Part shown: in pieces, positions 1 to 64,000 of the stretch | Position numbering within the stretch: position 1 is the stretch's first letter | Layout: each line of letters starts with the position of its first letter | Assembly: GCA_900768545.1 (NCBI GenBank) | Contig: CAAGDD010000003.1 | Coordinates: forward strand, 4,767 to 68,766 | DNA length: 64,000 bases | Reading direction: 5' to 3' | Source: Clostridia bacterium | Lineage (GTDB): Bacteria > Bacillota > Clostridia > Christensenellales > UBA1242 | Translations under genes and position numbers: made by a program | The notes under the pieces: model-generated | Told to the model about the DNA's origin: nothing | What the model saw: the letters and a program-made list of their open reading frames with translations, nothing else | Database searches by the model: none

Positions 1-1338
1 TTCTTCTGAATCATCGCTTGAAGTTTCAACAGTTTCGAGTTTTGCATAGAAGTAAATGTATTTTCCGTCAAATGCTGTCAAACCTTTGTCAGAAATTGCA
101 GTCATCTTTGTGAGTGTTGTGCAATCAACTTCGTTTGTTTCTCCATTCAAAACGGCTGACAAGTCTGCTCTGTAAATTGCTGTTGTTGTTGACAAATAAA
201 CAGTTTTTCCGCTTGTTTCAACAATTTTGTAAGAAGAGATGCTTGATCCATTTGCCTTGAAATCTACTGTTGAGATCTTGTATCCATCAGTTGTCTTTTT
301 TGCAACAACAAGATTTGATGAATTTAAGAATGCGTAACCAACAGTTACATAACTATCGCTAACAAATTCTACGATTTCTTCAAAATCTGAAACACTACTG
401 CGGTAAAGTTCTTTTCCACTCAAAATTGTGTCATTATATGTTGCGTTTGTCATATCAGTAACATAAGTGTAAGTTGATCCGTCTTTTTGTGATTGAGTAT
501 AGAAAACAACATCTTTTTGACGACCAACAAATTTGTAAGTGTCGGCAGTTGCACGCATATCTTCACTTTTTGAAGAATCAGCTTTTATTTTTTTAACAAC
601 TGTGCCCTTAACATCAGAGTTGTCTTCATCTTTTTTGTCAACTGTGTAATAGATATATCCATTCCAGTCAAGAGAGCTTCCGTTTTGGTCTTTTTGATAT
701 GTTTTTGGAATTGCAACGCTTGTAACATTATCAGCCAAAACGACTGCATTGTTTGCAACGCGTCTTGAATTTCCAATTTCAATCTTGATAAGGTTTGTCC
801 CAGCAAGAAAAACGATATAATAGTTTTCTCTATATTTCAAAACTTCGATTTGAGAAACAGTGCCTTCTGCTGTGTAAAGTTCTTTGTTTTTGTCACCATT
901 GAGTTTACATCTCATAATTGTGGTGTAATCATAATGTTTTTCAGGCTTACCTTCATCATTTTTAAATTCTTTTTGGTTTGGAACAGCATAATAAACATAG
1001 TCACCAAGTGCAAACATAAAACTGTTTTCGTGACCAACAACTTCACCTTCGACCATTTCAACAGTTTTTGGCGAATAATCTTGATCCTTTGCGCCAAAGT
1101 CAAGTTTTGTGTTTAATCTTGAAAGATAAGCATAAGTTTTTGCATCTTTGTAAGAAAATCCGCTGCCGATATCAGCAATAGAATTTCCAAAATACAAATT
1201 GTCGCTAACCATAACAGCAGAATTTCCATTGTAGATCACTTCTGTTTGGTCGTTTTGAATGTTTCCAACTGTTGCACAGCCGGCGAGCAAGAAAGAAGCC
1301 CCTAAAATTCCGCATAAGATTTTGTTTATTTTTTTCAT
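1..1338 (-). CDS. Putative secreted lipoprotein; C-terminal part cut off by the window start (446 codons visible); absent from the supplied ORF track
   Basis: Hand check: plus-strand frame 1 has no TTA/CTA/TCA triplet from nt 1 to 1338, and there is an ATG at 1338-1336. The N-terminus MKKINKILCGILGASFLLAGCATVGN is a signal peptide plus lipobox L-A-G-C. The mature part is rich in Tyr beta-strand-like motifs (GDYVYYAV, NGYIYYTV, GKYIYFYA), so a repeat or propeller-type fold is inferred. Confidence 0.75.
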   Translation of the reverse strand, partial: MKKINKILCGILGASFLLAGCATVGNIQNDQTEVIYNGNSAVMVSDNLYFGNSIADIGSGFSYKDAKTYAYLSRLNTKLDFGAKDQDYSPKTVEMVEGEVVGHENSFMFALGDYVYYAVPNQKEFKNDEGKPEKHYDYTTIMRCKLNGDKNKELYTAEGTVSQIEVLKYRENYYIVFLAGTNLIKIEIGNSRRVANNAVVLADNVTSVAIPKTYQKDQNGSSLDWNGYIYYTVDKKDEDNSDVKGTVVKKIKADSSKSEDMRATADTYKFVGRQKDVVFYTQSQKDGSTYTYVTDMTNATYNDTILSGKELYRSSVSDFEEIVEFVSDSYVTVGYAFLNSSNLVVAKKTTDGYKISTVDFKANGSSISSYKIVETSGKTVYLSTTTAIYRADLSAVLNGETNEVDCTTLTKMTAISDKGLTAFDGKYIYFYAKLETVETSSDDSEE

Positions 1339-1412
1339 TTAATTCTCCAAATAAAAATATCTTTGTTTATTTTACACTATTATTGCCACAAAAGTCAATA
1401 ATTTTCAAAAAT

Positions 1413-2108
1413 TTAATCTATCTCAACAAGTCGATTCCCTACAAGGTCGCACGAAGTCAAATAATAGGTGATGCCGTGCTTGTTTAAAATCAAACTTTGT
1501 TTTCGATAGGCGTGAATATGTCCATACACCACTTTGTAAGCACCATATTTTTCCAAAAGCGAAGTTACTTCATTGTCTTCTTCTTTGAAAGTGTAAGGTG
1601 GATAATGCAGCATACAAATAATTTTTTCATCATTTTCTTTGAGTTTTTGTGCGTTTTGCAAAGTAAGTTCCAAGCGAATCAACTCGCGCCTGTAAATTTT
1701 TTCATCTTCGGCAGAAAGTGGTTTGTTTTCGTCTGGCAAGTTCCAAAGGCGCGTCCCGCAAATTATGTAATTGCCAAATTTCAACGCATCATTTTGAATT
1801 GCATAAAAGTCAAAAGGCAAAATTTGTCTAACGCCGCTGATACTTTTCCACCAATAATCATGATTTCCGCGAATGATTATCTTTTTGCCCGGCAAATTTC
1901 TCAAAAGTTCAAAATCTTCTTTTGTGTCTTCAAGTTTCATCGCCCAAGAAAAATCACCGCACATCAAAACCAAATCGTCGTCAGCGACTTTTTGCTTCCA
2001 ATCAGCAAAAATTTTCTCTAAATATCCTTCCCACGTTGGCCCAAAAATATCCATTGGTTTTGGATTGTTTACCGACAAGTGCAAATCGCTTATCGCAAAA
2101 ACTTTCAT
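1413..2108 (-). CDS. Metallophosphoesterase (calcineurin-like phosphoesterase family)
   Basis: 231-aa ORF with the motifs DLHLS, GDFSW and RGNHDYWW typical of metallophosphoesterases. Its ATG overlaps the upstream TGA stop (ATGA at 2105-2108), indicating an operon with YqeY. Confidence 0.85.
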   Translation of the reverse strand: MKVFAISDLHLSVNNPKPMDIFGPTWEGYLEKIFADWKQKVADDDLVLMCGDFSWAMKLEDTKEDFELLRNLPGKKIIIRGNHDYWWKSISGVRQILPFDFYAIQNDALKFGNYIICGTRLWNLPDENKPLSAEDEKIYRRELIRLELTLQNAQKLKENDEKIICMLHYPPYTFKEEDNEVTSLLEKYGAYKVVYGHIHAYRKQSLILNKHGITYYLTSCDLVGNRLVEID

Positions 2109-2530
2109 ACGCCTTCCTTCAAAACTTCTTGAACCAAACGCATATCAACTTTTCCGTTGAAGTTTGCTTTAAAATATTTCATAACGCTTGGCACTGATTT
2201 GTCGTCAAGTTTTGAAATTTCTGCTTTGATTTCGTCCTTTGAAAGTTGTTTTGGAAGAAGTGAAGAAGCAATTTCGATTTGCTTGTCAAGAATTTCAGCT
2301 TCTTTTGTGTTGTTTACTTTCAAATAGTTTTCTTTTTGTTCGAAAAATTCTTTAACCATTTTTTGCAAAATGTTTGAAACAGTTGCGTCGTCAAGCATAC
2401 TCTCTCTGTCGCCTTTTGCAATTTTTTCGAGCAAAATTCTGTTTTTCAATACGCTATAAAAATTTCTTGCGATTGTATCTTTGTTTTTCATCGCTTCAAT
2501 ATTTGCTTTTTTAATTTGTTCTTCTATCAT
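2105..2530 (-). CDS. GatB/YqeY domain-containing protein
   Basis: 141-aa ORF. The N-terminus MIEEQIKKANIEAMKNKD...ARNFYSVLKNRIL and the size match the YqeY family. An AAGGAG RBS lies upstream of the ATG. Confidence 0.85.
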   Translation of the reverse strand: MIEEQIKKANIEAMKNKDTIARNFYSVLKNRILLEKIAKGDRESMLDDATVSNILQKMVKEFFEQKENYLKVNNTKEAEILDKQIEIASSLLPKQLSKDEIKAEISKLDDKSVPSVMKYFKANFNGKVDMRLVQEVLKEGV

Positions 2531-2617
2531 AATAAAACTCCTTATGTTTAATTATAACCTTTTTGATAAACAAAATCAACTAATTCAAAATCCAAACAAA
2601 AAATTTGTTGAATTTGA

Positions 2618-2646
2618 TTGACAAACCGTGTCGCTTTGTGTATAAT
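2618..2646 (+). promoter_or_regulatory. Sigma-70/SigA-type promoter for tRNA-Met
   Basis: Perfect TTGACA (2618-2623), a 17-nt spacer, and perfect TATAAT (2641-2646), about 19 nt upstream of the tRNA 5' end. Confidence 0.6.
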
Positions 2647-2664
2647 AATCGTGTTTTAACTTTT

Positions 2665-2741
2665 GGTGATGTAGCTCAGCTGGCTAGAGCGTATGGTTCA
2701 TACCCATAAGGTCACTGGTTCGATCCCAGTCATCACCACCA
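2665..2741 (+). tRNA. tRNA-Met (CAT), elongator type, CCA encoded
   Basis: Cloverleaf read by hand from GGTGATGTAGCTCAGCTGGCTAGAGCGTATGGTTCATACCCATAAGGTCACTGGTTCGATCCCAGTCATCACCACCA. The acceptor GGTGATG pairs with CATCACC, the anticodon loop is TTCATAC, and the T-loop is GGTTCGATCC. Position 1:72 is paired, so it is not an initiator. An Ile2 (lysidine) identity cannot be fully excluded. Confidence 0.9.
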
Positions 2742-2743
2742 AA

Positions 2744-2779
2744 GAAATAAAAAAGTCCAAAAGGACTTTTTTTATTTCT
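2744..2779 (+). terminator. Rho-independent terminator after tRNA-Met
   Basis: Hairpin AAAAAGTCC-AAAA-GGACTTTTT followed by a T-run, with outer A/T-rich arms extending the palindrome. Confidence 0.7.
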
Positions 2780-2940
2780 CAATGATATTTCAATTGTAAA
2801 TCAACCTATTTTAATAAAATAAATAATAAATAATATAATAAATTATAACAAATCATATTTAAATAAAATTCATTAAAACAAAGTTTATGATATTAAAATA
2901 CATTTCTTATTTTATAAGATCACAAATTTTACAAGACAAC

Positions 2941-2968
2941 AAAAAAGGATGCGATTTGCATCCTTTTT
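2941..2968 (-). terminator. Rho-independent terminator of the membrane-protein/micro-ORF operon
   Basis: Stem AAAGGATGC / GCATCCTTT with loop GATTT. On the minus strand it is followed by a T6 run. It begins at the stop codon of the 58-codon ORF. Confidence 0.7.
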
Positions 2969-3143
2969 ATTTTGAAATAGATTGCAGCTTCTCGGTGAAA
3001 TCTTTCAAAAATTTTTGTTGTTTTTCAACTTCACGCTGATCCTGTTTCTTTTTGTTTTCTTCGACCCACGATTTGAAAAACGGATTGTCATTCACAAACG
3101 CTATCTTAAAAATGTCAGAAAGTTGTTTAATTATTCCTTTCAT
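2967..3143 (-). CDS. Small hypothetical protein (58 aa), translationally coupled to the 791-aa membrane protein; below the ORF-track size cutoff
   Basis: Hand translation gives MKGIIKQLSDIFKIAFVNDNPFFKSWVEENKKKQDQREVEKQQKFLKDFTEKLQSISK. Its ATG shares one nucleotide with the upstream TAA stop (TAATG at 3145-3141), and a terminator follows directly. Confidence 0.45.
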   Translation of the reverse strand: MKGIIKQLSDIFKIAFVNDNPFFKSWVEENKKKQDQREVEKQQKFLKDFTEKLQSISK

Positions 3144-5518
3144 TATTTTTTATCACCGCTTTTGTTTACATTATCCATTTTCTCGTTAAGACTACTCAAA
3201 GAATCTGTTATTGATTTTTGATAATCACTTTGACTCTTCTTTGCTGCATCTTCTTTCTTCTTGTCAGAGCCTTTCTTAACTTCTTCTTTTACATCTTTAA
3301 CGAATGGAAGTCCGCCGTATGTGTCACCTGCCAAGCCCATCGAACCTTTTGTAACATCTTGGACTGCCGACGAGAATTTAGAACCTGTCATCTTTCCATA
3401 AGCTTTTGCTTGACCGGCATGATAAGTCATTCTTTCACTAGTATCGCTAACGCGCTGTTTTACTATTCCTTTTGTAAAATCATTTTCCTTACTTCTTTCA
3501 TCAGCTGACAACAAGCCAAACAATCGTTTATCTTGATGATCTATATCAAGATTCTTGTTTGCTGCTTTTTGTCTCTTTTCAAATGCTTTTTGATTGATAT
3601 TATTAACTTGATTTTTAAGTTTTTCTCCCTTTCCTTGATCTGCTCTCCAAGTGATATTTTCCGCACTCATTTTTCTACCAAACGCTTTAGAAGCTTTTGT
3701 TTCATCAGCATATCCTTGAGCAACAAGTTTTGCATCTTTTTTAGACAAGCCTAATTCTTGGGCTTTTCTTTCTGCTCCTTTTTGAGACAATCCTTCCATA
3801 TCTGCTAATTTTCCAGCGACTTCATTTCGCTTATCATATCTTTCAAGACGTTTTTGATCTTTTTGAGCACTTCTATTCTTCAAGAAATCTACACCAGTTT
3901 GAACGCCAGCCACGCCAGTTCTAATTCCGCCATAAGCTGCTTGACCAGCCTTCACAGCAACTGCTGGAGCTTTGAGTGCCAACTTACCTGCACCAAGTGC
4001 AAGTTTTCCGCCTTTCATTGCTGCGGTTCCTGTTTCGGTTGCAAGATCTTTTCCGGTTTTGTTTGAATCAGCACCGCCGATCAAATCTGAAAAAAGACCA
4101 ATCATCGCTTTAACTGTGATAAGACCAGCAATCAAAATCAAGGTTTGCATAATAATGTCAATCAATTTGATATTGAAGAAGTCAATTGTGTTTATATATG
4201 GCAAGATCAAGAACATCAGGTTCATGCCGACAACAGCACCATAAGTCATAAGAACATTTTTCATAAAGTTGCTGCGCCATTTCTTTCCTGCATCACCGCC
4301 ATCAAGTGGAGCAAGACCAAACAATGGTGGAGCGATCAAGAACAATACTATGCAAGTAAACAAACGAGAGATCAAACCAAAAACAATATTTACAAGCACG
4401 CCCGCTGTGAGCATAACCCCAGCAAAGCCAACAATAAAGTTGAATTGCCACAAATCATAATAATACCAAACTGCGCCGACATTAAATTTTGAGAACGCTG
4501 AAATGTTTGTGGTCAAGAAATTTGCAAAGTATTTAAATGATACAATGTTTTGTGTTCCACCAAGATCATAACTGAGAGTAATGCTGTCTTTGGTGTGCAA
4601 GTTGTTTGCAAAACAAGTGTCAACCATATCAGCAAGTTGATCTCTATCTTTTGCATTTTTAAACAAATCAAAATTTGTTCCACGAGAGCCAGTAAAGTTT
4701 CCTTGGCTGTAAGTGCCAAGTCTTACACGGTTTGCGTTATACGCTGCCACCCTAAAGAGTTGTCCAGATATTGGAGCATTTGTCGCACCAATTGTCGCTA
4801 CATCTGTGCCCTTCCAAGTATCTTTTTCGACAGCCGAGAACTGCTTTCCATATTTAATCTTGCAGTTTGCACCAAACATATCATAATAGATATAAGTTTT
4901 TCCGCCATTGACAGTATCGACAGAATAGAGATATTTTGAAGCGACACTTTCATTTATTGTATTGCCTTCGCCATCTGTGCTGCTTTCAGTTCCAAACAGA
5001 GTTTCAATAGAAGATGTGCTTGTCGAAGTAATAGAATCAACAGCTGTCAAGATTGCTTGATTGATATACAATCCCAAAACAACGATGATAGGAACAGCGA
5101 CCATATTAACCACAGCTTTTCCTGCAGTGTAAACATATTGCATTGGACCTTTTGCTGATTTATCATCATAAGTGTAGTGACTTTTGATAATAGCAACAAT
5201 TGTGGTCATAAAGAGCATAATCAATCCAAACACGATAAATGCCCAAAATACATTTGTCAAAACAGAATATTCAACGCCGTCAGAGCGAATGCCTAAAATC
5301 CCAGTGATGAAGTTTGAAACGATATCGCCTGTGACTTTCTTTCCGTCGACAAAATAAACATCAAGACCGGCAAGTTTTCTAAACGCCATTTGAAGCACGT
5401 CCAAAATACACGCCAAAGATGCATACAACAAATATATCAACTTTGGAATAAGGTTGAACAATGCTGTGAAAAAGTCTTTAAAAAATTGCAAAATGCCCGC
5501 ATTAAGCAAAGAAACCAT
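3143..5518 (-). CDS. Large polytopic membrane protein of unknown function (791 aa) with a Lys/Ala/Gly-rich C-terminal tail
   Basis: AGGAGG RBS upstream of the ATG at 5518. Several long hydrophobic segments are present (e.g. VFWAFIVFGLIMLFMTTIVAII, IVGFAGVMLTAGVLVNIVFGLISRLFTCIVLFLIAPPLFGL). A hydrophilic loop of about 190 aa separates the hydrophobic clusters. The last ~300 aa are charged and low in complexity (GKLALGAGKLALKAPAVAVKAG...). Confidence 0.85.
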   Translation of the reverse strand: MVSLLNAGILQFFKDFFTALFNLIPKLIYLLYASLACILDVLQMAFRKLAGLDVYFVDGKKVTGDIVSNFITGILGIRSDGVEYSVLTNVFWAFIVFGLIMLFMTTIVAIIKSHYTYDDKSAKGPMQYVYTAGKAVVNMVAVPIIVVLGLYINQAILTAVDSITSTSTSSIETLFGTESSTDGEGNTINESVASKYLYSVDTVNGGKTYIYYDMFGANCKIKYGKQFSAVEKDTWKGTDVATIGATNAPISGQLFRVAAYNANRVRLGTYSQGNFTGSRGTNFDLFKNAKDRDQLADMVDTCFANNLHTKDSITLSYDLGGTQNIVSFKYFANFLTTNISAFSKFNVGAVWYYYDLWQFNFIVGFAGVMLTAGVLVNIVFGLISRLFTCIVLFLIAPPLFGLAPLDGGDAGKKWRSNFMKNVLMTYGAVVGMNLMFLILPYINTIDFFNIKLIDIIMQTLILIAGLITVKAMIGLFSDLIGGADSNKTGKDLATETGTAAMKGGKLALGAGKLALKAPAVAVKAGQAAYGGIRTGVAGVQTGVDFLKNRSAQKDQKRLERYDKRNEVAGKLADMEGLSQKGAERKAQELGLSKKDAKLVAQGYADETKASKAFGRKMSAENITWRADQGKGEKLKNQVNNINQKAFEKRQKAANKNLDIDHQDKRLFGLLSADERSKENDFTKGIVKQRVSDTSERMTYHAGQAKAYGKMTGSKFSSAVQDVTKGSMGLAGDTYGGLPFVKDVKEEVKKGSDKKKEDAAKKSQSDYQKSITDSLSSLNEKMDNVNKSGDKK

Positions 5519-5544
5519 AACTTGCCTCCTGTCTTATTTTTCTT

Positions 5545-5573
5545 ATTATAACAAATTAAAATACATTTTACAA
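5545..5573 (-). promoter_or_regulatory. Candidate promoter of the membrane-protein operon
   Basis: Minus strand: TTGTAA (-35), a 17-nt spacer, then TGtTATAAT (extended -10), about 25 nt upstream of the ATG at 5518. Confidence 0.45.
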
Positions 5574-5768
5574 CAATTTTGTATAAAATTTCGTCATAAT
5601 AATATAATTTTATTTATAAATATTTATTTTTTTCATATTGAAAAATCTCCAAAATTTGACCATTTTTCAAAATTTGGAGCAATAATGTGGAAAAATTTAT
5701 ATTTTTTTGAATAAAAAGCGTCTTTGTTGTGAAATTTTTGTTCGAAAAATATTTAACAAAATTTTTGT

Positions 5769-5796
5769 TTGTTTTTTGTGATAAATAAAGTATAAT
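5769..5796 (+). promoter_or_regulatory. Candidate uvrC promoter placing the transcription start at or next to the ATG (leaderless candidate)
   Basis: TATAAT at 5791-5796, only 6 nt before the ATG at 5803. A weak -35 TTGTTT lies at 5769-5774 (16-nt spacer). No GGAG-like motif is present upstream. Confidence 0.35.
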
Positions 5797-5802
5797 AAAA
5801 AT

Positions 5803-7629
5803 ATGAACGACAAAATTAAAGCAAAACTTAAAACTTTGACAAAAAAGCCCGGCGTTTATATTATGCGTGACAAAAACGGAGAGATTATTTATATCGGCAA
5901 AGCCAAAAATTTGAAAAATCGTGTCAGCCAATATTTTAGAAATTCGCCAAAACCTATCAAAGTTCAATCGATGGTCAACAATGTTGATGATTTTGATTAT
6001 TTTATCGCGATGAGCGAACTTGACGCACTTGCGCTTGAAAGCAATCTTATCAAAAAACACCAGCCTTTTTACAACATTTTGTTGAAAGACGGGAAGGCTT
6101 TTCCTTATATAAAAATCACCACGAGCGAAGACTTTCCACGACTTGAAATCGTGCGCAAAGTCAAGAAAAATGACGGCAACAAATATTTTGGTCCTTACAT
6201 TTGTGGCATTGACCCACACGAAATTTTGATGACCATAAATTTGGCTTACAAGGTGCGCACCTGCTCTCACAAAATCGACGGAAAAGCCAAGCGTGAATGC
6301 TTGAATTATTCGCTCGGGCTTTGCTTTGCGCCTTGCACAGGACGAGTGACAAAAGAAGAATATGGCGAAGAAATCAAGAAAGTAATTAAATTTTTAAACG
6401 GAAATGACGACGAAATTGAAAACATTTTGAAAGAAAAAATGCAAATCTCGTCTGATCTTCAAAATTTTGAGCGTGCAATCCAGCTTCGTGAAAGCATCAA
6501 AATGGTCGAAAAACTCAAACAACGCGTCGTGGCAAACTTGCCAAAAGATGTTGACAAAGACATCTTTGCTTATTCGACAAACGGCATAAGCGGCGTTGTG
6601 AACGTTTTGATTGTTCGAAGCGGAAAGATTTTGGGAGTTGCAAACTTTGAGCAAAGCGACGCCGAACTTGAAGAAAGCGAAACTTTATTCAACTTTATAT
6701 GTCAATATTATTCAAATACACTTGTTCCGCACGAAATTGTGGTCAGCCACCCTATCGATGAAGAATTGCTTTTGCAATATCTTGGAAAAAACACAAACAT
6801 TGTTTCAAATCCACATGGCACAAACTTCACACTTTTGAAAATGGCGAAGGAAAACGCGACCGAATATCTTGAAAAGCATCTCAAAAAAGAACAACTAGCT
6901 TTCAATGAAGGAATAGGTGCGGTCAAAGCACTTCAAGAAAAACTTGGGCTCAAAAATTTGCCACGCCGAATGGAGTGTTATGATATCTCGCACATCAGCG
7001 GCACAAACAAAGTCGCATCAATGGTCGTGTTTATCGATGGGCAACCTGCGAAAAAAATGTATCGAAAATTTAAGATCAAAACCATTCAAGGTTCAAACGA
7101 CTTCGCCTGCCTTCAAGAAGCATTGTCGCGCCGATTGAAGCGACTTCAAGATCAAAATGGCGAAAGTTTTAAAGACTGCCCAGACCTTTTGGTCATCGAC
7201 GGCGGAAAAGGACAACTTTCTTCGTGTTATGAAATTTTGAAAGAATTTGGCTTTGAAAACAAAATCGAAATGATCTCGCTTGCGAAGCGAATTGAAGAAG
7301 TCTTTGTGCCACACAGTCACATTCCGGTGATTTTGAAATACGCCAGTGCAGAGCTTCGACTTTTGCAACGCATTCGTGACGAAGCCCACAGATTTGCCAT
7401 AACTTTCCATCGCGAACTTCGCACAAAAAGCCAGACAAAGAGCGAACTTGAAAACATCAACGGGCTCGGGGCAAAAAAGATCGAAGCGCTTTTACTCGCG
7501 TTTGGCACAAGCGAAGCGATTTCGAAAGCCAGCGAAGAAGAACTTTGCCTTGTCAAAGGCATTCACCCAGCACTCGCCGCAAAAATCAAACAATATTTTG
7601 CAGAACAAAAAAGCGAAGAAAATAATTAA
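5803..7629 (+). CDS. uvrC: Excinuclease ABC subunit C
   Basis: 608 aa with an N-terminal GIY-YIG motif (GVYIMRDKNGEIIYIGKAKNLKNRVSQYF), a UvrC-type central/endonuclease region, and a C-terminal helix-hairpin-helix (INGLGAKKIEALL). An in-frame TAA at 5782-5784 rules out an upstream start. Confidence 0.95.
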   Translation: MNDKIKAKLKTLTKKPGVYIMRDKNGEIIYIGKAKNLKNRVSQYFRNSPKPIKVQSMVNNVDDFDYFIAMSELDALALESNLIKKHQPFYNILLKDGKAFPYIKITTSEDFPRLEIVRKVKKNDGNKYFGPYICGIDPHEILMTINLAYKVRTCSHKIDGKAKRECLNYSLGLCFAPCTGRVTKEEYGEEIKKVIKFLNGNDDEIENILKEKMQISSDLQNFERAIQLRESIKMVEKLKQRVVANLPKDVDKDIFAYSTNGISGVVNVLIVRSGKILGVANFEQSDAELEESETLFNFICQYYSNTLVPHEIVVSHPIDEELLLQYLGKNTNIVSNPHGTNFTLLKMAKENATEYLEKHLKKEQLAFNEGIGAVKALQEKLGLKNLPRRMECYDISHISGTNKVASMVVFIDGQPAKKMYRKFKIKTIQGSNDFACLQEALSRRLKRLQDQNGESFKDCPDLLVIDGGKGQLSSCYEILKEFGFENKIEMISLAKRIEEVFVPHSHIPVILKYASAELRLLQRIRDEAHRFAITFHRELRTKSQTKSELENINGLGAKKIEALLLAFGTSEAISKASEEELCLVKGIHPALAAKIKQYFAEQKSEENN

Positions 7630-7780
7630 AATTTGTTTAAAACGATCAATATCTCGAAAGTTTTGTATTATCAAATTTCAAAAATATTTAAAAACACAAA
7701 CAAAAAAACTCAACAAAAATTTGATAAAAAATATTTATTGTTCGCCCGTTTTCATTTGAAATCATATATTTTTATTAAAC

Positions 7781-7812
7781 AAAAAAGAACTCAAAATTTT
7801 GAGTTCTTTTAA
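7781..7812. terminator. Bidirectional rho-independent terminator between convergent uvrC and the GT2 genes
   Basis: Perfect palindrome AGAACTCAAAA/TTTTGAGTTCT (7786-7807) flanked by an A-run and a T-run. Confidence 0.7.
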
Positions 7813-7852
7813 TTTTTTATCAAAAATTTGTTAAAAAATGCGCTTTTTTTGA

Positions 7853-8872
7853 TTATTTTTTTATTTTTTGAGCTTTTTTCTCATATTGTTTGCAGCGACA
7901 AATTTTTATGTTCGCCGCAAACATAAAATAAAATGACGAATATGGAAGCGCAAGTTTAAGCCAAAATGGAATATATTTTGTGCGATAGACAAATTTGCGA
8001 TTTTTTCTAAATGCTCGATAAATCCATTTTATTGTTTCACTATTGTGATAATTTTTCGCTCTCAAAGCTCTAAACAAACAATCTTGCGAAAACATTGCAT
8101 AGACAGCACGAATATCATTTTTGCACGCTTCATATTTTTTGTTTTTTGATAAAAGTTCATCATCAAAGATATTTGAAATCTTCAACATCTTCTCCGAAAA
8201 GTTTGAGCGCATTGCACTGCCGTTTCTTTGACGATAAAAATACAACTTTTGATTTGTGAAATTTAACTTTTCTATTGTTTGAAAATATTTCAAGTTAAAT
8301 TCAAAATCTTCACCGACTGAAATTTCCGTTTCAAAAACATTTGGAAAATTTTGGATCTTCTTTAAGTTTTCCATTTTATACAATTTGTTCCACGGACACC
8401 ACTTCCATTTTTGCGAAACAAATTTTCTCATAATATCACAATTTGTTGTCTTGATTTTCGCACTCGAATATGATTTCAACTTGCATTGATCAAACTTTTT
8501 CTCTTCACCTATCTGCTTGAATGAGCACACGCTCAAGTCTGCGTCTTTGCAAGTTTTATGCAAGATTTCCAAAATTTGTGGGTGCAAAACATCATCTGGA
8601 TCGCAAAAATAAACAAACTCACCATTTGCGGCAGCAAGGCCGGAGTTTCGTGCCGAACTTACGCCACCATTTGGTTTTGAAACAAACTTAAATCTTTCAT
8701 CACTTTTGCAAAAATCTTCAATCATTTTCAAAGTGTTGTCTTTTGACCCGTCGTCAACAAAAATCACTTCAATGTTTTGATAAGTTTGTGCTTTGATCGA
8801 CTTGAAACAATCATCAAGCCACCTTTCAACATTATAACAAGGCAAAATCACCGAAATTAAATCTTTTTGCAT
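7853..8872 (-). CDS. Glycosyltransferase family 2 (paralog 2)
   Basis: Start moved from 9022 to the ATG at 8872, which has an AGGAG RBS and gives an N-terminus (MQKDLISVILPCYNVERWLDD) collinear with its neighbour. GT2 motifs are present: PCYN, FVDDGSKD, NGGVSSARN, DPDD. Confidence 0.85.
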   Translation of the reverse strand: MQKDLISVILPCYNVERWLDDCFKSIKAQTYQNIEVIFVDDGSKDNTLKMIEDFCKSDERFKFVSKPNGGVSSARNSGLAAANGEFVYFCDPDDVLHPQILEILHKTCKDADLSVCSFKQIGEEKKFDQCKLKSYSSAKIKTTNCDIMRKFVSQKWKWCPWNKLYKMENLKKIQNFPNVFETEISVGEDFEFNLKYFQTIEKLNFTNQKLYFYRQRNGSAMRSNFSEKMLKISNIFDDELLSKNKKYEACKNDIRAVYAMFSQDCLFRALRAKNYHNSETIKWIYRAFRKNRKFVYRTKYIPFWLKLALPYSSFYFMFAANIKICRCKQYEKKAQKIKK

Positions 8873-8972
8873 AAGTACTCCTGTACTTATTATAACAAAA
8901 CCCATTTTCAAACACAACAAAAAGTCAATAAAAAAATATAAACAACCTTTTCGATTGTTTATATCCGGATTT

Positions 8973-9953
8973 TTACTTTTTGATGGCCAAACCAAGATAA
9001 ATAGGAACAAGTGGCATAGCAATTCTTAAATAAAATGGATTTTTTGTGCCTTTCATAACATATTTTTTGTTTTCATTGAAATCGTTTAAAAGTTTTAAAA
9101 CAACTTCTTTGTTTTTGTAATTTTTGCTTTTGATAATTCTATACAAAAGTTCAAGCGCAATCATTGCTTTTTTCGTTTTGAAATATGTTTGAGATTTTTT
9201 AAATTCTTCTTCGTCCAAAGCTTCAGCTTTTTCTATTGCATTGTAGATTGTAAGTTTTGTTTCTTTAAATTCGCTATAAACCAAACTGCCACGGCGTTGT
9301 CTATAATAATATAGAGTTTTGTTTACGATATTTAAAGTTTTTACCTTTTCAAAATAATAAGTATTAAATTCAAGATCTTCGGCATATTTTGTGTTTTCGT
9401 TAAACACTTTTGGAAAGTCTCTTATATCCTGCAAAATTGACATTTTATACAATTTGTTGCATGCAGAAAATTTCAACATTCCACAATAAAACATTGACAT
9501 ATTTTCGTCAGCGCCTTGATACGATTTGATATTTATGCTGTCAATTTCCTTGTATTTTTCTGCATCAAATTTATATTTTTCGTTCACCCATTTCATCTTG
9601 CAAACTGCGCAGTCCGCCCCTGATATAGTTTGAAACAAAACCTTCAAAGAATCAGGGTGAATAACATCGTCAGAATCCAAAAAATAAACATATTCGCCTT
9701 TTGCAATCGAAACCCCAGCGTTTCGTGCCGAACTGAGACCGCCATTTGGTTTTGAAATAATTTTGTATTTGTTTTCGTCAAAATTGGCGCAGCATTGTTT
9801 AAGTTTGTTCAATGTTCCGTCTGTCGAGCCATCATCAACAAAGATTGCTTCAAAATTTTTGTAAGTCTGTGCTTTGATTGATTCGATGCAGTCGCCAATC
9901 CATTTTTCAACATTGTAACATGGCACAATAACTGAGATTAAATCCTTTTCCAT
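8973..9953 (-). CDS. Glycosyltransferase family 2 (paralog 1)
   Basis: 326 aa with MEKDLISVIVPCYNVEKWIGD, FVDDGSTDGT, NGGLSSARN and DSDD. It is collinear with the downstream paralog, including a hydrophobic C-terminal tail. Confidence 0.9.
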   Translation of the reverse strand: MEKDLISVIVPCYNVEKWIGDCIESIKAQTYKNFEAIFVDDGSTDGTLNKLKQCCANFDENKYKIISKPNGGLSSARNAGVSIAKGEYVYFLDSDDVIHPDSLKVLFQTISGADCAVCKMKWVNEKYKFDAEKYKEIDSINIKSYQGADENMSMFYCGMLKFSACNKLYKMSILQDIRDFPKVFNENTKYAEDLEFNTYYFEKVKTLNIVNKTLYYYRQRRGSLVYSEFKETKLTIYNAIEKAEALDEEEFKKSQTYFKTKKAMIALELLYRIIKSKNYKNKEVVLKLLNDFNENKKYVMKGTKNPFYLRIAMPLVPIYLGLAIKK

Positions 9954-10056
9954 CTTTTACTCCTAGGTGCATTATAACAAACTATAACTAAAAAAACAAC
10001 AATTTTCGTTTCTTTATTTAAAATTTGTAAATTTTGAAGCAATTTTTAAAAAATTG

Positions 10057-10085
10057 TTTACATTTTTTTCAAGATTTGCTATAAT
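10057..10085 (+). promoter_or_regulatory. Sigma-70/SigA-type promoter upstream of the tRNA-Arg region
   Basis: TTTACA (10057-10062), a 17-nt spacer, and perfect TATAAT (10080-10085). Confidence 0.6.
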
Positions 10086-10147
10086 AGTCTTGCTTGAAAA
10101 ATGATATTGTTTTGAGCAATGAGTTTTGAAGATCATTTTCATGAGCG

Positions 10148-10203
10148 TGAAACAACAATATCAAAATTCAAATTAAATTATGCACTCGTAGCTCAGCTGG
10201 ATA
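10148..10203 (+). repeat. Direct repeat copy 1 (56 nt): tRNA-Arg leader plus the first 22 nt of the tRNA
   Basis: TGAAACAACAATATCAAAATTCAAATTAAATTATGCACTCGTAGCTCAGCTGGATA is identical to 10309-10364 (offset 161 nt). Confidence 0.9.
10182..10203 (+). pseudogene. Truncated/decayed tRNA-Arg 5' fragment (acceptor plus D-arm only)
   Basis: GCACTCGTAGCTCAGCTGGATA equals the first 22 nt of the intact tRNA-Arg. It is followed by an AT hairpin (AAATTTCAA-AA-TTGAAATTT) and about 85 nt with only patchy resemblance to the rest of the tRNA and its terminator. Confidence 0.5.
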
Positions 10204-10308
10204 AAATTTCAAAATTGAAATTTTGCGTCGGTGCGCGGTCTTTGCAAACAAGTTTGCTCTCCCCGCTGCTTGACTAATGAGCGTTCCGCTCTAATATGGA
10301 GCACAACC

Positions 10309-10364
10309 TGAAACAACAATATCAAAATTCAAATTAAATTATGCACTCGTAGCTCAGCTGGATA
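10309..10364 (+). repeat. Direct repeat copy 2 (56 nt), running into the functional tRNA-Arg
   Basis: Identical to 10148-10203. Confidence 0.9.
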
Positions 10365-10419
10365 GAGCGTTCGTCTACGGAACGAAAGGTCTTGGGTTCG
10401 AATCCCCACGAGTGCACCA
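10343..10419 (+). tRNA. tRNA-Arg (ACG), CCA encoded
   Basis: Read by hand from GCACTCGTAGCTCAGCTGGATAGAGCGTTCGTCTACGGAACGAAAGGTCTTGGGTTCGAATCCCCACGAGTGCACCA. The acceptor GCACTCG pairs with CGAGTGC, the anticodon stem is TTCGT/ACGAA with loop CTACGGA, and the T-arm is TTGGGTTCGAATCCCCA. Confidence 0.9.
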
Positions 10420-10434
10420 AATCAAAAAACAGTT

Positions 10435-10466
10435 TGCGCTTTGCTGACAAAAAAAGCGCATTTTTT
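10435..10466 (+). terminator. Rho-independent terminator after tRNA-Arg
   Basis: Stem TGCGCTTT / AAAGCGCA with a 10-nt loop, followed by T6. Confidence 0.7.
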
Positions 10467-10512
10467 ATCTACAATTTTTTGAACCTTTCTAAACAAAAAA
10501 TAGGAGGAAATT

Positions 10513-11169
10513 ATGATCGAATCAAAATCTTGGAATTGGGAACTCGTGGACAAAAACGATGAATTTTGGAATACTCCTGCTCCCGAAGTGTATTTTTTGG
10601 CAGAAAATTGGAAAGAGAAAAATTTTAAACATATTTTGGACGCTGGCTGCGGCTATGGTCGAAACTGCATCTTTTTGGCAAAGTGTGGTTTTTCTCTTGA
10701 CGGCTTCGATTTGTCAAAACGAAGTGTTGAAACAACAATCGAAAACGCTCGAAAAAACAATTTGAATTTTGAAAACTTTGTTGTTGCGGATATGTTAAAA
10801 TTTCCTTATAAAGACGAGAGTTTTGACGCACTTTTGGCAATAAATGTCATCTCTCACACAGATAAAGAAGGATTTTGTCAGATTTTGAGCGAAATCAAAA
10901 GAGTTTTAAAGCCTGGCGGCGAAGCATATTTTACGCTCGGCTCAAAACAGTCGTTTTGGTTTAACAATCCTGCCTGCACCTATGTCGATGAAAACACTCG
11001 CATTAGAGTTGAAGACGGCCCAGAAAATGGAATTCCACATTTTTATGTCGATGACGACGATTGTCAAAAACTTTTCAGCGACTTTAAACTCATTAAACTT
11101 CAAGAAGTAAGAGAGTTGACAAAGCACGGCACATTCAGTGCACATTATCATGTTTGGATAAAAAAATAA
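10513..11169 (+). CDS. Class I SAM-dependent methyltransferase
   Basis: 218 aa with motif I ILDAGCGYGRN and post-motif LKPGG. An AGGAGG RBS lies upstream. Confidence 0.85.
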   Translation: MIESKSWNWELVDKNDEFWNTPAPEVYFLAENWKEKNFKHILDAGCGYGRNCIFLAKCGFSLDGFDLSKRSVETTIENARKNNLNFENFVVADMLKFPYKDESFDALLAINVISHTDKEGFCQILSEIKRVLKPGGEAYFTLGSKQSFWFNNPACTYVDENTRIRVEDGPENGIPHFYVDDDDCQKLFSDFKLIKLQEVRELTKHGTFSAHYHVWIKK

Positions 11170-11190
11170 GCCGAATATTTCGACTTATTT

Positions 11191-11418
11191 TTATTTAATG
11201 CCTGTGTTTTTCTTCTTTTGGAATTGTCCGTTTTTCTTTTTTACAACAACGCCTGCATCGTTGTTTTTGCAAAGAGTTGCAACTCTATCCAACGCTTCTT
11301 TTTTTGTTTGATAAGAAACAATCACTCTTTGTGCATTATCTCTTTTTATTTTCCAAAGTTTGTCTTCTTTGTCGAAAACGACAACATATTTTCCAAGTTC
11401 TTTTTGTTCGTCTGTCAT
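11191..11418 (-). CDS. DUF2188-like small protein
   Basis: 75 aa. The pattern YVVVFDKEDKLWKIKRDNAQRV...KKEALDRVATLCKNNDAGVVVKKKNGQFQ resembles DUF2188. An AAGGAG RBS is present. Confidence 0.6.
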   Translation of the reverse strand: MTDEQKELGKYVVVFDKEDKLWKIKRDNAQRVIVSYQTKKEALDRVATLCKNNDAGVVVKKKNGQFQKKKNTGIK

Positions 11419-11551
11419 AATTTTCTCCTTTGTTAATTCACATATATTATATCACTTTTGAAAAATTTTTCAAGATGAAAATTTGTTTTTTGTAAAAAAA
11501 TTGTGTTTTTATGCAATTTTTAACTTTTTTTTCGTTAAATTTGATATAAAA

Positions 11552-11581
11552 TTGACTTAAAATAACTTTTTATGTTATAAA
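11552..11581 (+). promoter_or_regulatory. Candidate promoter of the 11601 lipoprotein gene
   Basis: TTGACT (11552-11557), an 18-nt spacer, and TGtTATAAA (-10 at 11576-11581). Confidence 0.4.
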
Positions 11582-11600
11582 TTTTATGTAGGAGGAAAAT

Positions 11601-12233
11601 ATGGAAAACACTTTAAACAAAAAATCAATTTTTACCGCTGTGTCAATTTGCTTGTTTATTTTGATAACTGCATTTTTGTGTGCCTGCGGATCAGCACCTG
11701 CCACACCTTGGGGCAAGACCTTAAAATATGCTGGAGTGTCAAATGTTGACCAGACTTACACAATCAACAAGCAAGGCAAAAAACTTTCAAAAATCTGTGT
11801 GGATTATTTTGACAAAATTGACTGGGAACAAACTCTTGGTCAATCAAAAGAATCTTTACAAAACGGCGAAAACGCTTTTGAAACTTTGAAAACAAAACTT
11901 GTTTCACAATTTGACACTGACGCTCTTTCAAAATTTGAAATCACTTTTGGCAGTGAAGCTGAAAAAACAGCAACAATCAACGGACAAACTTTCAATGTAA
12001 TTGAAGATGAATCTGGCTACAACTTTGTGTATAAAACAATCGACAATGTTGACTACAAGTTTTATATTCATTCGCAAGGAAATGCTCAATTCTCATTTAA
12101 CTACAATGACAATCAATTAAGTGAAATTCCAATGTTTCAATCAAATATGCATCTTTATTTCTTGGACGATAGCGTTGTTAACGAAAATATTGGCGGATCA
12201 CTTTATCTTTATTCTGTCGCATTGTTTAAATAA
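11601..12233 (+). CDS. Putative lipoprotein, unknown function
   Basis: 210 aa. The N-terminal hydrophobic segment ends in the lipobox-like FLCAC-GS. A GGAGG RBS is present. Confidence 0.7.
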   Translation: MENTLNKKSIFTAVSICLFILITAFLCACGSAPATPWGKTLKYAGVSNVDQTYTINKQGKKLSKICVDYFDKIDWEQTLGQSKESLQNGENAFETLKTKLVSQFDTDALSKFEITFGSEAEKTATINGQTFNVIEDESGYNFVYKTIDNVDYKFYIHSQGNAQFSFNYNDNQLSEIPMFQSNMHLYFLDDSVVNENIGGSLYLYSVALFK

Positions 12234-12335
12234 TTAACGTTTCGTTTAATAAATTTAAATAACTTAAACTCAACGAATGCTTGAAAAATTTAAATTTTAA
12301 TAATAAAATGATTTAATCAGTATTTTGATTTGAAT

Positions 12336-12371
12336 AAAAAAAATCTAACAAATTTAGTTAGATTCTTTTTT
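12336..12371. terminator. Probable bidirectional terminator between convergent genes
   Basis: Stem ATCTAAC / GTTAGAT (12343-12349 and 12357-12363) flanked by an A-run and a T-run. Confidence 0.5.
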
Positions 12372-12402
12372 TGTTTATTTTAAAAAGTGCGTTTAACATT
12401 TT

Positions 12403-13398
12403 TTATTTAACTTTAACTTTTGCGCGGCTAAATTTTCTTTTAGCCTTTCCAAACATACTGCCTTTGTTGCTCGAATAGAAAATCAAAAGCAAGAGCGCTG
12501 TCAAAACAACGAAGCAGCAGATAACCAAGAACATATATCCAGCCGAAATTTTTATTCCAAAGAAGTCAAAGTCGATTGTAAAGTTTTCGGTCAAAAGTTT
12601 GTTTATAACATTGCTGTCTGGTGGCAACTTTGATTGAACCATATTGATGCAACCACGAAGGAAAGCATCTCTAAACAAGCCCGCTGAATATGCCCCTGGA
12701 ATGAAGCATGCAATATATTGCATTGCTTTTGGCATCATGTTAAATGGCAAGTATGCGCCGATCAAGAAGCCTATACATGTTGTGATAACGCCGTTTACTG
12801 CGACCAAAGTGCTTACACTCTTGAAGAATCCGCAAACAAACACAAAGAAGAATGACGATGACAAAACAGATATCAATGTGACCGCCAAAACTTCAAAGAA
12901 GTCGCCCCACGACATAAAGAAGCCGCCCGAGCACGCCAGATAAATCAATGAGAAGATCAAAACTACCATACAAATAGCAAATGAGATAATGAATGTAGCG
13001 ATGATATATCCAAGATAGATAACCCATTTTTTGACTGGTGAAGCCAAAACATCGTTGATTGCGCCAGATTGTTTATCTCTAATCATAATGATATTTACGT
13101 TGATCGCAACAGTGATACATGAAGTCGCCATAACGCCCGAGATCATCCAGTTGTTGATAATGGCGTAAATTTCTTTCATCGTGATTTGACCTTCACCATT
13201 TCCAATAAACTGTTTGATATCTTCCATATTTGCGATAGACTCTGCTTGAATTTTGCCCAAGAACAAAATATACAAAAGCAAAACAATGATTGGTGCCATA
13301 ATTGAGAAAAATACGGTCATCCAATCTTTCATATAAATTTTTATATTTCTCTTAATCAAAGACCATAAAGCAAGTCCGTTGTTGTTATTTTTTTTCAT
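12403..13398 (-). CDS. ABC-2 type transporter permease
   Basis: Multi-span hydrophobic protein directly downstream of, and overlapping, the ABC ATPase gene. The start is set at the ATG at 13398 (GGAG 6 nt upstream); the ORF-track start at 13416 is a TTG. Confidence 0.8.
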   Translation of the reverse strand: MKKNNNNGLALWSLIKRNIKIYMKDWMTVFFSIMAPIIVLLLYILFLGKIQAESIANMEDIKQFIGNGEGQITMKEIYAIINNWMISGVMATSCITVAINVNIIMIRDKQSGAINDVLASPVKKWVIYLGYIIATFIISFAICMVVLIFSLIYLACSGGFFMSWGDFFEVLAVTLISVLSSSFFFVFVCGFFKSVSTLVAVNGVITTCIGFLIGAYLPFNMMPKAMQYIACFIPGAYSAGLFRDAFLRGCINMVQSKLPPDSNVINKLLTENFTIDFDFFGIKISAGYMFLVICCFVVLTALLLLIFYSSNKGSMFGKAKRKFSRAKVKVK

Positions 13399-14311
13399 TT
13401 TCATCTCCGTGGTCAAATTGTCTTCCTGTAATATTTAAGAAAACGTCGTCCATATCGCCTTTCAAAACTTCAAAGTCGTTTATATATTGGCTATATTTTT
13501 CTATGATATCTTTTGCTTCTTCGCTATCTTTGATTTTGATCAAATAATATTCACCATTGTATTCAAAGTCGTTTTTAACAACATCTTCAAATTCCAAATT
13601 TCGTGGCATATAAATTTTGATTGAGTCGTTTGCATATTTGTTTTTAAGTCCGTGTGGAGTGTCTTGTGCGACAATTTTGCCGTGGTCAAGAATAACAACT
13701 CGATCTGCCTTGTTTGCTTCTTCCATATAGTGAGTGGTCAAAAAGACTGTCATTTTACGTTTTTTTCTCAAATCGTCAATAAGTTCCCAAATCTTTTTTC
13801 TTGTGTGCGGATCAAGACCTGTTGTAGGTTCGTCCAAAATCAAGATTCTTGGAAGATTGATCAAACTGCGCGCGATATCAATTCTTCTTTTTTGTCCGCC
13901 GCTCATTTGTCCAAGTTGTTTGCCAAGCAATTCTTTAAGATCCAAAAGTTCGGTCAATTCATCAAGACGAGCCTTCCAAACTTTTCCTTTATATCCATAA
14001 AATCCAGCGCGATAAGTCAAATTGTCTTTTGCAGTCAAAGTTGAATCCAAAAGCGAGTTTTGAAAAACAACTCCAATCTTTGATTTGATTTCGTCAGAGT
14101 CTTTGTCAAGATCAAGCCCGTCAACAATTATCGTGCCCGAGTCTTTTTTCAAAATAGAACAGATAATATTTATTGTTGTTGACTTCCCTGCACCATTGAG
14201 CCCCAAAAATGCAAAAAGACTTCCTTCTTTAACATTGAAAGAAATATCGTCAACAGCTTTTACATCACCATAAGATTTTTTTAAGTTTTTTATTTCAATA
14301 ATATTGCTCAT
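13385..14311 (-). CDS. ABC transporter ATP-binding protein (ABC-2 / DrrA-like exporter subunit)
   Basis: Walker A GLNGAGKSTT, signature MSGGQKRR, Walker B LILDEPTTGLD; 308 aa. Confidence 0.9.
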   Translation of the reverse strand: MSNIIEIKNLKKSYGDVKAVDDISFNVKEGSLFAFLGLNGAGKSTTINIICSILKKDSGTIIVDGLDLDKDSDEIKSKIGVVFQNSLLDSTLTAKDNLTYRAGFYGYKGKVWKARLDELTELLDLKELLGKQLGQMSGGQKRRIDIARSLINLPRILILDEPTTGLDPHTRKKIWELIDDLRKKRKMTVFLTTHYMEEANKADRVVILDHGKIVAQDTPHGLKNKYANDSIKIYMPRNLEFEDVVKNDFEYNGEYYLIKIKDSEEAKDIIEKYSQYINDFEVLKGDMDDVFLNITGRQFDHGDENEKK

Positions 14312-14330
14312 AAGTCACCTTTGCATTTTG

Positions 14331-14359
14331 ATTATAACACACCTAACACTTTATTCAAA
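14331..14359 (-). promoter_or_regulatory. Candidate promoter of the ABC-2 operon
   Basis: Minus strand: TTTGAA, a 17-nt spacer, and TGtTATAAT, about 20 nt upstream of the ATG at 14311. Confidence 0.45.
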
Positions 14360-14471
14360 ACTAAAAACATAACAAATTTTAACAAATTTGTTGTTTTTGC
14401 ATAAAATTGGCTTGATGTGCGCGAAAAAGGGAAAAGAAAGGCATATATTGACAGATATTGTCAAAATATGT

Positions 14472-15398
14472 CTATTTTAAAAATCCTTTAATAATTTGAT
14501 TTTCTGCTTCTTCTTGAGAAAGTCCCAAAGTTTGAAGTTTGATAAGTTGTTCGCCCGCGATTTTGCCGATTGCCGCTTCGTGAACAAGTGACGCTTGATT
14601 GTTTTGCGCGTCGATTTTTGGAATTGATATAATGTTTGCATTGTCAATCAAAATTCCGTCACATTCAACATGACCGAAACATTCGTTTTGTCCAACAACA
14701 TTTGAATTGAAGGTCTGTTTTGAATTGCCTTTTGCAACACTTCGGCTAACAACTTCGACCGAAGATTTTTTGCCTTTGAGTGTGACATCAAAGTTTGTAA
14801 CCGCAGTTTGATCTTTGTCGGTCAAAATCTTTTCACGGATAACAAGTTTTGCGTTTGCTTGCAAAACAGCGATTGTCTTTCTTTCGGCCGAAGAAACTCC
14901 GCCAAGTTGGATTGTTTCCATTTCAAACTGACTGTCTTTGTCCATAAAAACTTGTGTAACAGGGTTTAAAATTTTGTCGCCGCTTCCGTCACCGATTCCA
15001 AGGTGTTTTTCGATATATTTGACCTTGCAGCCTTCTTCAAGGTGAAAAGTGTGAATGCCATCGTGTTGGCTGTTTTGCGATGTTGGATTGTGAATGCCGC
15101 AACCCGCGACAATCAAAACTTCAGCTCCTTTTCCAATATAAAAATCATTGTAAACAAGGTCACTCAATCCGCCAACAGTGATGATAACAGGAATATGCAC
15201 GCTCTTGTTTTTCACTCCCGCTTTGACGATGATATCAATTCCGCTCTTGTCTGTTTTTGGAATAATTTGTATATCTTCGTTTGACACTCTTTCAATGCCT
15301 TGTCCGTTTTTTCGAATATTGAAACTGCCTTGTGGAACAGAGTGCATATCTGCAATTTGTGCCAAAAGCTCTTTGTCTATTTCTGTGAGTTTAACCAT
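14472..15398 (-). CDS. SufB/SufD-family Fe-S cluster assembly protein
   Basis: The C-terminal motif HEAAIGKIAGEQLIKLQTLGLSQEEAENQIIKGF matches the conserved SufB/SufD C-terminus. The start is set at the ATG at 15398 (GGAGG RBS), overlapping the sufC-like stop by 8 nt. Confidence 0.75.
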   Translation of the reverse strand: MVKLTEIDKELLAQIADMHSVPQGSFNIRKNGQGIERVSNEDIQIIPKTDKSGIDIIVKAGVKNKSVHIPVIITVGGLSDLVYNDFYIGKGAEVLIVAGCGIHNPTSQNSQHDGIHTFHLEEGCKVKYIEKHLGIGDGSGDKILNPVTQVFMDKDSQFEMETIQLGGVSSAERKTIAVLQANAKLVIREKILTDKDQTAVTNFDVTLKGKKSSVEVVSRSVAKGNSKQTFNSNVVGQNECFGHVECDGILIDNANIISIPKIDAQNNQASLVHEAAIGKIAGEQLIKLQTLGLSQEEAENQIIKGFLK

Positions 15399-16116
15399 TG
15401 TTTTCTCCTTCCAACTTCCCGCACTTTTGTGAAGTTGTGAGTTTTTTGAGCATTTCGTCTTTTTCACCAATAACTGCATCACTGTCAGAACTCAAAAGCA
15501 AAATGTAATCAGCGTTTTCCAAAATTTTCTTTTGGTGGCTGACAATAATCACTGTTTTGTCTTTCAAATTTTTGAAAAGTGAAACAAGGCTATCAAAACT
15601 CCAAAGGTCAATGCCCGCTTCTGGCTCGTCAAATAGCAAAATGTCGCCACCCTTTGCAAGAGCCATAGCAAGTTCGATTCTTTTAAGTTCTCCGCCAGAC
15701 AAAGTGCTGTCAAGTTCTCTCTTGATATAATTTCTTGCACAAAGCCCAACTTGAGCCAAATAGTCGCACGCTTGAGAAAGTTTGTTGTTTTGTTTGCTTG
15801 CCAAATCAAGCAAATCACCCACAGTCAAGCCTTTGAAACGAACAGGTTGTTGAAATGCGATCGTGAAGCCAATATTTGCACGCTTTTTGATTGGAAGGTC
15901 GGTGATATCATTGCCGTTATACAAAATTTTGCCGCTAGTTGGTGACAAGATGCCCATCAAAAGTTTGACAAGCGTTGATTTTCCGCTTCCGTTTTGTCCA
16001 GTGATAACTGTCACTTTGTTTTTTGGAAACTTTATGTTTAAATTTTTTAAAATGCTTTTTGACTTTTTGGTTTCGTCATCAAAAACATCATAAGAAATAT
16101 TTTTAAGTTCGATCAT
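15391..16116 (-). CDS. SufC-like ABC ATPase (Fe-S assembly)
   Basis: Walker A GQNGSGKST, signature LSGGELKR, Walker B LLFDEPEAGID. It is 241 aa, lacks a membrane partner, and is coupled to the SufBD gene. Confidence 0.8.
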   Translation of the reverse strand: MIELKNISYDVFDDETKKSKSILKNLNIKFPKNKVTVITGQNGSGKSTLVKLLMGILSPTSGKILYNGNDITDLPIKKRANIGFTIAFQQPVRFKGLTVGDLLDLASKQNNKLSQACDYLAQVGLCARNYIKRELDSTLSGGELKRIELAMALAKGGDILLFDEPEAGIDLWSFDSLVSLFKNLKDKTVIIVSHQKKILENADYILLLSSDSDAVIGEKDEMLKKLTTSQKCGKLEGENNG

Positions 16117-16205
16117 ATCTTCTCCTTACACGCGTCATTTTAGCACTTTTGCCAAAATTTGTAAATTTTTTTTAATCTATAATCTTATAAATTTAAGCAT
16201 TTTCT

Positions 16206-16233
16206 TTGAAAGTTTCTAATATTGTGTTACAAT
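16206..16233 (+). promoter_or_regulatory. Candidate promoter of the YwaF-like gene
   Basis: TTGAAA (16206-16211), a 16-nt spacer, and TGtTACAAT (-10 at 16228-16233). Confidence 0.45.
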
Positions 16234-16252
16234 AGCAAAAAGGATTTTGATT

Positions 16253-17059
16253 ATGTTAAATGCAACTTTTTCATTTTATGATTGGTTGATTGAAAATCGC
16301 GAAGTTATGGGTGACGGGCCGGGGCTTTGGTGTCCGCTTCACATCACCTTGATGGTTTTGCTTTTTGGCTGGATTGTTTTGTTTTGGTTTATCGCAAAAA
16401 AACATAAAAAATTCGCGTTGACTCTCACCACAGTTTTAAGCATATTGATGATTGTAAATCGCCTGTTTAGAATGGCTTTGTTATACTTTTCGGGCGTAAA
16501 CACTTTTGTTGAAGTCTTGCCTTGGCATTTGTGCCACGTGATGAGTTTTGTGTTTCCTATCTTTTATCTCACAAAGACCAAAAAGTTTTTCTTGCCAGTC
16601 TTGTGTGTGACCTTCTTTGGCGGACTTTTGACATTTATTTTTGGTGATTATTATTATCTTTCAACACTATCGTTTTTACATTATGAAAGTTTGCTTTTGC
16701 ACTTTATGATGCCAACAGTCGTTGTCGCTTGTGTCGCAACAGGATATTTTAAAGTTCGCTCAAAGGACTTTTGGCAAGTGTTTATCGGGCTCGCACTTCT
16801 CGCTGGCTGGTCAATGATTGGAAATAGTGTCATCGACGGAGCAAACTATCTTTATTTGATGTCAAACGGCTTGCCTTTTGATTTGTTTAAGTTTATGAAC
16901 TGGAAGTATTCTTATCTTCTCACCTATGCTGTGCTGATCACTATAATTTCGTTTGTGACGATCACTCCATTTGCAATTTATGACAAACACAAACACAAAC
17001 AAAGCGAAGCAGACAAAGAATTTGACATTATTATGACGGCGATAAAAGAGCCACTTTAA
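16253..17059 (+). CDS. YwaF/TIGR02206 (TMEM164-like) integral membrane protein
   Basis: Polytopic protein with the family-like LPWHLCH motif (compare LPLHLC in B. subtilis YwaF). The ATG at 16253 lies 8 nt after AGGA; the track start at 16247 is a TTG. Confidence 0.7.
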   Translation: MLNATFSFYDWLIENREVMGDGPGLWCPLHITLMVLLFGWIVLFWFIAKKHKKFALTLTTVLSILMIVNRLFRMALLYFSGVNTFVEVLPWHLCHVMSFVFPIFYLTKTKKFFLPVLCVTFFGGLLTFIFGDYYYLSTLSFLHYESLLLHFMMPTVVVACVATGYFKVRSKDFWQVFIGLALLAGWSMIGNSVIDGANYLYLMSNGLPFDLFKFMNWKYSYLLTYAVLITIISFVTITPFAIYDKHKHKQSEADKEFDIIMTAIKEPL

Positions 17060-17070
17060 AAAGACAAATA

Positions 17071-17102
17071 AAAAACATTATCGATTTGATAATGTTTTTT
17101 TT
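17071..17102. terminator. Bidirectional rho-independent terminator
   Basis: Stem AAAAACATTATC / GATAATGTTTTT with loop GATTT, flanked by an A-run and a T-run, between convergent genes. Confidence 0.7.
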
Positions 17103-17105
17103 GTT

Positions 17106-17447
17106 TTATTTGTTTGCTGTAACGACCACGTCTGCGCCGGTGTTTAACACATTTTTGATAATAACTTGACCAAATTTGGCATCTTTAAGACGCAGTTTTT
17201 CAACTTCATTTACAACATCAAAAATCATACTTTTTGGCACAGCTGCTGTGGTTTTGCAAGCCTTAACGCCTTTTTCAGTCTTGACCGAAGTGGTGACAAC
17301 TCGCTTTGGACATGTCATTTCTTCGCGTCCAAACACAGCACCGCGATTGCAGGTGTTTCCGGTCACTGTGATATTGTCGCCGTCTTTTGTCACAGTCAAA
17401 GCACAGCCAAGTGGGCACATAATGCAAATCATTTCTCTCTTTTCCAT
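17106..17447 (-). CDS. DUF1667 domain protein (third subunit of the clostridial-type glycerol-3-phosphate dehydrogenase operon)
   Basis: 113 aa. The Cys pattern CIMCPLGC...TGNTCNRG is typical of DUF1667. It is the last gene of a tightly packed three-gene operon. Confidence 0.85.
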   Translation of the reverse strand: MEKREMICIMCPLGCALTVTKDGDNITVTGNTCNRGAVFGREEMTCPKRVVTTSVKTEKGVKACKTTAAVPKSMIFDVVNEVEKLRLKDAKFGQVIIKNVLNTGADVVVTANK

Positions 17448-17456
17448 ATCTTTCTC

Positions 17457-18680
17457 CTACTCAACTTCAAGGGTGATTTTGTTTTTTGCACCATTTTTGT
17501 TTATCGAAAGTGTAAGCATTTCGCCAGGCACGCCCGCCATTAAAAACTTTTTGCCCAAAATCACATTTTCACACTTTGCAACAATCGTCTTTTTTACAAC
17601 TTTGTTTTTAAGTCTAAATTTGATATCAACATTTCCTTCGCCTTCATAAATTGTGCTTGGCAAAACATAAGAAAAATCGCTTGTGGCTTCGACACTGATC
17701 GCGTTGCCCCTTTGTGGAAGTTTGTTTTGTGCAAACATGCTCGCAAACTTTCCCGCTAGTTGGGCTTCGAGTGCGACATTATCCACCAAGTCGTGAACAT
17801 GCAAAATGTTGCCGCAAGAGAAAAGCCACTCTTTTTCAGTTTGATAAAATTCGTTTACGACTGCTCCATTTGTCACCCGTGAAATTGGCACAAAGTTTGC
17901 CAAATTCATTTCTGGAATAAGTCCAACTGACAAAATAACTGTATCACATTTCAAAAACTTTTTGGTGCTTTCAATAGGTTTGAAATTTTCGTCGATTTGA
18001 CCATAATAAACGCCTTCGACATGATCTTTCCCGACCACTTCAAAAATTGTTGTGCTAAACATAAGTGGAATATTGAAGTCTTCAAGGCATTGCATAATAT
18101 TTCGACGAAGTCCACTGCTTGTTTTGTTTATTTCAAGCACGGCATGCACTTTTGCACCTTCAAGTGTAAATCTTCTCGCCATAATAAGCCCAATATCGCC
18201 GCTTCCCAAAATGACAACATCTTTGCCGGGGAGTTTTCCGTCAATATTGACCATTTTTTGAGCAGTGCCGGCGGTCAAAATCCCCATTGGACGCGTGCCA
18301 CAAAGATTGATATTTCCCGCTGTGCGTTCGCGGCAGCCCATTGCCAAAACAACTGCTTTTGCGCAGATTGTTTCAACGCCAAGTGCTCCCATAACTTCGA
18401 CTTTTTGGTCTTCGATTTTGGTCACAATGGTGTTTAAATAGACCTTGATATTTTTGTCTTTTTCAACTTCTTTTCTCAGTCTGTGAGCAAACTCTGGGCC
18501 GGTCAATTCTTCTTTAAAAAGGTGAAGTCCAAAGCCATTGTGAATGCATTGATTTAAAATTCCGCCCAAAGTTTCATCTCTTTCAATCAAGATCACTTTT
18601 GAGCCATTTTTCGAAGCAGCAAGTGCCGCAGACATTCCAGCAGGGCCGCCGCCGATTATTAAACACTCTGTCTTAATCAT
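17457..18680 (-). CDS. NAD(P)/FAD-dependent (pyridine nucleotide-disulfide type) oxidoreductase
   Basis: Rossmann motifs IIGGGPAGMSAA and VILGSGDIGL. The ATG at 18680 lies 6 nt after GGGGGA and overlaps the upstream stop by 8 nt; the track start at 18686 is a TTG. Confidence 0.85.
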   Translation of the reverse strand: MIKTECLIIGGGPAGMSAALAASKNGSKVILIERDETLGGILNQCIHNGFGLHLFKEELTGPEFAHRLRKEVEKDKNIKVYLNTIVTKIEDQKVEVMGALGVETICAKAVVLAMGCRERTAGNINLCGTRPMGILTAGTAQKMVNIDGKLPGKDVVILGSGDIGLIMARRFTLEGAKVHAVLEINKTSSGLRRNIMQCLEDFNIPLMFSTTIFEVVGKDHVEGVYYGQIDENFKPIESTKKFLKCDTVILSVGLIPEMNLANFVPISRVTNGAVVNEFYQTEKEWLFSCGNILHVHDLVDNVALEAQLAGKFASMFAQNKLPQRGNAISVEATSDFSYVLPSTIYEGEGNVDIKFRLKNKVVKKTIVAKCENVILGKKFLMAGVPGEMLTLSINKNGAKNKITLEVE

Positions 18681-20100
18681 TTTCAATCCCCCTTATGTCT
18701 GCCACGCAAACTTCACTTCCGCGATTTTCTTTTTTGACATCTTTATAATCAATTTTGCGTTGTTTTGCGATTGCTTGCACAACTTTTGTAAAGCAAAATC
18801 CGCCTTGGCAACGCCCCATTCCTGCGTTTGTGCGACGCTTTACGCCATCGACCGAACAAACTTTGAGCGGTCTATTTAAAGCAAAATTCACATCAGCCAA
18901 GGTGATATCTTCGCACTTGCAAACGATTTTGCAATAATCTTTATTTTCTTGACACAAGCGTTTTTGCTCTGCTTTTGGCTTGTTTTTAAACATTATATAA
19001 GGTTCGATTTTCTTCAAGTTTTCTTTTTCTTTGAGCGAATATCCCAAAAGTTTTGCGACATATTCGCCAATCGCTGGTGCACTTGAAAGCCCCGGTGAGC
19101 AAATGCCCGCAAGGTTTATAAGATTATCAACTTTCTTCGATTTTTCAACAATAAAGTCATCGCCAGAGATAACTCTTACGCCCGAAAATTGTCTAATAGA
19201 ATTTTTGAAATTTATGTTTTTCAAAATCAAACTTGATTTTGTTTTGATATCCAAAAGTCCTTGTGCTGTCGTTTTGGTCGATGTGTCGCTTTCTTCGCTT
19301 GTTGGGCCGACCAAAAAGTTTCCGTCAACTGTCACTGTGACAAGCACCCCTTTGCCGATATTTGTTGGAAGTGGAAAAATTGTGCAAGGAACATCAAAAT
19401 CTTTAACCTTGTCAAACACAAAATATTCGCCGCGTCTAAACTGCAATGGATATTCTTCGCCGCCGACAAGTTTTGAAATTTCGTTGAATCCGCTTCCGGC
19501 ACTATTGACCAAATTTTTCGAAAAATATTGACCTTTTTGAGTGGTCACAACAAAAACACCCTCTTGTTTTTCGATTTTTGTTATATCTTCTTCAAGTGAT
19601 ACTTTTCCACCATTTAAAATCGCTTCGTCTGTGAGTGCAATCGTAAAAAGATATGGACTGACAACATAAGAGTCACGAGCATACAATGCCGTGGTCACGC
19701 AGTCAGCAATATTTGGCACTTTTTGAACAATTTGATCTCTATTCCAAATCTCTGCATAAACACCGTTTTCTTGGGCGCGTTCATAAAGTTTTTTCACTTT
19801 TTCAATATCGTCGCCAACGACAAGCGCTCCGCATTTGTTTAATTTTATGCCAAGACGCTTGCAGATCGCTGGATACATTTTGTTTCCGCGAACATTAAGT
19901 TTGGCTTTGAGCGAATTTGGCTTTGGATCATATCCCGCATGCACGATCCCGCTGTTTGCTTTGCTCGCGCCAGTGGCAACATCGCTCGCTTTGTCTATAA
20001 TCAAACACTTTTTGCCGATGCGGGTGAGTTTGTTGAAAACTGACGCTCCAACAACCCCTGCGCCGATGACAATAGTGTCAAAAACATTTTTCTTTTCCAT
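18673..20100 (-). CDS. FAD-dependent glycerol-3-phosphate dehydrogenase/oxidase-like oxidoreductase with a BFD-like [2Fe-2S] domain
   Basis: N-terminal VIGAGVVGAS FAD fold and a C-terminal motif CKCEDIT...RRTNAGMGRCQGGFC (BFD-like). A GGAGG RBS is present. It is divergent from glpK. Confidence 0.85.
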   Translation of the reverse strand: MEKKNVFDTIVIGAGVVGASVFNKLTRIGKKCLIIDKASDVATGASKANSGIVHAGYDPKPNSLKAKLNVRGNKMYPAICKRLGIKLNKCGALVVGDDIEKVKKLYERAQENGVYAEIWNRDQIVQKVPNIADCVTTALYARDSYVVSPYLFTIALTDEAILNGGKVSLEEDITKIEKQEGVFVVTTQKGQYFSKNLVNSAGSGFNEISKLVGGEEYPLQFRRGEYFVFDKVKDFDVPCTIFPLPTNIGKGVLVTVTVDGNFLVGPTSEESDTSTKTTAQGLLDIKTKSSLILKNINFKNSIRQFSGVRVISGDDFIVEKSKKVDNLINLAGICSPGLSSAPAIGEYVAKLLGYSLKEKENLKKIEPYIMFKNKPKAEQKRLCQENKDYCKIVCKCEDITLADVNFALNRPLKVCSVDGVKRRTNAGMGRCQGGFCFTKVVQAIAKQRKIDYKDVKKENRGSEVCVADIRGIEND

Positions 20101-20251
20101 TTCTCCTCCACTTTAATTTTAATATTTTGTCAATAATATTGTCAAATAAAACAAAAAGTTTTGTAAATTGTTTTAGAATTATTTTCTTTTGTGTTAAAAT
20201 TGAAATGAAAAGAGCTTTAGAATTTGGACTTTTAAAATTGTGAGGTTTTTT

Positions 20252-21706
20252 ATGAGAAAATACATTTTGGGAATTGACGAAGGCACAACTAGCGCACGAA
20301 GCGTTTTGTATGATATCGACCAAAACGAAATTGTTGACATTGTGTCAAAACCTATCAAACAATTTTATCCACATGACGGCTGGGTTGAACAAGACGCCAA
20401 CGAAATTTCGCGAAAAGTTTTGAGCAATTCAAGAGCGTTACTTGCACGAAACTCTGTCACAAAAGACGAACTTCTTGGAATTGGCATAACAAATCAACGC
20501 GAAACTATTGTCGCTTGGAACAAGGAAACTGGCGAGCCAATTTATCACGCAATTGTTTGGCAATGCCGCCGCACAACAGCAGATATCTCAAAACTTTCTG
20601 AAAAGAACAAAAAACTTATCAAACAAAAAACAGGATTGATTGCAAACTCATATTTTAGCGCTTCAAAAATGAAGTGGATTATGGACAATGTCAAAGAAGC
20701 AAAGGCGCTCGCGAAAAAGAACAAACTCTGTTTTGGCACGATCGACTGTTATTTGAATTATAAACTCACAGGAAATTTTTATACTGACACAACAAACGCT
20801 AGCCGAACAATGCTTATGAATTTGAAAACTTTGCAATGGGACGACCAGCTTCTTTCTATGTTTAAAATTCCAAAAAGTGCACTCCCAGAAATTTTGGCAA
20901 GCGACTCTCATTTCGGCAACGCAAAAAAATTGTTTGGAGCACCAATCTGCGCGATGATCGGCGATCAAATGTCAAGTATGTTTGGCCAAGGTGCGATCCA
21001 TTATGGAAACACCAAAGTCACATTTGGCACTGGCGGATTTGTTTTGTGCAATATCGGCAGTGAAAGTGGAAAAAATGTTCCAAACTTGCTCACGACGGTC
21101 GCTGCGACAATCAATGGCAAGACCGAATATGCGATTGAAGGAAGTATTTACAGTGCTTGCAGCGCAGTGAACTGGCTTAAATATTCACTCAATATGTTTG
21201 AAGAAATTGCCGAAACTGGCGAAATGGCAAATTCACTCAAGAGCAACGAAGGCGTTTATCTTGTGCCAGCGTTTACGGGGCTTGGCGCTCCTTATTGGAA
21301 CGACTCGGCAAGAGCAACAATCGTTGGAATGACTTTTGACACAAAGAAAGAGCATATTGTGCGCGCAACGCTTGAAAGTATGGCTTACAACACAAAAGCA
21401 ATTTTTGATGAGCTGAAAAAGACCGGCCACAAATTTAAAATGATAAGCGTTGACGGCGGCGGAAGCAAAAACAAGTTTGTTTTGCAATTTTTAGCAGATA
21501 TGCTCAAACACGATATCGTCAAAAGCAAATTTTCTGAATCAACTGTTTTGGGTGCTGTTTTTGTGGCAATGATTTCTTTGAAAATAATCAAGCCGCAAGA
21601 CATTCAAAAACTCACTGAAAGCAAAAATATTTACAAGCCAAATATGGACAACAAAACAAGAAAACGACTTTATCAAGGTTGGCTTGACGCAATAAAAAAA
21701 GTTTAA
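20252..21706 (+). CDS. glpK: Glycerol kinase
   Basis: MRKYILGIDEGTTSARSVLYD, the FGGY kinase motifs (GITNQRET, WQCRRT) and the length fit GlpK. The ATG at 20252 lies 6 nt after GAGG; the track start at 20240 is a GTG. Confidence 0.95.
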   Translation: MRKYILGIDEGTTSARSVLYDIDQNEIVDIVSKPIKQFYPHDGWVEQDANEISRKVLSNSRALLARNSVTKDELLGIGITNQRETIVAWNKETGEPIYHAIVWQCRRTTADISKLSEKNKKLIKQKTGLIANSYFSASKMKWIMDNVKEAKALAKKNKLCFGTIDCYLNYKLTGNFYTDTTNASRTMLMNLKTLQWDDQLLSMFKIPKSALPEILASDSHFGNAKKLFGAPICAMIGDQMSSMFGQGAIHYGNTKVTFGTGGFVLCNIGSESGKNVPNLLTTVAATINGKTEYAIEGSIYSACSAVNWLKYSLNMFEEIAETGEMANSLKSNEGVYLVPAFTGLGAPYWNDSARATIVGMTFDTKKEHIVRATLESMAYNTKAIFDELKKTGHKFKMISVDGGGSKNKFVLQFLADMLKHDIVKSKFSESTVLGAVFVAMISLKIIKPQDIQKLTESKNIYKPNMDNKTRKRLYQGWLDAIKKV

Positions 21707-21716
21707 AGGAGTGAAA

Positions 21717-22715
21717 ATGGAAGAAGAAAAGAAAACAAAACAAACAAAAAAGATTGAAGAAAAATCTGTAAAAACGCAAAAAACAACAAAAAATGCGTCA
21801 AAAAACGCAAAAAAAATTGAAAAAAGTGAAGAAAACTTTAAAAACATAAAAATTTTGGGATACAATGATTTGAAATTGAACGTTTATGTTTTTGACAAAG
21901 TTGAAAATCCAAAGGCAGTTGTGCTTTTAATTCACGGAATGCAAGAGCACTGTTTGCGTTATCAAAACTTTGCCGAATTTTTAAACAAAAATGGATATAT
22001 CGTTGTGATGAGTGACTTGCGCGGGCACGGCTTGACAGCGATTTCAAAAGACAAACTTGGCTTTGGCGAAAAAGACATTATGAAAGAAACTATCGCCGAT
22101 CAAAAAAATATTGTCGAATATATTAAAGAAAATTACAAACTTCCTATTTATTTGTTCGCCCACTCTTATGGTTCGCTGGCGAGCCAAAATTTGATACAAC
22201 AATGTCCTGACCTTGAAAAAATTGTTTTGTGCGGCACGACAAATGGGTCGAGCATTGTTATGAAACTTGGAAGATTTGTCATCACACTCTTGTCACCTTT
22301 CAAAAAATACGACTCAAAAGGCGGAATTGTTGAGAAACTTTGTGTCGCGTCTTATGGCAAAAAGTTTAAAGACGGGAATTGGCTCACTCGTGATGAAAAG
22401 CAATATGAAAAATATCTCAAAGATGAATATTGCGGCGGGAGTTTTCCATTTTCGTTTTACAAAAGTATGATTGGCGGAATGAAGCACACAAACAAAGGCA
22501 TCGCTTCTGTCAAAGGGCAAAAAGTTTTCTTTATCGCTGGTGATAAAGACCCAGTTGGAGAGAATGGCAAGCAAGTGAAAAAACTTTGGAAACTTTATAA
22601 AAAGCGTGGAGTTGATGCAAAAATTAAACTTTATAAAGATGCTCGACACGAACTTATCAATGAAACTTGCCGCGATGAAGTTTATCAAGATGTTTTAGAT
22701 TTTTATAATAATTAA
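21717..22715 (+). CDS. Alpha/beta hydrolase (lysophospholipase / monoacylglycerol lipase family) with a Lys-rich N-terminal extension
   Basis: HG oxyanion motif LLIHGMQEH, nucleophile elbow AHSYGS, and late D/H residues (GDKDP, ARHE). The ATG at 21717 lies 5 nt after AAAGGAG and 10 nt after the glpK stop. Confidence 0.85.
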   Translation: MEEEKKTKQTKKIEEKSVKTQKTTKNASKNAKKIEKSEENFKNIKILGYNDLKLNVYVFDKVENPKAVVLLIHGMQEHCLRYQNFAEFLNKNGYIVVMSDLRGHGLTAISKDKLGFGEKDIMKETIADQKNIVEYIKENYKLPIYLFAHSYGSLASQNLIQQCPDLEKIVLCGTTNGSSIVMKLGRFVITLLSPFKKYDSKGGIVEKLCVASYGKKFKDGNWLTRDEKQYEKYLKDEYCGGSFPFSFYKSMIGGMKHTNKGIASVKGQKVFFIAGDKDPVGENGKQVKKLWKLYKKRGVDAKIKLYKDARHELINETCRDEVYQDVLDFYNN

Positions 22716-22725
22716 GGAGAATAAT

Positions 22726-23442
22726 ATGGATTGGTTTAAATTTTCAACTTATTTATTTTTGGCGTTGAGCATGGCATGCTGCGTCGCATTTTGTGTTTTG
22801 AGAGCAAAAAAAGCAAATGTCTTGTCGCTCGCTTTTAAAACAATTTCTTCCGTTTTCTTTATTTTGGGCGGGATTTTCGCTTTGAAAGTTTCAAATGTTT
22901 TTGACATCGCCCAACTCTTGATAATTGCGGGGCTTGTGTTTGGACTTGTCGGCGACATCATTTTGGATTTGAAAATAATGTATCCTGAGAAGTCCGACAG
23001 TTACTTCACTTTTGGCACTCTTTCATTTGCATTTGGTCACGTTTTCTATTTTGTTTCTGCTTTGCTTGTTGGAAAAGCAGTCACACCTGACAACATTTGG
23101 TGGTGCTTGCTTGCATCAATCGGCGTTGCAGCAGTGTTGACAACTGCGATCTTTCTTTCTTCAAAAACAATGAAATTGGATTTTGGAAAACATCTTCCAC
23201 TTGTAATCATCTATACAGCAATTTTAACATTTATGGTTTCGTTTACAATTTCAATTGCGATCTTTGCTCCAATCTACTGGATTTTTGCTAGCGGAATGAT
23301 TTGTTTCTTCTTGTCAGACCTTGTGCTTTCGATGCAATATTTTGGCGGAAGAAGCGAAAAAGTTTGGATTTATGTAAATCACATTTTATATTATGTTGCA
23401 CAAATTTTGCTTGCTCTTTCAATCGCTTTGTGCTTTGCATAA
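22726..23442 (+). CDS. YhhN-family membrane protein (lysoplasmalogenase / TMEM86 family)
   Basis: 238-aa polytopic protein with the Asp-containing helices LVFGLVGDIILD and FFLSDLVLS characteristic of YhhN. It starts 10 nt after the hydrolase stop with an AGGAG RBS. Confidence 0.8.
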   Translation: MDWFKFSTYLFLALSMACCVAFCVLRAKKANVLSLAFKTISSVFFILGGIFALKVSNVFDIAQLLIIAGLVFGLVGDIILDLKIMYPEKSDSYFTFGTLSFAFGHVFYFVSALLVGKAVTPDNIWWCLLASIGVAAVLTTAIFLSSKTMKLDFGKHLPLVIIYTAILTFMVSFTISIAIFAPIYWIFASGMICFFLSDLVLSMQYFGGRSEKVWIYVNHILYYVAQILLALSIALCFA

Positions 23443-23463
23443 GTAAAAAATAACAAAAATAAC

Positions 23464-23502
23464 AAAAAAAGATGTAAAAAATACAAAATTTACATCTTTT
23501 TT
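23464..23502. terminator. Bidirectional rho-independent terminator
   Basis: Stem GATGTAAA / TTTACATC with an A-run upstream and a T-run downstream, between the convergent YhhN and tmk genes. Confidence 0.65.
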
Positions 23503-23525
23503 ATTGTTTTTTTTGATTTTAACAA

Positions 23526-24161
23526 TTATTTTGCGATATGGCGTTTGTCAAATTCGGTTTTGATTTTTTCGAAAACTTCGTCAATCGATTTTGACGCATC
23601 GACAACAACAATACGCTTGTCAAACATCTTCGCCAAGGTCAAATAACCTTGTCTAACTTTGTCGTGATAAGCTTTTCCTTTGCTTTCAATTCGGTCAAGT
23701 TTTTTAAGATTTTCATCTTTTTGCTTGCGTTTCATTCCGTCTTCATAAGAAATATCAAGCAAAAATGTCAAGTCTGGCTCTGTGCCATTTACAGCAAAAT
23801 TTGTAACTGATTTTAAGTCGTCAAGATTCAAATTTCCGGCATAGCCTTGATAAACAAAAGATGAGTCATAAAAACGATCCAAAAGCACAACCTTGCCCGC
23901 ATCAAGAGCTGGCTTGACCACCTTTTCATAATGTTGGGCGCGGCTGGCGCTAAAAAGCAAAAATTCGACAGTCGAAGACATATCGCATTTTGAATGAAGC
24001 AAAAGTTCTCTAATCTTTTCACCGACTTCTGTGCCGCCCGGCTCACGAGAAAGAATAAAATCAATATGATTGTCTTCTAAATATTTGGCAAACTTTTTAA
24101 TCTGTGTGCTTTTTCCACACGCTTCACCGCCTTCAAATGTAATTAAATAACCTTTTTTCAT
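23526..24161 (-). CDS. tmk: Thymidylate (dTMP) kinase
   Basis: P-loop ITFEGGEACGKSTQ, the SREPGGT motif and the DRF/Y motif; 211 aa. Confidence 0.95.
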   Translation of the reverse strand: MKKGYLITFEGGEACGKSTQIKKFAKYLEDNHIDFILSREPGGTEVGEKIRELLLHSKCDMSSTVEFLLFSASRAQHYEKVVKPALDAGKVVLLDRFYDSSFVYQGYAGNLNLDDLKSVTNFAVNGTEPDLTFLLDISYEDGMKRKQKDENLKKLDRIESKGKAYHDKVRQGYLTLAKMFDKRIVVVDASKSIDEVFEKIKTEFDKRHIAK

Positions 24162-24181
24162 ATTTTCTCCATAGTTTTACA

Positions 24182-24206
24182 GAAAAAATGTTCGGTCAAC
24201 CGAACA
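24182..24206 (-). terminator. Rho-independent terminator after the oxidoreductase gene
   Basis: Stem GTTCGG / CCGAAC with a 4-nt loop, followed on the minus strand by a T-run. Confidence 0.65.
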
Positions 24207-24212
24207 CTCTTT

Positions 24213-25349
24213 TTATTCGTGATGACAATCACAATGATCGTCGCAACAACAATCATCGTCGCAGCAGTCATATTCCATAACATATTTGTCAAGGCTTTCT
24301 TGTTTATAGAAATTTTCTGGCATATATTCAGTTGTGAAATATCCAGCAGGAGCTGTCAAAACTTCAGGAATTCTGTTTACAACAGTCGCGCAAGTAAGTT
24401 CAACTGTCGATGGGCGTTCGATAACAACTCTTGTGTTTGGCTCGCCTTCGATTGTCCAGTCGTTGCAATCAAATTCAGTCTTGTCATATACTTTTCCAAT
24501 GCATTCGCTTTCGATTGTGATGCCTTCTTTTGTTGTTGTGGTCACAACAGCACTCATTCCGGTGCAAGCACCCTTTGGAATTGTCATTTTCAAAGTGTCA
24601 CTTTTCAAGTTTTTCTTTGCAATTTGTGGAACACATTTTTGAGTTTGGCTCTTGACAGTAAGCCCGAGTTTGCTGCATAGCCAGCCATTTACATTCCACA
24701 TATAACTTGGCAAAAATTTGCCAGATTTGATGATTTTTTTGCGTTCTGCATCAGAAATATCATCAGCACTTGCAACATCTCTTTCAAATTCTTCAACAGA
24801 AAGACCTGCGCCATGAGCACGAGCCAAAGCAATGCCATAATCTTCAACATTGTAACTGCTCTTGCCTTTGATTTTGATAATTTTGTGAGTAGCACCAGCC
24901 AAAACGCTGATCAAATTGCCCCAAAATACATCTTGATAACCACTTCCGCAAATTGTGCATTCGTTTTCAACAGCCAAATCGTTGATCTTTTTGAAAAGTG
25001 TTGGATTACTGTTTTGTGGGAAAAACGCTTCTTCACAAGTTGTGATCGCATTTACTCCACATTTTGCACAAGTGAGAAGAGCATCACCAACATCAGCAAG
25101 CAAACTCATTGTTGTCACCAAAACAACATCAACTTCATTGTTTTTCAAGAAGTTTTCAAACTCGCTGGCGTCTTGAACCTTAACCTTATACTTTTTTCCG
25201 CCACCAATGATCTCGCCGATGTCTTTTCCAATAACATCTTTCGAAATGTCAAACGCTCCCACAATTTTTGCTCCCTTTTCAAACACATATCTCATTGTGT
25301 AAACGCTCATTTTTCCGCAGCCATATTGAACTACTTTAATTTTGTCCAT
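24213..25349 (-). CDS. DapB-N-like NAD(P)-binding oxidoreductase (amine dehydrogenase / 2,4-diaminopentanoate dehydrogenase-like family, tentative) with a Cys/Asp/His-rich C-terminal tail
   Basis: N-terminal Rossmann motif KVVQYGCGKMS and a 378-aa length. AGGAGG RBS. Family assignment rests on overall pattern only. Confidence 0.65.
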   Translation of the reverse strand: MDKIKVVQYGCGKMSVYTMRYVFEKGAKIVGAFDISKDVIGKDIGEIIGGGKKYKVKVQDASEFENFLKNNEVDVVLVTTMSLLADVGDALLTCAKCGVNAITTCEEAFFPQNSNPTLFKKINDLAVENECTICGSGYQDVFWGNLISVLAGATHKIIKIKGKSSYNVEDYGIALARAHGAGLSVEEFERDVASADDISDAERKKIIKSGKFLPSYMWNVNGWLCSKLGLTVKSQTQKCVPQIAKKNLKSDTLKMTIPKGACTGMSAVVTTTTKEGITIESECIGKVYDKTEFDCNDWTIEGEPNTRVVIERPSTVELTCATVVNRIPEVLTAPAGYFTTEYMPENFYKQESLDKYVMEYDCCDDDCCCDDHCDCHHE

Positions 25350-25417
25350 ATAAATCCTCCTTACAAGACAAGTATATTATATTTTGTCCAAAATCCAAAA
25401 CAAAATTCGATTTTTGC

Positions 25418-25455
25418 AAAAAAATAGAAAGCAAAATTTTGCTTTCTATTTTTGT
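25418..25455 (-). terminator. Rho-independent terminator of the giant gene (bidirectional shape)
   Basis: Perfect 26-nt palindrome ATAGAAAGCAAAA/TTTTGCTTTCTAT (25424-25449) flanked by A6 and T5, starting 7 nt after the stop codon. Confidence 0.75.
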
Positions 25456-25461
25456 TTAATG

Positions 25462-28400
25462 TTATCTGCCCATTTTCTTGTTTTTGCTATTTTTACGCTT
25501 TGAAACGATAGCCAAAGTCATAAATGTAAGAGCGCCAACAGCCAATGCAGCGATAGCAATGATAATCCACATATATGTCTTATCAGGTTCTCTCCAAACA
25601 GCATAGAGTGTAATGCTGTCGAAGTCAACTGTAATGGTATCACCATCAAAGAATGCAACTTCTCCATCTTCACTCAATGCCCAGCCAAGGAAGATTTGTT
25701 TTCCGTTTGCAAAGTCGAGTGTAGAGAGTGTTGGAAGTTTGTAGTTTGATCCATAAGTTGTGTTTCGAGATACAGTTCTGCTCGAGCCATTGTTTGGATT
25801 GAAGATGATTGTTACAGTCTTTGCGACAACTGTTGGATTGAGTTCAAAGTCTTGTGCCTTAACTATAAGAACTTTTCCGTAGAGCAAGTCTTCAAATGTA
25901 GCTGAATTTCCTACTCTCCAGCCAAGCAAATCGTAGCCTTCTTCCAACTCAACATCGAGATTGATCTTCTTTGTGAATTTCGCTCTAAACTTGAGTTGTT
26001 CTGCAGATGTTTGTTCAAATCCATAGTCGCTGCCATAGCCAGTAACTTTGATTGACTTAATGCCGCGTGGTTGATTTACTTTGAAGTTAACCCACTTCAA
26101 TGTATAGTAAAGTCTAACAACTGTGCTGCCGTCACCAGAAACTTTGTATGCTGAATAGTTTTCAGGTTTTTCAAAATCATAACCATCAAAATCTTTGATG
26201 TATTGTTGGATATTGATGTCAGATTCTGTTGTGCCTTCTTCGGTCAAAGTCTTGTCGTTGTCGATCAAATAATCGTTTGCATCAAGGTTTTCGAAGTAGT
26301 ATTCAACTGTATAATTTGCTGTTCCAACTTCAGATTCAACGACGATTTCGATGTTTGTGGTCTTCTTGATTACGAAGCTGTAATCTTTTTCTGTGACATC
26401 TTCTCCATCAATAATCCACTTAACAAATCTGTAACCAAGTTTTTCTTCTGCGGAGATAGTGACAGTTTCGCCATAAGCGTATTGTCCTGCACCCGTTACT
26501 GCATTGATGTGGTTTGTATTGCTGATAGTGATATCAACATTGATTCTTACTCTTCTATAATAGTATTCGATCACAAGTTTTCCGTCGCCGGTAATTCTTG
26601 GTTCGTTGTTTGCATAAGTTGAGATAACTTTATATTCAGCGAATGTAAAGCCTTCAAAATCTCTGTCTTTTTCGTTTGCTGCACGGAGTTGTTCGAGTTG
26701 TTCTGCATTGAAGTATGTGTGAACTTTTCCGGTCAATACTTCATCTTGTCCAACCTTTTCATATTCTGTTTCAGATCCTGGCAAGTTTTCTTTGAAGTAT
26801 CTTACGCTGTAATTTGCGTCGCTAGCTTTGATAACGATTGTAACTTCGGTGTTGTTTTGAAGTGATGCGATCGTGTATGTTTGTCCAGAAACGCCTTCGC
26901 TTTGGGTTCTGCCACCAACAATGAATTGTTCGAGGCTAAATCCTTGACGGAGTTTGATAGAAATCTTAACTTTTTGTCCAAAGACTACTGTCCAAAGGTG
27001 TTGAACTGTTGGAGATTCTGTCAAGTTTACATCATCTGCTTCAACCTTGTATGGTTTTCCATTGTTGTTTTCAAATGGGTTGTCATAATCAAGGCCGCTT
27101 GTTTCATTTCCGTTTTCATCAACAAAGATAAGTTTCAATGTTCTTGTTTCTCTTACGAAGTAAGTGTTGATAACTGTGCTTCCGTCACCAGCGATTACTT
27201 TTGAAACAACATTGCCGTATTCATCTTTTTGATACATATCGGTTGTAGCTTTTGCGATATCAAATCCATTGATGTCAATACCACTTGCTGCTACTTTTGC
27301 AAGAACGTCGATGCTGTAATACAAGCCATCGTCTTCAACAAAGATTCTTTCATTAGATGCCTTGCATACTTCGGCTTTGTTTTCTACATCATCGAAGAAT
27401 ACATAATATGCGTCGCCGTCTTTTGTAAGAACTTTGGTGTCACCATAATAAACATTTCCGTCTTCTTTGACTTCAAATTTGTTTCCTTCAACAACTTCAC
27501 AAACAGCCTTTCTATTTTCTGCATCATTGAAGAATGCATAATAATATCCTTCGTTCTTTGTCAAGATTGTTTGAACAAACTCGGTCATAGTTTTTCCATA
27601 AGCTGTAATAGTTCTATCTTCAGTGTCCCAACCATTTCCGCTTGTCTTTTGTTTGTTTACTTTGATTGTATATTGAGTATTTTCTTTTGCTTCTGCATAA
27701 ACCTTGAGATATGTGTTCTTGTCAGGAATGTTGAATTTTACAACAAATTGTTGTTTGCCTTCTTCAACACCTTCTGTGATCTCTTCTACTGTCAAGATGT
27801 CAACGATACTTCCTTCTTCATCATAAAGCTTGAACATATCGGTTGTTGCTGCAAAGCCTTTGTTTACAACAAATGTAAATTCAACTGCTGTGCCAAACTT
27901 GAAGTCTTGAGCAACATTGAACAATGTATCTTCGAGTTTTTCGATTGCTTCAGCATGTTCTGAAATATCAATGATTGTCAAAGTATGATTATTTCTTTCA
28001 TATCTTACGATAACTTCTGTTGTTTCAGATCCAGAGATCTTGTTATTTGGATTGAATGTGACATCACGTTTATGATATCCCTTCAAAAGTTCGGCAAGGC
28101 CACTTGCGTTTTCAATTTCTGCCAATACAATATCTTCTGTCAATGTTGAATCTGTCTTTCCTTGAGCTTGGAATGTATAATCAGCATTTTCGCTGTCATA
28201 AGTTCCGTCAAGTTTTTCTTTAACGATCTTAATTGTGTATTTTGTGTTATCTTTAGCGACTGCACTTGCCAAAATTGTAATACCTTTCTTAAGTTCGTTT
28301 TCATTTTCAGCACCAAACATCTTAATTGTGTTTACATTGATTGTTGCGCCTGCAAAGCTGTTTTCAGTCGAAACTGTGAAGCTTGCATCTTTGTAACCTG

Positions 28401-31400
28401 CTTTTTCAGAAGCGGTAAGAGTGATAGTGTCTTCATATCTAATCAAATATGTGTTTGTTTCGCCTTCAACAAGTTTGTGTGTGTGTGTTGAAGTTGAAAC
28501 TGTTACGCTGTCGATATTGTCAGCGATCACAAGTTTAAGTTTGTAACTTTGTCTTGCCATATAAACTCTAACGATTGACAAACCATCTGCTGTGATTGTA
28601 GTAGATTCGTCTTTCTTGTTTTCGTCAAATGCAAAACCTTTCAAATCAAGAGCCAAGATGTGAGAGAGATTTGAAACATACGCTTGATAGCTTGTAACTG
28701 TATCACCAGTCCTTGCTTCGATCAAACTAATGTCGTCATATCTTCCTGTTCCTTCGACTTCTGAATAATTGCCGTCCAAAGTTTCGTAAACAACTCTGAT
28801 TGTATAAGTTGTAACGCCTTCACCCCATTTAGCGAAGATGTCAACATTTCCGCCGTCTGTTGTAAGAAGGTTTCTTACAATTCTAATATCAGTTTGTTCT
28901 CCGTCCTTGAAGTAATACCAACCAACAAAGTCATAACCTGTCTTCTTTGTCCAACCTTCAACACTGGTTATTGCGGTAGGCAATTCGAGTCTGTCATTGT
29001 ATTTGATTGTTTGATATTGTTTTTCAAGATAGTAGCCGTCAGCTTTCTTTGACAAGATCTTTGTATTGTCATAATACAAGCCGTCGTCTTTTGTTTCGAG
29101 AACTTCGTTTGTTGAAATATCACAAACTTTTACTGTGTCGTAATAATATCCGTCAGCTTCTTTTGAAAGAACCACGTTGCCATTATAAGCAATTCCGCTT
29201 ACGGTCAAGGTAAATTCAATTCCGTCAGCATAATCGCAAACTTTGTCATAAACCAAAGTAATGGTGTAAGAGATTTCTTCCCAGTAAGCAAATACTTCTG
29301 CTTCGCCACTTGCGTTTGTTTCCAAGTTTTTAGCGTAATATTTGCCGTCTGCCTTGCAGTAATACAATCCTGCTTCGGCAATGTCACTGACATTTTCTAC
29401 TTCTGCAATTTGCAAGCTGTCAGATTTGAGTGACCAAGATACAAGTTTGTAACCTATTCTTGTGAATGTCAATCCAGCAAGTTCAGTTACTTTGTTGAAG
29501 CTTGAATCTGTGTTTTCAATACTTCCTTCACCACCATTTGGATTGTATTTGATTGTGTAAGGTTTTGCTTCCCAAACACCATACAAGTCAATGTTATGAG
29601 TTTCGCTCATTGTGAAGTTTTCATTGATTGCATATTCTGCTATTTCAGCATCTTCGCTTCTTGCCCAACCAAGAAGTTTATATCCTGTTTCAGAGAATGT
29701 TACGTCAAACATTCTTGTTTCTGTGTAGAAGTATGTTCTGTCTTGTGTTTCTGTGCTGCCGTTCAAGTTTTTGTGGAATGTGAGTGTATAGCTCTTTGGA
29801 GCTGTTACAATCTCAACAAGCACATTGCTTGTAGGCATTGTGAATGTGTAATAGTTATTTTCGTCGGCAGTAAGATCAGTCTTGATTTCGCCCGCTGTGA
29901 TTGAAACAGAACTGATTTCATAGCCTTCTGCGATTGCAAATTTTACTTTAACAGTCGCTGTGTAAAGGATATTGTATTTTTCTTTGTCAACAACTGCTTT
30001 TGTTTCTTCAACTATTCCGCCATTTGGCAAAATTGAGTAAACAATTTCAGCACCTGTGACGCCGTCAATAGCAACATCTTTCTTTCCTTCTTCGTCTTCA
30101 ACTTCTTTTGTCAAAGCGACTGACAAGTCAAAGCCGACCAAGTCAAATTTAGCGTTGAATACACTATTTCCGTCAGCAGCAATGATAAGTGCGTCTTCAT
30201 CAAATGTTGCTTTTGCATAACCACTGATGTCAACACCTTCAAATTGATTCAAAGTAGCGTTTACTTTGTTGATATCGATTTGAGCGTTTGTTGTGCCAGT
30301 GAAGTCTTTGCTTCCAAGGGCTTGATATGTTCCGTCAATCTTTTGGATTCTGTAATTTACAACATATTTTGTATTGTCCGCTTCTTTCCATTTTGCTGTG
30401 GCTGTCAAGTTTTCGAAGCCTTCAAATGTGAATGATGCGTGATCTGTGTATGTTTGATCACCGATAGTCCAATATTCAAGAACATAACCAATCTTCTTAA
30501 ATCTGTTCGCTTCAAGGTTCTTGGTTTCGCCATGGATCCAGTTTTGAGTATACTCTGTTATGCCGTCATCAGTAACTCCGTCATTGCCCACGAATGTAAT
30601 TGTGTAGATGATGTCAGTTGCAGTAAATTCGATTGATGTTGCTTTTGTAGGCATATCAAACTTAACTGTTTGTGCACTTTCATCCAAGTTAAGAGTTACG
30701 TTATTGTTTGAAGTTTCTCTGCAAGCTGTAAACTTGAAGCCGTCTTTCATTGAATAAGCAAGATTTACTGTCGCGCCAAATTTAACAGTTCCAGTGATTC
30801 TTCCAGATACAGTCATGTCAAGTGCTGCATTATCGCTGCCAGTTGCGGCTGCTTTGTCAACGCTTGCAGTAACTGATGAGAATTTGTTTGCATCAAATGT
30901 TACATTGAAGTCGAACCATTGTCTATCATAATATACTTCCAATGTTGCACCGTCTTTTGTCATAACTTGACTCAAAACGCTCTTGTCATTGTTTAAGATA
31001 TAATTTTCGATAGATTGTGGAGTTGTGGTAACTGTGTCTGTGATATGAGCAGTGTTTGCGCTATCAGTGTCAACAAGTTCATAGCTTCCGTCAACTTTTT
31101 CATGGTAGTATTTAATGCTATAAGTGATGTCGATTGCTTGCCATACTGCCCACAAATCAATGTCGTTTGCAGTCATATAAACCGCTTCAGCTGTTGGCAA
31201 GTTTTCTGCTTTATACAATTCTTCAACAAGACCTTGATCAGCATTTTGTTTATCAAGAGCCCAGCCAATGAATTTGTATCCGTCTTTTGTCCAATTTGCA
31301 TCAATATCTTTGATTTGATACATATCTTTTGCAAAGACTTTTGATTCAGAAGATGTTGTTGTATCTTCATCATCAACATTTCTGTGATATGTGATTGTAT

Positions 31401-34400
31401 AAGTCTTTGGAGCAGATTGTGCTGTGATTTCAATTGCGTAATATGGCATTGCGGCAATCTTGTATGAATTGTCGTTTTCATCAAAGACAAATCCGAACAA
31501 TTTATTATCACCAAGATAGAAGCCGTCTGCTTTAAGAGTAAGATCACCAAGCAATTGTCTTGTTCTTGCATAATAGCCGTCGTTTTGCTTTGTCAAAACT
31601 GCATAGCCGTTGTAATACAAGCCGTCTACTTTTGTGGTGTCAAATGTAGCACCTTCAACCACGTCGCAAACTTCCAAGTCGCCAGCATAATATTTTCCGT
31701 CAACGATTGAAAGAATCTTAACGCTTCCATAATATACATCGCCATTTTCTTTCACTGTGAATACGTTTTCTTCAACATAATCACAAACTTTTGAGTTTGC
31801 AGTGAAGTCTTTTGAGCCTTCAACTTTGTATGCTCTTGCTGTGAAGCCTGTTGACATATATCCTTCTTTCAAAGTCAAGCGAACTTTGAATGGGATTTGA
31901 TAATAGATACGATATTCTTTTCCGTCTTTTGTTGTCATTGTCGAGAATGAGTTTTCAACGCCGTCATCTTCAGGAACAAAGCTTACTGCTCCGTTTGATT
32001 CGTCGCTGCGAAGTGTCAAACCATAGTGCAATCTGTTGTATCTAATTTCAACAGTTGAATATGGATCTTCTTCTGTGCCTTTATGCCAGCCGATAACAAC
32101 TCCGCCAGTGAATGATGCAAATGCATATCCTGGGAATGTTTTGATCAAGTTGTTTGCAATCAAGAATTCATAATCAACAACTGTGTCAGTTGTGGTCTTG
32201 AACAACTCGATAGTTGACTTATAGTTTTCTTTATAATATTCGTCATATTCTGGTAAAGAATATTTAACAGCGTATGTTGTGTCATTTCTTTCGCTTGCTG
32301 TAAGTTTGATTGTTGATTTTTCAGAGAAAGTAAATTCACAATATGTTTCACCGTCTGCAGTAACAGCTTGCACATCAGCAAATTCGCCGTCACCAAGTTT
32401 GAGTTTGAAGCCTTCGAAGTCATAGCCGTTTGCTACAACGCTCTTAACTTCTTGGCCGTCTTTGTAGATAGCATATACTCTAATCTTGCTGCCGTAAGAT
32501 ACTGGCAATGATTGAGCATATCCTTGAACTTTTCCGTCAATTTCAATCTTGACGCTTGTGATATCAAGGCCTCTGTCACCTTCAAATGAAAGTGAGTATT
32601 GTTCTGGGCACCATACTGCATAGAGATCAACATTCTCGCTGTAATTTTCTTCCATGATATAAGTATCATTGTCATGATATTTAACACTTTCGGTGTTGTT
32701 GTCGCCAACTGCTGAAAGAGCCCAACCTTGGAAGATGTAATCACTTCTTGTGAATGTGTTTTTGTCAAGTTTTGTTGACTTCTTGTATGTCGCCGTTTGA
32801 GTCTTTGTTTCTGTCGAGCCAGCAAAGTTTGCATGGAATGTAATTGTATATTCTTGTGCAACGCTTTGTGCTGTAACTGAAACATTTTCAACAGCAGGCA
32901 TTGTAAATTCACCATTAGTGATGTTTGCTTTGTCACAAGCGTAACCGACAAATTTGAATCCATTGTCTGAAATTGTGTATGAGAGTTTTACAACAGTTTC
33001 AAATCTTACTTGATAACTTCCTTCGCCCAAAGACTTGATGTAGAATTCTGCGTTGCCTTCTTTTGTAAGATCAGTTGATGCTACAAAGTCAGCAATTCCT
33101 TGTTCTGCAACCAATGAAAGGTTGAAGTATTTTCTTGTGTAAGTGATTTCAATCTTTGTTGTTCCGTTTGCGTCGATTTTCTTGAGAACGATATTGTCGT
33201 TTCTGTCAAATCCGTCTGTTGTTGGATATTCACCGGCTGTCAACGCTTTGATCATCTCTTCAGTGATGTCAGTGTCGGTTATTCCTGTTCCAACTTTTGT
33301 ATCTTCGACTTTCATTGTTCCGTCGAGTTGTTCATAGATGTAGTCAACACTATATTTTGTGTCATCTTTTGCTTTCCATTGAGCAAACAATTCGCTATCA
33401 GCCAAGATGTCAACTGTTGAAGTTTCAGCCAAAACTTCTCCGCTTCTATTGAATGACCAACCCAAGAATGTGTAGCCCGCTCTTGCTGCTGGAGCAATAA
33501 GACCAACAACAGTTTCGCTGTTTTCTGCGTCAACAACGAATGCGTTTTGATATGTGTCAGCATATCTAACTTTTACGCTAGCATATTCAAGACTTGTTTC
33601 ACCAGTAGAATCTGCCGCTTTGTTGAGATTGAATGTAAGAGTGTAAACATTTGCTGTGTAAAGAACATTTACAACAACATCTGTCGCACCCATTGTTCCT
33701 TCAACAACTTCTTGTGCTTTGTCTTTGATAGTGTATCCTGCCACTTCTGGAGTCTTAACGCTATATGTTTGACCATATTCAACTGAAGCGGTGTAAGAAT
33801 TGTGAAGTTCTTTTTCGTCAACAGACTTATATGTGATTGTCAAATTGTAAGAGTTTGTTCTCCAACGAGCAGTGATAGATACGTTGCCGTATTTTCCTGC
33901 ACCAATAACAACGCTTCCGTCTTCTGCGAAGTCGATTGTTGTTTTTGTCCAATTTCCAATTTCTGGAATTGTCAAAACTTCATAACCTACAAATGTGTGA
34001 CCTTCTTTTGTGATTTGAGTCTTTGTAGGCAATGTGATTGAGTCTTCGATAGTAAATTCTTTTCTATAGAATGTTACCATTTCGTGCAAGTCATTTTCTT
34101 CTGTAACTTGTTTCCAGTCACTAATAGTTTCATCAAGTTTTCCACCATCAAGAGCAAGGTCAACATGATATACGTTTGCTTTCCAGATAGCATAGAGTGT
34201 GATTGTGTCACCGTCAGTTGCTGTCAAGTTTCTAACTTCTGTCAAATCTTTTACAAGGTTAGCATACATAACATCTTCACCACCAACTCTTTCAACGCTA
34301 GCACCTTCGAAGAAGTTTGCTACATATTTGCCGTCAGCCAACGCTGCGCTTGTTGCCCAACCAACAAAACTGTAACCGGTCTTTTCAAATGTGTTTTGAG

Positions 34401-37400
34401 AAAGTGTGATAGCACTGTCAAACGATGCAGAGATATCTGCGATAACAGCATCATTTGTGTTCGTATTTCCGTTAAACTTGATCGTGTAGTTGTTTGCTCT
34501 CCATTGAGCATACAACTTGATAACTTCGCCAGCAGTTGTTGTCAAGCTTGAAAGTTTTTCGCCTACAGCAACTTTTGAGCCAGTTCCGTTTGCATTTCTG
34601 TTCCATTCAACAAATGTGTAACCTGTTGCGTTAAATCCACCTTCGATTGCTTCGCTTGCAGAGATAACTGTCAACTTGTCAAGATATTTTAAAGTAATTT
34701 CTTGAGATGTTTGTTCTGCACTTGCGTCAGGATAGTTTGAAATGTATTGAACTTTGTATTCGATTTGTTTCCATTGAGCATACAATGTTACAACGCCACC
34801 AAGCTCGGCAGTAAGTCTGCTAACTGTTTCTTCGTCAGCATAAACTTTTCCGGTTCCGTCTTGAGCCATTGTCCAACCTACAAAGTCGTGTCCTACTTTT
34901 GTATAGGTATTTTTGCTGAGTTTGAACTCTTCGCTGAATGGAATGTTTTGTTTACCTTCCATTTCATCTCCAAGTCCACCATTTGCATCATACTTCAAAG
35001 TATATGTGTTTGTTGCCCAAACTGCATACAAGCTGATGTTGTCATAATAGTTGTAAACAAATTCTGTTTCGCTCTTGTCGAAGAGATGTGCTCCATTGTC
35101 AGCATCTTCTTTCGAAAGTGCCCAACCAGCAAATCCATAACCTTCTTTTGTGAAGTTTTTGTTAATGATTTGAGTTGTTCTATTAAATGTTGCTTTGCTT
35201 GTGTAGTGGTCAATAACATTTGTTGTTTCACCAGAAATTTCTTCAGCAGTTCCGCCGTTTCCATAATAAGTGATAACAAATGTCTTGTTTTCTGCGCTTG
35301 CTTCTGCAACAACTTCATCTTTTCCTACAAGCACTTCAACCATAGCGTCTGTAGATTCATTTGAATTTACTGTCCACTTGCCAAAGTCGTAACCAGTCTT
35401 TGAAGTTCCGTCAACATCTGCATATACAAGACTTGCAGTGAGTTGAACTTTCACACCAAACTTAACTTTGATAGTTGTGTTTGTTTCTGTAATAGTTTCA
35501 TTTACTGTATAGTCGCCATAAGATGCGTCTGTAACAGATTTAACTGTAACTTTGTCAATTCCTTCACCAAACTTAACTGTCAAGTTGATGTCGCTGCGTT
35601 TGTAGTAAACATTAACGATTGTAGAACCGTTACCAGCAACAGTCTTTCCGCTTTCAAATGTTTCATAAACAAAGCCGTCGATTGCAGCAAGTTTTGTCTT
35701 ATCCAATTCTTTGATTTCAGAATCTGTGTTTCCTGTGAGTGTTGTGTAGATGATGTTTGAGTCACTGTCAACATAAACTTTGTATCCGCCTGTGATATTT
35801 CCGCCTTCGTCAAGAACAAATCCTGAAACATCTTCAAGCAAGTATTTAACTTTAAATTCAACTTCAAGTGTGTCAGCCAACGCTTGAATGTCAAGGTTTT
35901 GAGCAGGCATTGAAGTGAGATAATATTTTTCGCCATCTTGTTCAACAAGATTAGATGACCATTGTTTGAATGAGTAGCCAGCTTCTGCTTCTGCATTCAA
36001 TTCTACTCTTGCACCAAATCTAACTTCATAAGTCTTAACGCCGTCTTCGCCAGTAACATCAACCACATTTGCACCTGTTACAGCAGCAACTGATTTAATA
36101 CCTGTGCTTGTTGTCAATGTCAATCTTATGTCGTTTCTTCTTTGATACTTAACTTCAATCAAAGCAGCACCAGCATTTTCCAAAGCGGCACTGTCTGTTT
36201 CGTCAAGATCTGCGTTGTTGTAATATTTAACAACTTTTCCTGCCATATCGGCTGTTGGATTTACAAATCCTGCTTCTGAAACAAAGCTATCTTTGATATC
36301 ATTGAGTGTAATTGTATAATCAACTTTTCCGCTCAAGATTGCGTCTTTGTGAGATGCGATAGTTTCATATCCATCACCAGCAAAGTTTTCAAACATAAAT
36401 CTTACGATATATTTATATTCGTTTGCAGTTGCTTTTGCAGTAAAGTCAATATTTTTGTTTGCAACAAATTTATAAGTGTATTTGTTGTTTTCTGTCAAAG
36501 TAGGAGTAAGGATCTTTTCTTCACTTGTTCCTTCTTCAACTTGTTCTGTGTAAGCCAATCCACCATAGGTGTAGCCGTTTGTCACATCAATTACAATTTC
36601 AACATTTTCGTTGTATTTGTAAGTGTTTGCGCCAGTTGCAGCAGTGCCTTGTTCGGTCGCAACAGTGATTGTGTAAGTATTTCTTGTGTAGTAAAGTTTC
36701 AATACAAGTGAGCCTTGGCCGTCAACAACACCACTTGTGATATTGTTTGCATTTGCTGCGTCAAATGTGAAGCCAAAGTATTCTTTCTTTTCGATTGAAA
36801 CGCTGTCACCAGTTGTTGCAGATACTCTTGCGTTTGAGTAAACAGGAAGGATTGTTTCAAATGTTTCTTCAACTTTCAAAGTGCTGTCGAGAACATAAGT
36901 TCCGTCAAGTTTTTGCAAGTAGTATTCAATAGCATAGTGAGAGTCACCATTGTTCCAAATAGCTACGAGTGTAACTGTGTCACCTTCAACCGATGTCAAG
37001 TTTTTAACAGTAGCGCCGTCTTCGAATGTTTGTCCATTGAAGAGCCAGCCACCAAAGTCATAACCTTCACGTTTGAATGATGTCTTTGGAAGTGTGATTT
37101 CTTTGTCATATTCACCATGGATTGAAGCCATTTCGCCAGATGTAGCGCCGTTCTTATCGAATGCAATTGTGTATTCGATTGCTTTCCAGTTTGCATAAAG
37201 TGTAACAACACCAACATTTCCGCTAGTTTCTGTCCATCTATCTGTGGTCAAGTTTGAAACTTCTGCTTTTGCAGCATATTTAACTACTCCGTCGCTAGTT
37301 TCAGCCCAACCTTGGAAGAGATATCCAAGTTTTGCGAATGCAGAGCCGTCGCTGAGAGTGAATGTTTCATCGTAAGTTGCGATTACTTCATCGATTGCAC

Positions 37401-40400
37401 CAGTTCCGCCGTTTGAGTTGTAAACAACTTTATATTGATTTGCTTTTGAACTTGCAACAAATGTCAAGCTGTCAACAACATTATAAACAAATTTGATTCC
37501 GTTTTCGTCATAAGTTGTTTCGCCTTGTGTCCACTTGTCGAAGTAGTAGCCAGTCTTTGCAGTTGCGGTCAAAGTGATTGTTTCGCCAAATACAACAGCA
37601 TAAGTATTGTCTTGTCCTTCAATTTTGTTTGCACCAGCAACTTCAATATCTGTGTGAACATCGCCTTCAACTGTAAAGGTGATTGTGTCTGTTTCCCAAG
37701 TTGCAACGAGTGTTACTTCGGCTGCATTTTGAGAAGCAAGATTCATAAACTTAACTGCGTCATTTCCATTGATATACAAGCCGTCAGCAGTTACATTTTG
37801 GTCAGCACTTGTTGTGCCCCATTTTGCAGTGCTATAATCACCGTCAACAACTTTCCAGCCTTTAAATGTGTGTCCAAGTTTTGTTGGAGCAGCAACATCA
37901 AATGCTGTGTCAAATGTAGCTGTGGTGTCAGCCATTGTGTTTCCACCATCAGTGTTATATTTAACTTTGTATGTGATAGCATTCCAGATTGCAGTGATTG
38001 TGTCGTTTCCAACAGCAACAGTATAAGTTTGATTTTCTTCATCCAAATTTCCGTGGAAGTTTTCAGATTTTGTCCAACCACCGAATGTATATCCAACTCT
38101 TGTGAGTGTTGGCAACGAAATCTTTGTTCCATAGTTTTGAGTGATTGTTTCACTAGTCTCGCTAGAATCAGCTTTCTTTCCGCCATTGTAGATGATTGTC
38201 AATGTGTAAGAATCGATTTCTGCGTTTGCTGTGATAGCAACATCTTTGATAAGCATTGTAAGAGTAGTAGTCATGTCAGCAAGTTGTGCACTTGTGTAAT
38301 CTGCGCATGTGTAACCCTTCCAAGAATATCCTGTCATAAGTGTGCTTGCAACTTTAAATTCAGCTCCGTGATACAATACATATTCAACGCCCGCTTCCAC
38401 AGTTGTGCCGGCGAGAGTTGTTTCGCCAAGAGCAACAACAACACTTTCAATTCCGTCAGTCTTTGAAACAGTCAATTTGTATGTGTTTCTTGTAAAGTAA
38501 AGCTTAATTTCAGTTGTTCCAACGCCATTTTCGTCAACTTTAACAACCTTGTCTTGTGCTGCAAGATTTGTCCTTTTAGCATCAAATGTAAAGCCAAGTT
38601 TTGAATATGTTGCACCCTTTCCTTCAAGAACAACTTTTGTGTTGTCTCTTGTATCGAAGGTCAATGTTTCACTTGTTACACCGTCGCCACGATTGTCAGT
38701 AAGAGTTTGTGCGTTGTCATAAGATCCGTCAACACCTGCGAAGATAGTTGTGATCTTATAGTCAATTCCGCTGTTTGCAGTCCATTTAGCATAAACATCA
38801 ATGTTTGCATTGTCAACGTCTGTCAAGTTTTGAACTTTTTGTCCGTCAGTATACAAAATTGTGTCGCTATCTTTTTCTGTCCAGCCAGCGAATGTATAAC
38901 CTATTTTTGCAAATGTGTTTGCATCGAGTGCTGTTTCAACTCCATAGGTCAATGTTTGAACATGAGTTTCTTCTGCACTTGCATCAGGATAATTTGAGTG
39001 GAATGTGATTGTGTAAGTGTGAACTTTCCATTGTGCATAGAATATTGCATCACCAGCATAAATCCATTTTCCTTCGCTATCTGTGTAAGTGATAGAACCA
39101 TTTGTCAAGTTTTTAGCAAGTTTCTTGTCAAGTCCAATTGCAAGAGTGTCACCATCTGCAGATGTGAACCAACCTTTGAATGTGTGACCCTTTCTTTCTG
39201 GAGCAGTAAGGTCAGCAAATTCGCTTGTTGTGTTGAAGACAACTGAAAGTTCAGCTGTGCCTTCGGTGTCTGCATGGTTTTGATCAAGAGTGATCTTGTA
39301 AGTAACTGGGGTCCAGTTTGCAGTCAACTTAATGTCACCATAAGCATGAGCATTCAATACAAGGTCGCCAGCGTTTACTGTCAATGTGCTTTGAACAGTT
39401 TGATCGCAATGAGCATTGTCTGCCCAAGCAGCTGTCCAACCAGCAAATGTGTATCCAACTTTTGATGGATCAGTAAATCTAACTGTTTGTGAAGCCATGT
39501 CAGTGATATAAGTCGTCTTATAATCATTTCCGTCAAGAACAAATCCTTCTGGAACATTAGCATAAGATCCGCCATTCAAGTCACAAACGATGTTGTTTGT
39601 AATTCCTGTGAAGTGCAAATATACATAATATGCATCTGAATTTGCAACTGCTGGCATATTGAATGCTATATCAGCAAATGTTGTTGCTTCTGTTAAATCA
39701 AATCCGAAAGCATATCCAGCATAAGTATATCCAGCATAGAGTTTCAAATCAGAGATTGTGACTTGAGCATCATAATCAATCTTTGGATCAGTATCAAATG
39801 AGCAATAATCGTTGATATCTTTGAATGTTCCAACGCCTTCGATAGTGAGTGTGAATTTATTTACAAGAGTATTTCCACTCAAACCTTTATTGAAGTATCC
39901 ACCGATATCCAATTGATATTGATTTCTTGTGTAGAAGTATTCAACAACGGCATTTCCGTCAGCACTTACAACAACTTGTTGTGCAACAGGTGCTGTAAAT
40001 CCGTCGTAGCTCAAAAGTTGTGCAGTAACTGTTGAGTCTGTTTCGCCGTAGTATTCTTTTGTATCTTTGAGCGTGCAGTTTTCTGTTGTCAAAGCACCAT
40101 CTACGCCAATATTTTCAAGATAATATTTAACTGTGTATTTTGTTCCTGCATTCTTTGTCCAATAACCGAACAATTTTGTTGAATTGTCAGCTGTGACAAA
40201 GTCTGTTGAAGAGATAACTTTGTTTGCATCAACTGCGTCTTCGCCGATAGCATAAGCAGCAGTATAGAAGCCAACAAATGTGTAACCATCTCTTGTGATT
40301 GCTTTTTCAAGATTTGCAAATGAAATGCTTTCTGATCCTGAAACTGATTTGTAAAGTGTTGCGAATGTGCTGTCATAGATCGCATACAATGTAGCTTTTC

Positions 40401-43400
40401 CGTTTGTGAACAAATCTTCAAAGCCAGTAACAGTAGCGGCAGTTGTGCCGTTTGAATTGTAACTATCGTTGAGAGTGATTTCGATAGCAAATCTGTCTGC
40501 TGTGTAAGTAACATTTACTGTTACATTTTCTGCAGGCATTGTTCCGCTAACCGCTGTTTGACTTGCTGTGTATCCAGTGTAAACTGGAGAGACAACATTG
40601 TAAGTTGTGCCATAAACAACATCTTTTTCAACACTTTCAATTGTTGTGTTTTTAACACCTGAGTAATTGATTGTGAGTTTATAAGTATTTGCTTTCCATT
40701 GAGCAGCAAGAACGATGTTTCCATACATTCCTGTCAAAGATTTTGTTTGATCTTCAGCAGCTGCAGCCATTGGGTTTGCATATACTGCGCCAACTGTCCA
40801 ACCACCAAATTCGAAGTTTTCAGATGTTTCGCCGTTTACAGAAACAAGTTTCCAGCCGATGAATGTGTGTCCTTCTTTTGTGAAGCTTGTTGGCAAAGCG
40901 TCTGTACTTTCGATTGTATAAGATTTTGGAGCAGCATCTTCGATATCATATTCGATTGTGTAAGTGTTTGCAACGCCCACAACAGTGATATCAAAGTCAC
41001 CAACTACATATTGATTGTCAATAGTAATTGTTCCGTTTGCTTTGTTATAAACAAAGTTTGCAAAATCAACAAGTCCTGCGCCGACATTTGTCTTAACAAC
41101 GATTGATTCAGGAAGTGAGTATCCTGCATTAGCCGAAATTGTTGCAGTGAAGTCATTTCCGCTTTCGATGTTGTATTTGTCGCCAGATTTGTTTGCATTT
41201 GTTGTGTTTAAGGTAACATTTGTCAAGTTGAATGTTACAGAGTTTGTATCAGCACCCCAAACCGCAACGAGTTTAACATTTCCATATTTACCTTTTGTGA
41301 TTGTTGAAGTGAATTGAGTGTCTTTTGCATACAAAATTGTATCACCGTCCAAAACATCTGCTTCAACTTTCCAATATTCAAATTCATAACCAGTCTTTGT
41401 AGGTTGTGCCAAAGCAGCAGCCGCTCTAACTGTGTATGTTTGAACATAATAATCTCCGTCTTTTGTAAGACCTATTAAAGCGTTTCCGCCGTCAACATTG
41501 TAAGAGATTGTGTAAGTGATTTCTTTGTAGCGAATGTTGATAGTCTTGTCAGCTGCTGGCATATTGCCACTTTCTTCACCGCTAACATAACTATAACCCT
41601 TGATTTCGATAGCCTTAACATCATAAGCTTGACCATAAGCGTAGCTGTTTGATGCAGAAGTTGCCAAAGTTTCATCGGTGTCGCCATAGAGATAGTTTAT
41701 TGTCAAAGTGTAAGACAAACGTTTGTAATAAACATTAACAACGCTTGTGCCGTCGCCGGCGATCTTAACTTCGGTGTAAGTTTCACCACTCAAAATTCCA
41801 AGACCAGCATATTTGAAGCCTTCGATTTGTGGGAATGTGTCACCATTTGCAGCAGCAATCATATTGTATGTGATTGTGTCTTCTGTTTGACCGTTTGCAG
41901 AAATTGCAAGACCGAGAGTTGTTGCGTCGCTGTCAGACATAGCAACATATTCGTCCAAGATTGATCCACCTTCAAGTTTTTGAAGCATATAAACAATCTT
42001 ATAGTTTGCCTTACCTTTATTTGATGATGCAGTCAAAGTGATATTTTCAGCAGGCATATCAAATGTGTAAGTGTTTTGTGTTCCGTCAGCAAGAAGTGTT
42101 GCGTTGCTTGAAGCGAAACTCTTGAATGTGTAACCAGCGTTTACAACAGCGCTAACAGTAACTGACTTGCCAAATTTATATTCGCCAGTGCCAGTCAAAG
42201 TGCCAATTCCGTTGTCACCAACCGCTTTCACAACTGTGAGTGTATATGTGTTTCTTGTGTAGTAAACTCTAACAACTGTGTCGCCTTTTCCGCTCAAGAT
42301 GTTTGTTTCACTTTCATCGCCGTCGTTTACAAACTTAACAGCATTGCGAGTGAATCCAACGATATCTTGTCCACTGATTGTGGTAAGGTCAATAGCTTTG
42401 TCAGTTGTGCCAGTTCCGCTTGTAACAAATTTCAAAGCAGCGATTTCTTCGCTTGTCAATTTTTCAAATTTGTCAACTTCGCTAGCAAAGTCGAGTTTTT
42501 CACGATAGTATTCAACTGTATAAGCAGTATCTGTGTTTGCAGAAGTGCTTGCAGTCAAAGTTACTTTTTCAGTAAGACTTGGCATCTTGAATGAATATGT
42601 ATAAACATTTCCGCTTGCTGTGCAGTCGCTTGCCGAAATACTTGAGAATTGTTGTTCATCACTAGAAGCGAAGCCTTTGAATGTGTAACCATCTTTGATT
42701 GTAACAGTGATTGTTACATTGTTGTTTTCAAGGTCAATAGCATATTTGTATGTTCCAGAGCCTCCAACAGATACGATTCCGTTGTCATCAGCAGCTTTCA
42801 CAACATCAATGCTATAAGACAATCTTTCAAATTTGTATTTAACTACCAATCTGCCAAGAGAGTCAATATTGTTTGTTGTTTCAGTTTCTGTTTCATTTTC
42901 TCTCAAAACAAATTCAACAGCAGCGATTTGCTTAAATCCAACAAACGTCTTCACATATTTTGTGCTTGTGATGTCAACTTCTGTGTTTGTAACGCCAGCA
43001 GCGTGGATAGCCGCTTGAAGAGTATTGTTTTGATAATATTGACCAGCGGTCAAAGTTTCAAACCAATATTCAACAACATATTCAGTGTTGTCGTTTGGTG
43101 TCCATTGAGCATACAAAACAAGGTTGTCAGCAATATCATAATTTGTGATTTCAAATTCGTCAGAATAAGATTTTCCGCTTCCGTCTTTTGCTGCGTTCCA
43201 GTTTACAAACTTGTAACCAACCTTTGTAAAGCCGTTTTTGGTCAATTTTACGCCTTGAGCGAATGTAACGTCAACTGAAGCAGTAGTGCCAGTAGCGTCT
43301 GCGTCATTCTTATCGAATGAGATTGTATATTTGTTTGCAGAGGTATTTGCCTTAACAGCAACTTCGCCGTCTGTCATAACAAATTTGTTTTCATTAAGTG

Positions 43401-46400
43401 TAACGCCACCCTTTTCAATAGTCCAGCCAGTAAATTTATAACCAGCTTTTGCTGTTGCGGTCAAAGTAACATTGACATTATACATAACATTGTATGTCTT
43501 TGTTGTTTCGTCGTATTTGAATCTGTAAGCAGCATATTGATCGTCTGATTTAGCACTATAAGTGTCAATTCCAACGTCGCCGCTGAGATTCAATTTGTAA
43601 GATACACGCTTGTAATAGAACTTAATAACAAGGCTTCCATCACCTTCAATCTTCATTCCTGTAAGATTTGAATTTTCGCTTGTTGAGCCAGTTTCATAAG
43701 AAACCCAGTCAAGTTCGAAACCTGCATATTTAACTGCTTGCAAGTCTGCGATAGATGGAGTTGTGTCTGTTTCACCAGCTTTTTCTCCGCTGTGAACAGT
43801 GACTGTCCATTCGTCGAAGTTGTTATCTTGAACATAAGCTGTTTTTTCATCAGCTGCTGTTCTGCCCATATTAAGCATATATTGAAGTCTATATTTTGTA
43901 TCTGTATTTGCGTCAGCTGTTGCGGTCAAAGCCAAGCTTTCGGTAGGCATTGAAGCAACAACATCATTTTCGCCATCTTTTGTCACTTCGGCAGTGCCAG
44001 AAGATACAGTCCAAGTAATATTGCTATAGCCTTTCTTCAAAACAGCGTTCAAAGTGATCTTCGCACCAAACTTAACAAGTCCGCTTGTTACAGCGCCAGA
44101 AACTGTGTTGCTGTTTGATGTGAATGTAACGCTTTCAATGCCCTTGCCTACGGTCAAAGTAACATTGTAAGACAAGCGTTTGTAATAGATTTCAACGATC
44201 AAACTGCCGTTTCCGTCAACAGTGAGAGAGCCATTGTTTGCGGTGACAATTTCAGTTGTGTCTTCGATTGTTCTAATAGTCTTGTAAGAAACATATTCAA
44301 AGCCAGCCTTTGCTTCTTTCAAAGCGTCAAGGCTAAGGTCAGAATCAGTCAAAGCTGTTCCGTTTGAATTTGTGCTTTCACAAGTGTATTCATCGTTTTC
44401 GATGTTTTGTCTATATTGTTTAACAGTGTATTTTACATAATCCGCTTCTGCGTTTGCGATAAGAGAAACACCCTTTGTCGCGATTGGCATTGTGAATGTG
44501 TAAACACTTCCAGCAGTAACCGCTGTTGGAGCAACAGCTGTGTAACCTTCTGCGTTTGCCCAAGCTTTAAACTTGTAGCCCGCTTTGAGAGTTACGTTTA
44601 ATGTAACAGTTGCTTCATATTTAACAGTATAGGTTCCGTTTGCGTTTTTAACAACAACATCATTTGCAGGAATTTCGGTTGCGTTTACATCTTTCACACC
44701 TTTTTCGCCTTTTGTCAAGGTCAATGTGTAAGATTGTCTATTATAGAATGTGTAGATGCTTGTGATGGCTTCTGCACCTTCAGCAACGGCGTGAACGATA
44801 TCTCCGTCATATTCGTGAGCGAAGTAATCATATCCAGCAAAATCAGTTTTTGCCAAATAGTTTGCAACATTGTCTTCAACGAGAGCGTTGTTGTAAGATC
44901 CGATTTCGTGAACAGTGTAAGTTTTGCCTTCATAGTTTACTTTGCTATTCTTTGCAGGAGCAATATAAACTTTGTTGCCTTTTGTGATTGTGTTTGCTGC
45001 ATTTGCATCAAAAGTAAGATCTTCCCACAAATAATAAAGAGTGTATGGGGTATCGTTTCTTCCAATCCAAGTAGCATAAACAGTGATTGATCCGTTTGCT
45101 TTAAGATCAGTGCCATAATATGTTTTTGCAGTTGTAATCATGTCGTCAGTAACGATATATGAAGCTCTGACTGTGTCAACATCACAAAGTCCTGTCAAGT
45201 CGTTTTGTTTGTTGTTCAAAGATCCGTCGTCGTTTCTGTAAACATAAACATATTTAGTTTCTTTTCCTTCTGCACCTTTCAAGAAGATGTAGGTCTTGTT
45301 GTCAGCGGTTTGTTTTGCTTCGATTGCAGAAACAACAGAAGCAAATTGTGCGTCTGACAAGTCTGCGATTTCGTCAAGTCCAAGATATGCTTTTGCATAA
45401 ACTGTCAAAGCGAGAGCGCGATAGTTTTTGCTTGTTGACCAGCCGTCGAAGTAATATCCATCAAGTTTTGGTTGTGGCCAATAGCCGTCTTGACCGAATT
45501 TTTGGTCAAAGTAAACAGTCTTTGTTGCATTGTCAACATCATCTCTTTGTGGAATTGTTGGAGTGTTTTCACCAGGTTGAGAAGACTTAACATCAAACTT
45601 AACTGTGTAAGCGTTTGCTGTCCAAGTTGTGCTCAATGTGATTTCTGCACCTGTTGAGATGTTGTAAACGTAATAAGTACCAGTGCTCTTGATTACGTAA
45701 ATTCCAGCAGCGGTGATTTGATCGATGCTTGTGATTGTTTGAAGAACATAATTTTCATTTGCCCAGCCTGTGAATGTGTAGCCTTCCAAAGTGAAGACAT
45801 TTGCATTCAAAGCAGTCTTTTGAGCGTAAGTAATAGTTTGTGTGCCCATCGTGCCAACGACTTCTGTTGAAGCCCCAGCAGGTTTAACACCGCTGAATTT
45901 AACAACATATTCATTTGCGCTCCAGATAGCATACAAAGTGATTGTGTCGCCGTTTTTTGTTGTCAAGTTTCTTGCAGTTTTGTCGAAAGTTCCGTCAGCC
46001 TTAACAACATAGTCAGCAACAGTTGCATCTTTGCTCTTTGCCCAGCCGGCAAATGTGTAGCCAGCCAAAGTGAAGCCGTTTTTAGCAAGAGTAACATCTG
46101 TGTCATAAACTGCGCTTGTGCTTGCAGTTGTGCCAGTAGGTTTTCCTACGATAGCAGCGCCGTTTGTGCTTGTTGTGCTTTCGCCACTATATTCAATAGT
46201 GTAATCGTTTGCAACCCAGTTGATGTAGATCTTAATAGTAACATTGCCATTTTCAAAGTCTGTCAAAACGCCAGCCATTTGAGCGATTTGAATAGTTGTA
46301 TAAACAACTGAATCATCAAATGTAGCTTCATTTGCGGTCTTGTAAGCACTTGTTCTAACAGTATGATATCCAACTGGTGGAGTAATTCTGTCATCTGTGC

Positions 46401-49400
46401 AGTCTGTAAGACCTTCTGCAGGTAATGATTTGTCATAAGCAAAAGTTTCAGTCTTTGCTGGTTGAGTTGTTGGATCTGTTGGTTGAACAAATCCGTTTGC
46501 AACGCCAGTTTCAGTAACAGTTCCGCCGTTAAGCATATATTCGATAGTCAAAGTGTTTGCTGTCCATTGAGCATAAACTGAAAGGTCTGCGTCTTTTGTC
46601 CAAGTGATAACTTGACCAGAAGTGTAAACATCGCCAGTTCCGTCAGCGTTTGTTGTCCATTTAGCAAACTTATAACCTTTTCTTGTGGCATCAGCGTTTG
46701 TCAAGAATGTGTAAGATGCGTCGAAGATAGCTTCATTTGTATAAGCGGTTTTTTCGTCAGCGTCTTTTACAATTCCGCCGTTTCCATAATAGTTTACTTT
46801 ATAAGTTTTTGGAGTAACAACAGCAGTAACAGTGATCTTTGCGCCGTCCGCTAAAGTAGGAACGGTGAATGCATTGTTTGCAATAGTTACTTGTTCGCTT
46901 GTCCAGCCAGTGAGTGTATAACCTGCGAGAGCGCTTCCTGAGAGTGTAACTGTGGCAGTTTCTTTAACTTCATAAGTTGTGCCACTTACAAGAGTAACGC
47001 CGCTTCCGCTAGCAGAAAGGTTTGTAGCCTTTGATTTAGCGTCAGTGTTCAAGGTCAATTCGTGACGAACAAGGTCATAATATACATCGATAACAGTTGA
47101 GCCGTCGCCATTGATGTTTGCTGTCAAAACATTTGAAGCCTTGGCTTTGTAAGATGTATAAGTTTTAAGTGCAGCAGTCGCAGTTGTGTCTGTTGTGCCA
47201 GTCAAGTCGTCAGTCTCAGCCAAAGTGTAGCTGCCGTCGAGATTTTCTTTAAAGTGTCTAACTTTGTAAGCAGTGTCAGCGTCAGGTTCAGCGAAGAATG
47301 AGAGTGTGTATCCGTCGCCGTCTGGCATTGAAATTTCTGGATTTGTTCCATTTAAGAAGTCAGTAAGTGTGTATGCAGGTGTTGCTGTGTAAGTAATTGA
47401 TGCAAGGTTGTCAGTAAGCCAGTTTTCAGCCAAATGATAACCAGCGCTCAAAGTGTAATTTGGATAGATTGAATTATACAATCCATACAACACAGAATAT
47501 GTGCTGTCATCAACTTTTGTAACTCCGTCAGTTTCGTTTACATATACATTTTCAAAACCTTTCGATTTAACAAGTTTCAATGTATATGACTTTGTTGTAA
47601 AGTAGAAGTCAAGTTCCAAAGTTCCGTCAGCCAAAACAATAATGTCTTGTGATGTTGTATCAACAACAGTTCCATTGATTTTAAGTTCTTTAAATATCAA
47701 TGCGCTGTTATAGCTACTTGATGCTTTTGCATATTTTGTGATCGTTCCGTTTGTAACAACAATGCTTGATTGTTTTCCACTAGCGGTTTCTTTTTCAACA
47801 TCAGCGATTGACAACAAATATCTAAATGTAAGTTTGTCATCGGTCGAGAAGTCTGTAAATTCGTTTGTGTAATATGTTGATGGAGTAAGAGCTCCTTTTC
47901 TGTCATAAGCAAATGTTTTAACAACTACCTTCACTTTGCCTGGGGTCCAGATTGCGTAAAGGGTAACTGTTTCGCCGCTTGTGGCTGAGAGTTCTGAAGC
48001 AACTGACGCTTCAGTATATTTCACAGCGCCGTTTGCAGTTTCTGCCCAGCCTGCGAATGTATAACCAACTCTTGTATAAACAGCCGAGAAGTCAACATTT
48101 TGTGTGTAAGAATATTGTTGAGTTGCGCTCTTTCCGCTGATCAAAGAAGCCGAACCTTGATAACGGTCATCGTTTGCGTCAAACTTAACATTATATTTGT
48201 TTTCGATCCAGTAAGCATAGATTGTTGTGTCTTCTGTAAATGTCTTGCAAAGTTCGTTTGCAGCAACTCTCCACATTTCGTTGTCTAACAATTTGATTCC
48301 TTCGCCATTTTGTTTTTCGAAGTAACCACCGAATGTGTAGCCAGTCAAAACAGGTTTTCCTGCCGCAAAGTCTTCATTTTTCAAACCTTGTGTGCATTCA
48401 ACATCTTTGTAATAACTATAACTTGGAGAATTGAGTTGCATATATTTGTAATACAATTCAGTCAAACTTGTTGCTCCGCCTTGTGGGTCGAGAGTGATGT
48501 GGATAGTTTTTGGTGTCCAAACTGCGTAGAGATTATAAACCGCTCCGGCAGTTGTGCAGCCGTTTGTAACACTAGCGCCGTCAGCATACATCGCCGAAGT
48601 AGCTGCTTCGTCAGTTGACCAACCAGCAAAGTTGTAACCTGCTTTTGTCCAACCAAGGTCAGCGATCTTTGTCAAAGCTTGAGCCTTGTCAAATTCTGCG
48701 CTAATGTCTTTTGTAAGTTCGCTCGAAGTTCCGCTATTTGCGTGGAGTCTAATCGTGTAAGAGATAGCCGACCATATTGCTTTGAATGTGACATTTCCAT
48801 AATTGTTTGCGCCAACATTCAAGTTTCCATTTGAAAGGGTAATCAAATTGTAAACAGCGTTTTCATCAGCGTTTGTTTTAGCAACAGTTTCCCAACCAGC
48901 GAATGTGTAACCTGATCTTGTAGGATTTGTTACAGCAGTGTAAGATTTAACCAAATAGAATGTTTGATATTTTATTGTTGCTGTATGCTTATCAGCCGAA
49001 ACTGTAATGCTTGAATCTTGTTCACCAAATTCACCACCATTTGCGTCGAAAGTAGTTGTATATTCATTTCCTTCGAAGCCGAGTAAAACGATCTGTCTAT
49101 GATCTGCGACTGTAAATTCGAAAGTAGATTGATTTGTAAATGATTCAGCGTCATTATCAACCCCAATCGAATAACCAAGATATGTATATCCGCCATATAC
49201 TTTGAGATTTTCAAATCTAATTGTAGAGCCGTAGTAAACAGAAGAGTAAAAATCATTAACATCTTCACCGTCACTAGTTGTATATATTTTGCCATTTAAA
49301 TAGATTTCAAGAGTGTTCAAACTAATGCTGTCATAAATGTTGAATGAGCCGTCATACTTAAATGCTCCGTTCAAATCAACTTCATACACATTTCTATCAA

Positions 49401-52400
49401 AATACAAGTTGATTTCGGTTGTGCCGTCGGCTGAAACATAAACTTTTGAGTCAGTTGTGATTCCGGTCAATGTTTGCGCTTCGCCACCGAGAACAAATTT
49501 TGCGTTTGATTTTGCAGCGTTGTAAGTGAAGCCAGTGTATGCATAATGTCCAAGTTCTGGAGTGTTGCCCGCGCCAGAAACTGCGATGTTAATGTAAGGA
49601 TTTGTGGCAGTGATAGCAAGAAGTGCATCAGATGTGCCAGTGCGAGAATAGCTAAACGCTGTCTTCGCTTCATACTCGCCATTAACATTCATTTGATATA
49701 CGTTTACTTTGTAAGCAGTGCTTGAGTTTGCTTCCCAATGAGCAAACAAAGTGTGATTTGTCCAAACAGAAACAACAGTGTCTTCATTTACAACCGTTCC
49801 ATTTGTCTTGTCTGTAAACCACCCTGCGAAAGTGTAGCCTGTGCGCTCTGCTGTTGGTAATGTGCCGTAAGCTGCGTCCATTGTAACAGTCTTTGAAGCG
49901 TCACCGATGACAGATCCGCCGTTAGGGTCAAAAGTAACTGTCATTGTGAGAGGTTCGAAGATTGCGTAAAGGTGCAAGTCGCCAACTTCGCTATAAGTAT
50001 ATTGTTTGTCCGCTTCAAATTCAGCAGTTTTTGCTGTGCAGTCGCGGTTCCAGCCCAAGAACTTGTATCCGTCTTTATAGAAAGTTCCGCTTGTGCCAAG
50101 TGGCAAAGTCTTGAAGCTTGATGTGTAAGTAACAGTTTGGTCAAAGCCTTGGTCATAATTTGGAGATTTTACAACCGAGCCATAACCTGTGGCTGTCGAA
50201 GCATTAAATGAACCGTTTAAAACAGTGCCATAAGTGCTTGAATTTGATGTATAAGTAACCTTGTATAAGTTTGGAGTTGCGATAGCATACAAAGTTGTGT
50301 CCGCAGTAACTGAAGCAATTTTGTAAGAAAGTTCTGTTGAAACCGCAGTTCCAGTGCCTTCTGCATTGCTATACCAACCCTTAAATGAGTAGCCCGCTTT
50401 GAGAGTAGCAACGAAGGTAGCTGGGTATTTTTCATAAAGCACTCTTGATACTTTATTATTGTTTGCATTCGTTGTGTAAGCAGTATCAATTCCAGTGCCA
50501 GCAACAGCAGAAACATTCATCCATTCAAATACGGTTATAGAAATTCCACCGTTTTCAGTTGCTTTCCAAGCATTGTAAGTATAAGAATCGTTGAAGAATG
50601 TTATGTAAGTGCTTGTGATTGCATTATAAATATCTCCATAATACATTCTATTTGCGTTTGTTCTCTTAACAGAAACAACGATTTCAGTATTTGGATCATA
50701 ATCGTGATACAAATATCCATCTTCTTTTTTGCTCAAAACCAATTTTTCAACGGTTTCGCCAGCACTGTTTTTCAAAGTGCCGACATTTGTTGTGATTTCA
50801 AGGTTTGTCGAGTTAAGCATATTGCTGATGCTACTATATCTAATAACAAATCTATATGTCACGATCTTCCATTGAGCTTGAAGGGTTACATTTCCGAACA
50901 TTCCCAAAAGTTCTTTGGTCGCGTTATTTTCATCGAGTGGGTTTGCGTAAACTGTGCCAACAGTCCAGTTTCCGTCGGTCGATGCAACCTTCCAACCAGC
51001 GAAGTCATAACCAGTCTTTGTGGCTGTCAAGAGTTTTCCGCCCGCAGATAAAGTTCCGTCAGCGGTCGCTGAGGCATTTCCCAAAATATTGTATCTAACT
51101 GGCGAATTTGCAGCCAAGGTTTCGCCGTCCTTGAGATCATAAGTGATCGTGTAAGCATTTTCAGTCCACTTTGCGAAAAGTGTGTGAGTGCTTGAATTTG
51201 TAACAATTGTGTCTTTTATAACTACCTTTGTCAACGCTTCGTCGCTATACCAGTTTTCGAATGAATAACCGCCGCGAGTAGGTGTAGGCAAAGTGCCATA
51301 GGCTTTGTTGAAGATCACATTCATAAATGTTGGATCAACTTCGCCGCCCCTTGGATCAAAGTTTACAGTAACATTGTTTGCTGTGTAATAAGCGTAGAGA
51401 GTGATTCCACCGATCGCTTCAGTGCCAACAACTGTGCTTTCGAGATATCTCTTTGCACCAGTAGTTGAAGCGTCTGGAGCGAGTTTTTTGTCATACCAGC
51501 CAGCGAATGAGTAACCTGTGCGCGCTGCAACTGGCAATGTGCCATAGGTCGCGTCAAATGTAACACTCTTGCTATCGGTGTCGCAAGTTCCTTCGTTCGC
51601 GTCGAAGGTTACGTCGTAAGTATTAGCGTTCCAAGTAGCTTTCAATGTTGCGTTTTTGTAAATGTCAGTATGCAAGTCAACATCGAATGAGCCGTCTGCT
51701 TTAATGTATAATTCATCAGCAGAGCCGCCGCAAGTTCCGTCACCATAATAACGAACGAATGTATATCCTGTAAGTTCTGGCATATCAATCTTTGTGATTT
51801 GATTTGCGCATTCTTCATCAGTATAGTATTTTTCAATACCAAATTGATAATAGATAGCAGTTGTGCCAGCCTTTGTTGCGTTTTTAACAAGAGTGCCGTT
51901 TTTGTAAAGCGCGCTGTCAAGAGTGATTGTGATTACATTTGAAGTAAACTTTGCATACAAAGTTGTGTTTGCGGTCGCTGTATAGTTCCACTTGTAGGTA
52001 GCGTCGTTTGAAACGAGAGTTGTCAAGCTTTCATCGCTATACCAGCCACCGAATGTGTAACCACTCTTTGCAGTTGCTCTAACGGTCGCGTCAGTCTTGT
52101 AAGTAACGCTCATAGAAGCATCAGTGCCAGTTGTGCCAACATAAGCCAAACCACCACTTGTGCTTTGTGTGCCATTTGTTATAGCCACAGTTTTGAGAGT
52201 GTAAGCGTTTGGAGTTGCTCTTGCGATAACAATCATATCGTCAGTAGCATTTCCATAAGCGTAAGTATAAACATTTCCACTAACGGTCACTTTCGCGTTG
52301 TCGCGAGCAGCAAGCAATGTTTCGCCGCTAGTTCCAACGAGATAGAATCCGTCAAATGTGTATCCCGCTTCAACAGTCGCCTTGAAGGTGAGAGTTGAAC

Positions 52401-55400
52401 CGTAATAATATGTGCCATTTGTTTTATCTTTCCAATCTATTTCATTGTAATGTGCGTCGAACACATGTTTTGAAATACCAGTAGAAACGCGAGATTCAAA
52501 TGTGAGATATTCCAATGTTTGGAAGTCTATTGAAATATTTCCAGTTGGAGCCCAATCCGCATAAGTCTTCATGTTTGTTTCAAATCCATTGCAAACCCAA
52601 TCGGTGTCGGTAGAAGTCTTATAATAAGATGCGATATAATAATCTCTTCCGTTTGGATTTGAATCAGATTTTGCATTAACAGCAGTTGCTGTGATAGAAA
52701 TCTTCATATCTGGATCATAAGTTTGAGTAACAGTGCAAGATTCACCAGCTGAAAGTTCTACGCGAGTCATAACAGTTCCGTTTTTGTCTTTCAAACTGCC
52801 GCCACCAGTAATTTCGATAGCGAGTTTTGTTGCACGATTTACCATTGCATTTCTGTATTTGATTGTTGCTGTATAAGTGTTGATCTCCCAATCAGCGTAA
52901 ATCTTCATTGAAGCGTTGCCGTCTTCGAGCGCTTCCAAAACCCCGCCCAAACGAGCAAGCTCGATGATTGAGTAAGAAGTGTTTGCGTCGATTTCAGTTC
53001 CATTGCCATCTGCTTGAGTATTGTATTTGCCTTTGAATGAGTATCCAGTAGGTGGTGTAACGCGTGTTGCGTCCATATCAGACAAACCATATTGACTCAA
53101 TGAAAGTGTGTAATTGTAAATATTTGAGTAAGAAGGTGTAGTCGCTGGATCTGTAGGATTTGTAAATCCAACATCATTTCCGTCGATTGCAGTTCCGCCG
53201 TTGAGCATATAATCAACTGTGAGAGTGTTTTCAGTGAATTTAGCATTCCAAGTTTGTGGTTTTGATGTGTCATAAACTTGAGTTGCTCCACCATTTCTGC
53301 TTGGCAAAACGCCATATCCGTCAGCCCATTGAGTAAATGTGTAGCCAAGTCTTTGATATTTTGTTGCTGAAAGCATTGTAAATGTGTCAGAGTAATCAAC
53401 ACTTGTTGTTGATTCTGCACACCAAGTAGAACCCATTGTAAGAAGAATGTAAGATCCTTTATAATCTGTGTAGTTCAACAATTTTGTAGTTCCGTTTGAG
53501 TGAGTTGTGATTGAGAATGTTCCGCCATCAACAATATCGAACATCTTTGTTTCGCCACTATAAATGCTATTACCTTGACGCTTCATTACCTTGATATTGT
53601 TGTAATACAAGCCGTCTGCCTTAATTTCAAATGTTGCGTCTTCAACATAGTCGCATATAGCGAAGTAGTAGCAAAGCAAGTAAGAATGTTTATCAAAGTA
53701 AACCTTAAATACGCTTGAGTCGTCTGGGTTTACCTTTCCAGAAACAGTTGATTTTGCTGCAACAAAGTCATATCCAGCCATTATCGTGTCAGCGCCGCCG
53801 AGAGTAATTGTGCTGTCAGCTTTTGCTTGACGAGTCGATTTGCTTGAAAGTTTGTATGAGCCAGTCTTATCCGCTTCTTCGATATAAGTTTCAACGATGT
53901 AATTTACATCGATTGCTTCCCAAGTAGCGGTCAAAGTAACTGTCGCGCCGTTTGTTGGAGTAAGGTTTTTAAACCAAGTGCCGTTTTCGCTGAATGCGCA
54001 AGCGCTTGTTGTAACTGCAGAGTCGCAGTTTTCGGTTGTTCCGCACTTTGCAGTGCTGCCATTGTAGCTGGTCACTGTCCAACCAGTAAATTTGTAACCT
54101 GTGCGAGTAGGAACAGATACATTGAATGCCTTGTCATAAGTAGCGCTTGTTGGAACATTTGCTCCAGCTTTTCCGCCAGCATAATCATAAGCAATCTTAT
54201 ATGTGTTTGCCACCCAGTTTGCGGTCAAAGTTTCGTTGTTTGCGCCAAATGTGTAAACAAACTTGCCGTTTCCGCTGTTGTAAAGAGCAGCAACATCAGC
54301 AGCCGATGCACAAGCATTTTCAATCAAAACGCGTTTGATCTTGCCGTTGAAGAGTTGGTCATATTCTCCAATTCCTGCTTGATAAGGGCTGTTCATTCCA
54401 AGGAACACTCCGTGAGTATCAATGAATGAACTACTTTCATTTTTAATTTGTTTGTTGATATTTTCGGTCTTGTTTTTCAAAATGCCATCAACATATCCGC
54501 TTGCTGTCATTCCGTCAAAAGTGAATGTAAACATGTGCCAGCCAGCAGTGAGATCTGTTGTTTTACCCATTGAAACATAGCTGTATCCAGAGTTTTCAAC
54601 CAACATATAAGCAAATTGAACATCGGTTGAAATAATTTCAAGTTGCCAGCCGCCGACGTTTGCACAAGAAATAACCGCTTCGCCATCACTTGCAACACTT
54701 GTCCAGTCTGCTTTGTAAGCCCAAACATTTACTGTGATAAAGTCAGTAAACTTATATTCACTTGCTTCACCAAGCATAGCTTTTCCAGCATTATAATTTG
54801 ACATCCATGTCGCTTGTGTTCCGTCAAGAGTTACTTCGTCATAGATTCCGCCATAACTCTTTGAAGCACTCCAGCCTTTGAAAGTGTATCCTGTGCGTGT
54901 TGGGTCAGGGATTTCGACGCTTGAACCAACAGTTCCTTGAACAGGGCTTGTGCCGCTATAAGTTCCGCCATTTGGATCGATTGTCAAAGTTGACTTTCCA
55001 GCGTTCCATTGAGCGGTCAAAGTTACGTCACCATACATTCCAGCAAGTTTTGTTCCAGCAGCATATTCTTTGTCTTGTGTCCAATTTCCTGCCACTGTTG
55101 TCGCTTTCCAAGCTTTGAATGTATAACCAGCCTTGACAGGTGTGCCAAGTGAAGCGGTGCTTGTGATGTAATAAGATGTTGGGGTCATTGTTGATGTGCC
55201 CGCGTCAACATATTTGATTGTATAAGGGTTTGCTTCCCAAACTGCATACAAAACAACTTCTTTGTCTTGAACATTTGCCAAGTTTGTAACTTGTGCGCCG
55301 TCTGTGTAAGCCACAGCACCAGCTGAAGTTGTAGCCCAACCTTTGAAGGTGTAGCCAGGTCTTGTGAAGCCGATTTCAGCGATTGTTTTCAAGTTTGCTG

Positions 55401-58400
55401 CCTTGTCGAAAGTGAATGTATCACTAACTGTTGCAGTTGAGTCGCCCTTGTTTGCATTGTAGGTCACTTTGTAAGTGATTGCTGTCCACTTTGCATATAT
55501 ATTGATAGGGTTTGATGCAGTGATTTCGCTTGTTACGCCAAATTCGGTCGAATTTGTGATTGCGTTTTGATAAGCGCTATCGCTGAACCAGCCGTCGAAA
55601 CGGTATCCGGTCATAACGAGTGTTGGCAAACCAACTTCGCTGCCGCTTTCGCTCCATCTCAAAGTAGAATATTTTGATTTTGTTGCGCTATCGCCCGCTC
55701 TAACATACATATTTGGAGCGCTAGTGCTATTTTTGTCATAAACTGTGCCATTTACGGTCACGCTTGTCGAACCTGTAATATTCAAGTTGAGTTTTACAGG
55801 AACGTATTTTGCTGTCCAAATTGCATACAAAGTAACAGTGCCATTTTGGGTCGCAGAGAGATTCTTCACGCTTGATGCGTCAGCAATAAGATTGTTTGTG
55901 TTTTTGGTGTAAGTTGCACCGCTATACAAACCGCTGATGCTGCCGTCTGTGCTTGTAGCCCAACCAGCAAATGTGAAGTTTGCTCTTGTAAATGTGTTTT
56001 TAGAGAGTGTAATTGCGCTATCAAATGTGCATGCTGTGTCTGCCATTGAGCCAGAACCGCCGTTTGCTACATATTTGATAGAATATTTGTTTGGTGTCCA
56101 TTGCGCTTCGAGAGTGTGGTCAGCATCAATGGTCATCTTTGTGTCAGCAGTAATATTTGACACTTCAAACAATTTGAAGTTTGTCGCTTGAACACTAATT
56201 TTGTTAGTATCATTGTTAGCAGGAATATGTGGATAAATATGAATTGTATCATTTGTATATCTATCTGTGTCGCGTTTGTAAGTAAATGTTCCTTCATAAG
56301 TTTGCCATGTTGTTGTGATTGTGTCAGATGTTGTCTTTCCAAGTGAGTGATGTTCTGTTGTTGTATTATTGTTAATAAACAATGTTCTGCTGCCCCAGTT
56401 CATTGTTCCTACTGAAACTTTTACATCAAGTTGAACTGTATAAGTTTTTCCTTCAACAAGATCAAGCCCGCCGTCAGCTCTAATTCGAATTGGCGCAAAT
56501 GGATAAGTAAATGCTTCTGTCGCATTAGGGCTTTGAGTGATAACTAATTGATTTGTCGAATCAGCAAACAAATTGATTTGTTCTTTCACCTTCCAGCCAG
56601 CGAATTGATATCCGTCGCGAGTTGGTGTTGGAAGTGTTCCATAAGTTTGATCATAAGTCACTTTCTTTGTGCCTTTGTTGTCGGTGATTGTCCAGTCAGT
56701 TGTTGCAGCAAGGTTTCCGCCATTTGGATCAGCGGTCACAGTGTAAGTGTTTGCTTCCCAACGAGCAGTAAGTGTGTGATTTGCTGCATTTGAAACGATT
56801 GTCGCATCAGTAACTGCGGTGTTTCCGTTTTTGGTCACAGAAAGCCCAGAGTATTTGATAGTATTGCCAGTTGTTTCTCCAACATGACCAGCATACATCA
56901 AAATTTCAACATTATTTCCCGCTACAGAATTCTCTGGGATAGTAATTGTAACATCAATATTTCTGCCAAGATCATAATGCTTTGTCAAATATGATTTTAA
57001 TGCTGTATGGTCGTAAACCAAGATTGAGAAAATTGTTTGATTGTTTGGATTTACTGTCAAAAGAACTTCATCATAGTGAATATAGTATACTTCACCAGGT
57101 TTTACATTTCTAGCCAAAATTGTATATTTATTTCCAGAAGTTCCTGCTTCTATTGTATTTGACGCAGAAGCATACGCAACATTTTCATACCAGCCCTTGA
57201 AAGTGTAGCCGGCACGAGTTGGAGTTGTCAACTTGCCTTGTGCGTCATAGCGTTCGTTGAATGTTACATTTTGAGTTTTTGTTCTTCTATCAGCCGAAAC
57301 GCCATCGCCGTCATCAAGGAAGTGTCCGCCGTTTGCATTAAGAGTGAGTTTGATATCAGTGCGAGCCGACCAAATTGCTTTGAGTTCAAGATTTCCAAAG
57401 TGGTCTTTCAAAGCAGTGCCGTTTCCATAAGTTGCGCCAACTTTCCAGTTTCCGTTAATGTAGCCTTCTGTTTTGTTGCTGTCGATAGACAAAACTGTCC
57501 AGCCAGAGAAGATATATCCCGTTTTGCTTGTTGATGGAAGTATTGCGTTGCTATTTGGCATAGAACTTTCGCTTGTGCCTTGCTTGCCATATATATTGTA
57601 ATACCAATTTGAAATTGCATTTCCGCCGTCTGCGTTGAATGTGATCGTGTAGTTTTGTGGAACATAGTCAAGTTCGATAATCAAACTTCCGTCACCTTGA
57701 ATTGTCGCGTAGTTCGTGTCGCTTGTCAAAGCAGTGCCGGTTGTTGAGCCGCCGATGTAATATCTTGCAGCCAAATATCTAAATCCGTTTGGAACTGTCA
57801 CAGCCGCTTTTGCGCTTGCCAAAGTTACTTGTGCGCCGGTTGTGCCGTCTTTTGAAATATTTGATGTGTTCCAAGAGCCGTCAGCGTTTTGTTGTCTAAA
57901 TCTAATCAAATAGCCAATTCCGCTCTTTGCAACAAATTGTGCTTCGAGTGAGATATTGCCATATTTCCCTGTAAATGTTGTGTTTGCTGCGTAAGTTTTT
58001 CCAATTTCCCAGCCACCAACTGTGCCAGATGTCTTATCGTCAACTTTGACAACCTTCCAGCCTTCGAAATTGTAACCTATCTTGGTTGCGTCCAAAAGTT
58101 TTCCGTCCGCAGAAAGAGCTATGTCAGCGCTCGCTGAAGCATATCCTTGTGTATTGTAGATAATTGGGGCAGAAGTGTTGTTTGTTCCGCCGTTCAAGTT
58201 TGAGTAAGTAATATTGTAAGTTGTTGGAACCCAACGAGCATACAATGTGATGTTTTCGTCCATCAAAGCAGTTGTTGTGTTTGTGATGAGTGAGCCATAT
58301 TTGCTGTCGATTGTAGGTACGCCCGCATATCCGCTAAATTCAATACCAGTAGAGTCATCAAGTTTGTAAACTGCGAAGTATTCAAGACTTACTGGTGTGC

Positions 58401-61400
58401 TTTGTGTGCTTGGATAGTCGTAAGCATTGATACAAATAGCGCCGTCAGTATATTTTGTTACGTCGCCAACGGTGTGTGTCCAAACGAGAGTTTGCCATTC
58501 GCCGTTTGTTGCCAAAATGCCCCATGATTCGTTTCCGCCGTTTGACCAAAGCCCGATACCAGAATTTGCCGCACCAGCCGCACGCTTAACTCTTGCGATA
58601 GCGACATAAGTTGTGTTTGATTCGAGCTTTCCACCCAAGTCGAACACATAGAATGGATATCCAGTCACGTTTGTCAAGTTTGGACGATAGTTTTTGACCA
58701 TATTGCCTTGCCAGCCCGCGAAAGTATATCCGCCGCGTGTAGGTGTGAGCAATGTGCCATAACTAGAGCCATAAGTGAGTGATTTTGTATAAGTTCCGTT
58801 TGAGCCAGCTGTCCAGCCGTTTGAAGCTGACATTGAGCCGCCGTTTGGATTGAGAGTGACTGTTGAAGTCTTTGGTGTCCATTTTGCAGTCAAAGTAACA
58901 TTGCCATAGAAGCTACCTTTTGTGATCAATGCGTTGTAGTTCATTGTTGAGTCATTTACCCAACCGCTGCCCGCAGTTGCATTTGAAACATCCCAACCAG
59001 CCATATTGTAACCATATCTTGTCGCAACAGCCTTTTGATCGAGAGTGAATGTTGCAGTTTCGATAGTGTAAGACACAACAACATCAGCCGACGCGCCATT
59101 GATAGACCCATTGTTTGGCTTGAATGTAATCTTTGATGAGTTTACAGTCCATTGAGCATAGAGAGTGATTTCGCCGCTTGTGAGCAAGTTTTTGATTGTA
59201 GAGCCGCCCGCAATGCAAGTGTTGTCACTTGTTTTTGAGTAAGATGCACCGCTATACAAACCGCTCAAGCCACCAGCCGCTGCTGTAGCCCATCCTTTGA
59301 ATGTGTAGCCACCTCTTGTGAATGTGTTTGCACGAAGTGTAGTCGAAACGTCAAATGTGCAACTTGTTTCTGCCATTGTGCCAGAACCGCCATTTGCGTT
59401 GTATTTAATAGTATAAGAGTTTGCACCCCAAATAGCGTAAAGTGTAACGCTTGCGCCATTTGTTGTAGAAAGATCTTTTGTCAAAGTTGCATAAGCCGCA
59501 CTTGCAGCCGCGCTGCTGTTTTCATTCCAGCCTTTGAATGTGTAACCAGCTTTTGAAAGACCTTTGCCGTCGTTCAAAGTCAAGTTTGTTCCATAAGTTT
59601 TTGTAGCGTTTGCGATATCAGAACCGCTGCCGCCATTTTTATTGTAAACGATTGTATATGTAATTGGTGTCCATTGTGCGGTCAAAGTTACATTTCCGCC
59701 TTTTGCAGACGCCAAGTTTTTGAAGTAAACCAAGCTTGTGCCGTTTACACACAATGTCGAAGATGAGATCGCTGTGCTTGCTGTGCTTGTTGTTCCCCAT
59801 TTTGCTGTGCTGTAGTCAGCGTTTGTTCCGCTCAACTTCCAGCCAGTGAAGATGCCGCCAACTTTTGTTGGAGCCGCAACAGAGAATGTAGCGTCGTAAG
59901 TTGCGCTTTTCACTTCTGTCCAGTTTGCTGCTTTTGTGCCGCCGTTGTAATCATAAGCGATATTGTAAGTGTTTGCGCCCCATTCAGCATACAAAGTGAT
60001 TGTGTCGCCATTTTTTGTTGTCAAATCAGTCGAAAGTGTCGCACCAGCATTGTAATGTGTGCCAGAGCCGTTTGCTGCTGTGTTCCAACCATTGAATGTG
60101 TAACCAGTTTTTGCAAGACTTCCAGTGTTTGAATGCAATGTCAAAGCTGTTGCATAAGTCTTTGTTTGGTTTGCAGGAACTTCGCCGCTTGTGTTTCCAT
60201 TTCCGTTGTAACTGATTGTATATGTAATAGGGTTCCAAATTGCAGTTGCTGTGTGATTGTCTGCGATTTTTACAATTGTAGATTCAGGGATAACTCTTTG
60301 TTGAACTGTGTATTTTTGAACCTTATACATAGATACATCATTCGAACCATAACTTACATCGATAAAGCCATATTCTCCAGAGTAGCCAATGCCATCTGGC
60401 ATAACATAATCTTTAACAATTAACAATTTTCCACCAGAAACAGTTTTGATTGTATATTGACTGCTTGTCAAGAGAATGTCGCAGACATCAATTTCAACAA
60501 GTTCTGTCGAGCCTGTGAACAATACTTGGAAGTTGATAACATCTCCAGCATTGAATGCATATTTTGTGTAACCACTTGGGTCATTTGAGAATCTTGCACC
60601 ATTGGTGCTCAAACTCATAACACTATATTCAACATTTCTTTCTTCCAATCTCCAATATTGGAAAAGATATCCAGTTTTTGAAACGCTTGGCATTGTGCCA
60701 TAAACAGCGTCATAAGTAACTGCCTTTGTTGCTTTTCCGTTTGTGATTGTCCAACCTGTGGTCGCAGAAAGAGTTCCGCCGTTAGGGTCTGCGGTTAAAG
60801 TGTATGTTTTTTGTGTAAATTTTGCTTGATAGTTTTGTGTTGTGCTAGAATTTTTCAAAATTGTTGATTCAGTGATTTTTGAGTTTTCGTTTGACAAAGA
60901 TTCATACCAACCTTCAAAAATTCTTCCAACCGCAACTACTGTTGGCAATGTGCCAAATGCGCTATCATATTTAATTTGTTTTGTTGCTTTTGTTTTTGTT
61001 GAGTCAAGAACCCAATCTGTTGCATTCGAATTGTCGATTATACCATAAGATGTATTCAATGTGATACTATAAGCAGTTGCCGACCATCTTGCCCACAATG
61101 TTTGAGCACCAGTTTTGTTCCAAATATGATTGCTTGCGCCGCTCTTGTTGTAATATTGTGTTCCACCAGTTGTTTCATTAGTGTCAAAATATCCATCAAA
61201 TTCGTAACCTTCTCTTGTAGGGATAGTAACAGTTGGCATAGCCGCGTCATAAGTTGCAGTTACCGTGCCCGCAACAGTTGTGTCGCTGCTGCTGTAGTTT
61301 CTCATAAGAGTAACAGTTGACTTTTGTGCTTCCCAATGAGCGTAGAGAGTTCTTGCGCCAACATAATCCAAAACGGTTGAGTCCAAGATTTGTGTTCCAC

Positions 61401-64000: not shown

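Follow-up and report, generated by a model that had tools for sequence, protein, structure and literature searches.

Flg_new, the Listeria-Bacteroides repeat, is counted among the stalk domains of fibrillar adhesins, whose adhesive domain is canonically found at the membrane-distal end (Monzon et al., bioRxiv 10.1101/2021.12.07.471604; PMC8900821). Proteins of 10,000-30,000 aa carrying this repeat in Clostridia of gut metagenomes have received a one-paragraph mention that goes into neither their architecture and anchoring nor their synteny and evolution (West-Roberts et al. 2023, bioRxiv 10.1101/2023.11.21.568195). Giant Clostridia proteins of this type have been mentioned before and never studied. 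Among documented bacterial proteins of 36,805 aa and up to 85,804 aa, the Omnitrophota-type giants (up to 85,804 aa) are giant single metagenomic ORFs for which a part in cell-surface interaction has been proposed, and combine many transmembrane regions with divergent SecA DEAD domains. Ebh of Staphylococcus aureus is a giant surface protein of roughly 10,000 aa whose repeats are alpha-helical FIVAR/GA bundles. The Mub proteins are LPXTG-anchored, with ~3,000 aa and near-identical repeats.

The gene described here lies in a window of 64,000 nucleotides (the whole stretch of DNA that was analysed) and its product is of the kind already mentioned, since it shares with the proteins of West-Roberts et al. 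the class Clostridia, the mammalian gut, the repeat family, the size range and the suggested adhesive role; the YG-repeat, dockerin and LRR domains named there as well were not found by Pfam in the giant protein. The predicted plan resembles that of Ebh in the N-terminal export signal, the rod of small tandem domains, the one C-terminal membrane span, the charged tail and the absence of a sortase motif. It differs in its beta-grasp Flg_new/MucBP modules, in being ~35% longer and in having no sequence homology to Ebh; no FIVAR/GA modules were detected, as Pfam shows only Flg_new, Flg_new_2 and MucBP. The novelty was overstated in the original prediction, given the documented proteins to 85,804 aa and the Clostridia giants with the same repeat. 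Unlike the Omnitrophota-type giants, the protein has two terminal hydrophobic segments and essentially two module types, and Pfam finds no SecA DEAD-like domain in it. Tandem beta-grasp Mub/MucBP-type modules in a Gram-positive gut bacterium are shared with the Lactobacillus Mub/MucBP proteins and Lactococcus YwfG, whereas LPXTG is missing here and module identity averages only 23%. With Flg_new-stalk fibrillar adhesins and the Listeria InlB B-repeat (PDB 2Y5P) it has in common the stalk family and fold, and the order of head, stalk and proximal anchor; both the tandem-domain stalk and the anchor at one end that mark fibrillar adhesins are present. In contrast to these adhesins, with lengths of 759-6,841 aa among the top 150 database relatives, it has ~100 Flg_new and 22 MucBP-like modules, a transmembrane helix instead of LPXTG or GW modules, and an orphan head. 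The reading we favour, with a probability of about 0.72, is that of a fibrillar adhesin or tether which is exported by Sec and held by a stop-transfer anchor, encoded by a single functional chromosomal gene.

A single intact gene of about 41 kb

One minus-strand frame is open over 12,845 sense codons (25465-63999) and ends at a TAA stop (25462-25464). Each of the other five frames is interrupted by 293-1,057 stops over this stretch, which rules out chance as the cause of so long a frame, and codon-position composition is coherent over the entire 38.5 kb, the part of the gene that lies in the window. The gene and its immediate surroundings are as follows.

25462-63999, minus strand: giant gene, codons 805-13,649 and TAA, by open frame (codons 1-804 on contig L087)
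25420-25453, no strand assigned: intrinsic terminator of the giant gene, a palindromic hairpin between an A-run and a T-run, by sequence reading and shuffles
24213-25349, minus strand: DAP-dehydrogenase-like oxidoreductase, the downstream neighbour, a synteny marker and no part of the system, by annotation and synteny

The GTG at 63981 is the first in-frame start within the window and the frame continues past it to the window edge, as had been predicted together with a true start and signal further upstream. That start is present on a public contig, L087 (GCA_902462765.1, CABQCY010000047.1), which is 100% identical in DNA to the window over an overlap of 1,968 bp and supplies the missing 5' end: 804 further codons upstream of the window edge, beginning at an ATG that is preceded by a GAGGAG ribosome-binding site, by an in-frame stop 57 nt 5' of it and by a promoter-like site (TTGACT-17-TATAAT). 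The full protein has 13,649 aa and ~1.49 MDa. At the other end, the strong terminator that had been proposed was recovered as the hairpin AGAAAGCAAAATTTTGCTTTCT followed by a T-run, with 1 site found against 0.1 expected in shuffles. An exact 60-mer from the window edge had no match in genome contigs or JGI metagenome contigs.

A frame of this length might be a misassembled chain of repeat-protein genes, or a pseudogene open in this assembly alone. In fact, short-read MAGs break within the gene: L087 ends at 7,039 bp, another contig (L006) begins at the 3' end of the gene, and for the middle 27 kb the base-by-base view offered by other assemblies covers the flanking parts only (3' 9.9 kb and 5' 4.4 kb), the middle being backed by called product lengths. 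Against this explanation, five independent ENA assemblies made with different assemblers, two of them 100% and three 98.6-99.0% identical to the window, agree on a called product of 13,649-13,840 aa adjoining the same neighbour gene; the strain products differ in length (13,649 vs 13,828-13,840 aa). The modules had been described as diverged in DNA to a degree that argues against an artefact, and the best internal DNA match indeed reaches 74% over ~200 bp, with no exact repeat longer than 25 bp, so that nothing in the gene is able to collapse or be mis-joined; near-identical DNA repeats of the periscope type, which allow repeat-number variation, are absent. The coherent codon-position composition and the corresponding locus of a sister species (UMGS1447), open over at least 6,357 codons, also speak against an artefact. 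Moreover, three strains keep the last 3,296 codons in frame, dN/dS within the species is 0.17-0.22, and the ratio between two sister species, L088 and L089, is 0.21 for the giant gene compared with 0.05 for the neighbouring gene; values near 0.2 within and between species indicate that purifying selection acts on the gene. An artefact or a decaying gene is accordingly most improbable, and the locus holds one intact gene.

Stalk modules, head and membrane anchor

The Listeria-Bacteroides identity proposed for the modules is confirmed by Pfam, in which Flg_new (PF09479) matched three tiles with E = 6e-170, 5e-91 and 1e-67 (552, 299 and 225 bits vs a cutoff of 27) in 46 stretches. Flg_new_2 (PF18998) accounted for 7 stretches and MucBP (PF06458) for two weak matches. 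By self-HMM, the full protein contains 101 Flg_new and 22 MucBP-like modules, i.e., ~123 modules that account for 82% of the 13,649 aa, and since the remaining 18% lies outside detected modules, a total of 125-145 is estimated; the earlier figure of ~150 was slightly high. The MucBP-like modules lie mostly in the C-terminal half, with the self-HMM consensus ...GFTF...ISGDGSTVIEVYYTRNSYTL. A recent history of tandem duplication was considered and rejected, as module identity is independent of distance along the chain. The segments discussed below are these.

51145-51627, minus strand: representative Flg_new di-module (window residues 4125-4285), used for structure prediction
43564-43896, minus strand: example of a MucBP-like module (window residues 6702-6812), by self-HMM and weak Pfam MucBP matches
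54295-54537, minus strand: insert inside a module, with a sub-threshold Pfam match to Laminin_G_3 (PF13385), of the concanavalin-A-like lectins
31570-31794, minus strand: two copies of a hairpin-like 36-aa repeat that contains Cys, by self-HMM
61891-62301, minus strand: 137-aa segment (window residues 567-703) without module or family match, by Pfam and self-HMM
25504-25572, minus strand: predicted C-terminal transmembrane helix MWIIIAIAALAVGALTFMTLAIV, by Kyte-Doolittle
25465-25503, minus strand: basic tail SKRKNSKNKKMGR, predicted cytoplasmic, by direct reading of the sequence

From a structural perspective, the Flg_new modules are predicted to carry the beta-grasp fold of the InlB B-repeat. 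The AlphaFold2 model of the di-module, built with an alignment of 22 internal di-modules, is all-beta, with pLDDT 90.8 and pTM 0.80, and Foldseek aligned it with the InlB B-repeat 2y5p (TMt 0.71-0.74, rmsd 3.3-3.8 over 77-78 columns) and with the Flg_new domain of 10qf (rmsd 2.5). YwfG, Mub repeats and the Flg_new domain of a T. denticola sialidase are among the structural matches.

Few segments stand apart from the two module types. The Laminin_G_3 match of the insert (E = 0.0033, 18 bits vs a cutoff of 27.6) is sub-threshold and a PDB sequence search of the insert gave no match, and the concanavalin-A-like identity was therefore dropped. The 36-aa repeat (consensus VCDxVEGxxFxxKEDGxxYYGNxKVLxKxxDGYY) occurs in 6 copies with E = 1e-17 to 1e-21 by self-HMM, the other four at window residues 3446-3480, 11585-11657 and 12164-12199, and it corresponds to no Pfam family; a choline-binding or YG nature of these DG.YY repeats was rejected for want of a CW_binding Pfam match, for which reason they are treated as an undescribed repeat. 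Of the Pfam families proposed at the outset, PF09479 and PF18998 were recovered, PF06458 weakly, PF13385 below threshold and CBM families not at all; Pfam scans of the window protein and its odd segments detected no CBM, cohesin, dockerin or SLH domain, and those of the head likewise no cohesin or dockerin.

The N-terminal head, a non-repeat region of ~280 aa at the membrane-distal end of the predicted topology, appears to be an orphan domain, probably all-beta. No Pfam family was found in it at E <= 1, Beta_helix and Pectate_lyase included, no homologue in a protein database search and no match among PDB sequences. The head sequence contains repeats of ~25 residues (VTFTNCRF, FTFQNCVI, IYFNDCLF, VYFDHAW), and its single-sequence AF2 model, although poor (pLDDT 44.5), has short strands of the same period. 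The top Foldseek matches of this model belong without exception to beta-helix proteins, namely a capsule lyase of Klebsiella, the Hbp passenger, a pectin methylesterase, pertactin and a phage depolymerase. These features would suit a polysaccharide lyase or depolymerase of the parallel beta-helix kind at a long distance from the cell, the fibre being a tethered degradative tool, but none of the matches is significant (E >= 0.07) and the failure of the family and homologue searches also counts against it, so that a tip enzyme seems very unlikely; given these searches without significant result, the beta-helix is a lead only.

In the 13,649 aa, only two segments exceed a Kyte-Doolittle value of 1.6, at the extreme N and C termini. 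The N terminus reads MNNLKQK followed by a signal-like hydrophobic stretch of 23 residues. A lipoprotein signal was judged unlikely, as the ...LAGIC... context is unlike a lipobox on inspection. The C-terminal helix and its K/R-rich tail are kept in the orthologues L088, L089 and L090, and no LPXTG motif (regex LP.[TSA]G) occurs anywhere in the protein. The C-terminus is thus predicted to be anchored in the membrane, as was originally proposed, with no wall anchor.

The locus in sister species

The giant gene is flanked upstream by genes for a dUTPase and a ZIP transporter and downstream by those for the DAP-DH-like protein, dTMP kinase, YhhN, a hydrolase and GlpK. Neither flank contains secretion-system or dedicated export genes, which extends to both sides what had been noted for export partners nearby. 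The gene belongs to an uncultured species of human-gut Clostridia, the relatives of which, as identified through named UvrC homologues, go under 'Clostridia bacterium', 'Candidatus Caccovivens sp.' and UMGS1447.

Three sister species have an orthologue at the same locus, with 27-37% aa identity vs 78-88% for the neighbouring gene; between L088 and L089 the orthologues share 71% aa identity with only 10 gap columns. No orthologue was found in more distant relatives. Searched against GTDB genomes, the first 400 window residues retrieved generic Flg_new proteins from many phyla at no more than 46% identity (mostly no more than 41%), among them L069 (UMGS1447), a part of a sister-species giant gene, and a homologue search with the C-terminal 1,000 aa gave four weak matches only and none of the full-length orthologues, in an index that apparently lacks giant products. 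The gene thus appears restricted to a small clade of gut Clostridia, and it evolves far more quickly than the genes next to it. Such fast divergence from one sister species to another, combined with purifying selection, suggests an exposed surface under host-, phage- or partner-driven evolution.

A predicted long-range fibre

On the reading as an exported fibre or tether, the N-terminal signal-like segment would direct the chain to the general Sec translocon, through which it would pass from N to C, with the beta-grasp modules folding singly outside the membrane. The lone C-terminal hydrophobic helix would act as a stop-transfer anchor and the tail SKRKNSKNKKMGR would remain cytoplasmic, in agreement with the positive-inside rule. 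The product would be a beads-on-a-string stalk of ~125-145 modules (101 Flg_new/InlB-B-repeat, 22 MucBP-like and a few odd inserts), which would place the head ~0.4-0.6 um from the cell if each module spans ~3.5-4 nm, an assumed rise. The head, perhaps together with modules, may bind a ligand, for which host mucus or glycans, particles of food and other microbes are examples. The stalk and the anchor of the fibre first proposed are borne out, and the word 'adhesin' is kept as a provisional one because no recognised adhesive domain was found in the giant protein by Pfam, PDB sequence searches or database searches of the head.

The same lack of a recognised adhesive domain at the tip would be expected of a structural coat or spacer, a brush- or S-layer-like zone in which the modules are the functional units and the tip has no special role, and which might serve in cell spacing, as a shield against phage or immune factors, or as a polysaccharide-binding scaffold. 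Fast evolution between species is typical of exposed antigenic surfaces, the MucBP-like modules and 36-aa YY repeats occur at scattered points of the stalk and could offer glycan-binding sites all the way along it, and Flg_new is also an accessory domain in glycosidases, e.g., the T. denticola sialidase. A distinct non-repeat head located exactly at the membrane-distal end, the canonical position of an adhesive domain, argues against a coat, as does the lack of cohesin, dockerin, SLH or CBM domains by Pfam, and we consider a coat rather unlikely, though less so than a tip enzyme. Returning to the adhesin or tether, a more specific version is put forward tentatively: the head could be a domain not described before, for binding or catalysis and possibly with a beta-helix fold, and the fibre a species-specific long-range tether to one partner (mucus, a dietary particle or a microbe). 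As such a tether, the protein would be a tractable natural test of how general Sec handles a substrate of 13.6 thousand residues without dedicated helpers. If the N-terminal segment is not cleaved, both ends would be tethered and the chain would form a loop instead of a fibre.

If expressed, the protein would be among the largest of any human-gut bacterium, with 41 kb of chromosome devoted to one gene. Its ~100 diverged Flg_new modules are a natural deep alignment, which already yields a high-confidence module structure, and with one signal, one anchor and no accessory genes nearby it offers a clean case for studies of megadalton export and folding. A half-micrometre tether would shape gut attachment in this uncultured lineage of Clostridia.

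One continuous gene of 40,950 bp

The minus-strand frame coding for the giant modular surface protein is open from 25465 to 63999 of the window, over 12,845 sense codons, and is closed by a TAA at 25462-25464, while the five other frames of the same 38.5 kb carry 293-1,057 stop codons each. A chance origin of this frame is excluded, and the single uninterrupted ORF of the original prediction is confirmed; the codon-position GC content is coherent in each 3-kb tile of the gene. One antisense frame shows no more than 293 stops per 12,846 codons, and a 338-codon frame open antisense within the gene (37450-38463, plus strand) is most likely a by-product of skewed, Thr-rich codon usage.

The first in-frame start within the window is a GTG at 63981, with the frame still open up to the window edge, and the true start had been placed further upstream. 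When the first 1,000 window residues were searched against 1.84 billion representative proteins, P0005 was retrieved, a protein of 1,459 aa whose residues 805-1459 are identical to window residues 1-655. Its contig, L087 (NCBI GCA_902462765.1, CABQCY010000047.1), overlaps the window by 1,968 bp at 100% identity and supplies an ATG 804 codons further up, together with a GAGGAG ribosome-binding site, a TTGACT-17-TATAAT promoter-like site and an in-frame stop 57 nt upstream of the ATG. By addition of these 804 codons to the 12,845 of the window, the protein reaches 13,649 aa (about 1.49 MDa; gene of 40,950 bp), the same length as the product called independently on L003, an ENA contig 100% identical to the window. 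At the opposite end, the terminator named in the original prediction consists of a hairpin followed by a T-run, 10-40 nt past the stop codon. The intergenic region upstream of the gene (L087 1865-2650) is unusually long (786 bp) and contains 12 promoter-like sites against 4.0 expected; with a small terminator-like hairpin that separates the best promoter-like site from the start codon (L087 2482-2498), it may be a regulatory leader.

Lookup via the downstream neighbour, a DAP-dehydrogenase-like oxidoreductase gene (24213-25349, minus strand), located the giant gene in five independent ENA assemblies, two of them identical to the window and three representing strains at 98.6-99.0% identity. The called products measure 13,649, 13,828, 13,831 and 13,840 aa, the fifth being cut by the contig end; base-by-base inspection in assemblies other than that of the window covered 9.9 kb at the 3' end and 4.4 kb at the 5' end, the middle resting on product lengths called by others. 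In the three strains the frame of the last 3,296 codons is undisrupted, with a dN/dS of 0.17-0.22. Exact internal repeats reach at most 25 bp, and the closest match between internal DNA segments is one of 74% over about 200-260 bp: the gene contains nothing collapsible by an assembler, and the divergence of its modules at the DNA level, proposed earlier as an argument against an artefact, is borne out. The longer products, from contigs L001, L002 and L004 (other strains of the species), exceed that of L003 by about two modules, a difference located outside the readable 3' 9.9 kb.

Protein anatomy and module fold

The features of the protein, encoded on the minus strand, are the following (full-length residues unless stated):

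1-31: MNNLKQK and a hydrophobic stretch of 23 residues, read as a Sec-type signal or signal anchor
about 32-277: all-beta head with repeats of about 25 residues (VTFTNCRF, FTFQNCVI, IYFNDCLF, VYFDHAW)
278-13,610: module chain, almost gap-free
13,614-13,636: hydrophobic helix, the second and last in the protein
13,637-13,649: basic tail SKRKNSKNKKMGR
window residues 3446-3480, 10736-10810, 11585-11657 and 12164-12199: four islands of a 36-aa repeat (e.g., window 31570-31794)

No LPXTG motif occurs in the entire protein. The head has no match in Pfam, PDB sequences or the database homologue search; modelled from its single sequence it reached a pLDDT of 44.5, and this poor model gave no significant Foldseek match, the top weak ones all being parallel beta-helix proteins, so that a beta-helix reading is to be taken as a lead and not as a result.

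The chain comprises 101 Flg_new-type modules (median length 95 aa) and 22 MucBP-like modules, and 18% of the protein, including the 277-aa N-terminal region, is without module assignment. The Flg_new modules recognised in the original prediction were recovered by Pfam with 552, 299 and 225 bits, along with Flg_new_2 and weak MucBP matches; that interpretation is largely supported, its module number being slightly too high. Pairwise identity between modules averages 23% (maximum 65%) and is independent of distance along the chain, and the modules are ancient copies. The odd inserts comprise a ConA-like piece with a sub-threshold match, several orphan segments and the 36-aa repeat. Previously undescribed and with no Pfam match, this repeat has six copies, which share one conserved Cys and a pair of YY motifs (consensus DKVCDYVEGATFEVKEDGILYYGNVKVLKKQDDGYY); it recalls YG/cell-wall-binding hairpins, a resemblance that does not establish kinship. 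Composition drifts steadily along the protein (window 25465-63999, minus strand): GC at the second codon position declines from 0.52 in the distal part at the N-terminus to 0.33 near the membrane, Thr, Ala, Gly and Ser abound in the distal modules, charge is higher in the proximal ones, and the MucBP-like modules lie mostly in the C-terminal half.

From an alignment of 22 internal di-modules of the protein itself (21-37% identical to the first), AlphaFold2 produced an all-beta di-module model (pLDDT 90.8, pTM 0.80) that matched, by Foldseek against the PDB, the InlB B-repeat 2y5p with a TM of 0.71-0.74, and further the InlB392 structures, Lactococcus YwfG and the Flg_new domain of a Treponema denticola sialidase. 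The modelled module has the fold of the B-repeat, described as beta-grasp (PMC8900821).

Genomic context and evolution

The flanks consist of ordinary chromosomal genes: dUTPase and a ZIP transporter upstream (on L087); the DAP-dehydrogenase-like gene, dTMP kinase, YhhN, a hydrolase, GlpK and glycerol-3-phosphate oxidase downstream, then SufBC-like genes, ABC transporters, glycosyltransferases, UvrC and two tRNAs. Neither flank showed genes for a secretion system, a sortase or a chaperone. The organism names attached to UvrC homologues at 76-77% identity are "Clostridia bacterium" and "Candidatus Caccovivens sp." (Bacillota; Clostridia), and many of the related contigs have human gut metagenome as their label. 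A glycerol-utilisation cluster lies 4 kb from the giant gene (17106-20100, minus strand; 20240-21706, plus strand), with GlpK, a GlpO/GlpA-like FAD oxidase, a Pyr_redox_2 protein and a DUF1667 protein, and is kept alongside it in all strains. Adjoining tRNA-Met and housekeeping genes of this Clostridia genome, a 791-aa ORF (3143-5518, minus strand) has no Pfam match and hits the NCBIfam families MMCAP2_0566 (121 bits, cutoff 90) and Mbov_0396 (70.5, cutoff 70) of Mycoplasma ICE/conjugal-transfer membrane proteins; it may be part of an integrative conjugative element or what is left of one. A 446-codon frame (1-1338, minus strand), open past the window start, matches no Pfam family.

With the neighbour gene as synteny probe, 80 related loci were found. 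At the closest, from sister species (L088, L089 and L090; neighbour protein 88, 87 and 78% identical), an open Flg_new frame spans all 10 kb upstream of the neighbour and ends in a similar transmembrane helix and K/R tail, whereas the giant gene is absent, with ordinary genes in its place, from all 34 more distant loci with sufficient upstream sequence (neighbour at most 74% identical). L089 is overlapped at 100% identity by L069 (UMGS1447, an uncultured Clostridiales GTDB representative), and for that species the two contigs jointly give an open frame of 6,357 codons or more. The tails of the orthologues align colinearly with the window protein, at an identity of only 27-37%. Between L088 and L089 the giant gene shows 71% amino acid identity, 10 gap columns and a dN/dS of 0.21, against 0.05 for the neighbour. 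Taken together, the synteny limits, tail divergence and dN/dS point to a clade-restricted, fast-evolving and selectively maintained surface component.

A putative fibrillar adhesin

With its head, stalk and anchor, the protein is consistent in architecture with the fibrillar adhesins, in which Flg_new is regarded as a stalk domain (bioRxiv 10.1101/2021.12.07.471604). The N-terminal signal would direct export by the general Sec pathway, the modules would fold in succession once outside the membrane, and the C-terminal helix would halt transfer, so that the basic tail stays in the cytoplasm; the stalk would hold the head out on an extended fibre of about 0.4-0.6 µm, if a rise of 3.5-4 nm per module is assumed. 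S. aureus Ebh follows a similar logic, being anchored in the membrane at its C-terminus and lacking a sortase motif, although its repeat fold differs.

The rarity originally attributed to the gene was over-stated, since far larger bacterial proteins are known (a Chlorobi episymbiont has one of 36,805 aa, and those of Omnitrophota reach 85,804 aa), and Clostridia from mammalian gut metagenomes code for Listeria-Bacteroides repeat proteins of 10,000-30,000 aa (West-Roberts et al., bioRxiv 10.1101/2023.11.21.568195). In the light of the latter, the giant protein is of a known but uncharacterised kind and constitutes a well-resolved new example, for which complete gene boundaries, topology signals, a module census, the module fold, an orphan head, synteny and a selection analysis are added here.
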